DNA of 64,000 bases. Origin: Candidatus Omnitrophota bacterium. GTDB lineage: Bacteria; Omnitrophota; Gorgyraeia; Duberdicusellales; 4484-171. Under the pieces are notes generated by a model. It was not told the origin of the DNA, did no database searches, and saw nothing but the letters and a program-made list of their open reading frames with translations. Location: the NCBI GenBank assembly GCA_041652815.1, contig JBAZGN010000001.1, forward strand, positions 509,855-573,854. Reading direction: 5' to 3'. Positions 1 to 64,000 of this stretch are shown in pieces; the first letter of the stretch is position 1; the number at the start of each line of letters is the position of its first letter. A program made the translations under genes and the position numbers.

Positions 1-455
1 TCCGCCCGCCTGTGCATCAGAAAAGTGTACTGATATTTATATTTAGCGCGATTTTACTTGTTGGTTTGGGCCTTTTGTCTAACTTCAGGCAGTATATAAA
101 TCTTTTAGGAGTGAAAGCCCCGCAGGAATTGTATGAATATTTTCAAATTTGTATTTTTTTTATTTCTATAAGTCTTGCTTACATGGTTACATATTCTGCG
201 CTTGAAGCGGATAGCCCATCCCTCGTTATGATTATGACTATAGCGAATTCGGGAAACGAAGGGTTAACGCAAAAAAATTTTGAAAAAAAAATAAATAATG
301 ATAGTTTAATAATGCCAAGATTAAAAGATATTTTAAGTGAAAAATTAGCATATCTTGACGGCGATATATATAAACTCACTTCTAAAGGACACATTATCGC
401 GCGCATATTTATAACTTACAGAAAGATAGTAAAGAGAGAAAGAAAGGGCGGATAA
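1..455 (+). CDS. Hypothetical membrane-anchored protein with a C-terminal winged-helix-like segment; probably 5'-truncated by the window edge (frame open from nt 3; the ORF track begins it at a GTG at 12)
   Basis: The reading frame is open to the window edge. The N-terminal part is hydrophobic. The C-terminal stretch GLTQKNFEKK...RLKDILSEKLAYLDGDIYKLTSKG is paralogous to the C-terminus of the next ORF. Confidence 0.35.
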   Translation, partial: RPPVHQKSVLIFIFSAILLVGLGLLSNFRQYINLLGVKAPQELYEYFQICIFFISISLAYMVTYSALEADSPSLVMIMTIANSGNEGLTQKNFEKKINNDSLIMPRLKDILSEKLAYLDGDIYKLTSKGHIIARIFITYRKIVKRERKGG

Positions 456-980
456 ATGATGTACTTACATGTATTTTCACCCATTGGTGCATTATGTATA
501 AATGTGTTAGCCCAGGTATGTTATTGCCGCTTTATTTCAAATAAACACCTGCTTAAATCTCTTTTTTTTGGTTTTTTCTGCGGAATATCGGGGTTAATTC
601 TTGCTGAGGTTTGGTATGCGGGGAAATCTTCATTAGCTGTTTTTCAAAATGTTCCTCTCATACTTATAAATATATCCAGTTATTGCGCCCTTGGTTATTG
701 CTATTTTCATTTTGTAAATTTAAGTGAGACAGCACGTAGAATAAGGATAATAAGTGAATTGGAAAATGCAAAGGCCGGTCTTTCGGCGCAAGAAATTTTA
801 GAACGCTATAATGCGCAGGAAATAATAGAAAAAAGATTAGGCAGGCTTTTGAAAAGTAATCAGGTAATCTGCACCAACGGCCGATATTATGTAGGTAAGC
901 CTTTCATGCTATTTGCGTCAAAGGTTGTTGTTTTCTTAAAATTATTTATATTGGGCAAAAAAAGCGAATTTGATGAGTAG
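456..980 (+). CDS. Hypothetical membrane protein with a C-terminal winged-helix-like motif (paralog of the upstream ORF)
   Basis: ATG at 456 abuts the upstream stop. Four hydrophobic segments precede GLSAQEILERYNAQEIIEKRLGRLLKSNQVICTNGRYYV, which matches the pattern G-L-[ST]-x3-[FI]...R-L-x2-[IL]-L...G-x-Y seen in ORF 1. Confidence 0.4.
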   Translation: MMYLHVFSPIGALCINVLAQVCYCRFISNKHLLKSLFFGFFCGISGLILAEVWYAGKSSLAVFQNVPLILINISSYCALGYCYFHFVNLSETARRIRIISELENAKAGLSAQEILERYNAQEIIEKRLGRLLKSNQVICTNGRYYVGKPFMLFASKVVVFLKLFILGKKSEFDE

Positions 981-3450
981 CATATTTTCCAATAACATTA
1001 AAAAATTTTCAAAAAAAACAGAATATCTGATACCTTTGTTATTCTATATTATTTTTGCTTTATTTTTCTTTAGGGATATTTTTTCAAAATTATATGTAGC
1101 GCAAATAGGAGATAGCTATTTTAGTTTTTACAGTTGGAATACATTTTTCAGGGATTATATAACTAAAGGCATTTTTCCTTTTTGGAATCCGCTAACTCTT
1201 TGCGGGCACCCGTTTCATTTAGAATCAGTCAGTAATTTTAGCTTCTCTAACCTACTGCTTAGCTTTTTAGACGTTAACGCCGCATGGAATCTAAAAGTGT
1301 TTTTATCGAGCGTGTTGTCCGGATTTTTTATGTTTATATTGCTCAGGCGCCAATTTGGGCTCTCTTTGGCCGCTTCTTTTATCGGCGGCCTTATTTTTAT
1401 GTTTTTAGTTTCTGACACGGAAGATAATCCGTTATATTTCTTGCCCTTGATATTATTCTTTTCAAACAAATGGCTTAATACAAAAAAGTTTTTATGGGTA
1501 TTTGTAGCCGGGCTATCTTTAGCCGTATATTTTTTAAACGCAAATCCTCACTTTGTATTGTATTATTGTTTTTTTCTTTATTTATATATCTTTTTTAATT
1601 TAATTTTTCAAAAAAAATATGGCGGCATAAAAAACATTTTGTTTTGCAGCATAAAGGCATCTGCGCCTTTTCTAATTTTTGCGTCTTTATCCCTCTTTCG
1701 TACATTGCCGATGTATGAATTATCTCAACTTTCTCATAGAGATACTATGGTAAGTATTTGCTATATGTTTTTTCCGGCAGACTTGATAAATTTCATATAC
1801 CCCAAGTTTTACTTAAGTTCCCTGCGTCCCGACCTTTATTTTATCCCGCAAAGAATATTTCACGGACTATCTTCATTTCTCTTTGGAAAAGGAAAGGTGG
1901 ACTTTATATCGTCACCCTATATGGGGATATTACCGCTCATCCTGATACTTGCCGCTATTTTTAAAAAAAATAAAAGCTATATAGAGAAATTTTTTATATA
2001 CTGCGCCGCCACCGTAATATTGTATGTTATTTTTAATCCTTTATTGCACAGTATTACGCAGCGGCTTCCTTTGCTTAAGAACTTCCCTTTTATCGGCAGA
2101 AGTTATTCTATCTATTACTTTAGTATGGCTATTTTAGCAAGTTTTGGAATCGAAAGCTTATTCTCGCGCGAGAGCCTTAATTTAAAAGCAGTTAAAAAGA
2201 TATTATTTTATCTTTTATTGTTCCTGATCTCTATGGTGCTTTTTAAAATAATTATATACATAACTTTAATCATCTTTGACAAGCAAATATCATTGTTTTT
2301 ATCAGAAAAGATTTTACCGCGGATGTTAAGGCAGGAGTTTTATGGCGCATCAGCAGGCTTTTATTCTATGCGTTTTGGGCAACTATTGGATTTTTTAAAA
2401 TCATGGACATCACCTGGAAATACATATTTTCTTTTCCCTTCGCTTTTTCTCACCCTTTCTTTAGCCGCAATATATCTTTTCATCAAAAATAAAATATCCA
2501 GAAACTTATTCTTCGGCCTCGCGGCTATAATAATATTTTTAGATATTCTATTTCATCTGGGCATTCCGGCGATTTCCTATAAAGAATTAGTTCCGCCATA
2601 CAAGTCAGCCGAATATATCAAAGAACAAGAAGGGATTTTCAGGGTAATGCCTGTTTTGCAAAACTACGATGTTCGAAACCCGACACCCAAAGATGAAAGG
2701 ACATTTTTACGCCCGGAAACAAATCTTTTGTATGATATCGCTACCCCCGAAGGTTATCGTTCGTTGATTCTTTACAGATACGCTCAAGTTATGGGTTTAT
2801 TGACCTATAAGTCTCCAAAAGATTTAAAAGCAAGATTATGTGAGTTTGACAGGATAAATGATAGAATTGCAGATTTTCTTAATATAAAATATATTGTCAC
2901 TTTTCCAAAAAATGAGGAATTCAAAAATGGCTATGATATAGTTTATCAGGATAATATTCATAAAATATTATTAAACAAAAATGTACTTTCACGCGCATTT
3001 TTGGTGCATAATGTAAAAATTATGAAACAAAGAGAAGAGATATTAAAAGGATTAGGTTCAAACTTTGATTTTTCAAAATCAGTTATATTGGAGGAAAATC
3101 CAGTAAGTTTTAAGTCACATAACGAAAAAGTCTACGATTCAAAAGTTTTTATAGAAAAATACGAGCCTAATAACATAAGTATATCAGTTGATAATCCGAA
3201 AGAGGGTTTTCTGGTTTTACTGGATTGCTATTATCCCGGTTGGAAAGCATTCATTAACGATATGCCTGTAAAAGTTTTTATAGCAGACTATATCTTTAGG
3301 GCCGTGAGAGTTCCACAAGGTAGGCATATAGTAAAATTTGAATATGAACCAAGGATGTTTAAGATAGGTTTAGCAATAAGTTTAGTTTTTTTTGTTTTCT
3401 ATATCGGCCTATGCTTCTTTATGAATAAAAAAATAAATGGAAAAGGCTGA
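973..3450 (+). CDS. YfhO-family GT-C membrane glycosyltransferase
   Basis: 826 aa with many transmembrane helices and the characteristic YfhO C-terminus (DCYYPGWKAFINDMPVKV...HIVKFEYEP). ATG at 973 overlaps the upstream stop (ATGAGTAG); the track's 970 start is a TTG. Confidence 0.75.
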   Translation: MSSIFSNNIKKFSKKTEYLIPLLFYIIFALFFFRDIFSKLYVAQIGDSYFSFYSWNTFFRDYITKGIFPFWNPLTLCGHPFHLESVSNFSFSNLLLSFLDVNAAWNLKVFLSSVLSGFFMFILLRRQFGLSLAASFIGGLIFMFLVSDTEDNPLYFLPLILFFSNKWLNTKKFLWVFVAGLSLAVYFLNANPHFVLYYCFFLYLYIFFNLIFQKKYGGIKNILFCSIKASAPFLIFASLSLFRTLPMYELSQLSHRDTMVSICYMFFPADLINFIYPKFYLSSLRPDLYFIPQRIFHGLSSFLFGKGKVDFISSPYMGILPLILILAAIFKKNKSYIEKFFIYCAATVILYVIFNPLLHSITQRLPLLKNFPFIGRSYSIYYFSMAILASFGIESLFSRESLNLKAVKKILFYLLLFLISMVLFKIIIYITLIIFDKQISLFLSEKILPRMLRQEFYGASAGFYSMRFGQLLDFLKSWTSPGNTYFLFPSLFLTLSLAAIYLFIKNKISRNLFFGLAAIIIFLDILFHLGIPAISYKELVPPYKSAEYIKEQEGIFRVMPVLQNYDVRNPTPKDERTFLRPETNLLYDIATPEGYRSLILYRYAQVMGLLTYKSPKDLKARLCEFDRINDRIADFLNIKYIVTFPKNEEFKNGYDIVYQDNIHKILLNKNVLSRAFLVHNVKIMKQREEILKGLGSNFDFSKSVILEENPVSFKSHNEKVYDSKVFIEKYEPNNISISVDNPKEGFLVLLDCYYPGWKAFINDMPVKVFIADYIFRAVRVPQGRHIVKFEYEPRMFKIGLAISLVFFVFYIGLCFFMNKKINGKG

Positions 3451-3595
3451 TATAACGATAATCGGCTCAGGCGTTGTAGGTTTATCTGAAGCCGCGCGCA
3501 TTTCAAAATCTAACTACATCTTATATGTTCCTGAAAAAAATCATTATTTTGGCGGAGAAACAAGTTCAAGAAACAAAGAAACTATTAAAACATAA
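3437..3595 (+). pseudogene. 52-codon remnant duplicating the N-terminal FAD-binding (GxGxxG) segment of the downstream oxidoreductase
   Basis: Translation MEKADITIIGSGVVGLSEAARISKSNYILYVPEKNHYFGGETSSRNKETIKT* aligns residue-for-residue with MEKVDVVIVGAGIVGLTIGARLAKAGRSLYVIERHDSFGQEISSRNSEVI of the 3746 gene. It is absent from the ORF track because it is under 60 aa. Confidence 0.55.
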
Positions 3596-3745
3596 GGTAA
3601 TTTTGCTCCTTGGAAAATTTTGTATATTCAATCTACAACCTGATTTTTATAAGCCGTTGCTAAATAATAGTCTATGTAAAAATCGCTATTAATACAACTT
3701 ATATTGAAATTAGCCTTAGCATTTAATAAGGTTTGTCTTTAGGGT

Positions 3746-4888
3746 ATGGAAAAAGTTGATGTAGTTATTGTTGGCGCAGGAATAGTTGGTTTGACGATTG
3801 GCGCAAGGCTTGCCAAAGCCGGCCGTTCTTTATATGTCATTGAGCGCCACGATTCTTTTGGCCAAGAGATAAGTTCGCGAAACAGCGAAGTCATACATGC
3901 CGGTATTTACTACCCCAGCGGTTCGCTAAAAGCGCGGTTGTGCGTTGAAGGCAATAAGATGCTTTATGAAATTTGCTCTAAAAATGCTATTGGCCATAGG
4001 CGCGTAGAAAAATTAATCGTGGCTACAAACGTTAAAGAAGAAGAAAAAGATTTGCCGAAACTTTTAGAAAATGGCAAAAGAAACGGCGTGCTTGGATTAA
4101 AAATTATTACTAAGTCTGAGGTAGCGAAGATCGAACCAAACATAGAAGCCCGCGCAGCTTTGTATTCTTCTAGCACAGGGATAATTGATACACATAACCT
4201 AATGAAGTATTTCGAGTATAAGTTAAAAGAAAATAAAGGTGAAGTTACTTATAATTGTAACGTAGTGGGTTTACGTAAATTGCCTGATGGCTATGAGGTG
4301 ACAGTAAAAGATACATCCGGAGATATTTTTAACTTCCATTCCCAAATTGTAATTAATAGTGCTGGTTTGGAGTCGGATAGCATTGCGCAGATGGCAGGCA
4401 TAGATACTAAAAAGCAAAATTATTGTTTAAAATATTGTAAGGGCCAATATTTTAGAGTTACGAATTCTCGAAAGCACGCTCTAGTTAATAGGCTCATTTA
4501 CCCTGTTCCACATGAGAGGGCAAGTGGCCTTGGGGTGCATGCGACAAAAGACTTAGCCGGAGGATTGCGTTTAGGACCGGACGCCTATTATGTCGATAGA
4601 AACAAATTTGACTATGAAGTTGATATATCTAAGCGCAAGGCTTTCTGCGGCGCTGCTTTAAAATTTCTCCCTTTTTTAGAAGAAGAAGATTTAATTCCCG
4701 ATACAGCCGGAATGAGGCCAAAACTTCAGGGAGAAAATGAAGATTTTCGTGACTTTGTAATTAAAGAAGAAAACTGTATAGGTTTTCCCGGATTTATAAA
4801 TCTTATCGGTATAGAGTCCCCGGGCCTTACCGGTTCCCCGGCAATAGCGGAATATGTGGAGGGCCTTATAAAACCAATTTTATCGTAA
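3746..4888 (+). CDS. FAD-dependent oxidoreductase (L-2-hydroxyglutarate oxidase / glycerol-3-phosphate dehydrogenase-like DAO family)
   Basis: N-terminal VVIVGAGIVGL Rossmann motif followed by SRNSEVIHAGIYY; length 380 aa. Confidence 0.7.
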   Translation: MEKVDVVIVGAGIVGLTIGARLAKAGRSLYVIERHDSFGQEISSRNSEVIHAGIYYPSGSLKARLCVEGNKMLYEICSKNAIGHRRVEKLIVATNVKEEEKDLPKLLENGKRNGVLGLKIITKSEVAKIEPNIEARAALYSSSTGIIDTHNLMKYFEYKLKENKGEVTYNCNVVGLRKLPDGYEVTVKDTSGDIFNFHSQIVINSAGLESDSIAQMAGIDTKKQNYCLKYCKGQYFRVTNSRKHALVNRLIYPVPHERASGLGVHATKDLAGGLRLGPDAYYVDRNKFDYEVDISKRKAFCGAALKFLPFLEEEDLIPDTAGMRPKLQGENEDFRDFVIKEENCIGFPGFINLIGIESPGLTGSPAIAEYVEGLIKPILS

Positions 4889-4911
4889 AATTAAGGATTA
4901 TTTTAGGAAAA

Positions 4912-5652
4912 TCAAGAATTAAATTGGCGTTTTTGGAATCTTATTTTAAATAGGCTTATAAAAGACTTTATTCCATCACGCAGGGGTTTTACTTTTGAGG
5001 TTTCCCTTTTGTCTTGCCAGCGCACTGGAACTTCTTTTATTTTAAAACCATACTTAGAAATAAGATAAATAAGTTCGCTATCAAAACTCCAATCTTTTCT
5101 GGTAAGTTGAGAAAAAAGTTTTTTTGCTACGCCTTCCTTATAAAGCTTAAAACCGCAATTATAATCTTTTACATTTGTACCTAAAATCATTCGGGAAAGC
5201 AGTATATAGGTATTACCCATAATGATTCTATGAAATGGTTGATATTCCTCAATCACTGCTCCGGGAATTCTACGCGAAGCAATAGCTATATCGTACCCAT
5301 CAAATATCGCCGCCAGCAGCCTATCTATTTGATTAATTCGCGTTGAGTTGTCAGCGTCCATAAATAGCACAAATTCACCTTGTGCTGCCTGAACCCCTTC
5401 TTTTACAGAATACCCTTTACCGCGATTAGGCGAATGTTTTAACAATGTGAAATGCTCAAAAATTTTACCTTCTAAAACTGCGAATTCTGCGGTTTTGTCA
5501 GTTGAGCCATCATCTACCATTATAATTTCATAAGTGTAATTTTTAGTTTTAAGATACTGGGCAATATCTAAAAGTGTGGAGGAAATGTTAACCTCTTCAT
5601 TGTATACAGGGATTACTATTGATAGGTAAATATTTTTATTTGATTCTATCAT
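4912..5652 (-). CDS. GT2 polyprenol-phosphate sugar synthase (DPM1/GtrB/CsbB-like)
   Basis: LSIVIPVYNEE...IMVDDGSTDKT...FMDADNS motifs and a GtrB-like C-terminal domain. This is the only minus-strand gene in the first 57 kb. Confidence 0.75.
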   Translation of the reverse strand: MIESNKNIYLSIVIPVYNEEVNISSTLLDIAQYLKTKNYTYEIIMVDDGSTDKTAEFAVLEGKIFEHFTLLKHSPNRGKGYSVKEGVQAAQGEFVLFMDADNSTRINQIDRLLAAIFDGYDIAIASRRIPGAVIEEYQPFHRIIMGNTYILLSRMILGTNVKDYNCGFKLYKEGVAKKLFSQLTRKDWSFDSELIYLISKYGFKIKEVPVRWQDKRETSKVKPLRDGIKSFISLFKIRFQKRQFNS

Positions 5653-6216
5653 AATTATTTATTATAACACAATATTTCTATTGTTAAATGTAGAAATTCT
5701 CAGATTGATCATCTATTTAAAATATGCTAATATTTTATCGTACTTTTTCATTTTTAACCCAGAAAATGCAATTGTATTTTCTGGGTTAAAGGCCGCCTCT
5801 AAACTTTCCTTGAAAAATTTAGATAACGGCGGGGTATACCGAAAAAATGCTCCGTACCAAATGGTACACTGTGGTTTATGCCTAACGAAATGCAGTACCG
5901 GCGGCGAGTGAAACTTTTTGATTACCCAACAAGGTGTTCTGCTGGACCATTAACTGCCTGCCTGACGGCGCGCGGGCATTCTTTCGGTTAATATGGTAAG
6001 AGCGTTCTTATCTGCGTAAAAAAACTACATACGCATATTTTTCCTTATATGGGTAATAGAATCTGGATTTGATGTAGAAATGCTTTACCTTGTCCCAAAA
6101 AAGCTATAAAATAAAAGAAGTACCAATGGTTTGATTAGATTCTCCCACTAGCAGAGGAAGCCCCATACAGAATTCGTATAAGATGTTTCTATGCCTTTTA
6201 TCTATAAAGCAATCAC

Positions 6217-7932
6217 ATGACAAAGATTAATAAGGTAAAGTTTTGTTTAATCTTTATTATCGGTCTTGGCTTTTTATTGAGGGTGTGGGGAATAAATTTT
6301 GGACTGCCTTATCAGTCTCATCAGGATGAGCCAATAATAGTAAATCACGCGCTTGCTTATGGTTCTGGAGATTTTAATCCCCACTTCTTTATCATCCCGC
6401 CCCTTACTTCCTACATATTATTCTTTTTCTATGGCGTTTATTTTGTTATCCTGAAAATATTTGGCGTTGTTGCCAACACAGAAGTATTTGCTATAAGTTT
6501 TTTTAGAAATCCTACTCCTTTTTATGTAATAGGAAGAATTGTAATTGGAGTTGTACCTAGCATCTGCAACGTGTATTTGACATATAGGTTGGCGCGTATA
6601 TTTTTTTCAGAAAAAGTAGCGCTTTGTGCAGCATCGATAATGGCTATAAGCTTTATCAATACCGTTAATGCGCACTATATTTATACAGATAACCTTCTGG
6701 TGTTTTGGGTACTGCTTGCATATATTAAGATGGCGTCTCTTATAAAACAGGCCAACAGGAAAAACTATGCAATGTCTGCCATATTTATAGCTTTAGCAGC
6801 AGCTACTAAGTATAATGCTATTTTGCTATTGGTGCCTTTTTTGTATACACACTTTTATGTTTCCAAGAAAAATATTGCAGGGAAATTATTTAATCTAAAC
6901 TTAGCCATGGCTTCCGGTGTTATTATTGCAACATTTCTTCTTGCAAATCCTTTTGCTTTCTTGGACTGGAAGTTCTTTTTGTATTCGGTTACCACGCGTA
7001 TTCGCCATGGTTATATAGGATGGGGCCATCACCTTACGTATTCTTTATTTGAAGGGATAGGTGGTTTCATGACACTCTTGGCAATAGCAGGTTTATGTTT
7101 GATGCTTATACGAAAATATAAAATAGCCTTATTTCTTGTCTTATTCCCTTTTTGTTTTTATATCCACCTCGCCTACGCAAGCCAACCATTCTCAAGATAT
7201 GTTTTAGTTTTAATACCTTTTTTAGCTATAGGTTTAGGATACATTCTTTTTGATTTTTTCTCTAAATGGCCCAGGCCTAAACTTCTTCAAACACTATGTT
7301 TTATTATTTCTGTAATTGTTATGTTGCCCACAGTAATAAAGTCTATTAAGGCTGACATGCTTTTTGCAAGCGAAGACACGCGTCTGTCCGCAGCACATTG
7401 GATAGAGCAGCACATTCCTGTTTCTTCCCGAATACTCTTTGACAATACTTCTTTTATGCCGCAATTAAGCCAAACCACCAAGCAGCTTCAAGAAAAACAA
7501 ACAATAATTGATAAACAGCCGGAACTTAAAATGCTAAAAAATAAAAAATTAGATTTTCAGATTAAAGCATTTAAAGGAAATAAAACTTATGAGATTTATT
7601 ATCTCGGAGATGAGGCTAAGGGCGCCGGGCAATTCTTAAATCTTTGGCCAATAATCACCGGCGACGCAGAAAACTTAGAGAAATATAAGATAGAATATAT
7701 TGTTTTTAATAATATGACCGGCTCTGATAAGGCAAAAGCGCTGCATAAAGTTATTTACTCCAGGCACAAGCCTGTAGCGATATTTAATCCGTATAAAGAT
7801 AGTCAGTTTCGTAGCTCATATGATATGGTGGATGAGACTTGTTTACCGGTCAAAGATAAAGAGCTTTTTTCAAGAACAAAATCCGGGCCATATATAATTA
7901 TATATAAGATAAGACAAGATGAGATTATTTAA
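6217..7932 (+). CDS. GT39/GT83 (PMT/ArnT-like) GT-C membrane glycosyltransferase
   Basis: N-terminal RVWGINFGLPYQSHQDEP motif, about 11 transmembrane helices, and a large C-terminal periplasmic domain. Confidence 0.65.
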   Translation: MTKINKVKFCLIFIIGLGFLLRVWGINFGLPYQSHQDEPIIVNHALAYGSGDFNPHFFIIPPLTSYILFFFYGVYFVILKIFGVVANTEVFAISFFRNPTPFYVIGRIVIGVVPSICNVYLTYRLARIFFSEKVALCAASIMAISFINTVNAHYIYTDNLLVFWVLLAYIKMASLIKQANRKNYAMSAIFIALAAATKYNAILLLVPFLYTHFYVSKKNIAGKLFNLNLAMASGVIIATFLLANPFAFLDWKFFLYSVTTRIRHGYIGWGHHLTYSLFEGIGGFMTLLAIAGLCLMLIRKYKIALFLVLFPFCFYIHLAYASQPFSRYVLVLIPFLAIGLGYILFDFFSKWPRPKLLQTLCFIISVIVMLPTVIKSIKADMLFASEDTRLSAAHWIEQHIPVSSRILFDNTSFMPQLSQTTKQLQEKQTIIDKQPELKMLKNKKLDFQIKAFKGNKTYEIYYLGDEAKGAGQFLNLWPIITGDAENLEKYKIEYIVFNNMTGSDKAKALHKVIYSRHKPVAIFNPYKDSQFRSSYDMVDETCLPVKDKELFSRTKSGPYIIIYKIRQDEII

Positions 7933-10108
7933 AAAACATTCAGGATTTATTTTAGGATTCTTGGCCACTATACTGCTATTTCTTTATCCTTTAATATTTA
8001 TGCGTTCCAGCTTCTTAAATGGAGATAACTTTGTCCAATTTTTTCCTTGGTTTAAAATTTATAGCGAATCACTTAAAAACTTTAATTTTCCGTATTGGAT
8101 AGGATATATGCAAAGCGGTTTTCCCCTGATGGCAGAAGGGCAAATAGGTGGTTTTTACCCTTTAAACATATTTATGTTCTTTTTCTTACCGTTTAAGGCG
8201 GCATATAACTACTCTATTATTTTACACTTTATATTGGGCGGTGTTTTTACTTACTTATACGTACGCAAAATTGGAGCAGATCAGATAGGCGGTTATCTTG
8301 CCAGCTTACTTTTTTGTTTCTCAAGTTCTTATGGGGGTTGTTTTTATAACATAATAACGTTAAGAACTTTAGCATGGTTTCCTCTAAATCTATTTCTATT
8401 TGAATTATTTTTTGAAAAACAAAAAGTAAAATATGTTTTATTTGCCGGCATTATTTTGGGTTTGCAGTTTTTGGCCGGATTCATTCAGATGGCGGCATAC
8501 AGCGCCTTATTCTATGTACTATATTTTGTATACAGAGCAATTTCGGAAAAATTATCTTTAAAGAAAATATTTTTTTCACTTTTATTTTTCTGCGCGGTAT
8601 CTCTCCTTATTTTCTTGCCACAGTTTTTTCTTACATATCAATTGGCGAAGTTTTCTAACCGCGGAATCGTAAACTTAGGATTTGCGCTCTGGGGTTCTTT
8701 TTCTCCGGTAGGCATATTAGGGCTTATTTTTCCATTTACTTCTTTGGCATTTTTAATGAGAAACGAGTTTTATGTGGGAATTTTTAGCATTTTTTTTATA
8801 ATATTTAATTTTTATAACTTTAGATACAAAACCCCCCTGGGGGCGGTATTCTTTATATTCCTATTTTCGTTATTTCTATCTTTAGGAGGTTATAACCCGC
8901 TATATGTTTTGATATTAAAGCTCACTAAGTTTTATGTTTTTAGGAATCCATCAAAATTTTTATTTTTCAGCACATTTGCATTATCTATTCTATCTGGCTG
9001 CGGTTTTACAAAGTTTTTTAAAACGAAAGAAAATGAGAATAAACAAAGAGCTTTTTCTGCTTTTAACAAAATACTTTTATTTTCCGGCGCTATATTCCTG
9101 TCGATGAAATTATTGCTACACCTTTTTAAGGGCGAAATTATTAGCGCCGGTAATTGGTATGTCAAAAATTTTATATATCAAATGCCGCATCATCGTCACG
9201 GCATTGAGTATTATTTAAAAGAGGTTGAGCTGATTTACAATAAGCTTGTGATTAGTTTTTCCTTTTCCAGCATATTCGTAAAAATATCATGGATTTTTGT
9301 CATCGCCGGTTTATTAATGCTGCCTATTTTATGCAAAAATAGGTTAAAAAAAATTATAGTTGCATTAATTATTTTAGATCTGTTTATATTTAGTTTTTAT
9401 GGCATAGGCCTTAGGAATAATATTGGGCCATTTTCTAATTTAATGCCTCACAACCCGGAAATTTTCGAAATTTTAAAGAACGATAAAGAATTTTTTAGAA
9501 TTATGCCGTTTGATATAAAATCAGAAAAATTACCCAACTGGACCTTCCCAAACGCAAATATAATATATGATATTGACAGTGTTGCTTGTTATACGCCCCT
9601 TGCTTTTAAACATTATCGTGACGCGGCCTTAGAGCTGGAGATCGTTGATGATTCATTAGGGCTTAATTCTCCCAAAGAAGACGCTATATTAAAAAAATAT
9701 AATTTATTAAGATTGCTCAATGTTAAATATGTTATAACTTATCGAAAATTAAATTATGATTTTTTAGAAATAGTTAAAGCGAAAAACGACACCTTTCTTT
9801 ATAAAATGAAAGATTACCTCGGGAGAGTATTCTTCGTTGAAAGTATTGATAGAGATATAAAGTTGCAACCGACTAGAAATTTAGAATTGCTGAAATATGC
9901 CCACGGTTTCGCTAAGATAGATATCAAAACAGACAAGGCGGGTTTTTTGGTTTTCTCGGAGAATTTTTATCCCGGGTGGAGCGTTTATGTTGATGGACAG
10001 AAACGGGAGCTTCTTAAGGCCTGGGGTTTGATTCAGGCAGTAGCTATAGATAAAGGAAAACACACAGTGATTTTTAAATATCAACCAAACTTTTTTAGCA
10101 AAAGATGA
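7919..10108 (+). CDS. YfhO-family GT-C membrane glycosyltransferase (second paralog)
   Basis: 729-aa polytopic protein with C-terminus FYPGWSVYVDGQKREL...HTVIFKYQP. Overlaps the upstream gene by 14 nt. Confidence 0.75.
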   Translation: MRLFKKHSGFILGFLATILLFLYPLIFMRSSFLNGDNFVQFFPWFKIYSESLKNFNFPYWIGYMQSGFPLMAEGQIGGFYPLNIFMFFFLPFKAAYNYSIILHFILGGVFTYLYVRKIGADQIGGYLASLLFCFSSSYGGCFYNIITLRTLAWFPLNLFLFELFFEKQKVKYVLFAGIILGLQFLAGFIQMAAYSALFYVLYFVYRAISEKLSLKKIFFSLLFFCAVSLLIFLPQFFLTYQLAKFSNRGIVNLGFALWGSFSPVGILGLIFPFTSLAFLMRNEFYVGIFSIFFIIFNFYNFRYKTPLGAVFFIFLFSLFLSLGGYNPLYVLILKLTKFYVFRNPSKFLFFSTFALSILSGCGFTKFFKTKENENKQRAFSAFNKILLFSGAIFLSMKLLLHLFKGEIISAGNWYVKNFIYQMPHHRHGIEYYLKEVELIYNKLVISFSFSSIFVKISWIFVIAGLLMLPILCKNRLKKIIVALIILDLFIFSFYGIGLRNNIGPFSNLMPHNPEIFEILKNDKEFFRIMPFDIKSEKLPNWTFPNANIIYDIDSVACYTPLAFKHYRDAALELEIVDDSLGLNSPKEDAILKKYNLLRLLNVKYVITYRKLNYDFLEIVKAKNDTFLYKMKDYLGRVFFVESIDRDIKLQPTRNLELLKYAHGFAKIDIKTDKAGFLVFSENFYPGWSVYVDGQKRELLKAWGLIQAVAIDKGKHTVIFKYQPNFFSKR

Positions 10109-11751
10109 AGAAAATTATCATAGTCATATTATTACTTAGTATTTTTTCTGCCTTAGCTATTTCAAGCATGCTTCAACAATCAGGCACCTGCGACGAAATA
10201 GCTCATCATATACCCGCAGGTTATAGCTACTATAAAAAATGGGATTTTAGGCTAAATCCATCCAATCCGCCTCTTTCTCGATATATCATGGCGTTTCCCT
10301 TGGCATTTCTTGATTTAAAAGCGCCATTTGACGATAAAAGTTGGCAGGAAGCAGATACGCCAGCTTTCGGTAGAAAGTTTTTCTTTGAATACAACAAAGA
10401 AAAATCTCGCACTATCCTATTATTAAGCAGGTTGGCCATGGTTTTTGTAGGGATATTTACAGGATTTTTAACTTATCTTATGGCTTCGCAAATCTACGGT
10501 AGAAGAGCCGGGCTGTTTGCTTTATTTTTGTTTTGTTTTACACCGGAGATTATAGCGCATGCTAGCTTAGCCACTACGGATATTACTGCTGCATGCTTTA
10601 TGTTACTTGCTTTATATGCTTTTTGGAAGTTTATGAAGTTGCCTACGAAAACAAAGCTTTTTATGGCAGGGATTACTTTAGGGTTAGCGCAATTATCAAA
10701 ATATAGCGCAGTTATATTTTATCCAATATTTTTAATTTTAGCCTTAACAGAATGGTTGTTATTTAAGAAAAAATTTTCAAAAATATTCAATTCGTTGATT
10801 CTAATTTTTGTAATATCAATTGTCACTATATGGCTAGGTTATGGTTGTAGAATGAAGCCATTCTTAGCAGAAACAACAAAACAGGAAGAAAAGATAGCTT
10901 TTGTACAAAATTTAGGCGTAAAAATTATCCCTTTTTGGAACAATGAGTTATCGCACAAGACCGAAACTTTTTTAAAAGAAAACCCTTTACCGTTAACTAC
11001 CTACATTACAGGTTTCCTGGGCGTGATGAAGCATAATAAAGAAAGCCATCGGATGTTTTTTTTGGGAAAATGGTCGAATCGCGGCAGCTATTTATACTAT
11101 GTAGTAGCTTTCTTAATAAAAACACCGGTTGTTATGATATTTTTTTTATTTATGGCTATTTTTTCTTTACTGTATAAACGGCTCAGCAAAGATGAATTAT
11201 ATCTTATTCTTCCCGCGGCGATTATTTTCTTAGCTGCTTCAATGAGTAAGCTACAATTGGGCACAAGGTATATTTTGCCCATTTACCCGCTATGCATTAT
11301 CTTTTCTTCACGGATTATCCGGCTTATTAAAAATAATGCGCAGAGAACAATTGTAGCCTTATTAGCAATATGGTTAGTTTTGGCAAATATCTTTGCCTGG
11401 CCGCATTATCTTTCGTATTTTAACGAATTTATCGGCGGAGCAAATCATGGCTGGAAGTATCTAAGAGATTCAAATATTGATTGGGGTCAAAACCTTCCGG
11501 CACTTTCAAAATACATGAAGAAGAATGATATAAAAGAAATTACGCTTGAATATTTTGGACAAGACGACCCTGCGTTGTATGGTATAAATTTTGAAGAATT
11601 TAGCTATGCTGAGCGTATAAAGCCTCTCAACAAAATATATGCAATAAGCGCACAATATCTAGAAAATGTTCCTTGGTTTTCTGCCCATGAGCCCACAGCT
11701 AAAGCGGGTTATTCTATATTTATCTATGACTTTAGAAAAGCCGGTAAATAA
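10105..11751 (+). CDS. GT39 family (PMT_2-type) GT-C membrane glycosyltransferase (second paralog)
   Basis: CDEIAHHIPAGYSYYKKWDFRLNPSNPPLSRY motif. ATGA overlap with the upstream YfhO gene. Confidence 0.7.
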   Translation: MKKIIIVILLLSIFSALAISSMLQQSGTCDEIAHHIPAGYSYYKKWDFRLNPSNPPLSRYIMAFPLAFLDLKAPFDDKSWQEADTPAFGRKFFFEYNKEKSRTILLLSRLAMVFVGIFTGFLTYLMASQIYGRRAGLFALFLFCFTPEIIAHASLATTDITAACFMLLALYAFWKFMKLPTKTKLFMAGITLGLAQLSKYSAVIFYPIFLILALTEWLLFKKKFSKIFNSLILIFVISIVTIWLGYGCRMKPFLAETTKQEEKIAFVQNLGVKIIPFWNNELSHKTETFLKENPLPLTTYITGFLGVMKHNKESHRMFFLGKWSNRGSYLYYVVAFLIKTPVVMIFFLFMAIFSLLYKRLSKDELYLILPAAIIFLAASMSKLQLGTRYILPIYPLCIIFSSRIIRLIKNNAQRTIVALLAIWLVLANIFAWPHYLSYFNEFIGGANHGWKYLRDSNIDWGQNLPALSKYMKKNDIKEITLEYFGQDDPALYGINFEEFSYAERIKPLNKIYAISAQYLENVPWFSAHEPTAKAGYSIFIYDFRKAGK

Positions 11752-11815
11752 AAAACGCCTGCCCCTTCTAATAATTTGACTACTAATGACTACTAGTGAT
11801 TATTAAAGAAAAAGT

Positions 11816-11843
11816 TTGACAATTAGTGAAAAATCCTTATAAT
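11816..11843 (+). promoter_or_regulatory. Sigma70-type promoter TTGACA-16-TATAAT for the HTH-neuB operon
   Basis: ttgaca at 11816-11821 and tataat at 11838-11843. AAAGGAGAAA RBS lies 6 nt before the ATG at 11867. A direct repeat TGACTACTA x2 sits just upstream at 11777-11800. Confidence 0.55.
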
Positions 11844-11866
11844 ACCGCGCAAAGGAGAAATAGATA

Positions 11867-12109
11867 ATGGAAATACGTCCAAATGAAGTCTATACTACTG
11901 AGGAAACCCAAAAACTGCTTAAAATAAGCCCTTCTACTACTATGCGTCTTATCAAAAAGGGAATCATTCGTACTGCAAAAATAGGAAAACAATACAGAAT
12001 CATGGGTAAGGAGTTATTACGTATTCTTTCCCCGGAGTTAGAGAATAAAGTCGGCAAGGTCTATAATAAAGGCAGATACTGGCTACATGATGGAATAGAT
12101 GAGAAGTGA
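11867..12109 (+). CDS. Small helix-turn-helix (excisionase/MerR-type) DNA-binding protein
   Basis: 80 aa; YTTEETQKLLKISPSTTMRLIKKGIIRTAKIGKQYRI is a typical excisionase-family HTH. Its 3' end overlaps the neuB start by 11 nt. Confidence 0.6.
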   Translation: MEIRPNEVYTTEETQKLLKISPSTTMRLIKKGIIRTAKIGKQYRIMGKELLRILSPELENKVGKVYNKGRYWLHDGIDEK

Positions 12110-13139
12110 GCGCAAAAAGATAAAAATTAGAGATAGGCTAGTTGGGGAAGGTTATCCCACTCTGGTTATAGCAGAGATAGGTAATAACCATGATGGTAAA
12201 GTTTCTCAAGCCAAAAAATTAATCAAAGATGCCTATGAAGCCGGCTGTGATATTGTTAAATTCCAAACACACATTGCTTACGAAGAAATGATAGATGACG
12301 GAGCCACTCCGCCGCATTTTAAGGAACCGCGTTATAAATTTACGCAGAGGATGCAACTTAGCAAGAAAGATCACATAATTTTAAAAAAATATGCAGAAAA
12401 TTTAGGACTTATATTTCTTTCTTCTCCTTTTTCCGAAAAAGCCGTTGATTTATTAGAAGAGATAGGCGTGAGCGCTTTTAAGATAGCTTCAGGAGAGCTC
12501 ACGAATATACCTTTTCTGCATTATGTTGCCAAGAAGAAAAAAACTATCATTATGTCAACGGGAATGAGCTCGTGGGAAGAAATTGATAGAGCTGTTTCAG
12601 CTATAAGAAAATATAACAACAAGTTAATCTTAATGCAGTGCACTTCGCAATACCCCTGTCCTTACGAAAAAGTGGGGCTTGGTGTCATTTGGGCGCTTAA
12701 AAAGCGCTATGATTGTCCTGTTGGCATTTCCGATCACACACCCACCAATTATACCGCATTTGCGGCAGTAACTTTGGGAGCGTGCATAATTGAGAAGCAT
12801 TTTACTATCGATAAGAGTCTTTACGGGCCGGACCATAAAGCTTCGTTAGTGAAGGAAGAAATGAGAAGCCTTATCGAAGGAGTGCGGGCAATAGAAACAG
12901 CCCTAAAACCATTTGATAAAAATACCTTAAGAAGCCTGGGGGCGGTGCGTGATACCTTTCAGAAAAGTCTGGTGGCAAAGCGCGACATTCCTGCCCATAC
13001 AAAGATTACCAGGACTTTTATTTGCCAGAAGAAACCCGGAACAGGTATTTCGCCTGTTTTGATCGATACTATTGTTGGGAAGGTTAGCCGCGTAAAAATT
13101 AGAAAAAACACCTTACTTCATATTAACCAATTTAAATAA
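12099..13139 (+). CDS. neuB: N-acetylneuraminate (nonulosonic acid) synthase, NeuB family with C-terminal SAF domain
   Basis: LVIAEIGNNHDGK...DIVKFQTH...FKIASGELTNIPFL and a C-terminal antifreeze-like domain. Confidence 0.85.
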   Translation: MRSERKKIKIRDRLVGEGYPTLVIAEIGNNHDGKVSQAKKLIKDAYEAGCDIVKFQTHIAYEEMIDDGATPPHFKEPRYKFTQRMQLSKKDHIILKKYAENLGLIFLSSPFSEKAVDLLEEIGVSAFKIASGELTNIPFLHYVAKKKKTIIMSTGMSSWEEIDRAVSAIRKYNNKLILMQCTSQYPCPYEKVGLGVIWALKKRYDCPVGISDHTPTNYTAFAAVTLGACIIEKHFTIDKSLYGPDHKASLVKEEMRSLIEGVRAIETALKPFDKNTLRSLGAVRDTFQKSLVAKRDIPAHTKITRTFICQKKPGTGISPVLIDTIVGKVSRVKIRKNTLLHINQFK

Positions 13140-13151
13140 AAAGGAATAAAT

Positions 13152-14285
13152 ATGAAACGTAAAATAATGGTAGTTATTATTAACCGTGCAAATTACGCAA
13201 GAATAAAATCTGTCCTCATCGCGATTAAAAATCACAAAGACCTGGAGTTAAGAATAGTAGTTGGAGCTTCAATGCTGCTTCCCAGATTTGGCGAAGCAGT
13301 TAATATTATGTTAAAGGATGGCTTTGTGATAGATGAAGAGATCAGGATAACTCTAGAAGGCGAAAATCCTATAACTATGGCTAAATCTACAGGGATAGGC
13401 TTGCTGGAATTGCCAACGCTTCTTGATAACCATAGGCCGGATGCGGTGATTACTATAGCTGATAGATACGAAACGCTTGCAACGGCAGTAGCAGCTTCCT
13501 ATATGAACATTCCGCTTGTGCACACGCAAGGAGGAGAAACATCCGGCTCTATTGACCATAATGTGCGTAACGCAATAACAAAACTTGCGCACATACATTT
13601 AGTAACTAATGCCAAGTGCGCATCGAGACTAAAAAAAATGGGCGAAAACCCTAAACGAATTTTCATCACCGGATGTCCTTCCATGGACATAGCAAGCAAA
13701 GTAGGGAGTCAGCCCGATAGTTATATCAAAGATTATATTAAAAATCACAACTTTCCTGTAGACACTAATCAACCGTTTTTATTGGTAGTGCAGCATCCTG
13801 TTACTACCGAATATCAAGATGCATCTTTCCAGATAGGCGAGACCATGAAGGCATTGATTAAACTTAAGATGCCAGTTATAGCTTTATATCCTAATGTGGA
13901 CGCCGGTTCTTATCATATGGTTAAAAAAATCCAGCATCTCGGTGTTGAAAAATTGCCGTTATTTTATTTCTACAAAAATTTTCCGCCGGAGGTATTTTTA
14001 GCCCTCCTAAAGAAATGTTCTTGTATCGTAGGTAATTCAAGCGCCGGCATACGTGAAAGCTCTTTCTACGGCACGCCGTCAGTAACTATCGGTTCGCGTC
14101 AGCGTACACGAGACAGGGCGGGCAACGTTACGGAAGTTGGCCACAGCGCAGGAGCTATCCAAAAAGCCATCCAAAAACAATTAGGACATGTCCGTTACAG
14201 CCCAAGCCATCTTTATGGTGATGGCAAGGCAGGTAAAAGAATTGCCGAGATACTTTCTAAATGTTCATTAGATATTGTGAAATAA
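13152..14285 (+). CDS. neuC: UDP-N-acetylglucosamine 2-epimerase (hydrolysing), NeuC
   Basis: VVIINRANYARIKSV...HTQGGETSGSIDHNVRNAITKLAHIHL; epimerase_2 fold. Confidence 0.8.
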   Translation: MKRKIMVVIINRANYARIKSVLIAIKNHKDLELRIVVGASMLLPRFGEAVNIMLKDGFVIDEEIRITLEGENPITMAKSTGIGLLELPTLLDNHRPDAVITIADRYETLATAVAASYMNIPLVHTQGGETSGSIDHNVRNAITKLAHIHLVTNAKCASRLKKMGENPKRIFITGCPSMDIASKVGSQPDSYIKDYIKNHNFPVDTNQPFLLVVQHPVTTEYQDASFQIGETMKALIKLKMPVIALYPNVDAGSYHMVKKIQHLGVEKLPLFYFYKNFPPEVFLALLKKCSCIVGNSSAGIRESSFYGTPSVTIGSRQRTRDRAGNVTEVGHSAGAIQKAIQKQLGHVRYSPSHLYGDGKAGKRIAEILSKCSLDIVK

Positions 14286-14452
14286 ATATGTTTTTAAAAT
14301 TCCCATGCAGGCACTATGAGGATAGCTTAAGGCAAAATTTATACTTCCATAGCGCTAGTCCTGTGCTGGCGCGAATATACGAGTGCCATAGAAGCACACC
14401 CCAGGTAAATACCCTGATTTTCTTAATTCAAAAATGAGTTAAGATATTTATT

Positions 14453-16378
14453 ATGAAGAATATAATTTTTGTAGCAAGATTGAATTCAAAAAATGCACTC
14501 TCTTTTATTAAATCATTAAGCAAGCAAAATTCCGCCAGTGTTATTGTTGCAACCGATCTGGTTTCTATTCAGATCTTATCAAAAGAAAAAATTCCATATA
14601 AACTAATAGAGAATATTATTAATACACAGGAGATGGCTTCTATAACCGAACGCGCCGTAAAATGGGCGCGCTGTTGGCATAAAATTGAGGGCATAGAACA
14701 CCGGATAAAGATTTATGGTGTTAATGTGGGTGAGATTATCGAAATACCTTTTATTCTTAGATTATCGAGATTATTGGAATATACATCCATACTTGATAAA
14801 CTTTGTAATCAATCAGAAGAATGTAAAATATTTATCGTAAATGACAGGTTTTTGGCAGAAATTATCAAAACCATAGTGCACAATATTAATTATGCAACGC
14901 GATTTAAAGTATTTACAAAAGAATATATCAGTCTTAATGATTTATATTCCAGAGCAAAGCAAATATGCAAGAAGACTGCGATTTATATAATATCATATTT
15001 ATGGTGGCTTCGGCACGGACTAAACTTTTATGAAACCAACAAAGAAACATATTCAATTCTGCTTTTTGAGGCTTTAGATCGATTCGGTGATTTTACTTAT
15101 AAATTACGGCAAAGTTTTAACTGTGTTTCTTTGTATCCAAGCTTTTCCTGGTTATATTTTTCGAAATCAAAAAAGACAGGCACCCACTATAGAACGCTAA
15201 GGCCAATATTATTTTGGGAATACTTATGGTTACGCCAAAAAGCAAAAGTTAAATTTCCACACATAAAAGAAATATTAAAAAATAACAATATATTTATTTT
15301 TAATAATACTTCGTTTGCTTCTGCCGTATTCGTTGAGCTTGGGAAATTATTTATTCATCAATTTCCTTGTTGTGCTGCCTACGCAAAAATATTTAAAAGA
15401 AATATTAGCAATTTCAGATTAGTTATAACCACCAACGATACAACTCCGATTGCAAAACTTATAGTCAAAATAGCTAAAGCAAAACGAGTACGCACGTTAG
15501 TTATCCAGCATGGTGTTACAACTGGCGGAGAAGTAGGGAAATTTAATAATAGTTCTTTTTTTGGTTTTGGATTCTTACCGCTTACCGCTGACGTTATGGC
15601 AATAGCCGGGAATATAAGTAAAGATTGGCTGGTTAGTAACGGCGTAATGCCCGATAAATTAAAAGTTACAGGCCTTTTACACTTAGATGAATATTTCAAA
15701 ATGCAGGACGATAAAACCCGGACAAAACAATTGAAGGAAGATATATGTAAAAAATTTAATTTTAGTAATAAAATTCCTTTAATTTTATTCGTATCACAAC
15801 ATTCAGCAGGAAACAATAGGATTAGCGGATATCAGTTAACACCGGGAGAGACCTATAAGAATTTAGTCTGTATTGCCAAAGCGCTCAAGATTTACAATAA
15901 GAAAGCCAATCTTTTAGTAAAACTGCATCCTGTATTGCAAGAAGATGAATCGCTTTATCGCGATATATTAATTTCAGATGGTGCAGAAAATGCTAAGGTA
16001 ACAAGGAAGTATCGGGTATCGAGTCTCGTCTTAGCCGCAGATTTAGTTATAACTTGCTGGTCTACAGTTGGAATGGATGCCATTTTTGCTAATAAGCCAT
16101 TAATAACCCTAAATCTTAGCGGCACTTTCGATAAAATGCCATACGCAGAAAAAGGAGCAGCGATTGGCGTTGCTTCTGAAACCGAACTGAGCGTCGCAAT
16201 TTCTAATTGTCTCAGCGGCAGTAGCACTTTTTATAAACTGGCGCAAGGAAGAGGTAAATTTAGCGAAGATTATAATACAATAGGATCAAAAACGGCAGCT
16301 GAAAATATCTTAGATTTAATTTATGAACTCCTGAATCCAAAGACATGTCAAACATTAAATTTGATCAATACAAAATAA
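14453..16378 (+). CDS. Hypothetical 641-aa protein; candidate CMP-ulosonic-acid-dependent glycosyltransferase (sialyltransferase / KpsS-KpsC-like 'HP-motif' family)
   Basis: Sits between neuC and neuA. The C-terminal half (VIQHGVTTGG...LLVKLHPVLQEDE...VITCWSTVGMDA) resembles the HP-motif CMP-sugar binding region of bacterial sialyl/Kdo transferases. The N-terminal half has no family I can name. Confidence 0.35.
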   Translation: MKNIIFVARLNSKNALSFIKSLSKQNSASVIVATDLVSIQILSKEKIPYKLIENIINTQEMASITERAVKWARCWHKIEGIEHRIKIYGVNVGEIIEIPFILRLSRLLEYTSILDKLCNQSEECKIFIVNDRFLAEIIKTIVHNINYATRFKVFTKEYISLNDLYSRAKQICKKTAIYIISYLWWLRHGLNFYETNKETYSILLFEALDRFGDFTYKLRQSFNCVSLYPSFSWLYFSKSKKTGTHYRTLRPILFWEYLWLRQKAKVKFPHIKEILKNNNIFIFNNTSFASAVFVELGKLFIHQFPCCAAYAKIFKRNISNFRLVITTNDTTPIAKLIVKIAKAKRVRTLVIQHGVTTGGEVGKFNNSSFFGFGFLPLTADVMAIAGNISKDWLVSNGVMPDKLKVTGLLHLDEYFKMQDDKTRTKQLKEDICKKFNFSNKIPLILFVSQHSAGNNRISGYQLTPGETYKNLVCIAKALKIYNKKANLLVKLHPVLQEDESLYRDILISDGAENAKVTRKYRVSSLVLAADLVITCWSTVGMDAIFANKPLITLNLSGTFDKMPYAEKGAAIGVASETELSVAISNCLSGSSTFYKLAQGRGKFSEDYNTIGSKTAAENILDLIYELLNPKTCQTLNLINTK

Positions 16379-17070
16379 TTGGAGTCATACCGGCCAGGGG
16401 CGGTTCGAAAGGGATAAGGCACAAGAATATAGTCCCATTATATGGGAAACCCTTAATCGAATACACCATAGAGCAAGCATTAAAATCAAAGTTTCTTGAT
16501 AGAATTATAGTTTCTACTGATAGTAAACGCATAGCAGAGGTTGCTAAGAAATTTTGTAAATTCGGTGTAGAAATATTTAAAAGACCAAAGTGTTTATCTC
16601 AGGATAGTACGCTTACCGTTGATGTGCTTAGATATCTGCTTAAGAATATCAAAAATAAAAATAATTATATGCCGGACATTGTTGTAACGCTTCAGCCCAC
16701 CTCACCCTTTAGAAAATTCTCAACCATTGATAGAGCTATTATCAAATTAATTGAAGGTAAATACGATTCAATAATAACAATATGTAAAGCCGAACGCACT
16801 CCTTATAAGATGTATATTCTTAAGAAGGGTTTAATCAAGCCTCTTTTATGTGCTGGTAAATATATAGAAAAACCAAGGCAAATTATACCGAATGTTTTTC
16901 GTTCCACAGGAACGGTTTATGTCACAAAATCGAGCCTCATATTAAAACAAAAAAGAATTATTGGCAGAAAGTGTTCTTATATATTCGTTGACAGGCCGGA
17001 ATCTTTTGATTTAGATGACAAATTTGATCTTAAAGTTGCCCGCTGTATTAAAAAAATAAATAGAATATGA
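16345..17070 (+). CDS. neuA: CMP-N-acetylneuraminic acid synthetase (acylneuraminate cytidylyltransferase)
   Basis: IIGVIPARGGSKGIRHKNI...PLI..TIE and QPTSPFR motifs. Confidence 0.85.
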   Translation: MSNIKFDQYKIIGVIPARGGSKGIRHKNIVPLYGKPLIEYTIEQALKSKFLDRIIVSTDSKRIAEVAKKFCKFGVEIFKRPKCLSQDSTLTVDVLRYLLKNIKNKNNYMPDIVVTLQPTSPFRKFSTIDRAIIKLIEGKYDSIITICKAERTPYKMYILKKGLIKPLLCAGKYIEKPRQIIPNVFRSTGTVYVTKSSLILKQKRIIGRKCSYIFVDRPESFDLDDKFDLKVARCIKKINRI

Positions 17071-18476
17071 AAATATTATTAACACGCCCGGCAGTAGAAA
17101 CAAGGCCTGGTTTCAGGTTCCCGTTAGGCTTAGGGTATATTGCGGCAGTTCTCGTAAAAGCAGGCCACGAAGTAGATATTCTTGATTTAGATATGTTACG
17201 CCTAAGTAAAGATCAGGCAGAGGATGAAATTAAAAATTATAAATACGATATTTTTGGCCTTAGCAGTCTAACGGCTCAATATCGAGACATGAAATGGATG
17301 ATTTCTATTTCAAAGAAATGGCATCCGGAAGCTCTTGTCGTAATCGGCGGCGCCGGGCCTTCATCTATGCCGGAATTTATGATAACACATACTAAAGCTG
17401 ACATTGTTGTCCTGCGAGAGGGGGAAGAAACAATAATTGGTTTACTGACTGCCTTAGAAGAAAAAAAATCCTTAGATAACGTAAAAGGTATTTTATATAA
17501 AAAAGAAGATGGCAGCTTTGCGGTGACTTCCGTCCGAGAAAGAATCTCTAATTTAGATATAATACCTTTTCCTGAATGGAACTTATTTGATATGAAAGAA
17601 TATTCTTCTCAAATTTCCTTCGCTTCCCGTAGAGGAGCAAAATCAATGGTGATGATTACTTCGCGCGGTTGCCCTTTTAACTGCGCTTTTTGCTTTAGAG
17701 ACTTTGGCAGAAGAACAATCTTTCGTTCGGCAAGAAATGTTGTTGATGAAATAAAAAAATTAAAAGATAAATACGACATAGAGTATATTTCATTTCTTGA
17801 TGAACTTTTTACCGCATCTGGCGAGAGAGTAAAAGAAATCTGCGATCGATTGATAGATGAGCGTATTAAAATTAAGTGGGATTGTAGAAGCAGGGTGGAT
17901 TCGGTAGAAGAAGGCATTTTGAAAAAAATGAAAGCAGCAGGATGTGTATATATGAGTTATGGTATTGAATCTGCAAGCGATAAGATTTTAAAAAACATGG
18001 ATAAGGGTATAAAAATAGATGAAATAAGAAAAGCTATTACAATTTCTCGAAAAGTCGGCATAAAAATTTCCGGAAGTTTCATGATTGGAATGACAGGCGA
18101 GACCGAAGAGACATTCCAGGCTACGGTAAACTTTATAAAAGAAATGAATATGCATAAAAACTACGGGTTTTTTTACACTACTCCTTTCCCCGGGACCAAA
18201 TTATTTGAAGAGGCTATCGCAAAAAAACTTATACCTGATATTGAGCAATATATAATGGATTTGGGTGAAACTCATTTTAAACCATTTATAAATTTATCTA
18301 ATTTGCCATTCGAGCGCTTAAGTGTTTTGAAAACAGAAGCCGATAAAGAAATAGAGAAAGATTATAAAAATAAAAATCCTTTTTGGCCATGGGTTTATTT
18401 AACTGAACGTTACCGGCTCTATGGTTTCCTGGGGTTATTTAAAAAAGTATTTAAAAAGATACGCAAAACATCCTGA
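17067..18476 (+). CDS. Cobalamin-binding radical SAM enzyme (class B; likely methyltransferase or other sugar modifier)
   Basis: N-terminal B12-binding domain followed by CPFNCAFC (CxxxCxxC). ATGA overlap with neuA. Confidence 0.8.
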   Translation: MKILLTRPAVETRPGFRFPLGLGYIAAVLVKAGHEVDILDLDMLRLSKDQAEDEIKNYKYDIFGLSSLTAQYRDMKWMISISKKWHPEALVVIGGAGPSSMPEFMITHTKADIVVLREGEETIIGLLTALEEKKSLDNVKGILYKKEDGSFAVTSVRERISNLDIIPFPEWNLFDMKEYSSQISFASRRGAKSMVMITSRGCPFNCAFCFRDFGRRTIFRSARNVVDEIKKLKDKYDIEYISFLDELFTASGERVKEICDRLIDERIKIKWDCRSRVDSVEEGILKKMKAAGCVYMSYGIESASDKILKNMDKGIKIDEIRKAITISRKVGIKISGSFMIGMTGETEETFQATVNFIKEMNMHKNYGFFYTTPFPGTKLFEEAIAKKLIPDIEQYIMDLGETHFKPFINLSNLPFERLSVLKTEADKEIEKDYKNKNPFWPWVYLTERYRLYGFLGLFKKVFKKIRKTS

Positions 18477-18477
18477 A

Positions 18478-19662
18478 ATGGAAAAATCAAAACTATATAT
18501 TGTTGTGGCAATCGATACAGAAGGCCCGGCATCTTATGCTTTAGATAGTTGGGATAAGATAGATAAAATGATGAAACGCATTACATCCGATGATTTTAGA
18601 TATGCACACACTGACAGTTACAGCGAAGGTTTACGATATAGTTATTTTGTAATGGACTGGACAGCTTTTAGCGAAAATCCAAATAAACGCGTATTTGGTT
18701 ATAGCGCCATATACGAGCATTATTTAAGAGATTTATTCGCTGAAACCCCACTAAAAAAACATAAAGATGGCGTGTATTGGCACTATCACCATCCTTGCAA
18801 AGACGGTAAATGGCGTTATGGTGGTTGGAATGAGACCTGGGGTGATAATAATGAATACGAAAACCAAATAAACCATCTTATTATAGATAGACAATATTTT
18901 CCTAATATTTATAGGGCGGGAGGAACTATTGAGACTAACGAACAGTCGCAATGGCTTGAAGAATGGATTCCTTTTGATTTTTCTTCGCGAGGGCCGGAAA
19001 GCATATCCTTAAAATCAATTTTAAAAAAACTTAAAAATAACATATGCGGTAATAGCACGAAATATTTGTGGGATTGGTCAAGAGCGCCCAGGGATTGGAT
19101 TTTTTATACGCCTTCCGCTGAAGATTATCAATTAAAAGGCACAATGGCAAGAAAGATTTTTCGCTGTGCAGGGATTAAGAGCGATGAGGATTGTGTAAAT
19201 AGCAAGTATATCAAAGAAGCTTTTCTGTTTGCTTCTAAAAGAAAAGAGGCTTTATTTTCATTCTTTACGCACGATTTCTACGTGAACGCCGATCAGCAAA
19301 TATACAATACTGCCAAACTCATAAAAAGTATAGCTAAAGATTTCGACACGGTTGAATACGCTTATTTAAATGCTTTGGACGCGGCACAAAAATGTCTTTG
19401 TTGCGAAGACAAGGGTTCTTTAGGGCTAACGGTGTCACTCGATAGCAAAATACTTATAGTAAAGTCAAACAAAAAGCTTTTTTCGAAACAACCGTGGCTT
19501 TCGGCTAAATTCATTGATTTAACTTATAAACACATTTTAATGCAGCAAAAAGAAGAAACACTCTGGACCGTTGATTTGCCCTTGGATAAAATAGAAATTT
19601 TAGGTGTAGGCGCTTGCGATAAGGTTGGTAATTCTACCGTGACTTTAACGAGGATTTTATAA
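18478..19662 (+). CDS. Hypothetical protein in the NulO cassette (possible hydrolase/deacetylase-like, no confident family)
   Basis: ATG at 18478 lies directly after the upstream TGA; the track's 18421 start would overlap by 56 nt. Features include IVVAIDTEG and WHYHHPCKDGKW. Confidence 0.4.
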   Translation: MEKSKLYIVVAIDTEGPASYALDSWDKIDKMMKRITSDDFRYAHTDSYSEGLRYSYFVMDWTAFSENPNKRVFGYSAIYEHYLRDLFAETPLKKHKDGVYWHYHHPCKDGKWRYGGWNETWGDNNEYENQINHLIIDRQYFPNIYRAGGTIETNEQSQWLEEWIPFDFSSRGPESISLKSILKKLKNNICGNSTKYLWDWSRAPRDWIFYTPSAEDYQLKGTMARKIFRCAGIKSDEDCVNSKYIKEAFLFASKRKEALFSFFTHDFYVNADQQIYNTAKLIKSIAKDFDTVEYAYLNALDAAQKCLCCEDKGSLGLTVSLDSKILIVKSNKKLFSKQPWLSAKFIDLTYKHILMQQKEETLWTVDLPLDKIEILGVGACDKVGNSTVTLTRIL

Positions 19663-19663
19663 A

Positions 19664-21217
19664 ATGAATTTAGAGAAAACCAACAATGGAGCAAAGTGCA
19701 TAAGGGTATCAATGATAGACGATGTAACAGGATCAAAAGACGAGATTGTGCGAGATACCGTAAGTTATACGGGCAGTTCTTATGTCGGCAATATCCTGGA
19801 TGCAGTAACAAGTATAGCCATAAGAAGATTCCTGGGTCCTTTCTTGAGCGGCATCTGGGGGGTTGTGCAGATAGTGTTGAGCTATTCTTCATTTATCCAT
19901 TGCGGTATACTTTTTGGAGCTGAAAAAGAAATTCCCTACAATAGAGGAAAAGGTGAATATAAACAGGCTTCCCGTATTGCCGACGTTACGTTTAGCTTTA
20001 TTTTAGTAATTTCTCTTACCGCAGCGATATTACTTTCTCTTTGGGTATTATTTTTTGGCGGGGAATATTCACCATATGTGAAAATTGGCTTATATGCGGC
20101 TGCAATAATAACTTTATTACAACAATTATATAATTTTTATCTAACAGTTTTAAGGGCTCATAAAAAATTTACAATTATTGGCAAAACGCTATTGTTGGCT
20201 TCTTTTTTTAATTTGATATTTGTTTTTACTTTAACCAAAACGTTGCGTTTGTATGGGCTTTATATCTCAACTATTCTGACTTTATGTATTTCAACTTTTT
20301 ATTTTTTCAAGAAGTTCAATACTTATCCGAAGTTTTTTATTTCCTTAAAAGATCTTATAAATATATTCAAGATAGGATTTCCTATACTCATAATTAATCT
20401 TTCTATGACATTTTTTAGGAGCGTCGATAGGATTATTATTGCAAAAAAATTGAGTTTAGAGGATCTTGGATATTATGGTTTAGGGGTAATATTAATGAAA
20501 TATATATTATTTTTACCTACAATATTCAGCAGTGTGATATTTCCGCGATTCCAGGAGAAATATGCAAAAGCGCATAATCACAAAGATTTAAAGAATTATA
20601 TATTGACACCCACAATGATTCTTGCGTATTTAATGCCGGTTTTTATTCTTGTTACCTATTTTATAACCCCCATTCTTATTCATTTTGTATTGCCTGATTT
20701 TCGTAATTCTATGGTAGTAATTAGGTTGATTCTATTAGGTTCATTTTTTATTTCCTTATATTACCCTGCAAGTTTTTACTTTATTACCGTAAATAAAACA
20801 AAACATATAGTGCCCTTTGCGGTGGGCAGCTCCTTGTTGCTTTTATTTTTTGGAACAATGGTTGTAAACTTCAGCTGGGGAATGGAGGGAGTGGCTTTTA
20901 TCACAAGTTTATGCTATATGATTTTTACCTTTTCGCTATTGTTGCATGCCTTGAATCATATTCAATCAATAGGCGATAATCTGAAAGTTATTGGAGAAAT
21001 ATTTTCTGTATTTCTGTATTTTCTTGGAATAGCTTTTTTTATTGATAGGATAAATTTTTCCAGCAGCATATTTCTATTGGCATTTATAAAGATCATGACA
21101 ATGTTATTTTTTTCCCTGCCACTTTTGTTAATCATAAATAAAAAAACAGGTATTTTAGTATTGTTTTGGAATTTAGTGAAATCTTTCCAATCGCGCGGTA
21201 TTAAAAACAAAAAATAA
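19664..21217 (+). CDS. Wzx-type oligosaccharide flippase (MOP superfamily polysaccharide biosynthesis protein)
   Basis: 517 aa, about 12-14 transmembrane helices, and the typical N-terminal region of PF01943/PF13440 proteins. Confidence 0.65.
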   Translation: MNLEKTNNGAKCIRVSMIDDVTGSKDEIVRDTVSYTGSSYVGNILDAVTSIAIRRFLGPFLSGIWGVVQIVLSYSSFIHCGILFGAEKEIPYNRGKGEYKQASRIADVTFSFILVISLTAAILLSLWVLFFGGEYSPYVKIGLYAAAIITLLQQLYNFYLTVLRAHKKFTIIGKTLLLASFFNLIFVFTLTKTLRLYGLYISTILTLCISTFYFFKKFNTYPKFFISLKDLINIFKIGFPILIINLSMTFFRSVDRIIIAKKLSLEDLGYYGLGVILMKYILFLPTIFSSVIFPRFQEKYAKAHNHKDLKNYILTPTMILAYLMPVFILVTYFITPILIHFVLPDFRNSMVVIRLILLGSFFISLYYPASFYFITVNKTKHIVPFAVGSSLLLLFFGTMVVNFSWGMEGVAFITSLCYMIFTFSLLLHALNHIQSIGDNLKVIGEIFSVFLYFLGIAFFIDRINFSSSIFLLAFIKIMTMLFFSLPLLLIINKKTGILVLFWNLVKSFQSRGIKNKK

Positions 21218-21232
21218 TTACAGGAAAAATAA

Positions 21233-21910
21233 ATGGTAGATTTATTCAAAAAAAAGATAGAATATTATAATTCCGGAAGAAGAGAATTCTTTTCAATTTT
21301 TCCTTGGCATGCAAAACACGTATTAGATGTGGGGTGTGGAACAGGCGCGTTTGGAAAGAGTTTGAAGGAAGGGGGCATTGAGGAGGTAATTGGCATAGAG
21401 AAGAACACAGAAGCGGCAGAAATTGCCAAGAAAAATATAGATAAAGTTATAATCGCAGACATAGAATCTTTCCCTTTGGAATTAAACAAAAATTACTTTG
21501 ATGTGATTATCCTAGCCGACGTGCTTGAGCATTTACAAGATCCATGGATAATTTTAAATAAAATTAAGCCCTTGCTCAAGGATGACGGTTTTTTATTTAT
21601 CAGTATACCTAATGTCAGGTATTATCGCGTTTGGTTAAGTTTAGTTGTAAAAGGAGAATTCAAGTATGCCGATAGCGGTATTCTTGATATAGGCCATCTT
21701 AGATTTTTTACATTTAGAACAATAAAACAATATTTAAAAAATGCTAATTTTAAGATAATAAAGATTAAAAGAAACTTTTCTGGGCACATAAGTTGGTTTT
21801 TTAATGCGATACTGGCTAATATATTTGCGGATTTTTTTACAAGACAATATATATTCTTAGCCAGGCAAGAAAGAAATGATGAGATTAATAATTTCAAGAA
21901 AATATCATAA
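21233..21910 (+). CDS. Class I SAM-dependent methyltransferase
   Basis: VLDVGCGTGAFG motif I and DVIILADVLEHLQDP motif. Confidence 0.75.
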   Translation: MVDLFKKKIEYYNSGRREFFSIFPWHAKHVLDVGCGTGAFGKSLKEGGIEEVIGIEKNTEAAEIAKKNIDKVIIADIESFPLELNKNYFDVIILADVLEHLQDPWIILNKIKPLLKDDGFLFISIPNVRYYRVWLSLVVKGEFKYADSGILDIGHLRFFTFRTIKQYLKNANFKIIKIKRNFSGHISWFFNAILANIFADFFTRQYIFLARQERNDEINNFKKIS

Positions 21911-21939
21911 AGAATGTTTGTCTAGAATTACAATCTAAA

Positions 21940-22848
21940 ATGCTAAATTTTGAGATTTTCGTATTGAATTATAACGGTAAAGATTTATTAGCGGAGTGTT
22001 TGCCGACCATTATTGAAGCTTGCAAAAAAAGCAGGTATAATGGCCGCGTTACCGTAATAGATAATCAAAGCAAGGATGCAAGCGTTGAGTTCCTAAGAGA
22101 AAGTTTTCCTCAAGTTATAATACATATTGCACGAGAAAATAAAGTGCTTTGTTCGTTTAATGAAGCGGTAGAACAATCAGAAGCCGAGTTTGCAATTTTT
22201 CTTAATAACGATATAAAAGTAGAAGTTGATTTTGTTGATCCGTTATTGGAGCATTTTCATGATAACAATGTTTTTTTTATCGCGCCTTGTGTACTCAATT
22301 TCGATGGCACATTTAACGGAGGTAAATCTTATATAAAAATGAAATACGGTTTTATCAAGGTGGAAGTGGACAGAGAAATCCCTGATTTAGAGGGCATAAC
22401 ACAAAGTATTGCTTGCGGAGCATTTCGCAAAAGTATATTCTTGCAATTGGGGGGATACGATTCTCTTTATCTACCTGGTTACTGGGAAGATACGGATCTT
22501 TGCTATAGAGGGCTTAAAATGGGTTATAAAGGTATCTATGAACCGAAAAGCCGTATTTACCATAAAGAGAGCACAACTTTTGCTAAAAGCTTTTCTCAAT
22601 ATAAAAGAAAAGTTTTAGTGGATAGAAATATGTTTCTTTTTACCTGGAAAAATATATCCAGCTTTTCTATTCTGGCGCAACATCTGTTATTTTTATTACC
22701 AAGACTTTTGCATGCGCTTGTAAGCGCACAATTTCATACCATCGCTGGTTTTATTCAAGCTTTTGCAAAACTGCCAATTGTTTTTAAAAAACGTAAATGT
22801 ATTTCTGTAAAATATGGGGTGCCGGATACAGAAATAGTAAAGATATAA
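21940..22848 (+). CDS. GT2 family glycosyltransferase
   Basis: FVLNYNGKDLL...VIDNQSKD...GGYDSLYLPGYWEDTDLCYRG. Confidence 0.7.
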   Translation: MLNFEIFVLNYNGKDLLAECLPTIIEACKKSRYNGRVTVIDNQSKDASVEFLRESFPQVIIHIARENKVLCSFNEAVEQSEAEFAIFLNNDIKVEVDFVDPLLEHFHDNNVFFIAPCVLNFDGTFNGGKSYIKMKYGFIKVEVDREIPDLEGITQSIACGAFRKSIFLQLGGYDSLYLPGYWEDTDLCYRGLKMGYKGIYEPKSRIYHKESTTFAKSFSQYKRKVLVDRNMFLFTWKNISSFSILAQHLLFLLPRLLHALVSAQFHTIAGFIQAFAKLPIVFKKRKCISVKYGVPDTEIVKI

Positions 22849-22860
22849 AAAGGAGAGATT

Positions 22861-23811
22861 ATGAAACTTATTATCCAAATTCCTTGCTATAACGAAGAGG
22901 AAGCGCTCACGGTAACCATAAAATCTTTACCTCTTGAGATAACCGGGATAGATAAGGTAGAAATTTTGGTGATTAACGACGGCAGTACCGATAATACCGT
23001 TCAAGTGGCTAAGGCCCTGGGGGTAAAACATATACTGGATCTCCCGTATCACAGGGGGCTTGCGGAGGGTTTCAGGAGAGGAATAGAAAAATCTTTAGAA
23101 TTAGGAGCGGATATTATAGTGAATACAGACGCAGATAATCAATATAAAGGAGAAGATATACCAAGATTAATTAAGGGAATTATTGATAAAAAAGGAGAAA
23201 TCATAATAGGCTGTCGGGACATCTCCGCAGTAAAACATTTTTCTTGGGGCAAAAAAATACTACAAAAACTTGGCAGTTTCGTTGTGAGAAAGTTTTCTAA
23301 AACCGATATACCGGACACCACATCTGGATTTCGTGCATACAGCCGTGAAGCAGCCTTAAGGCTTAATGTGTTTTCGACCTACACCTATACCATAGAAACC
23401 ATAATTCAGGCAGGCCGGCTAGGTATTCCCATAAGTTACATTCTTATTTCCACTAACGAAAAGCTGAGAGATTCTCGATTAATAAAAAATATCCCTTCCT
23501 ACATTAAAAAGTCAGTCTCTACCATATTGCGTATTTACTTAATGTATGAGCCATTTAAAAGTTTTTTTAATCTCGGGCTAATTCCAATAATTTTTAGTTT
23601 GCTGCTTATCGTAAGATTCTTAGTTGCGCATTTCACCAAACCCCAAGGGGGGCATATCCAGTCTTTAATTGTTGCCGCCATCGCATTTATCATAGGTACA
23701 ATAATTATCATGATAGGTTTATTAGGGGATATTATTTCTGTTAATAGAAAAATCAACGAGGAGATACTTTATCGATTAAGAAAACGGGAATTTGGTAATA
23801 ATAACCTTTGA
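22861..23811 (+). CDS. GT2 polyprenol-phosphate sugar synthase with C-terminal TM helices (GtrB/ArnC-like)
   Basis: QIPCYNEEEAL...INDGSTDNT...TDADNQY and two C-terminal transmembrane helices. AAAGGAGAG RBS. Confidence 0.75.
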   Translation: MKLIIQIPCYNEEEALTVTIKSLPLEITGIDKVEILVINDGSTDNTVQVAKALGVKHILDLPYHRGLAEGFRRGIEKSLELGADIIVNTDADNQYKGEDIPRLIKGIIDKKGEIIIGCRDISAVKHFSWGKKILQKLGSFVVRKFSKTDIPDTTSGFRAYSREAALRLNVFSTYTYTIETIIQAGRLGIPISYILISTNEKLRDSRLIKNIPSYIKKSVSTILRIYLMYEPFKSFFNLGLIPIIFSLLLIVRFLVAHFTKPQGGHIQSLIVAAIAFIIGTIIIMIGLLGDIISVNRKINEEILYRLRKREFGNNNL

Positions 23812-23819
23812 AAGAATTT

Positions 23820-25550
23820 ATGATTATTTCTTTTTCTGGTATCGATGGTTCTGGGAAAAGTACTCTCGCGAAAAGGACAAAAGAATTTTTTGATTCAAAA
23901 GGTACCCCCGTAAAATTTATTGAAGTATACAAGAGCTCTATCTATCTTACGGCAGGGCGTATTTTGGGGTCGTTTTCAGCCCGTATAAAAAAAAATATCG
24001 AAAAAGCGCACGAAGAAAAAAGGGGAGTCAAGAAAATAACCCTTCATTTGCTAAGAAAAATATGCCTTCTTCTCGATATTATTATATTCGATGTACGCTC
24101 AGTGTGTTTTCGTAGAATTAATAAAGCGATAGTGTGCGACAGGTATTTTTTTGATATATTAGTACACTATATCTTTTTAGGAGTTATCAAAGAATCCGAA
24201 GTAGAATTTTTTCTGAAAATTATTCCGAAATCGACGTTTCCTATAGTGTTAACAACAAATGAAAAGATAGCCCAGGAAAGAGAAGGTGAGCATAATGATG
24301 TGTGCTACTATCAAAAGAAAAATGAGTTATATAAAAAACTTGGCAGAGATTTAGGGCTTATAATGATTGATAGTTCTTCTGAGGTAAATAGAACCTGGGC
24401 ACAGATAGAGTCTATCATAACGAAAGTCGGTAATAAAAATATATTGATGGTGAGTCGCGCAGTAGAACCGCCATGGGATGAAGCAAGTAAAAATTTAGTG
24501 CGCGACATTGTTACGTTCCTTAATAACTATAGTTTTTATATCTTTACCAAACGCCGCGGTGTTGTGTGGCACAAGGACATAACGCGGTATGATATCTATA
24601 GCGATAATACCTTACGCTTGCGCCAAAAGTTCAGGCTATTACTGTTTCTTCTTGTCCATAGATCAGATTTTGATATCTATCATTTTTGTTTTACGCCGGA
24701 ATATTTTACCTCATGCATTATCAAAAAGATCATCAGTAAGCGTAAATGCGTGCAAAGCATACCTTATATCACGCAAAAGCTCAAGACTGTTCAGGTAAAA
24801 AAACTTATCTATTCTGATGCGGTAGTGGTGAATTCTCGGTACTCACGGGATATCCTTCTTCGGAACAATATCAAGAATGTACATCTTATTTACCCCAGCG
24901 TTGATACCGCATTATTCAGCAATGCCATAGATAAAGACGTCGCAAAATATAAAACCAAGTTACGTGCAGCTCATAATGTCCTTTGGGCTGGTAAGTTTGC
25001 TACTGACTTTGAGATAAAAGCCCTGGAAGCTATAATAAGAAGCGTTTTTGCACTGGATAAAAAAATTCACTTTATTATCGCCGCACGCCTTGACGATAGA
25101 GCCCACCTTAAAAGACAGTTGACCTTGCAAGGTGCTTTACAGAACAAAAGCTTTGAAGGAAGAATTACTTTTCTAAATACCGTTGATGATATGGCGTTGC
25201 TTATGGCAGCCTGCGACGTGATGATGTATCCTTTCTTTGGCGGCTTCAAGAAAAAGATTGATATTCCTTATGTTATTATCGAAGCAATAGCTTCAGCCAT
25301 GCCCATCGTCATATCCGACAAAGCGCCGTTTGATGAAGTAATACAGGCAGGCGCGGCGTTGGCAATCGCCAAAGATGACCCTGAAGAATTTGCTAAGGCC
25401 ATAGTGATGCTTTGCAGTAATGAAACGTTTAGAAAAAAACTTGGAGACCAGAATAGGCAGGTTGCGCTTCGTCACTTTGATACGAGAAAAAATATCAGTA
25501 ACTTTGATGCGATCTATAAGACATTATTAGGTAATGGCAATAACCAATAG
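23820..25550 (+). CDS. Fusion protein: N-terminal thymidylate-kinase-like P-loop domain + C-terminal GT4 (GT-B) glycosyltransferase
   Basis: The N-terminus IISFSGIDGSGKST (P-loop) with a CDRYFFD (DRY) motif is typical of dTMP kinase. The C-terminus EAIASAMPIVISDKAPFDEV is a GT4 signature. ATG at 23820; the track's 23808 start is a TTG. Confidence 0.6.
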   Translation: MIISFSGIDGSGKSTLAKRTKEFFDSKGTPVKFIEVYKSSIYLTAGRILGSFSARIKKNIEKAHEEKRGVKKITLHLLRKICLLLDIIIFDVRSVCFRRINKAIVCDRYFFDILVHYIFLGVIKESEVEFFLKIIPKSTFPIVLTTNEKIAQEREGEHNDVCYYQKKNELYKKLGRDLGLIMIDSSSEVNRTWAQIESIITKVGNKNILMVSRAVEPPWDEASKNLVRDIVTFLNNYSFYIFTKRRGVVWHKDITRYDIYSDNTLRLRQKFRLLLFLLVHRSDFDIYHFCFTPEYFTSCIIKKIISKRKCVQSIPYITQKLKTVQVKKLIYSDAVVVNSRYSRDILLRNNIKNVHLIYPSVDTALFSNAIDKDVAKYKTKLRAAHNVLWAGKFATDFEIKALEAIIRSVFALDKKIHFIIAARLDDRAHLKRQLTLQGALQNKSFEGRITFLNTVDDMALLMAACDVMMYPFFGGFKKKIDIPYVIIEAIASAMPIVISDKAPFDEVIQAGAALAIAKDDPEEFAKAIVMLCSNETFRKKLGDQNRQVALRHFDTRKNISNFDAIYKTLLGNGNNQ

Positions 25551-26601
25551 CGAATTAATAAAAGGATATTTTCGGGCTATAGTGCAAGGCGAACGAAAAG
25601 GCCCGCCTCTTGCCTTGACCGGAGGCCCTTGTGCGCTTGCTAAAGTTATGAAATATAATGAAATGTTATATTATGCGATACTTGAGGATGATCTTGTTGG
25701 CGCGGGGAGGAAGTTTCCTGAGCAGGTCGTTATTCTTGAGCGCCAGACTTTAGCGAGAACGTTTGAATATTTAAATGAGATCACGCGCATTTTTTTAAAA
25801 AATAAGCTTAGGTTCTTTGCCATGAAAACATTTCGTTCGTACGCCTACGTTGATGGGGATATTGATTTGGTGTTGGTTGACAGAAAACCAAAGGCGCGTT
25901 ATTTAAAAGCTCTGGTTGATGCGGGTTTCCGTGAAAAATGGAATATTTCCACTATTCGGGAATCAAAGAAAAGGTTTTATGTAAAAGAAGATGAAAATAA
26001 TCAAATTGCACTTCCGGTAATCCATGTACATTTTACCGTTTCATGGAATGGTATAGATTGTTTGAATGCTCTTGATGTGTGGAATAGGCTTAGAACCATA
26101 ACGATAAACGGCAATTCCATACAGGTACCTTCGATAGAGGATGAGCTTCTGATTGCCGCCGCTCATACCCTGTATGAGAATACCTATATTACCGTTGGTG
26201 AGCTTTTACATATAAAGACACTCTTGGCGGGGAAAAAAGATCTGGATATGGAATATATGGTAAAGATGAGTAAACGCTATAATTGGTATCATTCTTTGAA
26301 ATTTTATTTTAAGTGTTTAGAGGCGTCTTTTGTGAGCTTAACCGGCCAAGAGCTTTTAAGCAAAGATTTTAAGAATAAGTTCCAGATGGAGGGTTTTACG
26401 AGGAAAACCGTGCGTTGCGATATCATCCCCTTTTTTATGGCTACACGCCCACTTATTCCTCTCTATATAGAAAAGGCCTTAAGAGATCTGGGTTCGTTAC
26501 GACTCACCAGGCTTCCGCGGGAATTGATAACATTCTGTCTTGTAATATGGCTTTATCGACACAAAAAAATCGCTAAATTCAAAGAGGCTTTTTTACAGTG
26601 A
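25534..26601 (+). CDS. Uncharacterised nucleotidyltransferase family protein (NTP_transf_5-like)
   Basis: RSYAYVDGDIDLVLVDRKPKARYLKALVDAGF matches the GD-x-D nucleotidyltransferase core of PF14907-type proteins common in glycan loci. Confidence 0.45.
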   Translation: MAITNSELIKGYFRAIVQGERKGPPLALTGGPCALAKVMKYNEMLYYAILEDDLVGAGRKFPEQVVILERQTLARTFEYLNEITRIFLKNKLRFFAMKTFRSYAYVDGDIDLVLVDRKPKARYLKALVDAGFREKWNISTIRESKKRFYVKEDENNQIALPVIHVHFTVSWNGIDCLNALDVWNRLRTITINGNSIQVPSIEDELLIAAAHTLYENTYITVGELLHIKTLLAGKKDLDMEYMVKMSKRYNWYHSLKFYFKCLEASFVSLTGQELLSKDFKNKFQMEGFTRKTVRCDIIPFFMATRPLIPLYIEKALRDLGSLRLTRLPRELITFCLVIWLYRHKKIAKFKEAFLQ

Positions 26602-26915
26602 AAAAAATAATATTATTCTTAATTTGGATTATCGGTTCGGCGGGATTAGTATATTATCTTTATTCGCATGCAAGCGACTTAAAAAGACTTCTTGCCATCT
26701 CAATACAAGATGTAATACTGCTTATTATGCTTTTAATTATTATGCAGTATTTTAATGGGCCACTACTAAAATTTATATTAGAAAAGGTCGATACGCCTCT
26801 TACTCCGGAAGAATATTTTTATTTCACCAGCATGAACACCGCGGCTAATTATTTACCATTACGAGGCGAAGCTGCGGCAACCGCGGGCGCGTTTTGCTGG
26901 ATTAAATATTTTTAA
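26598..26915 (+). CDS. Small hypothetical membrane protein (GTG start; possibly a fragment of a flippase-like/UPF0104 protein)
   Basis: Two to three transmembrane helices; GTG overlaps the upstream TGA. Confidence 0.3.
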   Translation: MKKIILFLIWIIGSAGLVYYLYSHASDLKRLLAISIQDVILLIMLLIIMQYFNGPLLKFILEKVDTPLTPEEYFYFTSMNTAANYLPLRGEAAATAGAFCWIKYF

Positions 26916-26984
26916 GCATTAAGAATTACTATTTAATATATAAAGAGGAAATGGAAGGGCCAAAAGTGTAGCTGGTAAAAATAT

Positions 26985-28523
26985 ATGATTAAGAAAAAAT
27001 CTCTATACCTCTATATTTTTTTATTTTTCTTTTCAATATTCTTATTTTTCTCTAACGGGCATTACGGAGGAGACGGCTTAGAGAACTATCTTACCGCAGA
27101 AAGCCTTGTCTTAGATAGAGATCTTAGTATCCACGATAGACCTTTTAACGTAAATGAAATGAGCTATGTCTCAAGAGGTAAAATAGATTCTTCCGGAAAA
27201 TATTATTCTCCTCACAACATAGGCATGCCAATTTTGCTTGCACCGTTTTATATTACAGGGCATTTATTATCAAAAGCCATAAATAACGGTGCAGATCATG
27301 ATTACATAACACAATTTTGCGTTTCTTTAGCCAACCCTATTATTAATGCGTTTACAGCCTTGGTCCTTTTTATATTTTTAAAACATTTACGGTTTAGCCT
27401 GAAAACGTGTTTTTTAACCACCGTATGTTACGGTTTATGCACGATGAATTTAATTTATGTTCGTTCTGGATTTTCCGAACCCGCCATAGGCATTTTTATC
27501 TTATCGGCAATGCTTCTTTTGTATAAGTTTGAAGAAAAGGAATTAATCAAATATATATCGTTAGCCAGCTTTCTTGTTGGTTATACATTACTCATAAAAA
27601 ACAATTCCTTCTTATACCTACCTTTATTTTTAGTTTACCTATTGTATAAAAGTAAAAATAAGAAATCTTTCGGTTCTCTTTCAAAATTCTTGGTTGTTTC
27701 TCTTACGCCTTTACTTTTATGCATTTTAGTATATTTCTATATTAGCTCACTAAAGGGTAGTTGCGTAAATAGTATACAAAAAACTGACGAATTGGTTAAA
27801 GAAGGCATAAAACATGGTTCTAGTATTGCCAAAGCCATATATTATTATATTTTTAGTCCGGGCAAGAGTTTCTTTTTATACAATTTGCCATTAATATTAG
27901 CTTTATTTGGCATTGGTAGCCTATGGGAAAGGAAGAAGAGTTTTGCGTTATATTGTTTAATTTTTATCTTTGCTAATATTATATTTTATATCTATCGTTT
28001 TGAAAGAGGTTCTATATTTTCATGGGGGCCACGATATTTATACCCCATTGTTCCTTTATTTTGCATATTTTTGGCAGAATTTATACAAAACATTAAAACC
28101 AAAGCAACAAAAATAACTTTCTTTTTCACAGCATTCTTAGGGTTTTTAATCCAACTACCGTGTCTCTTCGTCAGTTTTACTAAATACCTTATGTTTATTA
28201 AAGAGCAATTAGCATTGCCAGAATATTTTATTAACTTCATGCCAGAGCTAAGCCCCATACGAGGTGTATGGTTTTTATTTATTTCGTCTATCCATAGAAT
28301 ATTTTTTAAACTTTCTTTATTTTTCGAATATAATCCCGATCCTTTATTTGTTCCGGCGATTCGCAAATCCTTAGAAAATTATGATATCTGGGATATTTGG
28401 TGGATAAGTGTCAGCAAGTTCTTACCGCAAATTTACCCTATAATGGTTATTTGCGTTGTGCTCTTAGTTTTAATTGCAGTCTTAAGTTTTATTAGAATTA
28501 GGAAATTAATTTCTGAACTATAG
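26985..28523 (+). CDS. Polytopic membrane protein, probable GT-C-fold glycosyltransferase or polymerase (hypothetical)
   Basis: 512 aa, about 12 transmembrane helices, and an N-terminal periplasmic loop containing GGDGLENYLTAESL...HDRPF. Confidence 0.4.
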   Translation: MIKKKSLYLYIFLFFFSIFLFFSNGHYGGDGLENYLTAESLVLDRDLSIHDRPFNVNEMSYVSRGKIDSSGKYYSPHNIGMPILLAPFYITGHLLSKAINNGADHDYITQFCVSLANPIINAFTALVLFIFLKHLRFSLKTCFLTTVCYGLCTMNLIYVRSGFSEPAIGIFILSAMLLLYKFEEKELIKYISLASFLVGYTLLIKNNSFLYLPLFLVYLLYKSKNKKSFGSLSKFLVVSLTPLLLCILVYFYISSLKGSCVNSIQKTDELVKEGIKHGSSIAKAIYYYIFSPGKSFFLYNLPLILALFGIGSLWERKKSFALYCLIFIFANIIFYIYRFERGSIFSWGPRYLYPIVPLFCIFLAEFIQNIKTKATKITFFFTAFLGFLIQLPCLFVSFTKYLMFIKEQLALPEYFINFMPELSPIRGVWFLFISSIHRIFFKLSLFFEYNPDPLFVPAIRKSLENYDIWDIWWISVSKFLPQIYPIMVICVVLLVLIAVLSFIRIRKLISEL

Positions 28524-28594
28524 CAATCTACAAAGTTTAACCCAAGCATTTAAACCCTGAATAATTTTTGTAGTATTTTTATGAAACGTTGATT

Positions 28595-29689
28595 ATGGAT
28601 AATAAGCATATCAAAATATTATATATAACAAGAAAATACCCTCCTTCTATAGGTGGAATGCAGCGTATGAGTTATCACTTAGCGCAAGCATTAGAGAAGA
28701 AGGCTAATCTAGACAAGATTACCTGGGGATATTCTCAAGTTTTTTTACCGCTTTTTATTATAAAAGTATTACTGCAAAGTTTTATCTATACTTTTATAAA
28801 AAGAAAACAGTATAACTATATTTTGATAGGCGATGTAGCACTTTCTCCTTTAGGGGTATTTTTAAAAAAAATTATGCATACGCCTGTAATAATCATTGCT
28901 CACGGCTTGGACATTACATTTAAAAAATATTTGTATCAAAATATTGTTATGCCCTCTCTTAAAAAAGTAGACAGAATCGTTTGTGTAAGTAGCCATACCA
29001 AATCAGAATGTATTAGAAGGGCAATTGACGAGAAAAGAATAAATATAATTCCCAATGGCGTAAATATAAATACTATTTTAGATAAAATAGATGCGCGCGC
29101 AAGATTAAAAAACGAAGGTATACTTATTCCTTCCGAGTCCAAAATTTTACTATCGGTAGCGAGATTAGTTAAACGTAAGGGAATTGCTGAATTTATTGAA
29201 AATGTATTTTCTAAATTAACAAAAGAATATCCAAATGTAATTTATTTAGTAGTTGGCGATGGTGTGTGTAAATCTATAATTGAAAAGACAATCACCAAGT
29301 GTGGGCTCCAAGATAATGTTATTTTGTTAGGTAGTATCAAGGAAGAACTTTTGGCTTACCTTTATTGTAGTGCAGACATTTTCATTATGCCCAACATAAG
29401 AGTTAAAAACGATGTTGAGGGTTTTGGTATAACCGTGCTCGAAGCTTCTAGCTGTGGCATACCCACTGTTGCTTTTGGCATAGAGGGCGTACAGGATGTT
29501 ATTAGAGATGGTATAAATGGCTTTTTAGTACCTTATTGCGACTATCATATTTTTAAAGAAAAAATATCTCAGTTACTTCTTAATGAAAAAGACAAAAATG
29601 ACATAAGTGCAAAAGCAAAGGAACTAGTAAAGAATTTTTCCTGGGAGAAAATAGCAGATAGATATATTGAAATTATAAAACAAGTATAA
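28595..29689 (+). CDS. GT4 family glycosyltransferase
   Basis: EGFGITVLEASSCGIPTVAF...DGINGFLV. ATG at 28595; the track's 28589 start is a TTG. Confidence 0.75.
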   Translation: MDNKHIKILYITRKYPPSIGGMQRMSYHLAQALEKKANLDKITWGYSQVFLPLFIIKVLLQSFIYTFIKRKQYNYILIGDVALSPLGVFLKKIMHTPVIIIAHGLDITFKKYLYQNIVMPSLKKVDRIVCVSSHTKSECIRRAIDEKRINIIPNGVNINTILDKIDARARLKNEGILIPSESKILLSVARLVKRKGIAEFIENVFSKLTKEYPNVIYLVVGDGVCKSIIEKTITKCGLQDNVILLGSIKEELLAYLYCSADIFIMPNIRVKNDVEGFGITVLEASSCGIPTVAFGIEGVQDVIRDGINGFLVPYCDYHIFKEKISQLLLNEKDKNDISAKAKELVKNFSWEKIADRYIEIIKQV

Positions 29690-30660
29690 TGGCACATTCT
29701 AATACCAATACCCCAGCAATAAAGAAATTGAATAAAACAAATGTTATATTTTTTATATCTACGCTCATTGCATTGCTTGTAGTATCTATTTATATATTTA
29801 AGAACCTTGCTTCATTTAGAAAAATACTTACCATATCCACTTTTAACATAACGGTTTTTGTAATTTTTCAAATTGGGCTATTAATAGTCAATACTTTTGT
29901 TCTTATAATCTATCTAAATATCTTCAACAAACGTCTATTCTTCTTTGATAGTTTTGGATTGAATGCTGTGAACACTTTCTTCAATAATATTTTAGTCAAG
30001 GGAGGGCCATTTATTAAAGGCTATTTTTTAAAAAAAATACATAATTTATCTTATTCTGATTTTATATTTACAATCGCATCGTTTACCTTGATAGAATTCA
30101 TGGTGGCAGGCTATGTTGGTTTATTGCTATTACTTTTTATATATTTCACTAGAGGATATTTTAATATATACATATTTTTATTTTTTAGCATTATTTCTTT
30201 GGGCTGTTTTATTTTTATAAAGCTGCCTTTCCATAATTTTCTAAAAAAAAGTGATAGCCGGATAAAACAGAAAATATTTAATCTATTACTTTCCTGGAAA
30301 TCAATTACAAAAAATAGGTCAGTTATTGACAAACTTTTTTTACTGGCGCTGCTTAACTTCATTATCTTTGCTATGCGTCTACAATATGGTTTCCATATTT
30401 TATATGGAAATGCAAATTTTGTTGACTGTCTGCTTATTTCAATAATCGGTACCATTGCAAATCTTTTAACGATAACCCCCGCTGCTTTAGGAGTAAGAGA
30501 ATTTTTAATAGGCGCAACCTACGGGTTAGTTAAAGGAAATGCTCTTAATGCCGTTGTTGTTACTGTGCTTGATAGAGTCGTTTCTACTATAACTATTTTT
30601 ATTTTAGGTGGAGTTTTTATTTTTTATTTTTTAAACAAAATGCGAAAAACAAAATCTTAA
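29689..30660 (+). CDS. Flippase-like domain (UPF0104 / LPG-synthase TM region-like) membrane protein
   Basis: GVREFLIGATYGLVKGNALNAVVVTVLDRV and 8 transmembrane helices. TAATG overlap with the upstream gene. Confidence 0.55.
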   Translation: MAHSNTNTPAIKKLNKTNVIFFISTLIALLVVSIYIFKNLASFRKILTISTFNITVFVIFQIGLLIVNTFVLIIYLNIFNKRLFFFDSFGLNAVNTFFNNILVKGGPFIKGYFLKKIHNLSYSDFIFTIASFTLIEFMVAGYVGLLLLLFIYFTRGYFNIYIFLFFSIISLGCFIFIKLPFHNFLKKSDSRIKQKIFNLLLSWKSITKNRSVIDKLFLLALLNFIIFAMRLQYGFHILYGNANFVDCLLISIIGTIANLLTITPAALGVREFLIGATYGLVKGNALNAVVVTVLDRVVSTITIFILGGVFIFYFLNKMRKTKS

Positions 30661-30760
30661 AGTATTACATACAGAATAAACCAAAAATTTATGCAAGAGT
30701 TTTATATGAAAGATATTATGAATAGTTTTGGAAGGTTCTCATAAAATTCTGTTTCAAATG

Positions 30761-31798
30761 CGGATTTTATTTTATTCTTATCCTTGGGCGTTTCAAAAAA
30801 TAGGAGGAGGGGAAACCCAGCTTCTAAAAACTAGGGAGTTTTTAGAAAAAAAAGGCATAGAAATTAGACTTTTTAACCAATGGGAAGACAAATTGTCCGA
30901 TTATGATATTTTACATATTTTTGGTTCGGTCAAAGATTGTGTAGGTTTGATAGAGGTAGCTAAAGAAAACAAACTAAAAATCTGTGTTTCTTCAATATTT
31001 TGGACGGATATCCGTAGATGTTTTGGCGAAATAGGTATCAAAAATAAAACAAATGCTTTTCTGCGTCATTGTACAAAAAAAGTTTTACCCTTTTTTCCTT
31101 CAGGAAGAAGAAAAATTTTTGAATTAGCAGATTTAATCCTTCCTAATTCAGAAAGTGAAGCAAATCAAATAAAAAAATATTTTTTTATCGATAAAAGCAA
31201 ATTTGTTGTTATTCCTAATGGTGTAGATGAAAGATTTAAAGATGCTACACCGGAAGAATTTATAAAAAAATATCAACTTAAGAATTTTGTTCTTTATGTG
31301 GGCAGAATTGAACCTCGCAAAAACCAGCTTAATTTTATACGAGCGATGAAAGGCTTCAGCGCAGCGCCAATTGTTTTTGTAGGTGATTACACTTTGGAGC
31401 ATAAATATTACTATGATATTTGCCTCAGAGAAAAAACAGATAATATGTTTTTCTTGGGTCACATCGCCGGAGACAGCGCTTTGTTTTCATCTATGTATGC
31501 AGCCTGCAAGGTGTTTTGCCTTACCAGTTGGTTTGAAACGCCAGGCTTAGCCGCCTTAGAAGCTGCTGCAAGCGGAAAGAATATTGTAATAACGCCCTAT
31601 GGTTCAACTAAGGACTATTTTGGCAATTATGCCTTTTATGCAAGGCCTCATAAATTAAAAGAAATAAGAGAAAAAGTAGAAATAGGATTAAATTCTTCGC
31701 CTAAGGAAGATTTTAAGCAGCACGTATTAGACAATTTTAGGTGGGAAAAAGTAGCCGAAGCTACCTTTATGGCTTACGAAAATCTATTAAGACATTAA
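30761..31798 (+). CDS. GT4 family glycosyltransferase
   Basis: MRILFYSYPWAF...GGGETQ N-terminus and ETPGLAALEAAASGKNIV. The track's 30728 start is a TTG; the ATG is at 30761. Confidence 0.7.
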   Translation, partial: RILFYSYPWAFQKIGGGETQLLKTREFLEKKGIEIRLFNQWEDKLSDYDILHIFGSVKDCVGLIEVAKENKLKICVSSIFWTDIRRCFGEIGIKNKTNAFLRHCTKKVLPFFPSGRRKIFELADLILPNSESEANQIKKYFFIDKSKFVVIPNGVDERFKDATPEEFIKKYQLKNFVLYVGRIEPRKNQLNFIRAMKGFSAAPIVFVGDYTLEHKYYYDICLREKTDNMFFLGHIAGDSALFSSMYAACKVFCLTSWFETPGLAALEAAASGKNIVITPYGSTKDYFGNYAFYARPHKLKEIREKVEIGLNSSPKEDFKQHVLDNFRWEKVAEATFMAYENLLRH

Positions 31799-31799
31799 T

Positions 31800-32912
31800 A
31801 TGAAAAAAATACTTTTTGTTATCGGAACAAGACCCGAGATAATTAAGACCGCTCCCGTCATTCATATCTTTAGAAAAGATAAGCGCTACAACGTCAAAGT
31901 ATGTTTTACCGGCCAACATCAGACTATGGCAATAGAAATGATAAAAGAATTTAAGATAAGTATTAATTATGACCTTAATTTGATGAAGTCGGAACAATCC
32001 TTGAACTATTTGGCTTCCGCGTCAATATCAAGAATTAATTCTGTCTATGATGAGTTTGGCCCTGACATGGTATTTGTTCAAGGAGACACAACTACAGCGT
32101 TTTGCGCGGCATTAGCGGCATTTTATAAAAAAATTACAGTAGCGCACATTGAAGCAGGACTCAGGACTTATGATAAATATCAACCATATCCAGAAGAAAT
32201 AAATAGAGAAATGATATCAAGGATAGCAGATTTACATTTAGCGCCCACTATAAAAGCAAAAGAAAATCTTGTCCGAGAGGGAATGTTGGCTAATTCTATT
32301 ATTGTTACTGGTAATACCGTGATCGACGCTTTATTCTATATCAAAAACAGCAAAAAATGTTTTACTGAAAAAACGTTACAACAATTACCAAAGGATAATA
32401 AATTAATATTAGTAACAGCGCATCGGAGAGAAAACTTTGGCAAACCATTAAAAAATATCTGCAAAGCGATAAAAATATTAGCGGAAAAAAACAAAGACGT
32501 TATTTTTGTCTATCCAGTTCACTTAAATCCCCAAGTTTTTAAACCAGTGTATTCCTTATTGGGAAATATAAGAAATATTTTACTTATTAAACCAGTCATC
32601 TACAGTGATTTTGTACTATTAATGGATAAAGCGTATTATATTCTAACAGATTCCGGGGGTATACAGGAAGAAGCACCTTCATTGTCTAAACCTGTTTTGA
32701 TTTTACGCAATAAAACAGAAAGGCCGGAGGTAGTGGAAGCGGGTTGTGCTAAAATCGTAGGAACAAATACTTCAAGTATTATTAAATTTTCTCAATTACT
32801 TCTTAGCTCTAAAATTTACTATAACAGAATGAGCATAAGGAAAAATCCTGTAGGTGATGGTAGGGCAGCCATGCGGATAAAAAATAAAGTCAATAAGATA
32901 TTTAGGATATAA
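31800..32912 (+). CDS. wecB: UDP-N-acetylglucosamine 2-epimerase (non-hydrolysing)
   Basis: ILFVIGTRPEIIKTAPV...HIEAGLRTYDKYQPYPEEINR. Confidence 0.85.
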   Translation: MKKILFVIGTRPEIIKTAPVIHIFRKDKRYNVKVCFTGQHQTMAIEMIKEFKISINYDLNLMKSEQSLNYLASASISRINSVYDEFGPDMVFVQGDTTTAFCAALAAFYKKITVAHIEAGLRTYDKYQPYPEEINREMISRIADLHLAPTIKAKENLVREGMLANSIIVTGNTVIDALFYIKNSKKCFTEKTLQQLPKDNKLILVTAHRRENFGKPLKNICKAIKILAEKNKDVIFVYPVHLNPQVFKPVYSLLGNIRNILLIKPVIYSDFVLLMDKAYYILTDSGGIQEEAPSLSKPVLILRNKTERPEVVEAGCAKIVGTNTSSIIKFSQLLLSSKIYYNRMSIRKNPVGDGRAAMRIKNKVNKIFRI

Positions 32913-32918
32913 TAATAC

Positions 32919-33573
32919 ATGAAGCTGTCAATATTAATTCCAGTTTATAATGAGATACATACACTATCCGCTATCATAAAGCAGAGCATATCTTTGGATA
33001 TAGATAAAGAATTAATCATTGTTGATGATTGCTCTAACGATAGTTCAAGGGGGATTTTGCAAGCTCAATACCAAAATAAGCCCAATATAAAAGTTATATA
33101 TCATGAAAAAAATATGGGCAAAGGTGCAGCCATTAAGACAGCTTTAAGCAAGGCTTGCGGCGATTATGCAATTATACAAGATGCGGATTTAGAATACGAC
33201 CCCCAGGGATTACCTAACTTTGCTGGAAACAGCCCAAACCGTAAACGCCAACGCAGTCTATGGCTCAAGATTTTTAAAAACTTGACGAGTAACGCCATTT
33301 ATGCGTTTTATGATTAATAAATTCCTGACTGTTTTAACTAATATATTATTCGGTTCACGATTAACCGATATGGAAACCTGCTATAAAATGATAAAGACGG
33401 ATATATTTAGAAATCTCGAATTACAATCAAACCGTTTTGAAATAGAAGCGGAAATTACAACAAAGCTTCTCAAGAAAGGCTATAATATAGTAGAGGTTCC
33501 TGTTTCTTATAGGGGCTGTTCTTACCGTGAAGGCAAAAAATTACATGGAAAGACGGTATTATTACTGTCTTAG
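32919..33573 (+). pseudogene. Disrupted GT2 glycosyltransferase (+1 frameshift in a C5 run near 33200, plus in-frame TGA at 33283-33285)
   Basis: Frame 0 gives MKLSILIPVYNE...IQDADLEYDP. The GT2 consensus continues in frame +1 (DYLTLLETAQTVNANAVYGSRFLKT*) and then after the TGA as RVTPFMRFMINKFLTVLTNILFGSRLTDMETCYK. Confidence 0.6.
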
Positions 33574-33598
33574 TGCTTTTAAGATACAGATTCAGTAA

Positions 33599-34702
33599 AT
33601 GAAGTATGTTTTTAAAAATAAATTATACCTAACTACCGTATTTTTCATCGATTTGTTAGGCGGTATTCTTGCATTGCCTTTTAAGCTATTTTCGCGAAAG
33701 AAAGCGGTAAATGTAAAACGCATTCTTTTAGTAAGGTTAGACCATATCGGAGATTTTGTTACAACTACCCCTTTATTTAAAAATATTAAATCTCACTTTA
33801 GCAAAGCCCATCTTACAGTTATAATAAATCCTGCCGTTTTTGATTTAGCGAAGAATAATCCCTATATCGATGAAATAATTACCTTTAAAGCGTCCTGGTT
33901 TGGTAGATATGCCAGCAATTTAAGCATGGCAGATTTTTTTAAATTGATTAAACGCATACGCAATGGAAAATTTGATATCGGAATTGAGCCTCGGGGAGAT
34001 TTTTTTTCGATAATCTTGATGTTCCTGGGGGGAGTTGAATACAGGATAGGTTATGGCGTAACAGGGGGAGGTTTCCTTTTAAATCAAGAAATAAAATACA
34101 ACAAAAATATACATGCGATAGAAAAAAATTTAGATGTATTACGGGCAATGAAGGTTCCCATAAAAAATAATTTTCCTCAAATTTATTTTTCCGGACCAGA
34201 TAAAGATTTTGTGGAAACTTTATTGAAAAATGTAAAATATAATGATAAGAAAGCAATAGTTATCCACCCTTACGCAGGAACTCAGGCAAAGCAATGGGGC
34301 GAAAGCAAATTTAAACAATTAATAAAAGAATTACAGGCAGATAATTACGATATTTTTATAATCGGAGCCAAAGAAGATGAAGAAAGCTATGATAGTGTTT
34401 ATGATCTAAGGGGTAAATTGAATTTGCCCCAACTGGCTTGCTTGATAAAACGTATCGGATTTTTTATAGGTCTTGATTCAGGCCCGGCTAATATTGCTGC
34501 AACCTTGGATGTGCCTGCGGTAATTATCTGTTCAGGAACGAATATCGCACAGAATTGGATACCTAACAGCTCAAAGGTAAGATTTGTATTAAAAGAGACA
34601 GAATGTAAACCTTGTGAATTGAAAGTTTGCCTTAAACAAAAACATTTTTGTATGGGTGATATTACGGTAGAAGAAGTAATGGGAGAGGTTAGTAAGTTCT
34701 AA
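33599..34702 (+). CDS. GT9 family glycosyltransferase (ADP-heptose:LPS heptosyltransferase-like)
   Basis: ILLVRLDHIGDFVTTTPLF...GLDSGPANIAATLDVPAVIICSGTN. Confidence 0.75.
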   Translation: MKYVFKNKLYLTTVFFIDLLGGILALPFKLFSRKKAVNVKRILLVRLDHIGDFVTTTPLFKNIKSHFSKAHLTVIINPAVFDLAKNNPYIDEIITFKASWFGRYASNLSMADFFKLIKRIRNGKFDIGIEPRGDFFSIILMFLGGVEYRIGYGVTGGGFLLNQEIKYNKNIHAIEKNLDVLRAMKVPIKNNFPQIYFSGPDKDFVETLLKNVKYNDKKAIVIHPYAGTQAKQWGESKFKQLIKELQADNYDIFIIGAKEDEESYDSVYDLRGKLNLPQLACLIKRIGFFIGLDSGPANIAATLDVPAVIICSGTNIAQNWIPNSSKVRFVLKETECKPCELKVCLKQKHFCMGDITVEEVMGEVSKF

Positions 34703-34717
34703 GTTGTAAGTTCTAAG
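34693..34717. repeat. Left inverted repeat (TTCTAAG/TTGTAAG heptamers) flanking the four-helix-bundle gene
   Basis: gtaagttctaagttgtaagttctaag; its reverse complement recurs at 35105-35137. It overlaps the GT9 stop codon. Confidence 0.6.
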
Positions 34718-34727
34718 ACGTGAAATA

Positions 34728-35102
34728 ATGGCAAATTTTAGAGATTTAAAAGTATGGCAGGAAGCACATAGGCTAACCATAGAACTTTATGAAATAAGCA
34801 AAAATTTTCCGCCAGTTGAGAGATATAGATTAACTGAGCAAATATGCCGCGCGGCTAGCTCTATAGCCGCAAATATTGCTGAAGGTACAGGTAGATATAG
34901 CCATAAAGATTTCATAAAATTTTTATATATTGCAAGAGGTTCTTTGGAGGAAACAAGGAGTTTTCTAATTTTGGCTTTTGATCTCGGATATTTAGAAAAA
35001 CAACGATATGCTATTCTAGATGAAAAATGTACAAGTATTTCAAAAATGATTAACGGTCTTATTGGGGCATTAAGTAAAAATATCAATAATTCTCTATCTT
35101 AA
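34728..35102 (+). CDS. Four-helix-bundle protein (23S rRNA intervening-sequence protein / Avd-like family, TIGR02436)
   Basis: FRDLKVWQEAHRLTIELYEISKNFP...ERYRLTEQICRAASSIAANIAEG...EETRSFL is typical of this family. Confidence 0.8.
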   Translation: MANFRDLKVWQEAHRLTIELYEISKNFPPVERYRLTEQICRAASSIAANIAEGTGRYSHKDFIKFLYIARGSLEETRSFLILAFDLGYLEKQRYAILDEKCTSISKMINGLIGALSKNINNSLS

Positions 35103-35104
35103 TA

Positions 35105-35137
35105 ACTTACAACTTAGAACTTATAACTTAGAACTAA
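35105..35137. repeat. Right inverted repeat flanking the four-helix-bundle gene
   Basis: acttacaacttagaacttataacttagaac is the reverse complement of the left repeat's heptamer units. Confidence 0.6.
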
Positions 35138-35140
35138 ACC

Positions 35141-36217
35141 ATGAAAATATTTTTCGATACCCGAATGATTGAGCACCCCGGAATAGGCCGTTATATTAAA
35201 TGTTTGCTTACGGAATTTAAGAAACGAGAAGAACTCGATCTGAATTTATTGGGAAACAAAGTTTTGATCGAAAAATATCTCGGCGCACACGAGAATATTA
35301 TCGATTTTAATTACCCAATTTATTCTACGCAAGAGCAATTAGGATTTCTGCAGATTAAAAAAATCATCGGTTCGAATATTTTACATATCCCACACTACAA
35401 TATCCCTGTTTTAGCAAATTTTAAACTTGTGGCTACAATCCATGACTTGATTCACATAGTTTATCCCCAGGGTGCCAGTAAAAAGTTTGCTTCCGTATAT
35501 ATGAAACTAATGGTAGAGCGGGTATTAAAAAAAGCAAAAAAAATAATCTGCGTTTCTAATTCAACAAAAGATTCTCTTCTCAAAATTTATGGGGAAAGGA
35601 AGCATAATATAAACGTGATTTATGAAGGTATAGAAGGAAATTTTTCGCAGATAGAAGATACAACTTATCTTTTTAGAATAAAAGAAAAATATAAATTACC
35701 GCAAAAATTTATTCTTTATGTGGGCAGCCTTCGAAGGCATAAAAATATAAAAATGCTTTTGGAATCATTTTCGAAGTTAAGAGAACGGATGTCCGATGTA
35801 TCATTGGTCATAGTGGGAAGGCTTAGCCACCATTTTGATCTGAATAAGAAAAACGTCTTATATATAGGAGAGGTTCCGGACGATCGTGAACTGGCTGCGA
35901 TATACAATTTATCCTGCGTCTTTTGTAATTTATCTCTTTATGAGGGATTTGGCTTGACCGTGTTAGAAGCGCAGCAATGCGGCACGCCGGTTATCTGTAG
36001 TGATATAGCTCCACACCTAGAAATAGGCGGAGACGGGGTTTTGACGGTTTCAGTGCAGGCTATTGACCGCGCAGTAGATAATTTGTATAATATTTTAACT
36101 GACGATAACTTACGTAATGCCCTCATCCAAAAAGGCTTCAAAAATATCTATAGATTCAATTGGGCGGATACAGCGAATAAAACCATAGCGGTTTATAAAG
36201 AGCTATTAGCGGATTAA
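35141..36217 (+). CDS. GT4 family glycosyltransferase
   Basis: MKIFFDTRMIEHPGIGRY N-terminus and EGFGLTVLEAQQCGTPVICSD. Confidence 0.75.
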   Translation: MKIFFDTRMIEHPGIGRYIKCLLTEFKKREELDLNLLGNKVLIEKYLGAHENIIDFNYPIYSTQEQLGFLQIKKIIGSNILHIPHYNIPVLANFKLVATIHDLIHIVYPQGASKKFASVYMKLMVERVLKKAKKIICVSNSTKDSLLKIYGERKHNINVIYEGIEGNFSQIEDTTYLFRIKEKYKLPQKFILYVGSLRRHKNIKMLLESFSKLRERMSDVSLVIVGRLSHHFDLNKKNVLYIGEVPDDRELAAIYNLSCVFCNLSLYEGFGLTVLEAQQCGTPVICSDIAPHLEIGGDGVLTVSVQAIDRAVDNLYNILTDDNLRNALIQKGFKNIYRFNWADTANKTIAVYKELLAD

Positions 36218-36244
36218 ACACAATAAATTTCTATTAATTTCCTA

Positions 36245-36328
36245 ATTTCTACCAATTTTCCGCCAGAGGCGGATCCGCCCACACATAAAAAGTCATCGGT
36301 GGCGGACAATCGAAATTAGTAGAAATTT
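36245..36328. repeat. Palindromic GC-core element, copy A (TIR aatttctac/gtagaaatt around core TCCGCCAGAGGCGGATCCGCC...GGTGGCGGA)
   Basis: The core at 36258-36307 is near-identical to cores at 41227-41271, 58146-58190 and 61189-61243. Confidence 0.6.
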
Positions 36329-36370
36329 GCTTCGCGAAATTCATAGCAATTAATTGTTTATAATTTTAAA

Positions 36371-37495
36371 ATGCGAATTGCGATAGTCCATGATTGGCTT
36401 ATTGGTATGCGCGGCGGAGAAAAGTGCCTTGAAGTTTTTTGTGAACTTTTCCCGCAGGCAGATATTTTTACTTTGCTTTACGATGGCTCTTCTGTTTCGC
36501 CGGTTATTTCGTGCATGCCGGTTAAGGCCTCCTTTATCCAGCATTTCCCTTTTGCTTTTAAAAAATACCGAAACTATCTTCCTTTTTTCCCCAGCGCTAT
36601 TGAAAGTTTCAATTTAACCGGATATGATTTCATATTGAGCTCAAGCCACTCTGTTGCGAAAGGAGCAAAAAAACCCAAAAATGCGTTTCATCTTTGCTAC
36701 TGCTATACGCCTATGCGCTATGTCTGGTCTTTTTTTGAACAATATTTCGGCTCCTACCCTTTCTTTAAGAAAAAAATAGTAGGTTATGTAACCAAGAACC
36801 TTAAAAAATGGGATTTAAAAACTCTGGATAGAGTTGATGAATTTGTTGCAATTTCTAAGACCATACAAAAAAGAATAAACGATATTTATAAAAGATCATC
36901 TCGCGTTATCTACCCCCCGGTTGATGTAGAAAAATTTACTTTAAATCGCAGCATCAAAAGAGAAGATTTTTATTTGTGCATTTCAGCACTTGTGCCTTAT
37001 AAACGTATTGATATAATTATAGATGCGTTTAATAGATGCCCGGATAAGAAAATATTTATAGTCGGGGACGGCCATCTAAGAAAAGAGCTTGAAAGAAAAA
37101 TTTCTTCGCAAAATATAAAACTTCTTGGCTGGGTAGGTGACCGTGACCTTATTGTTCTTTATCAGAAAGCAAAAGCATTTATCTACGCAGCAGAAGAGGA
37201 TTTTGGAATTTCTCCTCTTGAAGCACAGGCAACAGGCTCGGCTGTAATTGCTTTTGGTAAGGGCGGAGTGAACGAAACAATAATGCCGTTAGCTGATGGC
37301 CGCGGTAACGAACCCACGGGCATATTTTTTTATAAACAGGAAAGCGAAGCGTTAATTGAGGCAATTGATGAATTTGAAAAGCATGTTAATGAATTTGACC
37401 CTGTCCAGCTAAGAAATAACGCAGTTAAATTCAGCCGTGACAATTTCAAAAACAATTTTAGAAACTTGATCAAGGAAAAACTAAACCTAAATTGA
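36371..37495 (+). CDS. GT4 family glycosyltransferase
   Basis: MRIAIVHDWL.GMRGGEKCLE N-terminus typical of GT4 and ISPLEAQATGSAVIAF. Confidence 0.75.
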   Translation: MRIAIVHDWLIGMRGGEKCLEVFCELFPQADIFTLLYDGSSVSPVISCMPVKASFIQHFPFAFKKYRNYLPFFPSAIESFNLTGYDFILSSSHSVAKGAKKPKNAFHLCYCYTPMRYVWSFFEQYFGSYPFFKKKIVGYVTKNLKKWDLKTLDRVDEFVAISKTIQKRINDIYKRSSRVIYPPVDVEKFTLNRSIKREDFYLCISALVPYKRIDIIIDAFNRCPDKKIFIVGDGHLRKELERKISSQNIKLLGWVGDRDLIVLYQKAKAFIYAAEEDFGISPLEAQATGSAVIAFGKGGVNETIMPLADGRGNEPTGIFFYKQESEALIEAIDEFEKHVNEFDPVQLRNNAVKFSRDNFKNNFRNLIKEKLNLN

Positions 37496-37496
37496 T

Positions 37497-38894
37497 ATGC
37501 TGCATAAACTGGCTAAGAAAAAACTGACTGTTCATTATTTCGGATATTTGATACTGAATGATTTGATAATTGGTTTTATAGCGCTTTCTCTCTCTTATTG
37601 GTTTCGTTTCAATTCCAGTCTTTTTGATCTGCCTTTTGGCGTTCCTTCCTATGGTAACTACATATTGCCTTTTTTATCTATTGAAATTCTTCTTGTCATA
37701 CTTATCAATAGAGAGGGGCTTTACCGGATTGATTTTACAAAAAAATTCGTTGACCATGTTTTTTCGCTGATAAAAAGCATAGGCTTGGCAATGTTGCTTC
37801 TTTTGGCAGGCACATTTTTTTACAGAAATACGACCTATTCACGCTTACTTATATTGATAATAGGGTTTAATTTATCTCTTTTCCTGATTGTTTCGCGGCT
37901 CTTTTGGAGGCTTTTTTACGCAAAAAATGTTTTTGAAAAGGCCAAGAAAAAAATTTTAGTCTTAGGCAAACCGGAAACCATAAGCAAAATTACTGAACAC
38001 GTCGATTATTTTAACCGCTACGGAGATATTATCGGATTTGTTTCTACGCGTAAATCCGCTCATAGTCAAACGGGGCGATACATAGGCTCTATCGATAATT
38101 TTAATGATATTCTCGATAAGTATAAGCCTGACGAAGTAATACTTTCTGATTTGGAAATACCAAGAAAGGCAATTATCAATCTTATATTAGAATCGGAAAA
38201 AAGGCTTGTTACTTTTAAGATAGTAGCTGATCTTTTTGATATAATGATTCAGAAATTTGAAATAGAAAGCGTGGATGGGCTTAATCTCATAAAATTTAAA
38301 GAGTCTCCTTTGAGCTTTGCTTATAATAGATCTTTAAAAAGAAGCATTGATATGTTGGGGGCGTTTTTGGGGATAATCATGTTTTCCCCGGTATTCTTTA
38401 TTGTATCCTTAATCATCAAAGCGACATCAAAGGGCCCAATATTTTTTTCTCAGGAAAGAATAAGCGAGGAAGGAAAAGTTTTTAAAATCCATAAATTTAG
38501 AAGCATGTATCAAGGCGCAGAAAGCAAAACCGGACCGGTATTTGTTAAAAAAGATGATGGCCGTTGTACACCTATTGGAAAATTTTTAAGGAAATATAAT
38601 CTTGATGAAATACCTCAGTTATATAATGTTTTGTGGAGTGAGATGAGCTTGGTGGGGCCCCGGCCGGAGCGGCCTTTTTTTGTCGAACAATTCAAAGATG
38701 ATATACCAAGATATATGAGCAGGCACCATATAAAGTCCGGCATTACTGGTTGGGCCCAAATACACGGGCTTCGTCAGGGCACGCCAATTGAGGAAAGAGT
38801 AAGATATGATTTATATTATGCAGAGAACTGGTCAATCTGGCTTGATTTTAAAATTATTTTTCTTTCCTTTTTTGCTCTTAAGAATGCTTATTGA
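37497..38894 (+). CDS. Polyprenyl-phosphate hexose-1-phosphate transferase (WbaP/WcaJ-type initiating sugar transferase)
   Basis: KRSIDMLGAF...SPVFFIVSLIIK...GPIFFSQER.G..GK.F.I.KFRSM...DEIPQLYNVLWSEMSLVGPRPERP. Confidence 0.85.
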   Translation: MLHKLAKKKLTVHYFGYLILNDLIIGFIALSLSYWFRFNSSLFDLPFGVPSYGNYILPFLSIEILLVILINREGLYRIDFTKKFVDHVFSLIKSIGLAMLLLLAGTFFYRNTTYSRLLILIIGFNLSLFLIVSRLFWRLFYAKNVFEKAKKKILVLGKPETISKITEHVDYFNRYGDIIGFVSTRKSAHSQTGRYIGSIDNFNDILDKYKPDEVILSDLEIPRKAIINLILESEKRLVTFKIVADLFDIMIQKFEIESVDGLNLIKFKESPLSFAYNRSLKRSIDMLGAFLGIIMFSPVFFIVSLIIKATSKGPIFFSQERISEEGKVFKIHKFRSMYQGAESKTGPVFVKKDDGRCTPIGKFLRKYNLDEIPQLYNVLWSEMSLVGPRPERPFFVEQFKDDIPRYMSRHHIKSGITGWAQIHGLRQGTPIEERVRYDLYYAENWSIWLDFKIIFLSFFALKNAY

Positions 38895-39075
38895 TACACA
38901 GATGACAGACGCAGATGACCACAGATAAAGCTTGCGTCAATCGGTTGCGGTTACGCTGCTTGTATCGGTTGCGCCTTACGTCATGCGTCAGAAGAATAAT
39001 CTACGGGACGCGACCGAATAACCATAGACGAAACGAGCCGCGCAACCGTAAAACGCAACTAATTTTTTTAAATAA

Positions 39076-40284
39076 ATGCTTATCAGAAAACTTAATTATC
39101 TTAGCGAGTTTTTTCTCTGGATACTGGCATTTGGCATAACTTTGGCAAACGCCCCGACAGAAGTAAGCTCCTATTTTTTAATTGCTATTTTTTTAATAAA
39201 AATAATTATTTCAAGGGATACGAAATTTCTGCATTCCTTGATAGGTATATTATTCAGTTTGTTTTTTATCGTTGTGCTCATCTCTGCTATTTGCAGCCAA
39301 TATCCCGGTGAAAGCTGGAGAGGTTTTTCCAGAGTTCCAAAATATATTTTTCTGTTTTTTGCTTTATTGAGCCTTTTTAGTAGTGATAAAAAAATAATGT
39401 CACGTTTTTTCTGGGTAGTGATAGCTGCTTCAGCCATCACATTTTTAAACGGCATTTTCCAGAATATTTTTGGCTTTGATTTTTTCAGGCACAATTCCGT
39501 AAACTATTTGGATTATCTTCACCGAATACAATCTTCATTCATCGATGCAAACGATTTTGGCGCATATATAATTTCGGTTCTTCCCCTGACATTTTTATTT
39601 TTAAACCGTGGTTTTTCCAAAGCAAAACGTATTATGCTTTTTGTCGTTTGCTTATTGGGATTTTACTGCCTGATTAGAACTTCTTCCCGCGGTGCATGGT
39701 TGGGTTTTTTAGCGGGAATAAGTTTTTATTTTTTTGTCTATAATAAAAAAATTGCAATTGCCATACCAGTACTTGTTATCTTATTGCTGATAATAACGCC
39801 AAAAGGGCTTGACCGTGTTACCGGGCTTTTTAAGCAAGAAAAAAATACCGTCTGGGAAAGAACAGTCCTGTGGAAGTCTGCCTGGGGCATGATAAAAGAG
39901 CGGCCGGTGTTGGGACAAGGCGTAAATACCTTTTCTGAATATTTCCCAAAATACAAACCCGCTGATTATCCAGACCTTCGTTATGCGCACAATTCTTATC
40001 TGCAGATGTGGTCAGAAATTGGTATTGTAGGGCTATTGTTGTTTTTAAGCATCCCATTGGCTATACTAATTAGAACATTGCGCGGCATAAAGATAAAGGC
40101 AACCAAAGGTCCTTACGGCCTTATGCTGCTTGGTTTAATTGCGGGGTATACAGGATTTTTGGTGCACAGCATTTTCGATAACAACTTATTTTCCCTTATG
40201 CTTACTACTCTTTTTTGGGTAATGAGCGCTTATATTATTGCATTGAATAAAACATTTGCTAAGGAGCTATATGCCGAAAAATAA
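39076..40284 (+). CDS. O-antigen ligase / polymerase family protein (Wzy_C domain; WaaL-like)
   Basis: 10-12 transmembrane helices, and SRGAWLGFLAG...ERPVLGQGVNTF...AHNSYLQMWSEIGIVG. Confidence 0.75.
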   Translation: MLIRKLNYLSEFFLWILAFGITLANAPTEVSSYFLIAIFLIKIIISRDTKFLHSLIGILFSLFFIVVLISAICSQYPGESWRGFSRVPKYIFLFFALLSLFSSDKKIMSRFFWVVIAASAITFLNGIFQNIFGFDFFRHNSVNYLDYLHRIQSSFIDANDFGAYIISVLPLTFLFLNRGFSKAKRIMLFVVCLLGFYCLIRTSSRGAWLGFLAGISFYFFVYNKKIAIAIPVLVILLLIITPKGLDRVTGLFKQEKNTVWERTVLWKSAWGMIKERPVLGQGVNTFSEYFPKYKPADYPDLRYAHNSYLQMWSEIGIVGLLLFLSIPLAILIRTLRGIKIKATKGPYGLMLLGLIAGYTGFLVHSIFDNNLFSLMLTTLFWVMSAYIIALNKTFAKELYAEK

Positions 40285-41059
40285 AAATTATACGATAGCT
40301 GTCACTATTCCTTCAAAAAATTCAGAAAAAAAGATTGCAAACTGCTTAGCTTCAATTAAGGACTGGGCAGATGAAATAATAGTTTTGGATAGCGAAAGTA
40401 TTGATAAGACTGTTGAAATTGCTAAAAGTTTCGGCGCCAAAGTATTTGTTCATCCCTTTTTGGGCAGTTGGGCAAAAGAAAGAAATTTCGGAGCCGAACA
40501 GGCAAACAGCAATTGGATACTTTCATTAGATACAGATGAGGTGGTGAGTGAAGATTTTAAGAAAAAATGCGATGATGTCCTGCCTAATACAAAATGCGCC
40601 GCATTTAAATTCTGGAGAAAAAATTTCTTTTTAGGCCACCCTTTTCGTTACGGTGGCTGGTACCATAAATCGCAGCATCTCTATAACAAAAAATTTGCAC
40701 ACTATGAAGGCATGTTGCATGAAAAATATATAGTAAATGGAGAGGTTGGAGATTTAGATGCAGAGGTTTTACATTATCCTTTTGACAGTATATCAGAATT
40801 TATCGAACGGCAGAACCGTTATACCAGCATACAGGCGATAGAAATCATCGCCGAGGAAAAAGACCTGGATATTAAAAAAATAAAATATAATCTTACCTGG
40901 AAACCGCTAAAACTATTTAAGAAAATGTATTTTAACAAAAAAGGCTACAAAGAAGGAATGCACGGTTTGGTCTTTTCGATTCTTTTTTCCTGGGTGCATT
41001 TCGTAAAATGGGCTAAAGTGTGGGAAATATATAATAATTCAGACCAAAAATCTAAGTAA
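40271..41059 (+). CDS. GT2 family glycosyltransferase (WaaE/KdtX-like LPS core transferase)
   Basis: IAVTIPSKNSEKKIANCLASIKDWADEIIVLDSESIDKT...LSLDTDE. ATG at 40271 follows an AAGGAG RBS; the track's 40256 start is a TTG. Confidence 0.75.
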   Translation: MPKNKNYTIAVTIPSKNSEKKIANCLASIKDWADEIIVLDSESIDKTVEIAKSFGAKVFVHPFLGSWAKERNFGAEQANSNWILSLDTDEVVSEDFKKKCDDVLPNTKCAAFKFWRKNFFLGHPFRYGGWYHKSQHLYNKKFAHYEGMLHEKYIVNGEVGDLDAEVLHYPFDSISEFIERQNRYTSIQAIEIIAEEKDLDIKKIKYNLTWKPLKLFKKMYFNKKGYKEGMHGLVFSILFSWVHFVKWAKVWEIYNNSDQKSK

Positions 41060-41295
41060 AACTCTAAACCCGAAATCCTAAACCCTAAACAATCCACGAG
41101 CCAGAACAAAGTTCGGTTCGGGGTTGCCCAGAATCGAATTTATTCTGGTTCTGGGTAAAATCGAAACTACAAATCACAAACCCTAAACGTTTCGAGTTTG
41201 GAGTTTCGTGTTTGTGATTTGTTTAGAGTTTTCCGCCAGAGGCGGATCCGCCTTATTTTTTTAAGGTGGCGGACGAGTTTAGTGTTTAGAGTTTT
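41059..41295. repeat. MITE-like element, copy B (TIRs AAACTCTAAAC / GTTTAGAGTTT; CTAAAC heptad repeats; internal stem ACAAATCACAAAC/GTTTGTGATTTGT; GC core; ~70-nt nested palindromic insert at 41091-41160)
   Basis: Aligns base-for-base with 58036-58205 apart from the insert. The left TIR supplies the TAA stop of the upstream GT2 gene. Confidence 0.7.
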
Positions 41296-41318
41296 AATGA
41301 GGCCTAATTTAGCAAGCT

Positions 41319-42461
41319 ATGTTTAAAAAAATACTTATCGTAAGAATAGGAAATATCGGCGATGTCTTATTCGCGACTCCGGTTATACGGAAACTGAGAA
41401 AAGTTTTTGGTAATGCCCAAATAGACATTTTAACATCCCCCCAGGGCAAGGTTGTGGTAGAAAAGAGCCCTTATTTAAATAATATATTTATTTACAGGAA
41501 ATTCCATAAAATAGAACGCTGGTTTAAAAAAAGAAAACTGCTTAAGGGGTTATTATTAAATAAATATGATTTATGCGTTGTGCTTGAGTCTAATCTTGAA
41601 TATACAAAGTTTGCTTATGAAATATCCAGGCATGCCTTGCGCATCGGCATAGATAGTGAGTTTGGAAAAAAGTTCTTGCACAAAACAGAAGAATTTTCCC
41701 GTAAGCGCCATGCTGTAGAAAATTATCTCTCTGTTGTTTCAAAATTATTAAATATTGAGCTTGCAGGCGACGATTATTCCATGGATTTTTTCTTTACCCC
41801 GTTAGAGAAAGCCGCCGACAGAGTTGGCGATGGCTATCAAGACGAAGATAACGGCTTAAAACTACTATCGAGCAGAAGTTCTCTAACGGGGTTTACTACC
41901 TGTGCCGATAGTGGAAATTTAGGTAAAGAAAAAGGAAAAGGTTTTTTTATTGTTCATTCTTCCTGCAGCAGTTATCTTCCAAGTAAAAGCTGGGAGATTG
42001 ACAAATTTGCAGAGGTCGCTAAATATCTAACTATCCACGGTTTCAGCGTATTTATCACCGGTGCAATCTCTGATTGCGAGCCGAAATTACTTCTTGAGAA
42101 ATTAAAAAATGAAAAAAATATTCATAGTTTTATCGGCAAGAACCTATATGAAGTAGCCTCTCTTATAAAGCAAGCCAAAGGGGTCATTTGCTTAGATACA
42201 GGCATTCTTCATATAACCCGTGCCCTGAATAAACCCCTTGTTTGTTTGTTTGGCCCTTCTGACCCGCTTCACACCGGCCCAATCGGCCCGGGAATATATA
42301 AAGTAATTAGAAAAGATTTTCGCTGCGGGCCGTGCCAATATTTTGCCGATTATAATAAAAAACAAAAAGAGAAATGTTTGGATGGAAAAATTACTCCCTG
42401 CATGAAAGCGATAGAGGTAGAGGAGGTAATAAAGAGCCTTAATAGTATAATTGATGGATAA
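41319..42461 (+). CDS. GT9 family glycosyltransferase (heptosyltransferase-like)
   Basis: ILIVRIGNIGDVLFATPVIR...FFIVHSSCSSYLPSKSW...CLDTGILHI. Confidence 0.75.
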   Translation: MFKKILIVRIGNIGDVLFATPVIRKLRKVFGNAQIDILTSPQGKVVVEKSPYLNNIFIYRKFHKIERWFKKRKLLKGLLLNKYDLCVVLESNLEYTKFAYEISRHALRIGIDSEFGKKFLHKTEEFSRKRHAVENYLSVVSKLLNIELAGDDYSMDFFFTPLEKAADRVGDGYQDEDNGLKLLSSRSSLTGFTTCADSGNLGKEKGKGFFIVHSSCSSYLPSKSWEIDKFAEVAKYLTIHGFSVFITGAISDCEPKLLLEKLKNEKNIHSFIGKNLYEVASLIKQAKGVICLDTGILHITRALNKPLVCLFGPSDPLHTGPIGPGIYKVIRKDFRCGPCQYFADYNKKQKEKCLDGKITPCMKAIEVEEVIKSLNSIIDG

Positions 42462-43428
42462 TAAAGAGATAAAAAAAATTTTCTTCATCCGTTCAGACCG
42501 GCTGGGCGAATTCCTTTTGAGCCTTTATGCGATTAAACTTGTAAAGTTAAATTACCCTGACAGCAAGGTATATCTTTTGGCTAAAAAAGATAATATTGAG
42601 CTGATTAAAGGAGTTGATTTTGTAGATTGTTTTTTGGAATATGAAAATAACGCTTTTGCCGGTTATAAAGGCGCATTTAATTTAAGCGGCATTCTAAGGA
42701 AAGAAAAAATAGATTGTGTAATTTCGCTTAATCCAAAAAAAGAATTTCATCTTGCTTCATTTTTGTCAGGCACACCTTTAAGGCTCGGTTATGACAGAAA
42801 ATGGGGATTTTGTTTGAACCGAAAAATAAAAGACGAAAAATATTTAGCCCAAAAACATGAAGCAGAATATAATTTTAATTTAGTAAAGCTGATATGCAAA
42901 AATGTTTTTACGCCTTCTTTGGATTTTCCCGTAGATGAACCTAACACGTTACATATGCTGGCAGAACATTTTAACTTATCGCAAAAATATATTGTCATAC
43001 ACCCGTTTAGTTCCAATCCTTTAAAAAAAATAGAGGATAATTTCTGGGAGAACCTTGTTTCAGCCTTAAAAGAAAAATGTACCGGTAACATTGTCCTTAT
43101 AGGTTCAAAAGAAGAGAGGCCTGAGAGTGAAAAACTGGCAGAAAAATTAAATGTAAAAAATATTACCGGAAATTTATCATTGAGGAATTTAGCCTCTTTT
43201 TTAAAACATAACTGCGCTTTATTCATCGGCCTTGATTCAGGGCCAATGCATTTAGCAAGTATTTTTAAAAAACCCGTTGTAGGGTTATTTAAAATATCAA
43301 GTTCAAGAAGATGGGGGCCGTTTAATACGCAATCTTTAATCTTAGAAAGTACCGATTTATCTGCGTTTTTGGCAAAAATCGAGGATATCCTTAAATTTGC
43401 TTGCGCAAACGCCGCAGGTAAAATATAA
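42454..43428 (+). CDS. GT9 family glycosyltransferase (heptosyltransferase-like)
   Basis: IFFIRSDRLGEFLLSLYAIKLVK...GLDSGPMHLASIFKKPVVGLF. ATG at 42454; the track's 42451 start is a TTG. Confidence 0.75.
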   Translation: MDNKEIKKIFFIRSDRLGEFLLSLYAIKLVKLNYPDSKVYLLAKKDNIELIKGVDFVDCFLEYENNAFAGYKGAFNLSGILRKEKIDCVISLNPKKEFHLASFLSGTPLRLGYDRKWGFCLNRKIKDEKYLAQKHEAEYNFNLVKLICKNVFTPSLDFPVDEPNTLHMLAEHFNLSQKYIVIHPFSSNPLKKIEDNFWENLVSALKEKCTGNIVLIGSKEERPESEKLAEKLNVKNITGNLSLRNLASFLKHNCALFIGLDSGPMHLASIFKKPVVGLFKISSSRRWGPFNTQSLILESTDLSAFLAKIEDILKFACANAAGKI

Positions 43429-43433
43429 TCATC

Positions 43434-43547
43434 TAAACGCGAATTATCGCGAATGTATACCTTTGTAAAATATTAAAGTATAAACGCTAATTTACGCGAA
43501 TGAATCTATTCGCGGCCATTCGCGTTTGATTAGCGAGAATCAGCGTT
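43434..43547. repeat. CGCGAAT-box intergenic element, copy R1 (contains the perfect IR CGCGAAT-gaatct-ATTCGCG at 43495-43514)
   Basis: Spans exactly from the upstream TAA to the ATG of the 43548 gene. The same ~120-nt pattern is at 54096-54221 and 61081-61259. Confidence 0.65.
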
Positions 43548-44345
43548 ATGAATAAAACAAAATTATCAATTGTGATACTTGCCAAAAATGAAGAAACAAG
43601 GATAAAAGACTGCCTTTCTTCAGTTGTTGGCTGGGCGGATGAAGTAATTGTAATCGATGATGAAAGTACGGATAGAACAGTTGCTATAGCCACGGAATTG
43701 GGTGCTAAGGTGTTTATTAAAAAAATGGATATCGAAGGCGCTCACCGTAACTGGGCATATGCAAAAGCAGCCAATGAGTGGATTTTAAGCCTTGATGCTG
43801 ATGAAAGGCCAACTGATGAATTAAAAGAAGAAATCAGTGCGCTTTTACCTACCAATCCCGCTCAAAGTGCCTTTACAATACCCAGAAGGAATTTTATCGG
43901 TGATTACTGGCTACGCTTCGGCGGACAATATCCAAGTGCCCAGCTTAAATTATTTAAAAAAAGTAAATTTAAATGGGAAGAGGTTGAAGTGCATCCGCGC
44001 CCTGAGCTGGATGGAGAATGCGGCCATCTTGCAAAAGACCTCATACATTATACCTATAGAGATTGGGCTGATTTTTTAAAAAAACTGAATAATCAAACCA
44101 GCCTAGAAGCTACAAAATGGTATAAACTTTCCCTGGAGAATCCTAAAAAAGCGCAATATAAGATGAATACTTTCCACGCTCTGTGGAGGACATTGGACAG
44201 ATTTATCCGCACCTATTTTGCCAAAAAAGGCCACCGTGACGGTTTTAATGGTTTTATGATTGCCTATTTTGCTTCGCTTTATCAAATAGTCAGTTACGCA
44301 AAATACCGTGAACTTAAGAATAAAGATAAATCGAAACACGATTGA
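43548..44345 (+). CDS. GT2 family glycosyltransferase (WaaE/KdtX-like; paralog of 40271-41059)
   Basis: LSIVILAKNEETRIKDCLSSVVGWADEVIVIDDESTDRT...LSLDADE. Confidence 0.75.
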   Translation: MNKTKLSIVILAKNEETRIKDCLSSVVGWADEVIVIDDESTDRTVAIATELGAKVFIKKMDIEGAHRNWAYAKAANEWILSLDADERPTDELKEEISALLPTNPAQSAFTIPRRNFIGDYWLRFGGQYPSAQLKLFKKSKFKWEEVEVHPRPELDGECGHLAKDLIHYTYRDWADFLKKLNNQTSLEATKWYKLSLENPKKAQYKMNTFHALWRTLDRFIRTYFAKKGHRDGFNGFMIAYFASLYQIVSYAKYRELKNKDKSKHD

Positions 44346-44478
44346 AACACAGTAGAAATACAATGGAAATACGGTAGAAATACAATTGTATTTCTATGTA
44401 TTTCACGAGCGAAGCGAGCATATTTCAACCGTATTTCTATTACATCTAAATCGCGCTTTACTTTAATCAACAAAAATA

Positions 44479-45696
44479 ATGTCTAAAAGGCGAATTATAA
44501 TTACCGGTTTGATAGCAATAATTTTTATTGCGCTCTTCTTCAGGTATGCTCATCGCGCCCCAAAGCGGCATTACTGCGATTTCAGGGTTTATTACAATAC
44601 CGCCCAAAGGTTTCTTGCCAAGGAAAATATTTACAGCCGTCCGGATGAAAGTATTACTCCTTTTAAATATTCAGCAGTTTTTGCGCTAATTACTTCACCG
44701 CTTGCGGTAGTATCCCAAAAACAGGCAAGCCTGATATTTTTCACTATAAGTTTTCTTCTGCTTATTCTTACATGCGTGCTTTCCAAGAAAATGATCGTAG
44801 AGCGGAATTTAAGCCCGGGGCAAAATTTCATAATTTATTTTTTCCCGGTATTTTTCAGCTCGCGTTTTATCTTCGCCGTTCTCGATTCCGGGCAGGTTAA
44901 CATAATGATATTTGCGTTAATAATTGCGGGGCTCTATTTATCGCAAAAGGAAAGAGACATTTCAGCCGCAGCATTGATTGCCTTGTCAGTTATGTTTAAA
45001 TATACGTCAATAATATTCTTGCCCTATTTTTTAATCCGCAGAAAGATAAAATTATCAATATTTATGATTTTATTTATGTTGTTTTATTGTTTTATTCCCG
45101 CAGCCTATGTAGGGATAAATACGAATTCGCAGTATCTTAAAAACTGGCTGCCATTTATAACAGAAACCTCTTTGGATAAAGGCTCGTGGTATGATGCGAA
45201 GAATCAGTCGCTTTATTCCTTTATCTTGCGTACATTTAGCGCGGATTCTTCCTTTAACCCCATAGCTCAATTAACCTTTATGCAGGCACTTGCCATTTCT
45301 GCAGCAATTGGAATGCTTATCTATCTTTTAATAATAGTTAAAAAGAAAAATAACGAGACAAAAGTTATTGATTATGCTCTTTTATTCCTATGTACGGCGT
45401 TGTTTAACCCAAATGCCTGGCTGGTAAATTTCGTAATTTTTGTTTTTGCATACATGGTAATTATCCGCCACCTGTTAACTGTAAAGTTTAAAGATAAAAT
45501 TACTTTAATTTTTATGGTGTTGTCTTTTATTTCTTCAAGCTGGGCAGCGGAATCTGTTGTTGGGGATAATTTGCAAAAATTCTTTGAATCGCTTTCAACA
45601 GTAACAATTGCAGCGCTTATTTTAGTGGTTATATTGTTATATTTAAAATTTAGTAGAGGAATAACCAAGTTCCAAGATACAATAACCAAACAATAA
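44479..45696 (+). CDS. DUF2029 / GT87-like polytopic membrane glycosyltransferase
   Basis: N-terminal DFRVYYNTAQRFLAKENIYS...PFKYSAVFALITSPL is typical of GT87/DUF2029 mannosyltransferase-like proteins. Confidence 0.5.
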   Translation: MSKRRIIITGLIAIIFIALFFRYAHRAPKRHYCDFRVYYNTAQRFLAKENIYSRPDESITPFKYSAVFALITSPLAVVSQKQASLIFFTISFLLLILTCVLSKKMIVERNLSPGQNFIIYFFPVFFSSRFIFAVLDSGQVNIMIFALIIAGLYLSQKERDISAAALIALSVMFKYTSIIFLPYFLIRRKIKLSIFMILFMLFYCFIPAAYVGINTNSQYLKNWLPFITETSLDKGSWYDAKNQSLYSFILRTFSADSSFNPIAQLTFMQALAISAAIGMLIYLLIIVKKKNNETKVIDYALLFLCTALFNPNAWLVNFVIFVFAYMVIIRHLLTVKFKDKITLIFMVLSFISSSWAAESVVGDNLQKFFESLSTVTIAALILVVILLYLKFSRGITKFQDTITKQ

Positions 45697-45871
45697 TCAA
45701 TAACCAAATTCTAATAACCAAACGGAAAAATCGATGGAATTGTTTGGTGATTGGTTATTGGAATTTGTTTGTATCTTGTATCTTGGTCATTGGTTATTTT
45801 ATGGGGTAATCCATACAACGAAGCAGTGTCGTAAACTATAAATTTCGTAATTCACGCGAGGTAGCGCAAGA

Positions 45872-47236
45872 ATGGACCAACAGAACTTCGGATTTTTAAA
45901 AACAGAAAAGGTTTACAGTATCTTTGAGTTGAATAATACCGTCAAAAAACTCATCCGTATGGATTTTCCTGACTATGTGTGGGTATGCGGCGAAATACAG
46001 GATTTACGCGACAGAGGCACTATAAATTTAAATCTTGTGCAAAAACATCCCGAGGCGAATGAAATAATGGCACAGGCTAATGCGGTTATTTTTGAAAATG
46101 TAAAACCGCAGATAACAAAGCGTATAGCAGAAACAAACGGAGCTTTTGAATTAAAGAAAGACATTGAAGTAAAACTGCTCTGTAAAGTTGATTTATATGT
46201 AAAGACAGGCAAATTCAGCCTGACTGTTTTTGATATCGATACTGTTTATACTTTGGGGAAAATGGCGGCATCCCGGCAAAGGATAATTGAAGAATTAAGG
46301 GCCAAGGGATTGCTTGAACGTAATAAGCTTATTCCAATGGCGCAAATTCCTTTAAAGGTAGGCCTTATAACTGCGCCTGATTCTGCCGCGTATCATGACG
46401 TGCTTGATGAGTTTAAAAAAAGTAAATATGGATTTAAAATATTTATATACAGCTGTTACATGCAAGGTAAATTAGTAGAAAGTGATGTAACCGCCGCGCT
46501 TAATTTCTTTAATAATTTATCACGAGATGAGCTTGATGTAATTATGATTGCAAGAGGCGGCGGCTCAACCGCAGATTTAAGCTGGTTTGACAATAAAAAA
46601 ATTGCCGAAACCGTAGCCATGCTGAAATTTCCTCTAATATCTGCCATAGGCCATGAGATAAATACAAGTATTACCGATATGGTTGCGCATACTTTTGTTA
46701 AAACTCCCACCAAGGGAGCTCAATTTATAATTGAAAGGGTGAAAGAATTTATCAATTCTCTGGAGGATATTGAACAAAGGATTGGGTTAGGAGTGAAAGA
46801 TTTTCTTGAGAATAGCAACAATCAACTGGCAATGTTAACCTCTAAATGCGATTCCGGTGCCAGCCGCTATTTTCAATTTCATAAAGAAGAGCTTTCATCG
46901 AAGAAAGCTAATATTAGTAATTTCACAAAAAAGTTTTTAAGTATGCGCCGGCAAGAGCTTTTAGGAAGTTACGATATTTTTAAATTAAAATTAAATACAC
47001 TTTTATCCGATTCACGTGATAGCATGAAGCATGCAGAAAGTAAGGTCCGGCTGCTTGATCCTAAAAATGTTTTAAAAAGAGGTTATTCCATAACCTTCAA
47101 GGATTCAAAGCCTATAAAATCTATTGACGATATAAATGAAAATGATATCATAAAAACCGTCCTTTATGAAGGTAATATCATTTCTCGCGTAGAAGAAAAA
47201 CAAAAGGAAAATGAGCAAAAAAACAATAAAATATAA
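45872..47236 (+). CDS. xseA: Exodeoxyribonuclease VII large subunit
   Basis: OB-fold N-terminus (VWVCGEIQDL), and LKVGLITAPDSAAYHDV...RGGGSTADLSWFDN. Confidence 0.85.
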   Translation: MDQQNFGFLKTEKVYSIFELNNTVKKLIRMDFPDYVWVCGEIQDLRDRGTINLNLVQKHPEANEIMAQANAVIFENVKPQITKRIAETNGAFELKKDIEVKLLCKVDLYVKTGKFSLTVFDIDTVYTLGKMAASRQRIIEELRAKGLLERNKLIPMAQIPLKVGLITAPDSAAYHDVLDEFKKSKYGFKIFIYSCYMQGKLVESDVTAALNFFNNLSRDELDVIMIARGGGSTADLSWFDNKKIAETVAMLKFPLISAIGHEINTSITDMVAHTFVKTPTKGAQFIIERVKEFINSLEDIEQRIGLGVKDFLENSNNQLAMLTSKCDSGASRYFQFHKEELSSKKANISNFTKKFLSMRRQELLGSYDIFKLKLNTLLSDSRDSMKHAESKVRLLDPKNVLKRGYSITFKDSKPIKSIDDINENDIIKTVLYEGNIISRVEEKQKENEQKNNKI

Positions 47237-47438
47237 CGAGGCGATTAACGAATTAAACGGCATACTTTCCGACTTAGAATCGGAAAGGGTAGATGTTGAT
47301 GAGTTGACTACTCGGGTAAAAAGAGCAGTTGAACTTATTAAATTATGCCGCGAAAAGATTGAAGAAACAGAGCTTGAAGTCAGAAAGATAGTTAAAGAAT
47401 TTGACAAAGGCTCGGATAAGGAAGAAACCGCCAAGTAA
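47211..47438 (+). CDS. xseB: Exodeoxyribonuclease VII small subunit
   Basis: 75 aa; YNEAINELNGILSDLESERVDVDELTTRVKRAVELIKLCREKIE. Overlaps xseA by 26 nt. Confidence 0.85.
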   Translation: MSKKTIKYNEAINELNGILSDLESERVDVDELTTRVKRAVELIKLCREKIEETELEVRKIVKEFDKGSDKEETAK

Positions 47439-47520
47439 ACTTCGAAAAGCTATCAGCTTTCGGCTTTCAGCTGCTGATAGCTTACGACTGATAGCTGAAA
47501 GCTTTCCCGGAGGTAATAAT

Positions 47521-48495
47521 ATGTTTAGTCTACGATTAAGAATGTCAATCCTGGTAATTATACTGTTTGCGATTCTTTATGCTATAGCATCGCTTATAAT
47601 GCATTATCTGGGTGTGCGAGGTTTCCTACCGCAAGTTTTACTCGCGGTTGGGATGATGCTTTTCCAATATCTGGTAGGCCCGAAAATTGTAGAGCTCTCG
47701 ATGCATGTAAAATATGTAAAAAAGGAAGATGTACCCTGGTTGTTTGAAATGGTTGAGGGTCTCTCCCGGCGGGCGAATGTTCCTATGCCCAAAATCGGGA
47801 TTGCCCATATAAACGTGCCGAATGCTTTTGCTTTCGGAAGAAGCCTGAAAGACGGAAGAATATGCGTTACCAAAGGTGTTCTGGACTTATTAAACAAAGA
47901 GGAACTGCGTGCTGTATTGGGCCATGAAATGACCCATCTAAAAAGCAGAGATGTTCTTTTTATCACTTTACTTTCGGTTGTACCGCTTATCTTATACTAT
48001 ATTTTTTTGCATTTCAGCCTTTATGGTTCGTATTCACGCAGGCGCGAAAGTGGAGGCTCCGCAGCTTTAATAGGTATTGCGGCATTCGTATTTTATTTCG
48101 TTACAAACCTTTTGGTTTTGTATGCTTCACGCATAAGAGAATATTTCGCGGATAAAGGTTCTTTAGATTTAGGAAACTCTCCGGCAAGCTTGGCAACAGC
48201 GCTCTACAAGCTTGTTTATGGCGCAGCCCGCCTTCCTAAAGAGAATTTACGCGAAATTGAAGGAGTGAAGGCTTTCTTTCTTAACGATTTATCCAAGGCA
48301 AAAAGCGAAATATCTGATTTGGCACAGCTTGATTTGGACAGAACAGGAACCATTGATCCTTATGAATTGCGTAGTTTAGCACAAAAGAAGATAAACTTAA
48401 GTTTTGCGGATAAGGCTATGGAGATTTTAAGCACCCATCCGAATATGCTAAAGCGCATAAAGCATCTTTCAGAGTATAACAAGGGGCAAGCTTAG
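47521..48495 (+). CDS. htpX: M48-family zinc metalloprotease HtpX
   Basis: HEMTHLKSRD (HExxH) and 4 transmembrane helices. ATG at 47521 follows a GGAGG RBS; the track's 47401 start is a TTG inside xseB. Confidence 0.8.
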   Translation: MFSLRLRMSILVIILFAILYAIASLIMHYLGVRGFLPQVLLAVGMMLFQYLVGPKIVELSMHVKYVKKEDVPWLFEMVEGLSRRANVPMPKIGIAHINVPNAFAFGRSLKDGRICVTKGVLDLLNKEELRAVLGHEMTHLKSRDVLFITLLSVVPLILYYIFLHFSLYGSYSRRRESGGSAALIGIAAFVFYFVTNLLVLYASRIREYFADKGSLDLGNSPASLATALYKLVYGAARLPKENLREIEGVKAFFLNDLSKAKSEISDLAQLDLDRTGTIDPYELRSLAQKKINLSFADKAMEILSTHPNMLKRIKHLSEYNKGQA

Positions 48496-48512
48496 GGGCA
48501 TATATTGGGCAT

Positions 48513-48545
48513 AGTGCAGTAAAATACCTGTTATTTTACTGCACT
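48513..48545 (+). terminator. Perfect 14-bp stem hairpin after htpX (AGTGCAGTAAAATA-cctgt-TATTTTACTGCACT); no U-tract
   Basis: The inverted repeat is directly visible in the sequence. The lack of a T-run makes intrinsic-terminator function uncertain. Confidence 0.4.
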
Positions 48546-48565
48546 GCCGTGTCCTAAAAAACTAA

Positions 48566-48594
48566 TTGACCCAAATTGGGATTTCTGCTATAAT
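48566..48594 (+). promoter_or_regulatory. Sigma70-type promoter TTGACC-17-TATAAT upstream of the rpsO leader
   Basis: ttgacc at 48566-48571 and tataat at 48589-48594, followed by a ~145-nt GC-rich structured leader (GGCCAAAGGCC hairpin, T-tract at 48683-48689). Confidence 0.5.
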
Positions 48595-48741
48595 CTATTT
48601 TAGCTAAAAGTTTCTGCCTACGCTAAACGGCTCCGGCAGACAGTCCAGCAGGCCAAAGGCCTAGTGGGTAAGCTTGCCTTCCCTTTTTTCAACAGAAGCC
48701 TAAGGGTTGACAGAAAAACAATAAAAAGGTATTATATTATT

Positions 48742-49005
48742 ATGTTGGCAAAGAACAAAAAGAAAAAACTAATTGAGAAGTTTAAAGAGCATCCCCAAGA
48801 TACCGGTTCCGCCTCTGTGCAGGTAGCATTGCTTACAGAAAGGATTAACTATTTAACGGATCATTTAAAAAAACACAAGAAAGACTTCCATTCTCGCCGC
48901 GGCCTGCTTATGCTTGTAGGAAGACGCCGCCGCCTTCTTAATTATCTTAAGAAAAAGGATCCTCAAGGCTATAGCGGGGTTGCAAAGGAGCTTAACCTTA
49001 AATAA
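48742..49005 (+). CDS. rpsO: 30S ribosomal protein S15
   Basis: LTERINYLTDHLKKHKKDFHSRRGLLMLVGRRRRLLNYL. ATG at 48742; the track's 48664 start is a non-ATG extension. Confidence 0.9.
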   Translation: MLAKNKKKKLIEKFKEHPQDTGSASVQVALLTERINYLTDHLKKHKKDFHSRRGLLMLVGRRRRLLNYLKKKDPQGYSGVAKELNLK

Positions 49006-49006
49006 A

Positions 49007-51088
49007 ATGGGCACATCCCTCTCCCTTCCTAATTTGGGAAAAAATTCCCTGACGTTTTCTACAGGAGATTGGGCTAAACAGGCAAATGGTGCTGTTTTGG
49101 TTTCTTACGGAGAGACTGTCGTGTTGGCGACTAGTTGTATGTCCAAAGAGCCAAAAGAAACAGACGGCTTCCTGCCTCTTACCGTAGAATATCAGGAAAA
49201 AACTTATGCCATGGGCAAAATACCCGGTGGATTTATCAAGCGCGAAGGCCGGCCCAAAGACGAAGAAATACTTACCTCCCGCCTTATAGACAGGCCGCTT
49301 CGGCCGCTTTTCCCGAAAGGCTTTACGAACGAAATACAAATAGTAGCTATGGTTTTATCCAGTGATGGCAAAAATGACCCGGATATTTTTGCCATAACCG
49401 CCGCAAGCAGCGCTTTATTCATTTCGGATATCCCTTTCTATAATCCGGTAGGCGCGGTAAGGGTAAGCAAAACAGAAGATGGCTTCATATTAAATCCTAC
49501 CTACGAAGAAAGAGAAAAATCCCTTATGGACCTCGTTGTGGTAGGTACTGAAGATGATATCGTAATGCTTGAGGGCGGCCTGAAAGAAATTAGCGAGGCA
49601 GAAGTGCTTGAAGCTATAAAATTTGCCCAGCCTTTTATACGAGAAATAGTTAATTTTCAAAAAGAATTACGGCAAAAGATAGGGAAAAAGAAGAAAGAAG
49701 TCTTGATGCACGAAATTGACAATGATTTATACAGCTCTTTAAAAGATAAAATTTTCAAAGAGCTTGAGGGTGTATATGGAATAGTCGGAAAAGAAGAAAG
49801 AGAAGCCGGCGTAAATAAAATTCTTGCTTGTGTTTGCGAGGATCTCGTTAAAGTAAATCCCGAAACAGATTGTAATAAAGTTAAAGAAGTATTTTTTGCT
49901 CTTGAAGAAGAATTCGTGCGCAAAAAAATTGTTGAAGAAAATACCCGCCCGGATGGCCGTTCTTTAAAAGAAATAAGAAATATAGATTGTAAGGTCGGGG
50001 TTCTTCCCTGCACGCATGGTTCAGCCCTATTTACCCGCGGGCAAACCCAATCGCTTTCAACAATTACACTAGGCACAAGTTCGGATGAGCAATTTATTGA
50101 AGCGCTTGAAGGTAGAAGAACCAAGCATTTTATGTTGCATTATAGTTTTCCTCCTTTTAGCGTAGGAGAGATAAAGCCTTTAAGAGGGCCATCGCGAAGA
50201 GATATCGGCCATGGCGCTTTAGCAGAAAAGGCACTTTCCCCGATACTTCCTCCAAAAGAAGTATTTCCTTATACTATAAGAGTCGTTTCTGAAATTTTAG
50301 AATCAAATGGTTCTTCAAGTATGGCAACGGTATGCGCGTCTTCTTTGTCACTTATGGACGCGGGCGTGCCGGTTGCCTCACCCGTTGCGGGAATTGCCCT
50401 TGGCCTTATTACGGAAGGAGAAGAATACAAAATTCTTACGGATATCGCAGGAGTTGAGGACCATTATGGCGATATGGATTTTAAGGTCGCCGGAACAAAA
50501 AATGGCATAACCGCCATACAGCTGGATATAAAAATAGGCGGGCTTACTTATAAAATGATTGAAGAAGCTTTAGCTCAGTCAAAAGAAGCAAGGCTTTTTA
50601 TCTTGGAAAAAATGAGCACGGCCCTTTCCTTGCCGAGAGAAATAGTTTCGAAATACGCACCAAAAATAAAATCATTCAAGATAGACCCGGATAGAATCGG
50701 CAGCGTCATAGGCCCCGGGGGAAAGTTTATCCGAAGGCTTACCAGCGAATATAATGTTACTATAGACATTGACGATGAAACCGCTACCGTATCTGTTGTT
50801 GCAATGGATCTGGATAATTTGGAAAGAGCAGCCAAGCAGATTATGAATATGGTTAAGGATATAGAAGTTGGAGAAATTTTCGAAGGAAAAGTTACCCGAA
50901 TTGCGAATTTTGGAGCTTTTTGCGAGATTGTCCCTGGCAAGCAAGGCCTAGTGCATGTTTCCGAAATTTCCGATTCTTATGTAAAAAATGTCAGCGAAGT
51001 TTTAAAAGAAGGAGATATAGTTAAGGTAAAAATAATAGGCATTGATTCCCAAGGCCGCATTAATCTTAGTATAAAACAGGCGCAATGA
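49007..51088 (+). CDS. pnp: Polynucleotide phosphorylase
   Basis: Two RNase PH domains (RLIDRPLRPLFP, ...GSSSMATVCASSLSLMDAGVP), a KH domain and an S1 domain. ATG at 49007 lies just after the rpsO stop. Confidence 0.9.
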   Translation: MGTSLSLPNLGKNSLTFSTGDWAKQANGAVLVSYGETVVLATSCMSKEPKETDGFLPLTVEYQEKTYAMGKIPGGFIKREGRPKDEEILTSRLIDRPLRPLFPKGFTNEIQIVAMVLSSDGKNDPDIFAITAASSALFISDIPFYNPVGAVRVSKTEDGFILNPTYEEREKSLMDLVVVGTEDDIVMLEGGLKEISEAEVLEAIKFAQPFIREIVNFQKELRQKIGKKKKEVLMHEIDNDLYSSLKDKIFKELEGVYGIVGKEEREAGVNKILACVCEDLVKVNPETDCNKVKEVFFALEEEFVRKKIVEENTRPDGRSLKEIRNIDCKVGVLPCTHGSALFTRGQTQSLSTITLGTSSDEQFIEALEGRRTKHFMLHYSFPPFSVGEIKPLRGPSRRDIGHGALAEKALSPILPPKEVFPYTIRVVSEILESNGSSSMATVCASSLSLMDAGVPVASPVAGIALGLITEGEEYKILTDIAGVEDHYGDMDFKVAGTKNGITAIQLDIKIGGLTYKMIEEALAQSKEARLFILEKMSTALSLPREIVSKYAPKIKSFKIDPDRIGSVIGPGGKFIRRLTSEYNVTIDIDDETATVSVVAMDLDNLERAAKQIMNMVKDIEVGEIFEGKVTRIANFGAFCEIVPGKQGLVHVSEISDSYVKNVSEVLKEGDIVKVKIIGIDSQGRINLSIKQAQ

Positions 51089-53358
51089 AGCGAGCCCCTG
51101 ATTTTTTTAAAAATAGCGCTTTGATATATGCCTCGATATCGATAGCTTTCTCAATAGTCTTAATTTTAAGCCTTTTTTCATACACCTCAAAAGATATCGC
51201 GTTCTTAAGCCAATCTAATTCCCACACTACACACAATATTATCGGAATAGCCGGAGCTTACTTTGCTTTTGTTTTAAGATTTTTATTCGGAAGAGCGGCT
51301 TATTTTATACCTTTTTGCCTTATAGGCCTTGGGCTGGCTAAAATAGGAATATTACGTTTTTACGGTATAAGCAAAAGTAAGACCATCGATACAATTGCTG
51401 CTTTAATATTTATTGTATCGCTTTCCGCCTTTATGGGGCTGTTATTTGCGAAAGCAGGTGCCGGCTGGGAGTATTCAGATGGCGTTGTCGGGTTTTATCT
51501 CTCGCAGTTTTTTGAAAGTTATCTTGGTTTTTCCGGTTCTTTAATCGTACTTAGTTTAATTCTTATCATAATGAGCCTTTTGTTTTTTGGTTTTTTCTTT
51601 GTAGATGTTTTTAAAGGAACAAGGCTTGCTTTTTCTATGGTAAGTGAATTTATCGCGGAAAGAAGGAATAGAAAAGTAGAAACTAACGGCGATTTCCTGA
51701 TTGCTAAGAAAAAGAAACTGAAAGACGCCTCCCTCAGGCAGATCGAAGATGAAGATAAAGAAAAAGCTGCAACAAAAGTACGCCCCGCAATAAAACCGGA
51801 AATAAAAATGTATACTCCGAAGATAAATCAGCCGCAATCGCAGGCACAGGCGCAGGCGAGCAAGATAGACAATGATAAACTTGTTAATAAAGAAGAAATA
51901 AAAAAGCAGATAGACGGGCTTAATCCGGATAATGCCAAAACATTTGATCCAAAAACCTACAAGTTGCCTTCGATAGGCCTTTTGAAGGTGCCGTCTTCGC
52001 TTGATTACCGTGAGGTAAAAGAGGATGTAGAGGCAAGCATTAAGAATCTTGAAGAAACACTTTCCGATTTCGGTGTTGAGGCGAAAGTTGTAAGTGTCCA
52101 GAAAGGCCCGGTTGTGACAATGTATGAATTAGAGCCTTCCCCGGGGGTTAAGATTACAAAAATATCCGCCCTTTCCGATGACATAGCGCTTTCCATGAAA
52201 TCATCTTCGGTAAGAATTGTTGCGCCCATACCGGGAAGAGGCACTGTTGGCGTAGAAGTTCCCAATGAGAAGAAACATTTGGTTTATTTAAGGGAAATTC
52301 TTGAGGAAAAAATATTTTCCGACTCTAGCTCAAAATTAACTTTGACTATCGGAAAAGACGTTTCAGGAAATCCCGTGATTGCTGATTTAAAGGAAATGCC
52401 TCACCTTTTGATAGCCGGCACAACCGGTTCGGGGAAAACAGTTTGCGTTAATACGATAATTACTTCAATTTTGTTTAAAGCAAAGCCTGATGAAGTAAAG
52501 TTTATTCTTGTGGACCCAAAGATGGTTGAACTTGCTCCTTTTGCCGGCATACCGCACCTACTGCACCCGATTATCTATGAGTCAAAAAAAGCATTTATTA
52601 CTTTGAACTGGGCTGTTGAAGAAATGGAAAGGCGTTATCATCTTCTTGCCTCTGAAGGCGCAAGGAATATCGATGTATATAACAAAAGCGGCAAGAAAAT
52701 GCCTTTTATCATAATAATAGTTGATGAATTGGCAGATTTAATGGTAGTTGCAAAAGAGAGCATAGAAGTTTCTATACAGCGCCTGGCGCAGCTTTCCAGG
52801 GCAGTTGGCATTCATCTTATCCTTGCAACGCAAAGGCCGTCCGTTGACGTTATAACCGGAGTAATTAAGGCAAATTTTCCGGCACGAATTTCTTTTAAAG
52901 TTTCTTCCAAGGTAGACTCTCGCACAGTGCTCGATGTTATGGGTGCAGATAAACTTCTTGGCAAGGGGGACTTATTATTTTTAAAACCGGGAGCACCTAA
53001 GCTTATCCGCGCGCAAGGTTCCCTTATTGACGATGAAGATATTAATAATCTTATTACCTTCATAAAGAACCAGGGCGGCCCGGTTTATGAAGCAGGCATT
53101 TTAGAGGGAGAAAAGAAAGCCGCGATGCATGTTCAGTCTGATGAATTGATAGATGAAGCAGTTAAAACGATATTACAGGCACGGCAAGCTTCAGCTTCTA
53201 TTCTGCAAAGACGGCTTAGAGTTGGTTATACCCGCGCAGCAAGGCTGCTTGATTTGATGGAACAACAGGGAATAGTTGGGCCATTTTGCGGAAGCAAAGC
53301 CAGGGAAATTCTGGTTGATCCGCAAGATTATTTGAAAGAAAAAGAAGGGGCCGTATGA
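51085..53358 (+). CDS. ftsK: DNA translocase FtsK/SpoIIIE
   Basis: N-terminal transmembrane helices, HLLIAGTTGSGKTVCVN Walker A, and a C-terminal gamma winged-helix. ATGA overlap with pnp. Confidence 0.9.
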   Translation: MKRAPDFFKNSALIYASISIAFSIVLILSLFSYTSKDIAFLSQSNSHTTHNIIGIAGAYFAFVLRFLFGRAAYFIPFCLIGLGLAKIGILRFYGISKSKTIDTIAALIFIVSLSAFMGLLFAKAGAGWEYSDGVVGFYLSQFFESYLGFSGSLIVLSLILIIMSLLFFGFFFVDVFKGTRLAFSMVSEFIAERRNRKVETNGDFLIAKKKKLKDASLRQIEDEDKEKAATKVRPAIKPEIKMYTPKINQPQSQAQAQASKIDNDKLVNKEEIKKQIDGLNPDNAKTFDPKTYKLPSIGLLKVPSSLDYREVKEDVEASIKNLEETLSDFGVEAKVVSVQKGPVVTMYELEPSPGVKITKISALSDDIALSMKSSSVRIVAPIPGRGTVGVEVPNEKKHLVYLREILEEKIFSDSSSKLTLTIGKDVSGNPVIADLKEMPHLLIAGTTGSGKTVCVNTIITSILFKAKPDEVKFILVDPKMVELAPFAGIPHLLHPIIYESKKAFITLNWAVEEMERRYHLLASEGARNIDVYNKSGKKMPFIIIIVDELADLMVVAKESIEVSIQRLAQLSRAVGIHLILATQRPSVDVITGVIKANFPARISFKVSSKVDSRTVLDVMGADKLLGKGDLLFLKPGAPKLIRAQGSLIDDEDINNLITFIKNQGGPVYEAGILEGEKKAAMHVQSDELIDEAVKTILQARQASASILQRRLRVGYTRAARLLDLMEQQGIVGPFCGSKAREILVDPQDYLKEKEGAV

Positions 53359-54098
53359 CGATAGAAGAACTTTGTGTAAAATTACAGCAGAAAAGAAATA
53401 CTCTTGGGCTTACTCTTGAAGAGGTTGTTGAAAAAACCAAGTTGTACCCTTCCGTAATAAGAGATATAGAATCCGGCAGTTTAAGCAATATAAGTAATGC
53501 GTATCTTAAAGGCTACATAAAGATATATGCATCTTTTCTTAGCGTAGATGTTGAAGATGCGTTAGATAAAATTAATCTTGCTCAAGCCAACCTATCCAAG
53601 GTTGCGCCGGTAAAAGAGGAAAAACAGGTAGAGGAAAAACCAAAATTAAAGCTTAAGCCCCTGCCGCCAAAAGTTAAAAAAATTATTTTTTATTTGATAG
53701 CGCTAATATTTATTTTATGGATAGCAACGGGAGCGATTCGTTTCGTTTCAAAAAACTTTACAAAATTAGCGAAAAAACCTGTGAAAAGAACTGCAGCGGC
53801 AGTTATAAAAATTCCAGCCATTTCCAAAAAAATGCAAAATGAGGTTAATGCAGCGCTTACGGCAAAGAGAGATTGTTTTATAAGAACCAAGGTTGACGGT
53901 AAAGTTCTTTTTGAGGGAGTGATTAAAAAAGGAATGTCTGAAAGCTGGAAGGGAAATCGTGAAATAGAATTCAAGATAAGTGACGGCTCTGCCGTGTATC
54001 TCGAAGTAAACGGGAAATCTTTGCCATCCTTAACCTCTTCGTCAAAATCAATAAAAAGCCTGAAAGTAAACTCATCCGGAATCTCTATTGTTAAGTAA
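53355..54098 (+). CDS. rodZ: RodZ-like cytoskeleton protein (HTH_25 + TM + DUF4115)
   Basis: The N-terminal HTH (LGLTLEEVVEKTKLYPSVIRDIESG), a single transmembrane helix, and a C-terminal beta-rich domain. Confidence 0.6.
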   Translation: MTIEELCVKLQQKRNTLGLTLEEVVEKTKLYPSVIRDIESGSLSNISNAYLKGYIKIYASFLSVDVEDALDKINLAQANLSKVAPVKEEKQVEEKPKLKLKPLPPKVKKIIFYLIALIFILWIATGAIRFVSKNFTKLAKKPVKRTAAAVIKIPAISKKMQNEVNAALTAKRDCFIRTKVDGKVLFEGVIKKGMSESWKGNREIEFKISDGSAVYLEVNGKSLPSLTSSSKSIKSLKVNSSGISIVK

Positions 54099-54221
54099 AC
54101 GCGAATATTCGCAAATTTTAACCCTAATAGTTTCATTAAGGTATAAGCGCGAATTCACGCGAATGATTAAATAGTAATTTATTCGCGACTATTTGCGTTA
54201 GATTCGCGATAATTAGCGTAT
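54096..54221. repeat. CGCGAAT-box intergenic element, copy R2
   Basis: taaacgcgaatattcgc...aggtataagcgcgaattcacgcgaatg...ttattcgcgac...gattcgcgataattagcgtat abutting the ATG at 54222. Confidence 0.65.
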
Positions 54222-55496
54222 ATGAAGAGAAAAAATTTATCAATTGTGTCCCTTGGTTGTTTCAGAAATACCTATGACTCTGAAACTGTATTGAATAGGT
54301 TTTTGGAGCAAGGGTATAGTTTTTCTTCCCGGGAAAATATTTTTCTTACAGGAAAGGATAATTTTAAATCCTGCGACACTCTGCTTGTAAATACGTGCGG
54401 TTTTATCGACCGCGCAAAAGAGGAATCCATAGAATTTATCAGGCAGGCAGTCCGGTTGAAGAAGGAAGGCAAAGTAAAAAGTTTGTTTGTTTTTGGTTGT
54501 CTTGTTGAGCGGTATCAGGAGAAACTAAAGGCATCTTTCCCGGAAGTTGATAAATGGTGGGGGACGGAAAATTTTCCCCAAAACGAAATCCGGCAGAAGA
54601 AAATTATGCCGGCACACCTTGATTTTATAAAAATATGCGAAGGCTGTCTTAATAAATGCACTTATTGCACAATACCTCAAATAAAGGGAGATTTAAGAAG
54701 CAAACCCAAAGAGCAAATCATAAATGAAGTAAAATTCCTGGATAAAAAGGGCATAAAAGAATTAAATATTATCGGCCAGGATATAACCAGTTGGGCAAAA
54801 GATTTAAAGACAAAAGATGATTTATCTTCTTTGCTTCGCGCAATACTTAAAACGACAAAAAACATAAGCTGGATAAGGCTTCTTTATACTCATCCGCGCC
54901 ACGTTAGCGACAAGTTGATAGACCTGATTGCCAACGAAGAACGAATATGTAAATATATTGATTTGCCCATCCAGCATATAAATGATAGAATTCTACAATT
55001 GATGAATAGAGGTGTTACAAAAAAACAAATAACCAGCCTAATTAAAAAGATAAGAAAAAATATTAAAAGCTGTGTTATAAGAACGTCAGTTATGGCGGGG
55101 TTTCCTACGGAAACCGCCGATGAATTTAAAGAGCTGTTAAATTTTTTGAAAGAAACCAGGTTTGAACGTCTCGGCGCATTTACGTATTCCAGGGAAGAAA
55201 ATACCCCAGCATTCAGTTTAGAGCCCCAGGTGCATAATAAAGTTAAGCTGTCGCGTTTTAAAGAGATTATGAGCCTGCAGCAAGGTATTTCCTGTGAAGT
55301 TAACAAGCGGTTCCTTGATAAACACCTTGATGTTTTGATTGAAGAGAAAGATAATGAAGTTTTCATAGGAAGAACGCAATTCGATGCTTATGAAGTTGAC
55401 GGGGTAGTGTTTTTGAAGAAAAAAAACCTTAAACTAGGGAAATTTTATAAAGCGAAAATAATCGATAACTATGATTATGATTTGGTTGGCATTTAA
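54222..55496 (+). CDS. rimO: Radical SAM methylthiotransferase, RimO/MiaB family (probably ribosomal protein S12 methylthiotransferase)
   Basis: N-terminal MTTase domain (SLGCFRNTYDSE), CEGCLNKCTYCTIP radical SAM motif, and a C-terminal TRAM domain; 424 aa. Confidence 0.7.
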   Translation: MKRKNLSIVSLGCFRNTYDSETVLNRFLEQGYSFSSRENIFLTGKDNFKSCDTLLVNTCGFIDRAKEESIEFIRQAVRLKKEGKVKSLFVFGCLVERYQEKLKASFPEVDKWWGTENFPQNEIRQKKIMPAHLDFIKICEGCLNKCTYCTIPQIKGDLRSKPKEQIINEVKFLDKKGIKELNIIGQDITSWAKDLKTKDDLSSLLRAILKTTKNISWIRLLYTHPRHVSDKLIDLIANEERICKYIDLPIQHINDRILQLMNRGVTKKQITSLIKKIRKNIKSCVIRTSVMAGFPTETADEFKELLNFLKETRFERLGAFTYSREENTPAFSLEPQVHNKVKLSRFKEIMSLQQGISCEVNKRFLDKHLDVLIEEKDNEVFIGRTQFDAYEVDGVVFLKKKNLKLGKFYKAKIIDNYDYDLVGI

Positions 55497-55621
55497 CACA
55501 GATAATCACAAATTTGAACCAGATTATCACAGATGATATGAATTCTGTAACACGTCACAGGTAACACGTTTTTAAAACGTGATACGTGTGACGTGTAACG
55601 TGATACCTGCTGTGTATTAAT

Positions 55622-56191
55622 ATGAACATCGCAAATTACCTCACATTCTTAAGGATTATCCTGGCATTTATCTGCATCGGATTTATACTGCATAATGATT
55701 TTAATTCAATCTTTATTGCCTTTATAATTTTTATTATTGCCTCGATAACTGACTTGCTTGATGGTATATTTGCCAGAAGGCAGAATCTTATATCGGACCT
55801 TGGAAAATTGCTTGATCCAATCGCCGATAAAATTTTAATCATCGGTGTATTCCTCGCGTTTTTGCAGCTTAAAGTAGTAGTAAATGCCTGGATGGTAAGC
55901 GTTATAATGCTTAGGGAATTTATTATTACGGGGCTACGGCTTTATGTTTTAAAATCAGGCGAAGTCCTTGAGGCAAAAAGGTGGGGCAAGCATAAAACGG
56001 TTTCACAAGTATTTGGGATAGTTGTAATTTTTATATCTTTGCTGCTTTTCAGAAAATTTCCTCAAAATAGCCTCGTTATTTTTCTATATGAAAAAGTAAC
56101 ACATGTAATAATGTGGTACGTTGTTCTTATCACTCTTTTTTCCGGCGTATCTTATTTTTGGATAAATAGAAAGTTGATAAAGACGTTTTAG
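55622..56191 (+). CDS. pgsA: CDP-diacylglycerol--glycerol-3-phosphate 3-phosphatidyltransferase
   Basis: NIANYLTFLRIIL and DLLDGIFARRQNLISDLGKLLDPIADK (CDP-alcohol phosphatidyltransferase motif). Confidence 0.85.
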   Translation: MNIANYLTFLRIILAFICIGFILHNDFNSIFIAFIIFIIASITDLLDGIFARRQNLISDLGKLLDPIADKILIIGVFLAFLQLKVVVNAWMVSVIMLREFIITGLRLYVLKSGEVLEAKRWGKHKTVSQVFGIVVIFISLLLFRKFPQNSLVIFLYEKVTHVIMWYVVLITLFSGVSYFWINRKLIKTF

Positions 56192-56282
56192 CAAAAAGGT
56201 TGAGGTTAAGGTTTAGGTTGAGAAATGCAAAGTTTAGTCTGATCCTTAACCTCAACCTTAGCCTTAACCTTCTTTTGGAACC

Positions 56283-56744
56283 ATGAAGAAGACATCTCTA
56301 TTAGATAAATTGTGCATAGCAATAACCACGCTTTTTGGAATCGGCTACGCACCACTTTTTAGCGGGACATTGGCTTCAGTTGTGGCAGTTATTGTTTTTC
56401 TGCTAATAAAAACAAGGCTCTACTTTTTGATTTTCACCGCTATCTCAATATTGCTTTCTTTTCTACTTGCCAGCCGTGCGGAAAAGATTTTTAAAGAAAA
56501 AGACTGCAAAAAAATAGTTATTGATGATTTCTCCGGTATGCTTTTAGCTCTTTTGCTTGTTCCTTATGATATTCGGTTTGTGGTTTGTGCCTTCATACTT
56601 TTCCGCGTATTTGACGCTTTTAAAATCCCACCCATAGATAAAATTGAACGGTTAAACGGCGCAGCAGGGGTTGTTGGTGATGACCTAATGGCTGGATTTT
56701 ATTCGCTGGTTGCGCTGCAGATAGTCAGATTGTTTGTGAGATAG
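56283..56744 (+). CDS. pgpA: Phosphatidylglycerophosphatase A
   Basis: GIGYAPLFSGTLASVVAV...VIDDFSGMLLALL...GAAGVVGDDLMAGFYS. Confidence 0.8.
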   Translation: MKKTSLLDKLCIAITTLFGIGYAPLFSGTLASVVAVIVFLLIKTRLYFLIFTAISILLSFLLASRAEKIFKEKDCKKIVIDDFSGMLLALLLVPYDIRFVVCAFILFRVFDAFKIPPIDKIERLNGAAGVVGDDLMAGFYSLVALQIVRLFVR

Positions 56745-56760
56745 AAACCAAAGTGGAGCC

Positions 56761-56785
56761 GTAGGACGTAAAGCGTGGGATGTCC
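56761..56785. repeat. Left inverted repeat (GGACGTAAAGCGTGGGATGTCC; ACGTNNN heptads) flanking the TPR gene
   Basis: 19 of 21 nt complementary to 57432-57466. Confidence 0.5.
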
Positions 56786-56929
56786 GCTCGCTTTGCTCGC
56801 TAGGACGAGAGACGAAAGAAAATGAAAGGGCGAAGATAGAAAGAATAAAATTTTTTACTTTATGGCCCCTGTGATAATCTATTACAGAGGGGTTTTAAAT
56901 GGTATAAGTTGTTACAAGAAAGGAGAACG

Positions 56930-57331
56930 ATGAAGAATAAAAAAATTATCGTAATTTCAATTGTTATACTTCTGTTACTTGCCATAATATACGGACTTTT
57001 TCTATTGAGACCTTTCTTTTGGTGGTGTAGGGGCAGCATCTATGAACAACAGCAACCAGAGCGGGCAATATATTATTTCAATAAGGCGATACTAATGAGG
57101 CCAGATTACGTAGAAGCATATTTTTATTCAAGGTTTAAAGGGGAAGGCAAAAATCTCTCAGCATATAGCGGTGGTTTAGCTGTTTGTTACCAGATTCTTG
57201 GCGAAAACGATAAAGCAAGAGAATATTATAATAAGGCACTCGAACTATATCATAAACACGGCGATAAAACAGGCGTTATAGTATTGATAAATGCTAATCT
57301 AAAATTACTAGATAATAGGAATAAAAAATAG
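56930..57331 (+). CDS. Small membrane-anchored tetratricopeptide-repeat protein
   Basis: N-terminal transmembrane helix and TPR-like AIYYFNKAILMRPDYVEAYF...AREYYNKALELY. ATG at 56930 follows an AAAGGAGAACG RBS; the track's 56909 start is a TTG. Confidence 0.55.
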   Translation: MKNKKIIVISIVILLLLAIIYGLFLLRPFFWWCRGSIYEQQQPERAIYYFNKAILMRPDYVEAYFYSRFKGEGKNLSAYSGGLAVCYQILGENDKAREYYNKALELYHKHGDKTGVIVLINANLKLLDNRNKK

Positions 57332-57431
57332 TTTAGATTATATTATTTATCTTTCTATGGATTTTTCTGTTTCTTCTGAATATAACCGATAGCAAAATTC
57401 ATCCAGTCAAAGCCACCTTCACCTTTCCGAG

Positions 57432-57466
57432 CTTCTATTGTCCACGTTCTACGTCCCACGTTTTAC
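57432..57466. repeat. Right inverted repeat flanking the TPR gene
   Basis: gtccacgttctacgtcccacgttttacgtcc; its reverse complement contains GGACGTAAAACGTGGGACGT. Confidence 0.5.
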
Positions 57467-57474
57467 GTCCTTCT

Positions 57475-58023
57475 TTATCCTTGTAACGGCGCGCAGAATA
57501 ATTTTTCATAAACCGGGCCGGTAGGCTTAAGTAGGCTTTTAAAAAGAATTATTTCGCTAACTGCAAACTTAGCTTCAATAGTCATACCTTTCATTTCATT
57601 CTTAAGGCAATCAATATTTCTTTTAGTTCGAAACCTTGCAATAGTAAGGTGAGATTTAAAACGGCCTTCCTTAGGAAAACCCAAGCTTTCAAGCTTATCT
57701 TCAAGCTGTAGGGAGATATTTTTTAATATTTCCTCATTGTCTGTTGATATAAAAAATACTCTCGGTGATGTTTCGTTAGGGAAAAAACCAAAGCTGCCTA
57801 CGTTAAGTTCCAATTGACTGAAATTACCGGCAGTTGTTTTTATTATATTTTTAATTTTATCGAGCTGTTCCTCAGAAACTTCCCCCAAAAACTTTAAAGT
57901 CATATGAATGTTTGAAGTATTAACCCATTTTGCATCTAAATCACATTTTTTAAGCCTGGTAACTGCGCGCGATAATTTTTCTTTTAAATCTTCCGGAATG
58001 TCTATGGCAATGAATAAACGCAT
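57475..58023 (-). CDS. thpR: RNA 2',3'-cyclic phosphodiesterase (2H family, LigT/ThpR)
   Basis: Two H-x-[TS]-x motifs (HMTLKFLG and HLTIARF); 182 aa. Confidence 0.8.
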   Translation of the reverse strand: MRLFIAIDIPEDLKEKLSRAVTRLKKCDLDAKWVNTSNIHMTLKFLGEVSEEQLDKIKNIIKTTAGNFSQLELNVGSFGFFPNETSPRVFFISTDNEEILKNISLQLEDKLESLGFPKEGRFKSHLTIARFRTKRNIDCLKNEMKGMTIEAKFAVSEIILFKSLLKPTGPVYEKLFCAPLQG

Positions 58024-58035
58024 ATTTTTTCTTAA

Positions 58036-58205
58036 AAACTCTAAATCCGAAACCCTAAACTCTAAACAAACTCGAAACTACAAATCACAAACTCTAAACG
58101 TTTCAAGTTTATGGTTTCGTGTTTGTAGTTTGTTTAGGATTTCCCGCCTTAGGCGGGTCCGCCTTATTTTTTAAAGGTGGCGGAAGAGTTTAGTGTTTAG
58201 AGTTT
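58036..58205. repeat. MITE-like element, copy C (same TIRs and GC core as copy B, lacking the nested insert)
   Basis: About 90% identical to 41059-41295 outside the insert. Its right TIR supplies the last codons and stop of the minus-strand cinA-like gene. Confidence 0.7.
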
Positions 58206-58663
58206 AACCTTCGGCATAATAAATCTACAGCCATTCGGCTTGCTTGTTTGCGGACATAATCCCTACTGCCCTTAAGCAGGATTTTTTTCGAAGCTACGCC
58301 ATATCTATCCGCAACAGCCATAAATATTGTGCCTACTTTTATACCCTTTTGAGCAGGGGCCGAGGCGAAACCTACCAAAGAAACCGCTAAATCTGTTTTA
58401 AAAAATTGTTTTGTTCGTTTCGCAAGAAGGATTGAAATGCTTTTAGAAACCCCTAGCGTTTTATTGAGCAGCGGCAGTGGTATGTGCAGCAATTTATTTT
58501 TGCTTTCCGGAGAATAAACTATGAGCCCGCCTTTAAATACCTTAGAGCTTCCGGGTGTTTTTGTCAGCAGATAAGATAAATAACCACCGCTTACGGATTC
58601 AACCGCAGATATTGTTAATTTTTTGATACGCAGATAAAAAATTAAATTTTTCAATTTAGCCAT
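58190..58663 (-). CDS. CinA C-terminal domain protein (nicotinamide-nucleotide amidohydrolase PncC-like)
   Basis: LTISAVESVSGGYLS...LGVS..SI...GAVS...MA..LA.........DLAVSLVGFASAP. Confidence 0.75.
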   Translation of the reverse strand: MAKLKNLIFYLRIKKLTISAVESVSGGYLSYLLTKTPGSSKVFKGGLIVYSPESKNKLLHIPLPLLNKTLGVSKSISILLAKRTKQFFKTDLAVSLVGFASAPAQKGIKVGTIFMAVADRYGVASKKILLKGSRDYVRKQASRMAVDLLCRRLNSKH

Positions 58664-58816
58664 ATCAATATTTTACCAAACTTACGGTTTTAAGCCAGCT
58701 ATAAGTATCATTAAAGCAGAATAGCCTCATTTGCTGCCTTTTACCAGGCAAAATGCTTCTGTTGTTAAGCGGAATTTTAGGGCAGAAAAGCATCAATTCT
58801 GGGTAGACTTAAACCT

Positions 58817-58846
58817 TTGACACCGGCACGCCGCCTGCGTTATAAT
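58817..58846 (+). promoter_or_regulatory. Sigma70-type promoter TTGACA-18-TATAAT for the ldh-like gene
   Basis: ttgaca at 58817-58822 and tataat at 58841-58846. AAGAGGAG RBS lies before the ATG at 58900. Confidence 0.55.
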
Positions 58847-58899
58847 ATACGCCTAAAAAGGTATAAATCGTGGCTATAATTATAAAAAGAGGAGCAAAA

Positions 58900-59841
58900 A
58901 TGCTTATACCAAAAGTTTCAATTATAGGCAGCGGCAATGTAGGCATGCGTTATGCTTATAGCTTAATGATGGCTAATCTTGCACGTTCCATAGTTATTTT
59001 TGATATCGATAAGAAACGAACGGAAGGCGAAGCCATGGACCTTGCAAGCTGTATGCCGTTTGTTTCGCCCGTTGATATTGCCGTCGGAGATTACCCTGAC
59101 TTAAAAGGCTCGGATATTATAGTTATCACTGCCGGAGCAAAACAGAAACCAGGCGAGAACCGGCTCGGCCTGGCAAAGCAAAACGTAGGTATATATAAAG
59201 AGATAATTCCTAAAATAATGAAATATGCCGAAGGGGCAATATTTATCATAGTGACAAACCCGGTAGATGTACTTAGCTACGCAGCTTACAAAATCTCTCA
59301 AAAACCATGGCAGGAAATTATTGGTTCGGGAACAGTATTGGATAGCGCAAGGTTTCGGCTATTGCTATCCAAGCATTGCAATGTAGATGCCCGTAATGTT
59401 CATGCTTATATATTGGGTGAGCATGGAGACAGTGAGTTTCCTGTATGGAGCCGCGCAATGATTGGGGGAGTTTTATTCAAAGATTATTGTCCGATGTGCA
59501 ATAAATGCAATGCAAAAACTACCCTTCCCGGGATATTTAATGAGGTTAAGAATTTTGCCTATGAAATTATCCAAAGAAAAGGGGAAACTTCTTACGGTGT
59601 AGGCCTTGCGCTTACCAGAATAACCAGTGCTATTTTAAAAGACGAAAGTTCTATTTTACCGGTTTCTTCTTTGGTAGATAATTATTATGATGTGGGTGGC
59701 GTTTATATGAGCGTGCCGGCGGTTGTAGATAAAAAAGGCGTAAGAGAACTTCTTAAGCTTAAACTTGAACCAGAAGAAATCTCTAATTTTCAAGAATCAG
59801 CTAAGCTTATAAAAGAGGTTATAAAGTCAAGCGGATTATGA
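58900..59841 (+). CDS. L-lactate/malate dehydrogenase family protein (LDH-like)
   Basis: VSIIGSGNVG, ITAGAKQKPGENRL, and GEHGDSEFPVWS catalytic-His region. ATG at 58900; the track's 58870 start is a GTG. Confidence 0.75.
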   Translation: MLIPKVSIIGSGNVGMRYAYSLMMANLARSIVIFDIDKKRTEGEAMDLASCMPFVSPVDIAVGDYPDLKGSDIIVITAGAKQKPGENRLGLAKQNVGIYKEIIPKIMKYAEGAIFIIVTNPVDVLSYAAYKISQKPWQEIIGSGTVLDSARFRLLLSKHCNVDARNVHAYILGEHGDSEFPVWSRAMIGGVLFKDYCPMCNKCNAKTTLPGIFNEVKNFAYEIIQRKGETSYGVGLALTRITSAILKDESSILPVSSLVDNYYDVGGVYMSVPAVVDKKGVRELLKLKLEPEEISNFQESAKLIKEVIKSSGL

Positions 59842-59971
59842 ACCCCGCCCTTCCTGGGAAACGCAGAAGTTGAGAGGGAAGGGCGGGGTGAACCCAGCCC
59901 TTCCTAAGAAGGCGCAGGGGCTCAAAGGAAGGTCTGGGATAAAAATAATAATTTTAAAAAGGAAGGGCTGG

Positions 59972-60682
59972 GTGAAAGAAGCAAGAATAAAATTCATCGA
60001 AAAAATAAAAAGAACTTCCACTATCACAAGTTTCCGGTTTTTACCGCGCGAAAAAATAGATTTTATTCCCGGACAATTCCTGCAGCTCCTGTTCGATGAG
60101 AATAACAGGAAAAATAAAGGCTTGAATAAATATCTTTCATTTTCCTGTTCGCCGCAAAAGCCGTATATAGAAGTTACCAAACGCCTAAGCGAAAGTGAAT
60201 TCTCACGTAAACTTATTAATCTGGATAAAGGCGATGAAATATTAGCACAAGCTCCACTTGGAAATGTTGTCTTCCGGCAGGAAATGAGAAATATCACCTT
60301 TCTTATAGGCGGTATAGGCATAACTCCGGTTATCTCTATATTGGAATATATATGCGAGAAGAATTTAGATACTAATGCACTTGTGTTTTATTCAAACAGG
60401 AGCGAGGAAGATATAGCGTTTAGAGAGGATCTTGATTCTTTGTGCCGCACAAACAAAAATATAAAAATAATCTATACGATAACCGATTGTGCGCCGATAA
60501 ATGACGCGTGCGTATTTGGCCGTATAGACAAGAATTTAATAGAAGAGAAAACTTCCGATTTGGCGAAACGCATAGTTTTTATCTATGGCCCGCCCGGAAT
60601 GGTTACGGCTATGAAGGGGTTATGCTTCGATTTGGGCTGCGAAAAAGAAAACGTGCAAATAGAGAATTTTATCGGTTACTAA
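59972..60682 (+). CDS. FAD/NAD(P)-binding oxidoreductase, ferredoxin-NADP+ reductase-like
   Basis: ITSFRF..R...FIPGQFL FAD-binding barrel and GGIGITPVISILEY NAD-binding motif. Probable GTG start at 59972; the track's 59870 TTG start runs through terminator-like hairpins. Confidence 0.6.
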   Translation: MKEARIKFIEKIKRTSTITSFRFLPREKIDFIPGQFLQLLFDENNRKNKGLNKYLSFSCSPQKPYIEVTKRLSESEFSRKLINLDKGDEILAQAPLGNVVFRQEMRNITFLIGGIGITPVISILEYICEKNLDTNALVFYSNRSEEDIAFREDLDSLCRTNKNIKIIYTITDCAPINDACVFGRIDKNLIEEKTSDLAKRIVFIYGPPGMVTAMKGLCFDLGCEKENVQIENFIGY

Positions 60683-60742
60683 TAATAGAAGGGGGACTGC
60701 GGATGAACGCAATGACCGTGCGTAAATCCGTTTTTATATCTA

Positions 60743-60804
60743 CCCCGCCTCGCCTATATATGTGGTAAATTTTTCAAGAAAAATTTACCACAAGCTCGGC
60801 GGGG
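60743..60804 (+). terminator. Compound perfect hairpin (CCCCGCC...TGTGGTAAATTTTT-caag-AAAAATTTACCACA...GGCGGGG) between the FNR-like and nifU-like genes
   Basis: 14-bp inner stem plus 7-bp GC outer stem. No canonical U-tract, so the role (terminator or other) is uncertain. Confidence 0.4.
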
Positions 60805-60849
60805 TTAAATCGTCCAGCCTTTGGCTGGACAATTTAAGGAGGTCCAATT

Positions 60850-61077
60850 ATGCTAAAAGAAAAAGTAGAAAACGCGCTAAAAGGAATAAGGCCAGCTCTT
60901 CAGGCAGACGGCGGAGATGTTGAACTTGTTGAGGTAACTGAAGATGGTGTAGTTAAGCTGCGCCTTAAGGGCGCTTGCGGGTGTTGTCCCATGAGCACTT
61001 ATACTTTAAAAATGGGGATTGAACAGCGCCTGAAAGAAGAAATTCCCGAGGTTAAAAAAGTAGAACAGGTCAAATGA
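60850..61077 (+). CDS. NifU-like (Nfu-type) Fe-S cluster carrier domain protein
   Basis: 75 aa; [39 protein letters not shown]. Confidence 0.8.
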
Positions 61078-61080
61078 GAG

Positions 61081-61259
61081 GCACGAATGCGCGCGAATTT
61101 AAACCTTGATAGTTTGTAAGGTATAAACGCGAATACTCGCGAATAGAAAAATAGTTGGGAACAAAATTATTCGCGGCCATTCGCATTTCCGCCCCCAGGC
61201 GGATTCGCCTAAACAGTTATAATTGTGGTGGCGAAGATTCGCGACAATTAGCGTTAGGA
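61081..61259. repeat. CGCGAAT-box intergenic element, copy R3, with a nested GC-core hairpin (CCGCCCCCAGGCGGATTCGCC...GGTGGCGAA)
   Basis: Shares the taaacgcgaat...ttattcgcgg...gattcgcgacaattagcgtt scaffold with R1 and R2, plus a 55-nt insertion matching the family-1 GC core. Confidence 0.65.
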
Positions 61260-61769
61260 ATGAATAGAAAAATACTTCAATCGATAATGATTTGGTTCCT
61301 GCCGGTTATAGTTATCGGAGGGCTTTTTTTCCCGCTACTTGGGTTTTTGGTTTTTTTTATGATGTTATTTTTTCTCACCCTTTCTTACTTCAAAGGAAGG
61401 TTCTGGTGTTCACATCTTTGTCCAAGAGGGGCGTTTTTGGACTTGATATTACGTAAGTTTAGCCTGCGGAAGAAAATACCCAAAATTCTTCTAAGCGCCC
61501 GGTTTAAGTGGCTCTTCCTTGTGGTTTTTATGGCCTTTTTTGTTTCTCAGCTTATAATTTCTCCTAAAAACCCTGTTGCCATAGGTTTTGTTTTTGTAAG
61601 AATGTGCATAATTACTACAATAATTGCCATTATCCTGGGTATCCCCCTAAGAGAAAGGGCCTGGTGCGCAATATGCCCCATGGGTACGTTACAGTCAAAA
61701 ATAGGCACCATTAAAAACAGGCTAGAAGCGAGAGGCCGGAGGACAGAAAACAGAAGGCAGAATTCATAA
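61260..61769 (+). CDS. Membrane protein with two Cys-rich (CxxC-type) motifs, NapH/polyferredoxin-like
   Basis: GRFWCSHLCPRGAF and RAWCAICPMGTL motifs between transmembrane helices. ATG at 61260; the track's 61155 TTG start lies inside repeat R3. Confidence 0.5.
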   Translation: MNRKILQSIMIWFLPVIVIGGLFFPLLGFLVFFMMLFFLTLSYFKGRFWCSHLCPRGAFLDLILRKFSLRKKIPKILLSARFKWLFLVVFMAFFVSQLIISPKNPVAIGFVFVRMCIITTIIAIILGIPLRERAWCAICPMGTLQSKIGTIKNRLEARGRRTENRRQNS

Positions 61770-61817
61770 AGCAGGCATTAGATTCTCTGTTATCTGTTAT
61801 CTGTTTTCTGAAACCCA

Positions 61818-61846
61818 TTGACAGGTAAATATATAGGTGGTAGAAT
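61818..61846 (+). promoter_or_regulatory. Sigma70-type promoter TTGACA-17-TAGAAT for the DUF4912-GH57 operon
   Basis: ttgaca at 61818-61823 and tagaat at 61841-61846. AAGAGG RBS lies before the ATG at 61871. TGTTATC tandem repeats sit just upstream at 61786-61808. Confidence 0.5.
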
Positions 61847-61870
61847 TCTTTCACTCAATAAGAGGTATTT

Positions 61871-62890
61871 ATGAGAAAGGTTTCCTCAAAGACACCTAAA
61901 AAAACAAAAAATATAAAAAAAATAATCAAAAAATCCTCAATCAAACGCATAATTCCCAAAGCCGCCAAGAAAAAGAAAATCATCCTTAAAGAAGAATCCA
62001 TACCTCAGGCGCCAATTTATTCTCTTCCTGCGCAGAAAGAATCAGTAGCAATAGAGAAAGTAAAATTTACAGCAGTCCAGGAAGCAACTAATGACAATAA
62101 CCGCTACAGCCTGCCCCTTCGATATTTGGACAACCGTATTACAATTTTAGCAAGAGACCCGTGGTGGATACATACATACTGGGATATTTCCGAACAGAGA
62201 ATAAATGAAGTAATTTCTTCAATCCCTGTTTATGAGCGGGAAAATCTAAAATGGATATTAAGAGTGTATGATTTAACGGGAGTCAGCCACTTTGACGGCA
62301 AAAATGCAAATTCTTTTTTTGATATCACTATACATTTTGAAGCAAATAACTGGTACATAAATGTTAATCAGCCGGAACGCGCCTGGTGCGTTGAGATAGG
62401 GCTTATCAATCCCTTGGGAAAATTTTTCATGGTTGCGCGTTCCAATATTATAAAGACTCCTTATTTTGGTATTTCTTCTATAATCGATGAGGAATGGGCA
62501 TTGCCTGATGAGGATTACTACAAAGTTTTAGGAATCTATGATTTAGGCAAAAGTTCGCTTGAACGAAAAAAAAGGTTTGAAGAGATTGTAAAAAATCAAA
62601 TTTCATCACCGCTTGCATCTTGGGGCGTAAGCAGCTTGTTTAGCGAGCGTCCCAAGCAGATAGATAAGTTTTCTCTCGAAGTGTGGACTGAGCTCATACT
62701 TTACGGACGCACCGAGCCTGATGCAGATGTTACGGTTGAAGGCAAAAAAGTAAATCTTAAGTCTGATGGAACCTTTTCTATCAGATACGCTCTGCCGGTA
62801 GGAAACTATCAATATAAGGTAGTTGGCGTTTCCAAAAATAAAAAACACAAAGTAACGAAGACCCCCGCAGTAAAAAGGTTTGAGAAGTAA
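61871..62890 (+). CDS. DUF4912 domain protein (usual partner of GH57 alpha-glucan enzymes)
   Basis: Lys-rich N-terminus, then RYLDNRITILARDPWWIHTYWDIS and a C-terminal beta-rich region. Confidence 0.55.
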   Translation: MRKVSSKTPKKTKNIKKIIKKSSIKRIIPKAAKKKKIILKEESIPQAPIYSLPAQKESVAIEKVKFTAVQEATNDNNRYSLPLRYLDNRITILARDPWWIHTYWDISEQRINEVISSIPVYERENLKWILRVYDLTGVSHFDGKNANSFFDITIHFEANNWYINVNQPERAWCVEIGLINPLGKFFMVARSNIIKTPYFGISSIIDEEWALPDEDYYKVLGIYDLGKSSLERKKRFEEIVKNQISSPLASWGVSSLFSERPKQIDKFSLEVWTELILYGRTEPDADVTVEGKKVNLKSDGTFSIRYALPVGNYQYKVVGVSKNKKHKVTKTPAVKRFEK

Positions 62891-62935
62891 TAGTTTGCCC
62901 CTGCAGACTTAATCGCAACTTCATAAAAAATTATT

Positions 62936-64000
62936 ATGGAAAAAGGTTATCTTTCTTTAGTATTGCATGCGCACCTGCCGTTTATCCGCCATCCCGAATA
63001 CGATGAATTCCTAGAAGAACGCTGGTTTTTTGAAGCGCTTAGCGAAACCTATATCCCTATTTTAGAAATGCTTGAAGGCCTCGTTCGTGACGGGGTAGAA
63101 TTCTGTATAACCATGAATCTTTCTCCTACCCTTTGCAATATGTTTGCCGATGAGCTCTTGAGAAACCGCTACATAAACCATCTCAATAAAATGGTTGAAC
63201 TTTGCGAAAAAGAAATAGACCGCAACCGGTTTAACCCGGAATTTCATAAACTTGCCCTGATGTATTATCACCGCTTTAACAGTATGAGAGAGAAGTTCCT
63301 GCATGTATACCATAAAGATTTGATAAAAGAGTTCAAAAAGTATCAAGATAAAGGGGTTCTTGAAATAATTACTTGCGGTGCGACCCATGGGTATTTGCCC
63401 ATACTTGGAATAAACAAAGAAGCAATCAGAGCGCAGATTAGAGTTGGTGCAAACTCATACCGCAAATTTTTTGGCACTGACCCGAAAGGCATTTGGCTTC
63501 CTGAATGTGCATACAGTGAAGACGTGGATAAATTTCTCAAAGAAGAAGGAATAAAATATTTTCTGATGGAAAGCCATGGCGTACTTTTTTCAAGGCCCAG
63601 GCCTAAATTTGGCGTTTACTCTTCCTACTATACAAAAAATAAAGTCGCTGTTTTTGGAAGAGACCATGAGTCGTCTAAAAGCGTCTGGTCTGCCGTTGAG
63701 GGTTACCCCGGCGACTATGAGTACAGGGAATATTACCGTGATATTGGTTTTGACCTTGATTTTGATTACGTAAGGCCGTATATATCCGCAGCCGGAGCAA
63801 GGATATTCACAGGTATTAAGTATTATCGTATTACCGGAGAAACAACCCATAAAGAACCATATAATCCGGAAAGAGCGCTTGATAAGGCAGCGTATCATGC
63901 AGGAAATTTTATGTTTAACCGGGAAAGACAAATAGAGCATATTGCGTCGATGTTTGACAGAAAACCAATAATAATTGCTCCTTATGACGCAGAGCTTTAC
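62936..64000 (+). CDS. Glycoside hydrolase family 57 protein (1,4-alpha-glucan branching enzyme-like), 3'-truncated by the window end
   Basis: LSLVLHAHLPFIRHPE... and WLPECAY motifs typical of GH57. Open frame to nt 64000; not listed in the ORF track because no stop lies inside the window. Confidence 0.75.
   Translation, partial: MEKGYLSLVLHAHLPFIRHPEYDEFLEERWFFEALSETYIPILEMLEGLVRDGVEFCITMNLSPTLCNMFADELLRNRYINHLNKMVELCEKEIDRNRFNPEFHKLALMYYHRFNSMREKFLHVYHKDLIKEFKKYQDKGVLEIITCGATHGYLPILGINKEAIRAQIRVGANSYRKFFGTDPKGIWLPECAYSEDVDKFLKEEGIKYFLMESHGVLFSRPRPKFGVYSSYYTKNKVAVFGRDHESSKSVWSAVEGYPGDYEYREYYRDIGFDLDFDYVRPYISAAGARIFTGIKYYRITGETTHKEPYNPERALDKAAYHAGNFMFNRERQIEHIASMFDRKPIIIAPYDAELY

Follow-up and report, generated by a model that had tools for sequence, protein, structure and literature searches.

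The repeat that recurs in intergenic spacers of this Omnitrophota contig, and which the earlier note described as one MITE-like element, is probably nested non-autonomous mobile DNA, in which an AT-rich intergenic hairpin holds a separate GC-rich double-hairpin core. The core is a self-contained unit distinct from the arms around it. Four copies carrying it (A to D, Table 1) were found in the window, that is, the whole 64-kb stretch of DNA analysed. The further copies anticipated by the earlier note do exist in other genomes, with about 40 credible core copies in about 25 MAGs labelled as Omnitrophota, Planctomycetia, Kiritimatiellae/Victivallales (PVC-group), CPR, Gammaproteobacteria and Edwardsbacteria.

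The core and its gene context

The core consists of two adjacent 6-bp GC-rich hairpins (H1 and H2) and nothing else, spanning 42-48 nt in the window and 41-53 nt elsewhere. Its consensus reads [Y]CCGCC-N3/4-GGCGG[R], directly followed by T[C/T]CGCC, an AT-rich loop usually with GGT at its end, and GGCG[G/A]A. The sharing of a core by copies A, B and C, already recognised in the earlier note, was confirmed by the pattern CCGCC-N3-GGCGG-N-TCCGCC, which matches three times in the window against 0.00 in shuffles. A fourth core, that of copy D, was added, being retrieved also by a repeat search; the covariance model returned exactly these four, all on the plus strand, and no weaker ones. When folded, the core gave the two-hairpin structure with both RNA and DNA parameters (z from -3.7 to -5.2). 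Among 37 aligned core sequences 98% of cells are paired, and the closing pair of H1 switches from U-A, as in copy B, to C-G, as in copy C, in seven of them. Variants of H2 change UCCGCC/GGCGGA to UUCGCC/GGCGAA and to UGCGC/GCGCA, and further compensated variants include UCAGCC/GGCUGA together with CCCGCC/GGCGGG, and CUCGCC/GGCGAG. The observed percentage of paired cells, number of cells changed on both sides and covariation score were reached in 0 of 500 shuffles. Since the cross-phylum set was gathered with an exact pattern, it is partly by construction that GGT and most stem positions do not vary.

Hairpins preserved by compensatory changes would also suit a functional structured RNA or transcript signal (a 3' hairpin that protects the transcript, an RNase III site or another processing site, a pause or a terminator) maintained by selection in the spacers of operons and downstream of tRNA genes, the spread being secondary, an explanation that we regard as rather unlikely. 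Nearly all copies do lie in spacers of co-directional genes or 20-190 nt downstream of tRNA genes, and the near-identity of 45 nt across phyla, unusual for REP-like repeats, could instead reflect a conserved host factor or RNA function. However, the orientation of the core relative to flanking genes shows no preference across genomes (13 opposite/opposite as against 10-13 same/same), copy C runs antisense to its two neighbours, close relatives lack the core at the same sites, where genes even overlap, and the core interrupts the T-loops of tRNA remnants. No gene family is linked to the core, no neighbour family being present at more than two loci. Moreover, the Rfam covariance models gave no match in the window at the gathering score and none overlapping the core at E <= 10.

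The GC-rich stem and T-run of B and C recall intrinsic terminators, and the central palindrome with the T-run scores as terminator-like in B, C and locus L059 only. A general terminator role, which the earlier note had thought possible, is nevertheless unsupported: the T-run, which it placed after the core, is actually the loop of H2 in one core subtype, missing from A, D and most other subtypes, the core, unlike terminators, is conserved across phyla, and its orientation, about 50:50, is unrelated to transcription. Terminator-like matches in the region were not in excess over shuffles (8 against 8.9 and 11 against 8.0). An RNA-level effect on the operon, through stability or pausing, would be secondary, if any.

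Arm hairpins and their independence of the core

The arms are long imperfect hairpins with an A-tract and a T-tract at their ends, each arm consisting of a short motif in tandem, and they constitute a genome-wide intergenic class. They fill the intergenic spacers of this Omnitrophica lineage and are gained and lost between related genomes, B and C being two members of a CTAAAC hairpin family, with the core carried in the 3' arm. This family counts two copies in the window and three in the MAG JAJYOP01.

Copies B and C are indeed near-identical, as first noticed, with 88% identity over 138 aligned nt (41157-41294 against 58068-58205), the core included. Their ends read AAACTCTAAA(C/T)...GTTTAGAGTTT and form terminal inverted repeats of 11-12 bp; these repeats, reported as 11-bp TIRs, are present in both copies but turn out to be the base of the long imperfect hairpin. 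The internal stem ACAAATCACAAAC/GTTTGTGATTTGT, also thought to be shared, is exact in B and has two mismatches in C. The extra palindromic insert of copy B is real, being a 68-nt hairpin that folds at -36.3 kcal/mol and of which no second copy was found among all sequences compared. The proposal that the element donates a stop codon to the adjacent gene applies to C, where CinA terminates at a stop codon (58190-58192) within the right arm, its final ~4 codons being unlike those of the orthologues, but the stop codon next to B (41057-41059) overlaps the arm by 1-2 nt only.

Table 1. Copies, cores and related hairpins in the 64-kb window
Feature	Position	Strand	Description
Copy A	36225-36328	+	AATTTCTA-type hairpin; 17-nt arms (36225-36241 and 36312-36328) flank the core
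Core of A	36259-36306	+	H2 loop subtype CACACATAAAAAGTCATCGGT
Copy B, composite	41059-41295	+	Long hairpin of CTAAAC/GTTTAG tandem motifs in GT2-GT9 gene spacer; contains core and unique nested hairpin
Nested hairpin specific to B	41093-41160	+	68 nt, in left arm of copy B
Core of B	41232-41273	+	H1 TCCGCC-AGA-GGCGGA; H2 TCCGCC-TTATTTTTTTAAGGT-GGCGGA; DNA fold -11.8 kcal/mol, z -3.8
E-family copy without core	43429-43547	+	Paralogous empty site ...CGCGTTT^GATTAGCG...
E-family copy without core	54099-54221	+	Paralogous empty site ...GCGTTA^GATTCGCG...
Copy C, composite	58036-58205	+	CTAAAC hairpin in spacer between CinA (58190-58663, -) and LigT (57475-58023, -)
Core of C	58143-58184	+	H1 CCCGCC-TTA-GGCGGG; H2 TCCGCC...GGCGGA
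Copy D	61124-61259	+	Element of CGCGAAT/ATTCGCG type (E family), immediately upstream of 4Fe-4S protein gene; contains fourth core
Core of D	61188-61235	+	H1 loop of 4 nt; H2 TTCGCC...GGCGAA, compensated relative to TCCGCC...GGCGGA

The similarity of B and C through their whole common part, their terminal inverted repeats, the family copies in another MAG (L006, L057) and the empty orthologous site of C could all be explained by one MITE family, with inverted repeats, arms and core moved together by a DDE transposase and with A as a divergent member; terminal inverted repeats, dispersed copies and presence or absence between genomes are all found. We nevertheless hold this to be very unlikely. 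At least three unrelated arm families (CTAAAC, AATTTCTA-type and E family) carry the core in the window alone, and copy A, considered a third copy of the same element, has only the core in common with B and C. Two of these families also exist without the core, the E family at the two coreless sites of Table 1 and the CTAAAC family in L006 (1490-1620). Core subtypes and arm types are moreover freely combined: subtype TTATTTTTT is found in the CTAAAC hairpins of B and C and also between the CGCAGAT arms of L059 (45 nt at 95.6% identity), and subtype CACATATAAAA with CTAAAC arms in L006 and L057, with AATTTCTA arms in copy A and with further arm types elsewhere. Such occurrence in unrelated arms, with subtypes shuffled relative to the arms and two arm families devoid of the core, argues against one element made of TIRs and core. 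Furthermore, the A/T-rich flanks (TAA, AAA) of the B, C, L006 and L057 copies differ between copies, no consistent target-site duplication being readable, and a Pfam search of 50 ORFs of the window revealed no autonomous partner sharing these ends. The single-MITE model is contradicted for the core, and may hold for the spread of the arm hairpin alone; the initial proposal is upheld in that the repeat is non-coding, dispersed and able to form hairpins, with the core as a separate module.

Insertion sites in tRNA remnants and empty sites in relatives

Over 41 copies, the insertion site read on the minus strand of the core follows the consensus G..TTC^AAATCC, an asymmetric site in a single fixed orientation (with T at -3 in 29 copies and at -2 in 33, and A at +2 in 37), and no target duplication was found there. 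At the DNA level this reads as a tRNA T-loop with the cut falling between C56 and R57, and the core is accordingly found in the T-loops of tRNA gene remnants as well as in AT-rich intergenic DNA at sites that resemble them. The flanks of the stems read ..ATTY and GAA.., and these flanks can pair into a closing stem of 4 bp or more in 11 of the 41 copies, whereas shuffling the flank pairs gave 3.3 +/- 1.6. At such T-loop-like sites the core is inserted precisely, without target duplication.

Partial tRNA copies whose T-loop is split by the core were found in L031, L045, L003, L058, L029 and L043. In silico excision of the core from five copies of the first four loci gave 45/51, 49/57, 42/51, 23/24 and 25/31 positions identical to the neighbouring intact tRNA; it restored the 7-nt T-loop exactly, and the boundaries of the element are those of the two hairpins. 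The interrupted copies of L031 and L045 are 3' parts that start in or just past the anticodon loop, while those of L029 and L043 retain the T-arm only. Once freed of its core, L011 is called by ARAGORN as a near full-length tRNA-Pro(CGG), pseudogene-like with three stem mismatches. A tRNA intron, either of group I or of the bulge-helix-bulge type, is not supported, as the hosts are partial tRNA copies and neither BHB geometry nor a group I core is present.

The exact C56^R57 position would also be expected if the core moved via RNA, an intron-like or reverse-splicing hairpin that enters tRNA T-loops, or RNA loops like them, and is brought back into DNA by reverse transcription. Such a route would account for those copies of tRNA 3' halves whose start is close to position 37; reverse transcription that began at the tRNA 3' end and halted at a modified position 37 would leave a cDNA of this kind. 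The near full-length tRNA-Pro-like gene of L011 points in the same direction, but it resembles a pseudogene, other partial copies start elsewhere, and most core copies lie in non-tRNA DNA, in both orientations relative to transcription. With no ribozyme-like conserved unpaired nucleotides in the core and no reverse transcriptase gene seen in the window, we find this route highly improbable. Scarcely credible is a double-stranded DNA binding site for a putative regulator or nucleoid protein. The four GGCGG pentamers, which alternate in orientation, and the 12-bp palindrome GGCGGATCCGCC at the centre, an arrangement invariant in most copies, might point to such a site, but the third and fourth pentamers are 3 to 25 nt apart in the copies compared, with a short-loop variant, changes are compensatory within hairpins instead of conserving half-sites, and no regulated gene class is apparent.

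Empty sites, on which the earlier note had made mobility depend, were found in relatives for both A and C. Copy C is absent at four orthologous loci, the CinA-LigT spacer measuring 15, 17 and 55 nt in three relatives and being occupied by another hairpin in the closest one. At the site of copy A, the whole 153-nt spacer is missing in the relative L094, where GT4 and GT1 share a 4-nt overlap. Another contig encoding an identical LigT protein also has a CinA-LigT spacer of 166 nt with the same core, and no copy-and-empty pair was seen within a species. The covariance model detected no core in 117 kb of further loci with LigT and four-helix-bundle-protein homologues, including about 40 kb from close relatives.

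Possible mobilisation and related systems

For the core as mobile DNA nested in the arm hairpins, the most likely route, which we put forward tentatively and by analogy with REP/RAYT and IS200/IS605, starts from the folding of both hairpins in single-stranded DNA; a transposase of HUH/Y1 type, acting in trans and recognising hairpins, would then perform cleavage and rejoining. A Pfam scan of 50 ORFs of the window showed no transposase, integrase or RAYT gene, and none recurs near the other copies; the mobilising enzyme is therefore hypothetical.

Elements of the IS200/IS605 type and their ORF-less derivatives (PATEs) share with the core a hairpin at each end, the lack of TIR and TSD and a fixed-orientation insertion beside a short specific sequence, which for the core follows TTC. 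In IS608, TnpA reads extrahelical hairpin bases, and the conserved unpaired GGT beside H2 of the core resembles these. Conversely, the core measures 42-53 nt in total and its hairpin feet are the junctions, with no spacer, guide or linker segment between them, unlike IS608, and the 50 window ORFs examined contain no TnpA or TnpB gene. An orientation bias relative to the replication strand is expected of IS200/IS605-type elements; none was detected for 34 copies (20:14 relative to local GC skew, p = 0.39), in a test that is weak with loci of only 8 kb.

REPs and REPINs, associated with RAYT (Y1 HUH), are likewise small imperfect palindromes, extragenic and non-coding, occurring in both orientations and at times in inverted pairs, as in L057, which has one core per arm; they are mobilised in trans, as the core would be. 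REPs are usually lineage-specific, whereas the core is common to several phyla and its unit, made of two direct hairpins, has exact limits and a defined target. The stems of REP superfamilies are flanked by GTAG or CGTC tags (PMC3733652), which those of the core lack, and no RAYT gene was seen in the 64-kb window.

A similar architecture is that of the double-hairpin elements (DHEs) of fungal mitochondria, in Allomyces, Schizosaccharomyces octosporus and S. osmophilus, which are thought to be mobile and have no known enzyme according to PMC10085805 (citing Paquin et al. 2000). As described there, DHEs are short GC-rich elements of two adjacent hairpins in AT-rich, intergenic DNA, sometimes inside structural RNA genes, with near-identical sequences between species. 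The core has these two adjacent GC-rich hairpins within tens of nt, dispersed and conserved between species, and the likeness is one of architecture only: its hosts are bacteria instead of mitochondria, and its copies are often nested in tandem-motif hairpins. We know of no T-loop-like target described for DHEs.

As for the arms and not the core, their long inverted-repeat stem resembles that of the 23S rRNA intervening sequences (IVS) with an S23p ORF (e.g. in Coxiella burnetii), selfish insertions whose long inverted repeats form a stem (PMC4990558). The window hairpins differ in lying between protein-coding genes instead of in rRNA and in being mostly ORF-less, and a link between ORF-carrying and ORF-less hairpins is only a lead. 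One PF05635 (S23p/IVS-protein family) gene, at 34728-35102, is located in the loop of a tandem-motif hairpin, and its homologues in relatives are located likewise.

The double-hairpin core and its separation from the arms

The elements of the window carry a GC-rich core of 42-48 nt composed of two hairpins with zero linker between them: H1, [U/C]CCGCC with a loop of 3-4 nt and GGCGG[A/G], followed by H2, U[C/U]CGCC with an AT-rich loop of 15-21 nt and GGCG[G/A]A. This two-hairpin fold is the minimum-energy structure under RNA and DNA parameters and on both strands (RNA, z -3.5 to -6.3; DNA, -11.7 to -12.7 kcal/mol, z about -3.8 to -4.0), as obtained when the folding check suggested in the earlier note was carried out. 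Across 37 core sequences 98% of the cells are paired, the H1 closing pair being U-A in 26/37 and C-G in 7/37 and differing between copies B and C, while the H2 stem varies to UUCGCC/GGCGAA in copy D and to UGCGC/GCGCA in one CPR copy. The observed percentage of paired cells, number of cells changed on both sides and covariation score were reached in none of 500 shuffles, and pairing falls to 32-63% in slid registers. Variants found later with a covariance model also have fully compensated stems, UCAGCC/GGCUGA together with CCCGCC/GGCGGG in the collected loci L027 and L057, and CUCGCC/GGCGAG in L058 and L034. Taken together, the compensated stems, the shuffle result and these new variants indicate that the pairing of the core is under selection. 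A hairpin unit nested within the H2 loop of a core (L015) and runs of single 15-nt hairpins (L034) suggest the 15-nt hairpin as the elementary unit.

The covariance model, built from the 37 cores, recognises exactly four cores in the window, all on the + strand (51-67 bits), the next match scoring 10 bits. Three of them had been noted earlier, and the pattern CCGCC-N3-GGCGG-N-TCCGCC indeed has three matches on the + strand of the window and none in 100 shuffles; the fourth, slightly different core, in copy D, had been overlooked. The near identity formerly reported for copies B and C is borne out, as they can be aligned end to end (138 nt at 88% identity in the repeat search) save for a 68-nt segment present only in B. 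This segment, inserted in the left arm of B, is a hairpin (-36.3 kcal/mol) of which the window and the collected loci contain no further copy.

The description of terminal inverted repeats, arms and core as a single MITE-like element is not supported, the core being separable and copies lacking it being known for two families of arms. The arms of copy D are CGCGAAT/ATTCGCG repeats (E family), and the same element occurs twice in the window without core, with the junction ...GCGTTT^GATTAGCG... as compared with ...GCATT[core]GATTCGCG... in copy D. The CTAAAC arms of B and C recur in the MAG JAJYOP01, once without core (L006) and twice with it. Moreover, the core subtypes, told apart by their H2 loop, do not track arm types: the subtype of B and C is common to L059, where the arms are CGCAGAT repeats (95.6% identity over 45 nt), the CTAAAC copies of JAJYOP01 carry the subtype common to copy A (with AATTTCTA arms), L022 and L042, and in L057 a second core of a different subtype occupies the mirror position of the opposite arm. 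The E family is a 115-135-nt repeat whose three window copies each run right up to a start codon, the three genes concerned being unrelated, with a conserved centre (AACCTTnATAGTTT..GGTATAAAC) of promoter-like appearance; an 80% identical copy lies beside a tRNA-Lys in another Omnitrophota MAG (L053).

Insertion sites, tRNA remnants and distribution

When one genome per species was scanned with the exact pattern, 60 loci were obtained, of which about 38 are credible, as they lie in low-GC genomes with matching flanks and often several per MAG; the others, in genomes above 60% GC, were discarded as chance matches. The credible loci belong to MAGs labelled as Omnitrophota (at least 11), Planctomycetia or Pirellulales, Kiritimatiellae, Victivallales, several CPR lineages, uncultured Gammaproteobacteria and Edwardsbacteria. 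Core-rich examples are the MAGs CAYNSZ01 and JAQUOR01; the window also belongs to a Candidatus Omnitrophica MAG, a protein identical to one of its own bearing that name at NCBI. Most stem bases and GGT were preset in the search pattern, and their invariance across phyla is therefore partly built in. Only one match was obtained in a viral collection.

Loci from CPR, Pirellulales and Gammaproteobacteria have the core 20-190 nt downstream of tRNA genes where, on its minus strand, it is flanked by ...GGTTC^[core]^GAATCC... within partial tRNA copies. In L031, L045, L003 and L058 the partial copies cover the stretch from the anticodon loop or the T-arm through the 3' end and correspond to the intact tRNA lying immediately upstream; the T-arm and 3' end come from a different tRNA in L029 and L043. 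Once the core is removed, the identity to the intact tRNA is 45/51 and 42/51 (Ser-TGA), 49/57 (Ser-GGA), 23/24 (Gly) and 25/31 (Thr), and the T-loop is brought back to exactly 7 nt, which places the boundaries of the element at the outer bases of the two hairpins with zero duplication. The sequence of the tRNA T-loop is universally conserved and among the most conserved in biology. Over 41 copies oriented by their core, the site logo is G..TTC^AAATCC, with T(-3) in 29/41, T(-2) in 33/41 and A(+2) in 37/41, and the window sites fit it loosely (ACTCG^AAACTC, ACTCT^AAATCC, GATTG^AAATTG and GAATC^AATGCG). The flanks pair into a stem of 4 bp or more in 11/41 copies versus 3.3 ± 1.6 for shuffled flank pairs. 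The core-less sites of the E family keep AATC^AAAC on the core minus strand, indicating that the conserved flanks are those of the target and not of the element.

A tRNA search of the loci identified none of the cores as tRNAs themselves. When each core was deleted, ARAGORN predicted a new tRNA solely in L011 (from WY2.bin33), a near-complete tRNA-Pro(CGG)-like gene whose T-loop is split by the core and which, from its three stem mismatches, is probably a pseudogene; a TTGACA/TATACA promoter-like pair lies upstream and a T-run downstream. Partial tRNAs also form tandem arrays directly 3' of an intact tRNA gene in four CPR and gammaproteobacterial loci, the units being 3' halves or T-arm plus acceptor strand, several of them with a double hairpin in the T-loop. 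A partial tRNA-Ile(GAT) adjoining the intact gene in L003 carries a group I intron (RF00028, 83 bits) in the anticodon loop, and its T-loop contains a variant double hairpin with a short loop. Depletion of the octamer TTCRAATC (0 in the window versus 8.4 ± 2.9 expected) was considered and rejected as evidence, since 3% of the octamers of same composition are also absent and relatives carry TTCRAATC.

Empty sites, tandem-motif hairpins and the PF05635 cassette

Sites lacking the core were found in relatives for two copies, in agreement with the mobility formerly proposed. Four metagenome contigs encode a LigT 78-90% identical to that of the window, with CinA upstream; the CinA-LigT spacer measures 15, 17 and 55 nt in three of them and 166 nt in the window, where it harbours copy C, and in the closest relative a spacer of about 100 nt displays a hairpin of a different motif (GCGCATAGCG) and no core. 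The earlier claim that the element provides a stop codon is verified for copy C, the arm of which includes the last codons and stop of the window CinA (...RRL-NSKH*). Similarly, the contig L094, syntenic with the LPS cluster, shows GT4 and GT1 overlapping by ATGA at the place of the 153-nt spacer that contains copy A in the window; its Bac_transf and Wzy overlap as well, at the position of a 181-nt CACAGAT-type hairpin of the window. With the covariance model, a further 117 kb of loci, those of homologues of LigT and of the four-helix-bundle protein, proved free of the core; close relatives account for about 40 kb of this total. No same-strain polymorphism was seen, the sole other contig with an identical LigT having a CinA-LigT spacer of equal length and the same core.

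Of the window spacers of 50 nt or longer, all of which were inspected, about a dozen take the form of a long imperfect hairpin, with a left arm of tandem short motifs and a right arm of their complement. The motif differs region by region, and at orthologous positions relatives show other motifs or no spacer, as for the MiaB-PgsA spacer, where they have hairpins of other motifs or none. Their flanks are A/T-rich and target-site duplications are not readable in them. Copy C as a whole folds as DNA into such a hairpin (-37.6 kcal/mol, z -6.5), in which the core is a side branch on the 3' arm, a design also present in a MAG labelled Planctomycetia (L025 and L030).

One such hairpin encloses in its loop, between AAGTTCTAAGTTGTAAGTTCTAAG and its complement, a gene for a PF05635 "23S rRNA intervening-sequence protein", a four-helix bundle of Avd-like type. 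Homologous cassettes are likewise bracketed in relatives (L082, L086, L090 and L091), one of them by a different motif, ACGTTCTA. The presence of a PF05635 gene in a tandem-motif hairpin recalls rRNA IVS elements (PMC4990558), a resemblance that is only a lead.

Positions of the elements and associated features in the window and in the collected loci
Sequence	Positions	Feature
Window	36225-36328	Copy A
Window	41059-41295	Copy B
Window	41093-41160	Hairpin inserted in copy B
Window	58036-58205	Copy C
Window	61124-61259	Copy D (E family)
Window	61188-61235	Core of copy D
Window	43429-43547; 54099-54221	E family, without core
Window	56192-56282	Tandem-motif hairpin, GGTTRA
Window	44346-44478	Tandem-motif hairpin, GTAGAAATACA
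Window	45697-45871	Tandem-motif hairpin, AATAACCAA
Window	55497-55621	Tandem-motif hairpin, GTAACACGT
Window	38895-39075; 61770-61870; 11752-11866	Tandem-motif hairpins
Window	34694-35133	PF05635 cassette; inverted repeat AAGTTCTAAGTTGTAAG / CTTACAACTTAGAACTT; overlaps the stop codon of the upstream gene
Window	34728-35102	PF05635 gene
Window	5653-6216	Divergent intergenic region
Window	47237-47400	Possible XseB-like small ORF
Window	60850-61075	NifU-like ORF
L006	1490-1620	CTAAAC arms without core
L015	387-436	GUCCGCC-ACG-GGCGGAC unit nested in an H2 loop
L034	5960-6030	Single 15-nt hairpins, NCNGCC-NNN-GGCNGN
L011	5130-5248	tRNA-Pro(CGG)-like gene
L031	830-1216	Partial-tRNA array
L045	2603-3700	Partial-tRNA array
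L058	3712-4810	Partial-tRNA array
L003	2600-2904	Partial-tRNA array
L003	4039-4481	Partial tRNA-Ile(GAT) with group I intron
L053	3654-3768	E-family copy

Candidate routes of mobility and remaining features

The data fit nested selfish DNA. We tentatively propose that the core represents a new class of site-specific bacterial mobile element of about 45 nt, a "bacterial double-hairpin element" that would recognise the tRNA T-loop sequence TTC^RAATCC, propagate between phyla and owe its movement to an enzyme or an RNA-based route, and that the tandem-motif hairpins, some with a PF05635 gene, may constitute a second, IVS-like mobile class. The core behaves as an insertion specific for site and orientation, with exact ends and without duplication. 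By this insertion behaviour, its two hairpins and its conserved unpaired GGT, it most resembles the single-strand hairpin transposons IS200/IS605 and REP/RAYT. Transposition of that type is the favoured route but nevertheless only tentative, because linker or guide segments, a candidate enzyme and a strand bias are all lacking. In particular, Pfam assigned no transposase, integrase or reverse transcriptase among 50 window ORFs, which encode envelope and LPS glycosyltransferases and housekeeping proteins, and a split core (H1 and half of H2, a gene, then GGTGGCGGA) was not encountered among the collected loci. The + strand of the window, carrying all four cores, is G-rich throughout; over 34 copies, the orientation of the core relative to local GC skew is 20:14 (p = 0.39).

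The selected pairing is equally compatible with RNA or single-stranded DNA, and the core may act at the RNA level or move by way of RNA. Rfam, searched at gathering score for the window and at E <= 10 for copy B, gave nothing relevant that would assign the element to an annotated ncRNA. A general function as terminator, as formerly suggested, is not supported: a simple terminator scan flags B and C, but the total of terminator-like structures does not exceed that of shuffles, and the T-run said to follow the core is the H2 loop, confined to one core subtype. The ORFs lying up to 2.5 kb from about 40 core copies were all clustered and gave no family common to more than two loci, and the core is thus neither a cis-regulator of one gene class nor adjacent to a transposase; with respect to the flanking genes it is oriented either way with similar frequency (13 opposite/opposite versus 10-13 same/same).

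The mitochondrial double-hairpin elements, whose mechanism is not known either (PMC10085805), come closest to the core in architecture among described elements. The motif was found neither in Rfam nor in the searchable literature, where searches on Omnitrophota repeats and on T-loop insertions likewise gave nothing. If the proposed double-hairpin element is confirmed, the minimal mobile unit would be two hairpins alone, with an exact target of 8-9 nt coinciding with the tRNA T-loop, a bacterial counterpart to the mitochondrial elements would be at hand, and the enzyme responsible could be traced via genes flanked by the same hairpins. From a practical point of view, these elements, presently left blank by annotation pipelines, separate tightly packed or overlapping operon genes in Omnitrophota, change the 3' ends of genes, here the CinA C-terminus, and in CPR genomes are markers of tRNA gene remnants.

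Three other regions of the window deserve mention. Several GC-rich stems lie in a divergent intergenic region of 564 nt, which matches no Rfam family. Two further stretches appear to be coding, one following XseA and the other called as a gene on a related contig (L062), and both ORFs fall below the 80-aa cut-off used.

Follow-up and report, generated by a model that had tools for sequence, protein, structure and literature searches.

Three intergenic regions in the 64-kb stretch that we analysed (the window) of a Candidatus Omnitrophota metagenome-assembled genome are occupied by an element built from the heptamer CGCGAAT. The two strands of the window together hold 18 such heptamers (shuffled sequences: mean 8.4, maximum 16), 15 of which fall within 43438-43524, 54100-54208 and 61092-61243; a repeat search of the window recovers the same regions (families D2, D5 and D8), and their mean column identity when aligned is 67%. 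All three copies lie on the + strand: copy 1 (43434-43547) separates GT9 and GT2 genes, the ATG of the latter being at 43548; copy 2 (54096-54221) separates the genes for RodZ and RimO (ATG at 54222); copy 3 (61078-61259) separates those for NifU and a Fer4_5 protein (ATG at 61260). A first-pass annotation had picked out these regions, and we find them to be real, with a shared layout. It had also described the downstream genes as unrelated; Pfam bears out the identities of the flanking genes (GT9/GT2, RodZ/RimO-MiaB-family radical SAM, NifU/Fer4_5 membrane protein). The element begins 1-9 nt past the upstream stop, so that the gap is indeed filled, as had been claimed; in copy 2 the first unit directly adjoins the upstream TAA (54096-54098).

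Each copy is a long, imperfect inverted repeat: four direct units precede four inverted ones at a 10-nt period, and the 5' arm also holds a side hairpin. The order is A pair, spacer, B pair, loop, C pair, gap, D pair, ATG: the A and B pairs each consist of two direct units whose starts are 10 nt apart, the C and D pairs are inverted, and the A-B spacer (29-31 nt) folds as its own small hairpin (AACCTT..AAGGT). In copy 1, the A pair (43438-43454; CGCGAAT-tat-CGCGAAT) is followed by the side hairpin (43455-43484), the B pair (43485-43501; CGCTAAT-tta-CGCGAAT), the loop (43502-43507), the C pair (43508-43524; ATTCGCG-gcc-ATTCGCG) and the D pair (43529-43545; ATTAGCG-aga-ATCAGCG). The equivalent positions in copy 2 are 54100-54116 (A; CGCGAAT-att-CGCAAAT), 54117-54147 (side hairpin), 54148-54164 (B), 54165-54180 (loop), 54181-54197 (C; ATTCGCG-act-ATTTGCG) and 54202-54218 (D; ATTCGCG-ata-ATTAGCG), and those in copy 3 are 61082-61098 (A; CACGAAT-gcg-CGCGAAT), 61099-61127 (side hairpin), 61128-61144 (B), 61145-61168 (loop), 61169-61185 (C; ATTCGCG-gcc-ATTCGCA) and 61237-61253 (D). 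Central spacings of 6, 19 and 26 nt had been reported; counted from heptamer to heptamer, the first holds, and the other two are 16 and 24 nt. The C-D gap is 4 nt, except in copy 3, where it is 51 nt: a nested GC-rich hairpin module (CCGCC..GGCGG; family D6) occupies the C/D junction at 61186-61236 on the + strand, and related copies of this module occur at 36256, 41229 and 58140 of the window. The D pair ends 2-6 nt before the ATG in the three window copies.

At locus L128, a contig from the same JGI metagenome sample as L002, which carries the window's RimO, there is one further copy, the fourth, which repeats the composite layout. This copy has a different GC hairpin at the very C/D junction that received the insertion in copy 3. 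The element is therefore not confined to the three copies first noticed, bearing in mind also the more than 100 related palindromes in other phyla that are described below. The side hairpin in the 5' arm (A-sidehairpin-B...C-D) is a derived feature common to all four Omnitrophota copies, which implies copying from one progenitor. We also compared orthologous junctions. The RodZ/RimO gap is 123 nt in the window, with its 4+4 element; 78 nt, with a 2+2 CACGAAT version, in a relative at 89% RimO protein identity; 104 nt, with a 2+4 version, in one at 82% identity; and 50 nt and 35 nt, the element being absent, in two others. The NifU/Fer4_5 copy is confined to the window's lineage. Such presence, absence and variation at the same junctions, combined with derived features shared within a genome, describe a dispersed, proliferating repeat and not an operator, in keeping with the earlier view of a foldable inserted element.

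It had also been suggested that the element is a portable promoter, that is, that it supplies the downstream gene with its own promoter (in the GGTATAA region) and leader, as the Correia elements of Neisseria can. The four Omnitrophota copies are all oriented alike with respect to the gene that follows, leaving 2-8 nt to its ATG, these genes lack a Shine-Dalgarno sequence, and TTTAAA-N18-TATAAA can be read by eye in copy 3. However, a sigma-70 scan finds no consensus site in any copy, yet returns clear consensus promoters nearby at 58817, 48566 and 61818 (11-12/12 matches); the supposed -35 and -10 hexamers are the two strands of the conserved small hairpin; reading L128 by eye places a TTGTCG-N17-TATAAT match immediately 5' of the entire element; and the GGTATAA-region segment is entirely absent from the cross-phylum relatives. 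These results do not support the promoter proposal, which we consider quite improbable, though a weak promoter may exist.

The CGCGAAT element is not lineage-specific. Our scan of GTDB species genomes identified at least 119 loci in eight or more phyla, against approximately 8 expected by chance (our own arithmetic: 21 specified bases x 31 gap lengths over 1.2e12 positions); palindromes occur in Acidobacteriota, Planctomycetota, Verrucomicrobiota, Chloroflexota, Spirochaetota, Omnitrophota, Elusimicrobiota and Bacteroidota. The usual form among the listed loci is intergenic, with 3+3 phased CGCGAAT units and a 10-nt period. A strict detector of periodic palindromes returned 91 elements in 0.91 Mb of loci and 5 in the window, against none in shuffled sequence. 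Among the listed loci, the gap configurations are +- 28, ++ 24, -- 24 and -+ 17, and no neighbouring gene recurs (the largest protein cluster has 7 members). Copies from the same genome align in 25 of 34 pairs (e.g., 141 nt at 97.9% and 136 nt at 93.4%), their resemblance extending past the heptamers. No target-site duplication was found at any offset tested.

These data bear on the idea of a binding-site array, in which a transcription factor bound to the heptamers would co-regulate the GT2 gene, rimO, the Fer4_5 gene and the radical-SAM gene of L128; candidates include a stand-alone winged-helix protein that oligomerises head-to-tail on direct repeats (BldC/Xis-like) or an OmpR/PhoB-type regulator. 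The DNA targets of BldC, on which it assembles head-to-tail multimers, are direct repeats of 9 bp with the pattern AATTxxxx(C), for instance AATTCGGAC (PMC5859096). These repeats resemble ATTCGCGnn: in both cases a short conserved unit, partly A/T-rich and partly C-G, recurs directly every 9-10 bp (PMC5859096). The heptamers are conserved as sequence rather than as pairs, 10-nt phasing would place the sites on one helix face, Fe-S proteins are the products of three of the four genes downstream, and the window encodes a stand-alone HTH_17 protein (11867-12109). We nevertheless regard co-regulation as unlikely: palindromes are as frequent in convergent gaps as elsewhere, and beside unrelated neighbours; the same junction carries the element, lacks it or has it altered in close relatives; the shared non-heptamer sequence and composite layout indicate copying and not evolution in place; loops of 3-41 nt would be too variable for a rigid dimeric complex bound to a DNA duplex; and there is no consensus promoter for the factor to control. 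The sites of BldC also differ in kind, being operators at promoters, whereas the arrays here are inverted and bracket genes. Phased, conserved heptamers do resemble protein recognition sites, and that half of the proposal stands, with BldC/Xis binding as a model of how phased direct arrays can be read; the variety of gap types and neighbours speaks against the regulon half. Palindromes in convergent, tandem and divergent gaps, which elsewhere bracket a nuclease gene, point to an element-associated protein instead of a regulon. Thus, of the earlier interpretation as a whole, the foldable insert is upheld, the portable promoter is not, and the regulator array was half right.

Conservation within the unit also speaks to the DNA itself. 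T7 is conserved in 97-98% of heptamers and G2 in 88% (the detector by definition fixes C1, C3 and A6), and the superfamily consensus, C-R-C-R-R-A-K, amounts to YR steps followed by an A-rich segment. Internal spacers are barely complementary, at 46% versus 34% with shuffled partners (28% at the middle position), the two arms agree at 77-91% in the 3 nt that border them on the outside, the arms have T-rich and A-rich flanks outside, and the central loop ranges from 3 to 41 nt across elements. Gyrase binds REP/BIME elements, and symmetric, bendable DNA with a 10-bp period, its flexible CpG/CpA steps alternating with A/T-rich segments, might likewise be wrapped by gyrase, HU/IHF or a nucleoid protein, the nuclease gene being merely co-located; the YR-step units, the T-rich and A-rich flanks and a slight excess in convergent gaps would suit such a site. 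Against this, the central spacing is too variable (3-41 nt), related elements have arms with 7- or 9-nt periods, CGCGAAT is far more uniform across phyla than bendability needs, and the arms around GxxExxY and IVP open reading frames (ORFs) are left unexplained; an architectural role is in our estimation rather improbable.

Folding of the transcript was considered in the same manner. The copies have stable predicted folds (z-scores -2.7 to -3.9), with a consensus of an A:D outer stem, the side hairpin and a B:C inner stem, as might be expected of a riboswitch-like leader or attenuator conserved for its fold. Yet not one of the 43 consensus pairs shows a compensatory change, G.T mismatches are as numerous as A.C mismatches (23:23), both orientations are occupied, convergent gaps included, and no Rfam family is matched, microRNA-precursor hairpins appearing at sub-threshold level only. 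Strand-specific folding tracks gene direction weakly (19 vs 12), and this weak bias, the equal mismatches and the missing covariation leave an RNA-level role hypothetical. Given the comparative data, a structured cis-regulatory RNA is unlikely, and we grant it hardly any credence.

Another key observation concerns the sequence that such arms enclose in other genomes. An hmmsearch of all ORFs in 1.2 Mb of loci detected 5 GxxExxY genes (TIGR04256/PF13366, PD-(D/E)XK), none of them more than 65 nt from a CGCGAAT palindrome. In its full form, a GxxExxY gene of ~125-140 aa sits in sense orientation between housekeeping genes and is bracketed by CGCGAAT arms. At the leuA/valS junction, for example, the left arm reads TTA-CGCGAAT-TA-CACCAAT-TAG-CGCGAAT, the ORF follows, and the right arm reads ATTCGCG-CTA-ATTAGCG-TA-ATTCGCG-TAA; this leuA / arm-ORF-arm / valS element is kept in several species, and such vertical conservation marks it as a stable resident, not visibly mobile. 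When GxxExxY genes were picked by protein similarity alone, 10 of 10 had periodic-unit repeats next to the ORF, the units in some cases differing in sequence (CACAGAG, CGGAATAA, CGCGGAT, CACGGAT, ACAAATC); in 5 of the 10, bracketing inverted arms outscore every shuffle, as in Bacteroides finegoldii, where 30-nt arms score 21 versus a shuffle maximum of 9. The proteins retain the nuclease fold and the D..E-x-K motif, and their clustering matches arm type in part only. ORF-less and ORF-bearing forms coexist in at least two genomes, as judged by contig accession prefix (L016/L029 and L103/L116). Arm periods vary with cargo type from 7 to 10 nt, so one helical-phase reading mechanism is not general. 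GxxExxY genes are absent from the window's 64 kb and from ~95 kb of sequence of related Omnitrophota, and the nuclease link consequently rests on the other phyla.

This association has to be weighed against a REP/REPIN-type repeat mobilised from elsewhere by a RAYT (HUH Y1 transposase), for which GxxExxY would be incidental. Our elements are intergenic, palindromic and multi-copy, without target-site duplication, and GTAG-tagged REPs have been reported from PVC and Chloroflexi genomes (PMC3733652). Neither a GTAG nor a CGTC tag is present at either element end, however; clustering revealed no recurrent transposase-like family within 2.5 kb of the 119 listed loci; and not only do 5 of 5 GxxExxY genes adjoin palindromes, but independently chosen GxxExxY genes are bracketed by such arms. 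We judge RAYT mobilisation very unlikely.

The window itself contains a full-length relative of the same architectural class (34693-35135, + strand), which sits between two + strand glycosyltransferase genes. Its ORF (34728-35102, + strand) encodes a 124-aa, bAvd-like four-helix-bundle protein of the 23S_rRNA_IVP family, and its inverted arms (34693-34717 and 35104-35135) are tandem heptamers, AAGTTCT/AAGTTGT. The stop codon of the preceding gene is overlapped by the left arm, and 5 nt lie between the right arm and the following ATG. Locus L014 has a 23S_rRNA_IVP gene bracketed in the same manner. A sister family occupies the RimO/CDP-OH-transferase gap (55497-55621, + strand), where four phased units of the CACAGAT/CACAAAT type run from the TAA stop; in relatives (L146-L148), this gap is filled by an intact 4+4 CACAGAT/ATCTGYG palindrome that reaches from the stop to the ATG, and in the window an AACACGT/ACGTGTT palindrome takes the place of the right arm. 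The HTH_17 protein encoded in the window is 80 aa long.

Several known systems resemble these elements in part. Free-standing PD-(D/E)XK homing endonuclease genes exist (e.g., I-Ssp6803I), and they too are small nuclease genes inserted into otherwise conserved gene arrays; here there is no intron or intein context, and homing endonucleases offer no counterpart to the repeated hairpin arms and abundant ORF-less copies. REP/REPIN-RAYT systems (REPtrons) share dispersed intergenic imperfect palindromes in genome-specific sequence families, no target-site duplication and one small gene of nuclease type with these repeats on either side, vertical stability being seen in one element of this sort; they differ in their GTAG/CGTC tags, in using an HUH Y1 transposase where we find GxxExxY, and in being species-specific, whereas our arms are 2-4 phased heptamers common across phyla. 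MITEs (Neisseria Correia, ERIC, RUP) are likewise short, ORF-less, hairpin-capable inverted repeats of intergenic regions and operons, co-transcribed with neighbours and kin to longer ORF-bearing elements, but here target-site duplication at any offset and a DDE transposase partner are lacking, and internal units are conserved besides the termini. Integron attC sites (e.g., Vibrio VCRs) are imperfect palindromes of ~60-130 bp that fill gaps between co-oriented genes, with within-genome similarity and a tolerated variable centre; our elements have no RYYYAAC/GTTRRRY core sites and no visible integrase context, and their flanking genes are syntenic housekeeping genes, not cassettes. The 23S rRNA IVS of Leptospira and Coxiella (S23p/23S_rRNA_IVP ORF) joins a small ORF to ~28-bp terminal inverted repeats that form a stem, and the window's own IVP gene is arranged as arm-ORF-arm; in contrast, the present elements lie between protein-coding genes and not in rRNA helices, the three CGCGAAT copies are ORF-less with arms that are phased heptamer arrays, and the cargo of CGCGAAT arms is a PD-(D/E)XK nuclease, not a four-helix-bundle protein. 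In Coxiella the IVS is regarded as selfish and has a terminal stem of 28 bp; RNase III cleaves in the stem and excised it from an IVS-containing transcript in vitro (PMC4990558). For the nuclease family, clades of mixed phyla point to transfer (PMC3424549).

Since the full-length form brackets a small nuclease gene, the CGCGAAT repeat looks like a selfish element, of a kind as yet undescribed, and not like a promoter or operator; the three regions are probably ORF-less (MITE/REPIN-like) derivatives of such hairpin-bracketed selfish elements. We infer how they might work. The ORF-less copies would be non-autonomous derivatives, spread or maintained via their arms, and the phased heptamers would be recognition sites for an element-encoded or element-associated protein, the GxxExxY nuclease being the prime candidate. 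We hypothesize that the arms pair in polycistronic RNA, such that the base of the stem puts the upstream stop beside the downstream start codon: this juxtaposition would make insertion tolerable inside operons. By analogy with the arm-bracketed 23S rRNA IVS that carries the S23p ORF, the stem may well be an RNase III substrate. Local effects on the GT2 gene, rimO and the Fer4_5 gene would then be post-transcriptional, with processing, stability and translational coupling as candidates, rather than promoter activity.

The three intergenic regions at 43434-43547 (copy 1), 54096-54221 (copy 2) and 61078-61259 (copy 3) on the forward strand of the window are copies of a repeat that is dispersed, has been inserted and can fold. 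CGCGAAT occurs 18 times on both strands of the 64-kb window (dinucleotide-preserving shuffles: mean 8.4, maximum 16), and 15 of the 18 matches lie within 43438-43524, 54100-54208 and 61092-61243. The three regions have a mean column identity of 67% when aligned, and a repeat search also retrieved them as repeat families; on re-reading, their sequence is as the first-pass annotation described it. Each copy carries eight heptamers: a direct A pair, a 29-31-nt segment, a direct B pair, a loop of 6, 16 or 24 nt, and then inverted C and D pairs, with a start-to-start spacing of 10 nt within every pair. All three are of 4+4 form, matching two inverted arms of two to four C-R-C-N-A-A-T units with a 9-11-nt period. 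The element starts 1-9 nt past the stop codon of the upstream gene and leaves 2-6 nt before the downstream ATG. By Pfam, the flanking genes are GT9 and GT2 (copy 1), RodZ and a RimO-MiaB-family radical SAM (copy 2), and NifU and Fer4_5 (copy 3); all three copies lie between protein-coding genes, and none in a 23S rRNA helix. Copy 3 also contains, at the junction of its C and D pairs, a 51-nt nested insertion: this is a CCGCC..GGCGG hairpin module that occurs four times in the window (36256-36279, 41229-41252, 58140-58163 and, within copy 3, 61186-61209). Related modules are found in two syntenic loci of relatives (L149 at 3209-3308 and 11450-11505; L147 at 1551-1576).

The window's RimO protein is 100% identical to that of a Candidatus Omnitrophica MAG. 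Of ten loci retrieved by scanning metagenomes for the lineage-specific variant, only one is a true, fourth copy; it lies on a contig (L128) from the same JGI sample as the contig that carries the window's RimO. Its layout, from A pair through side hairpin, B pair, loop and C pair to D pair, is identical, with a different GC hairpin nested at the C-D junction, and 8 nt separate its end from the start codon (ATG) of a radical-SAM gene. Read by eye, this copy apparently occupies a divergent gap, and a promoter-like TTGTCG-N17-TATAAT stands immediately upstream of it. We also noted that the genes directly 3' of CGCGAAT elements at window 43548 and 54222 and at L128 2131 have no Shine-Dalgarno sequence; clear ones precede other window genes (AAGGAG before 11867, AGGAGG before 60850), and in L149, a relative without the element at the RodZ-RimO junction, rimO is preceded by AAAGGAGG.

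The segment within the element that had been read as promoter-like turns out to be the two strands of a small hairpin, and a sigma-70 scan (-35/-10 hexamers, 16-18-nt spacing) found no site of 9 of 12 or better inside any copy; its matches of 11-12 of 12, at 58817, 48566 and 61818, are outside the copies. Rfam 15 covariance models at gathering score gave no match in the window, and searches by E-value on eight related loci gave only sub-threshold microRNA-precursor look-alikes. As generally described, the sites for attC, CtsR, PhoB, NarL, Fur and DtxR differ in unit sequence and layout.

The CGCGAAT element is a cross-phylum family that is not confined to the Omnitrophota lineage. In GTDB genomes, scanned at one per species, the pattern CGCGAAT-N3-CGCGAAT-N(4-34)-ATTCGCG matches at least 119 loci, against about 8 expected by chance (our own arithmetic from 21 specified bases, 31 gap lengths and 1.2e12 positions). 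Among the matches listed, record titles name Acidobacteriota, Planctomycetota, Verrucomicrobiota, Chloroflexota, Spirochaetota, Omnitrophota, Elusimicrobiota, Bacteroidota and Thiosymbion, and many genomes have several matches each; the pattern is also present on 14 viral contigs. The unit statistics of the three window copies hold in 109 elements of other phyla, in which three direct units typically face three inverted ones (left arms of three units in 76 elements, two in 29 and four in 4). A generic detector, which looks for two exact copies of a 6-mer spaced 9-12 nt apart and then for two copies of its reverse complement, picked out five elements from the window and 91 from the 0.91 Mb of loci, with none in shuffles; 18 of the 91 are built of other units, namely CACAGAG, CGCAGAT, CACGAAG, CACAAAG, CGCGGAT and CAGTGAT. 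Many intergenic gaps of the window longer than 90 nt contain a palindrome of this general kind, the unit differing from gap to gap. There are also compound palindromes (L138, a viral contig, at 2540-2680 and 5150-5300; L121, L114 and L022, further loci) with CGCGAAT inner arms and outer arms of CACAGAG, CGCAAAG, CGCGAAA or CGCCAAG units; these may come from the nesting of one element in another's loop or from a change of unit within the arm.

Within the unit, T7 is kept at 97-98% and G2 at 88%, and position 4 is variable; C1, C3 and A6 are set by the pattern that the detector demands. Paired units vary almost independently of each other at positions 2 and 4. Complementarity between the 3-nt spacers reaches only 46% (34% for shuffled partners), with 28% at the middle position; G.T and A.C mismatches number 23 each. 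The three bases outside the outermost units match between arms in 77-91% of cases, against 28-63% expected, and the flanking sequence is rich in T 5' of the element and rich in A 3' of it. This last arrangement is the reverse of an intrinsic terminator, a candidate that we rejected. The better-folding strand is the gene strand only weakly more often (19 cases versus 12); the test for an RNA-level hairpin, comparing folding energy of the two strands by gene direction and G.T with A.C counts, was weak or null. The consensus fold predicted for five Omnitrophota sequences comprises an A:D outer stem, the side hairpin and a B:C inner stem, with no compensatory change in its 43 pairs. The predicted A:D and B:C stems have minimum free energies of -33 to -60 kcal/mol (z-scores -2.7 to -3.9), and pairing of the terminal inverted repeats can enclose the element in a stem of about 20-30 bp. 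From the unit, spacer, flank, mismatch, strand and fold data together, we infer that the units are kept as sequence and the arms as an inverted pair, with pairing as a consequence.

Comparison with syntenic loci of four relatives (L146-L149; RimO identities 89%, 82%, 82% and 71%) reveals turnover at orthologous junctions. Between RodZ and RimO, the window has 123 nt with 4+4 CGCGAAT units, L146 has 78 nt with 2+2 CACGAAT/ATTCGTG, L148 has 104 nt with 2+4 mixed units, and L147 and L149 have 50 nt and 35 nt without an element. The element between NifU and Fer4_5 is present solely in the window's lineage; CACGAAT palindromes between NAD_binding and NifU are present in L146 and L148 and absent from the window. 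Between RimO and the CDP-OH-transferase, L146-L148 have a 4+4 CACAGAT palindrome that spans from TAA stop to ATG, the right arm of which is replaced in the window. Among the matches listed, gaps of every type are occupied (28 convergent, 24+24 tandem, 17 divergent), and clustering of 610 flanking ORFs gave no recurrent neighbour family except a small cluster described below; a regulon is therefore unlikely. The suggestion that the regions are a binding-site array for a regulator is not supported in its regulon form: gap orientation, unrelated neighbours and the presence, absence or variation of the element at the same junctions in relatives speak against a transcription-factor operator conserved for a coherent gene set. 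The main rival to a mobile-element reading is that a BldC/Xis-like winged-helix protein reads the arrays as operators: this accounts for the phasing of the heptamers, but it leaves unexplained their distribution, their turnover and the bracketing of ORFs described below. The window does encode an 80-aa stand-alone HTH_17 protein (11867-12109) resembling the Xis/AlpA/BldC winged helices, a type that binds head-to-tail on phased direct repeats; by analogy it may be put forward as a candidate for reading such periodic arrays, but nothing links it to the arrays here.

Copying is indicated by the similarity of elements within genomes: 25 of 34 same-genome copy pairs align, many over 97-154 nt at 80-98% identity, and the four Omnitrophota copies have a common derived composite structure, which argues for descent from one progenitor and not for assembly in place. 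The elements are thus multi-copy and dispersed, with copies more alike within than between genomes. They differ from known repeat classes in several respects. In REPs, a conserved GTAG or CGTC tag marks one end of the palindrome (PMC3733652), whereas the outer flank consensus of the CGCGAAT elements, T-rich-NNC followed by CGCGAAT, has neither tag, unlike REP/REPIN-RAYT systems. Within 2.5 kb of the 119 listed loci no transposase-like family recurs; a Y1 HUH transposase gene flanked by the repeats may lie outside this range. Direct repeats of 2-8 nt at offsets of 0-12 occur at chance frequency around 72 elements, which thus lack the target-site duplication of a MITE derived from a DDE transposon. 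Their termini vary with lineage (AAC, GCC, GGC, GTC, ATC), in contrast to the RYYYAAC/GTTRRRY cores of integron attC sites.

The family's arms bracket genes for GxxExxY proteins elsewhere. Clustering of ORFs near the palindromes yielded a four-member cluster of proteins of about 130 aa, encoded 10-63 nt from the element, which belong to GxxExxY (TIGR04256, E-values 1e-36 to 3e-42; PF13366, PDDEXK_3). A profile search of every ORF in 1.2 Mb found five GxxExxY genes, all five adjoining a CGCGAAT palindrome, and none in the window itself or across about 95 kb of related Omnitrophota sequence. Three of these scan loci (L076, L103, L024) have a left arm, the ORF, and then left arm, loop and right arm; in L029 a palindrome precedes the ORF and a right arm follows it, and in L010 a complete palindrome stands on each side. 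At least two genomes, as judged by contig accession prefix, hold ORF-less and ORF-bearing CGCGAAT elements together (L016 with L029, L103 with L116). There was no enrichment for loops that keep a remnant of an ORF start codon.

The clean form of this arrangement is seen between leuA and valS on a large set of metagenome contigs: the leuA stop is followed by a left arm (TTA-CGCGAAT-TA-CACCAAT-TAG-CGCGAAT), 6 nt, an ATG…TAA ORF, and then, 2 nt after the ORF and 13 nt before the valS ATG, a right arm (ATTCGCG-CTA-ATTAGCG-TA-ATTCGCG-TAA). The insertion is kept in several related species, one of which has a variant with left arm, ORF, and second left arm, loop and right arm; the element is a stable resident. 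Five loci on metagenome and MAG contigs with GxxExxY and CGCGAAT arms at this site (L157, L167, L185, L186, L187), probably of Verrucomicrobiota, include one species in which an additional left arm and loop precede the right arm. This site is a natural data set for arm evolution.

Ten GxxExxY genes (eight on plasmid or chromid records, one on a viral contig, the one locus returned by a viral-contig scan, and one at the leuA-valS locus) are independent of the motif because they were chosen by protein similarity alone. Periodic-unit repeats lie beside the ORF in all ten. Inverted arms score above every shuffle in Bacteroides finegoldii (TTCACCACAGAGGACGCAGAGGACACGGAG … CTCTGTGACCTCTGTGTCCTCTGTGGTGAA, scoring 21 where shuffles reach at most 9), Bernardetia, Treponema saccharophilum, the viral contig and the leuA-valS locus; Prevotella and a Fusobacteria isolate have the arm as direct repeats on both sides of the ORF, and Gemmatirosa, Persicobacter and Sphingomonas have partial arrangements. 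In annotated records, the GxxExxY gene is co-oriented with its annotated neighbours, as between fabD and fabG or next to radA. The former case, in the cultivable Sphingomonas parapaucimobilis (NZ_CP155749.1, L156, 480-908), has three CGCGARG units adjoining the ATG, and fabG starts 2 nt past the stop codon. The CACAGAG family to which the Bacteroides arms belong is also found without an ORF in a Phycisphaerae MAG and in Thiosymbion. Across elements the unit period ranges from 7 to 10 nt, and protein clade and arm type are only partially concordant.

The predicted GxxExxY structure (pLDDT 93) has as its closest solved folds Cas4 SSO0001, a restriction-endonuclease-like protein and lambda exonuclease, and residues D69, E79 and K81 are invariant or almost so. 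Searches for a PDB sequence relative, a PADLOC match or a PHROGs match were negative. The family is large, with 26,379 clusters at 50% identity, and a survey of PD-(D/E)XK proteins lists its function as 'Unknown', with clades of mixed phyla (PMC3424549). Many family representatives (e.g., P0244, P0248, P0253) are 250-290 aa long with two matched stretches; judged by sequence, they represent either proteins with two domains in tandem or adjacent copies that have fused.

Another element with bracketing arms lies in the window itself. The ORF at 34728-35102, between two forward-strand glycosyltransferase genes, encodes a 124-aa 23S_rRNA_IVP protein (four-helix-bundle, bAvd-like; E = 1e-41), and the element (34693-35135) has inverted arms of tandem AAGTTCT/AAGTTGT heptamers: 34693-34712 and 35104-35123 are 100% identical over 20 nt, and a shifted register gives 23 nt at 96%. 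An identical protein was found on other contigs in this gene context alone; the sole other IVP gene among the loci examined, in an Elusimicrobiota locus (L014), has GGGATAG/CTATACC arms. This architecture is as reported for the Coxiella 23S rRNA intervening sequence (IVS), which is regarded as selfish, contains an S23p ORF, has a terminal stem of 28 bp and was cleaved out of an in-vitro transcript by RNase III (PMC4990558). The three CGCGAAT copies differ in lying outside rRNA, and RNase III excision is demonstrated for the Coxiella IVS only (PMC4990558).

The window holds further periodic-unit repeats or palindromes in eleven gaps (38895-39075, 41060-41318, 44346-44478, 45697-45871, 55497-55621, 56192-56282, 56745-56908, 57332-57474, 58024-58189, 60683-60849 and 61770-61870), with units that differ per gap, among them CACAGAT, CTAAAC, GAAATAC, AATAACCAA, GGTTRAG, GGACGT and CTGTTAT; for four of these gaps, the z-scores of the predicted folds run from -3.8 to -7.2. 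Two copies of a 138-nt repeat (41157-41294 and 58068-58205) are 88% identical. The repeat at 38895-39075, in which CACAGAT units are followed by CGGTTGCG/TTACG segments, is 74% identical over 88 nt to L149 15931-16018, at a non-orthologous junction, and its sequence suggests a second mobile family in the lineage. Separately, a 132-aa ORF at 32919-33317, matching the N-terminal part of the Glycos_transf_2 model only, overlaps a 90-aa ORF at 33301-33573 that has no family match; the same two-ORF split is called on another assembly (L181), and the pair may be a split or frameshifted glycosyltransferase.

On the main reading, which we hold to be somewhat more likely than not, the ORF-less copies would be non-autonomous derivatives, and the phased heptamers would be recognised by an element-associated protein, for which the GxxExxY nuclease is the prime candidate. 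In the transcript, the stem would juxtapose upstream stop and downstream start and would probably be processed by RNase III; insertion inside operons could thereby be tolerable, and effects on neighbouring genes would be post-transcriptional. A bolder proposal, which we make tentatively and with somewhat less than even confidence, is that GxxExxY proteins and phased-heptamer arms constitute an unrecognised cross-phylum class of nuclease-associated mobile elements within operons, the arrays serving as the recognition code of the nuclease. Different heptamer families (CGCGAAT, CACAGAG, CGCAGAT and others) would pair with different nuclease lineages; ORF-less palindromes, the three window copies included, would be non-autonomous derivatives or landing sites, and elements with 23S-rRNA-IVS proteins a sister branch with the same hairpin-arm strategy.

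Hairpin-bracketed selfish ORFs, REP/RAYT pairs and MITEs are already known in kind; what appears new is the building of the arms from phased heptamers, the partnership with a PD-(D/E)XK protein and the range of phyla covered. A literature search of incomplete coverage (motif strings, REP-like repeats in these phyla, GxxExxY, PDDEXK_3) returned no description of the elements or of the association, and a published passage that uses the term GxxExxY concerns gene annotation, not repeats.

These palindromes are open to confusion with promoters, operators or small RNAs, and they may affect operon expression. Such repeats may also break up metagenome assemblies; many listed GxxExxY proteins come from contigs 0.5-2 kb long. 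For engineering, a minimal nuclease able to read such a short repeated code would also be attractive. Should the link hold, it would provide the first functional context for the large orphan family GxxExxY, connect that family to the long-puzzling ORFs of 23S rRNA intervening sequences, and explain conspicuous intergenic palindromes in Acidobacteriota, Planctomycetota, Verrucomicrobiota, Chloroflexota and Omnitrophota, phyla that are dominant in the environment and little studied.
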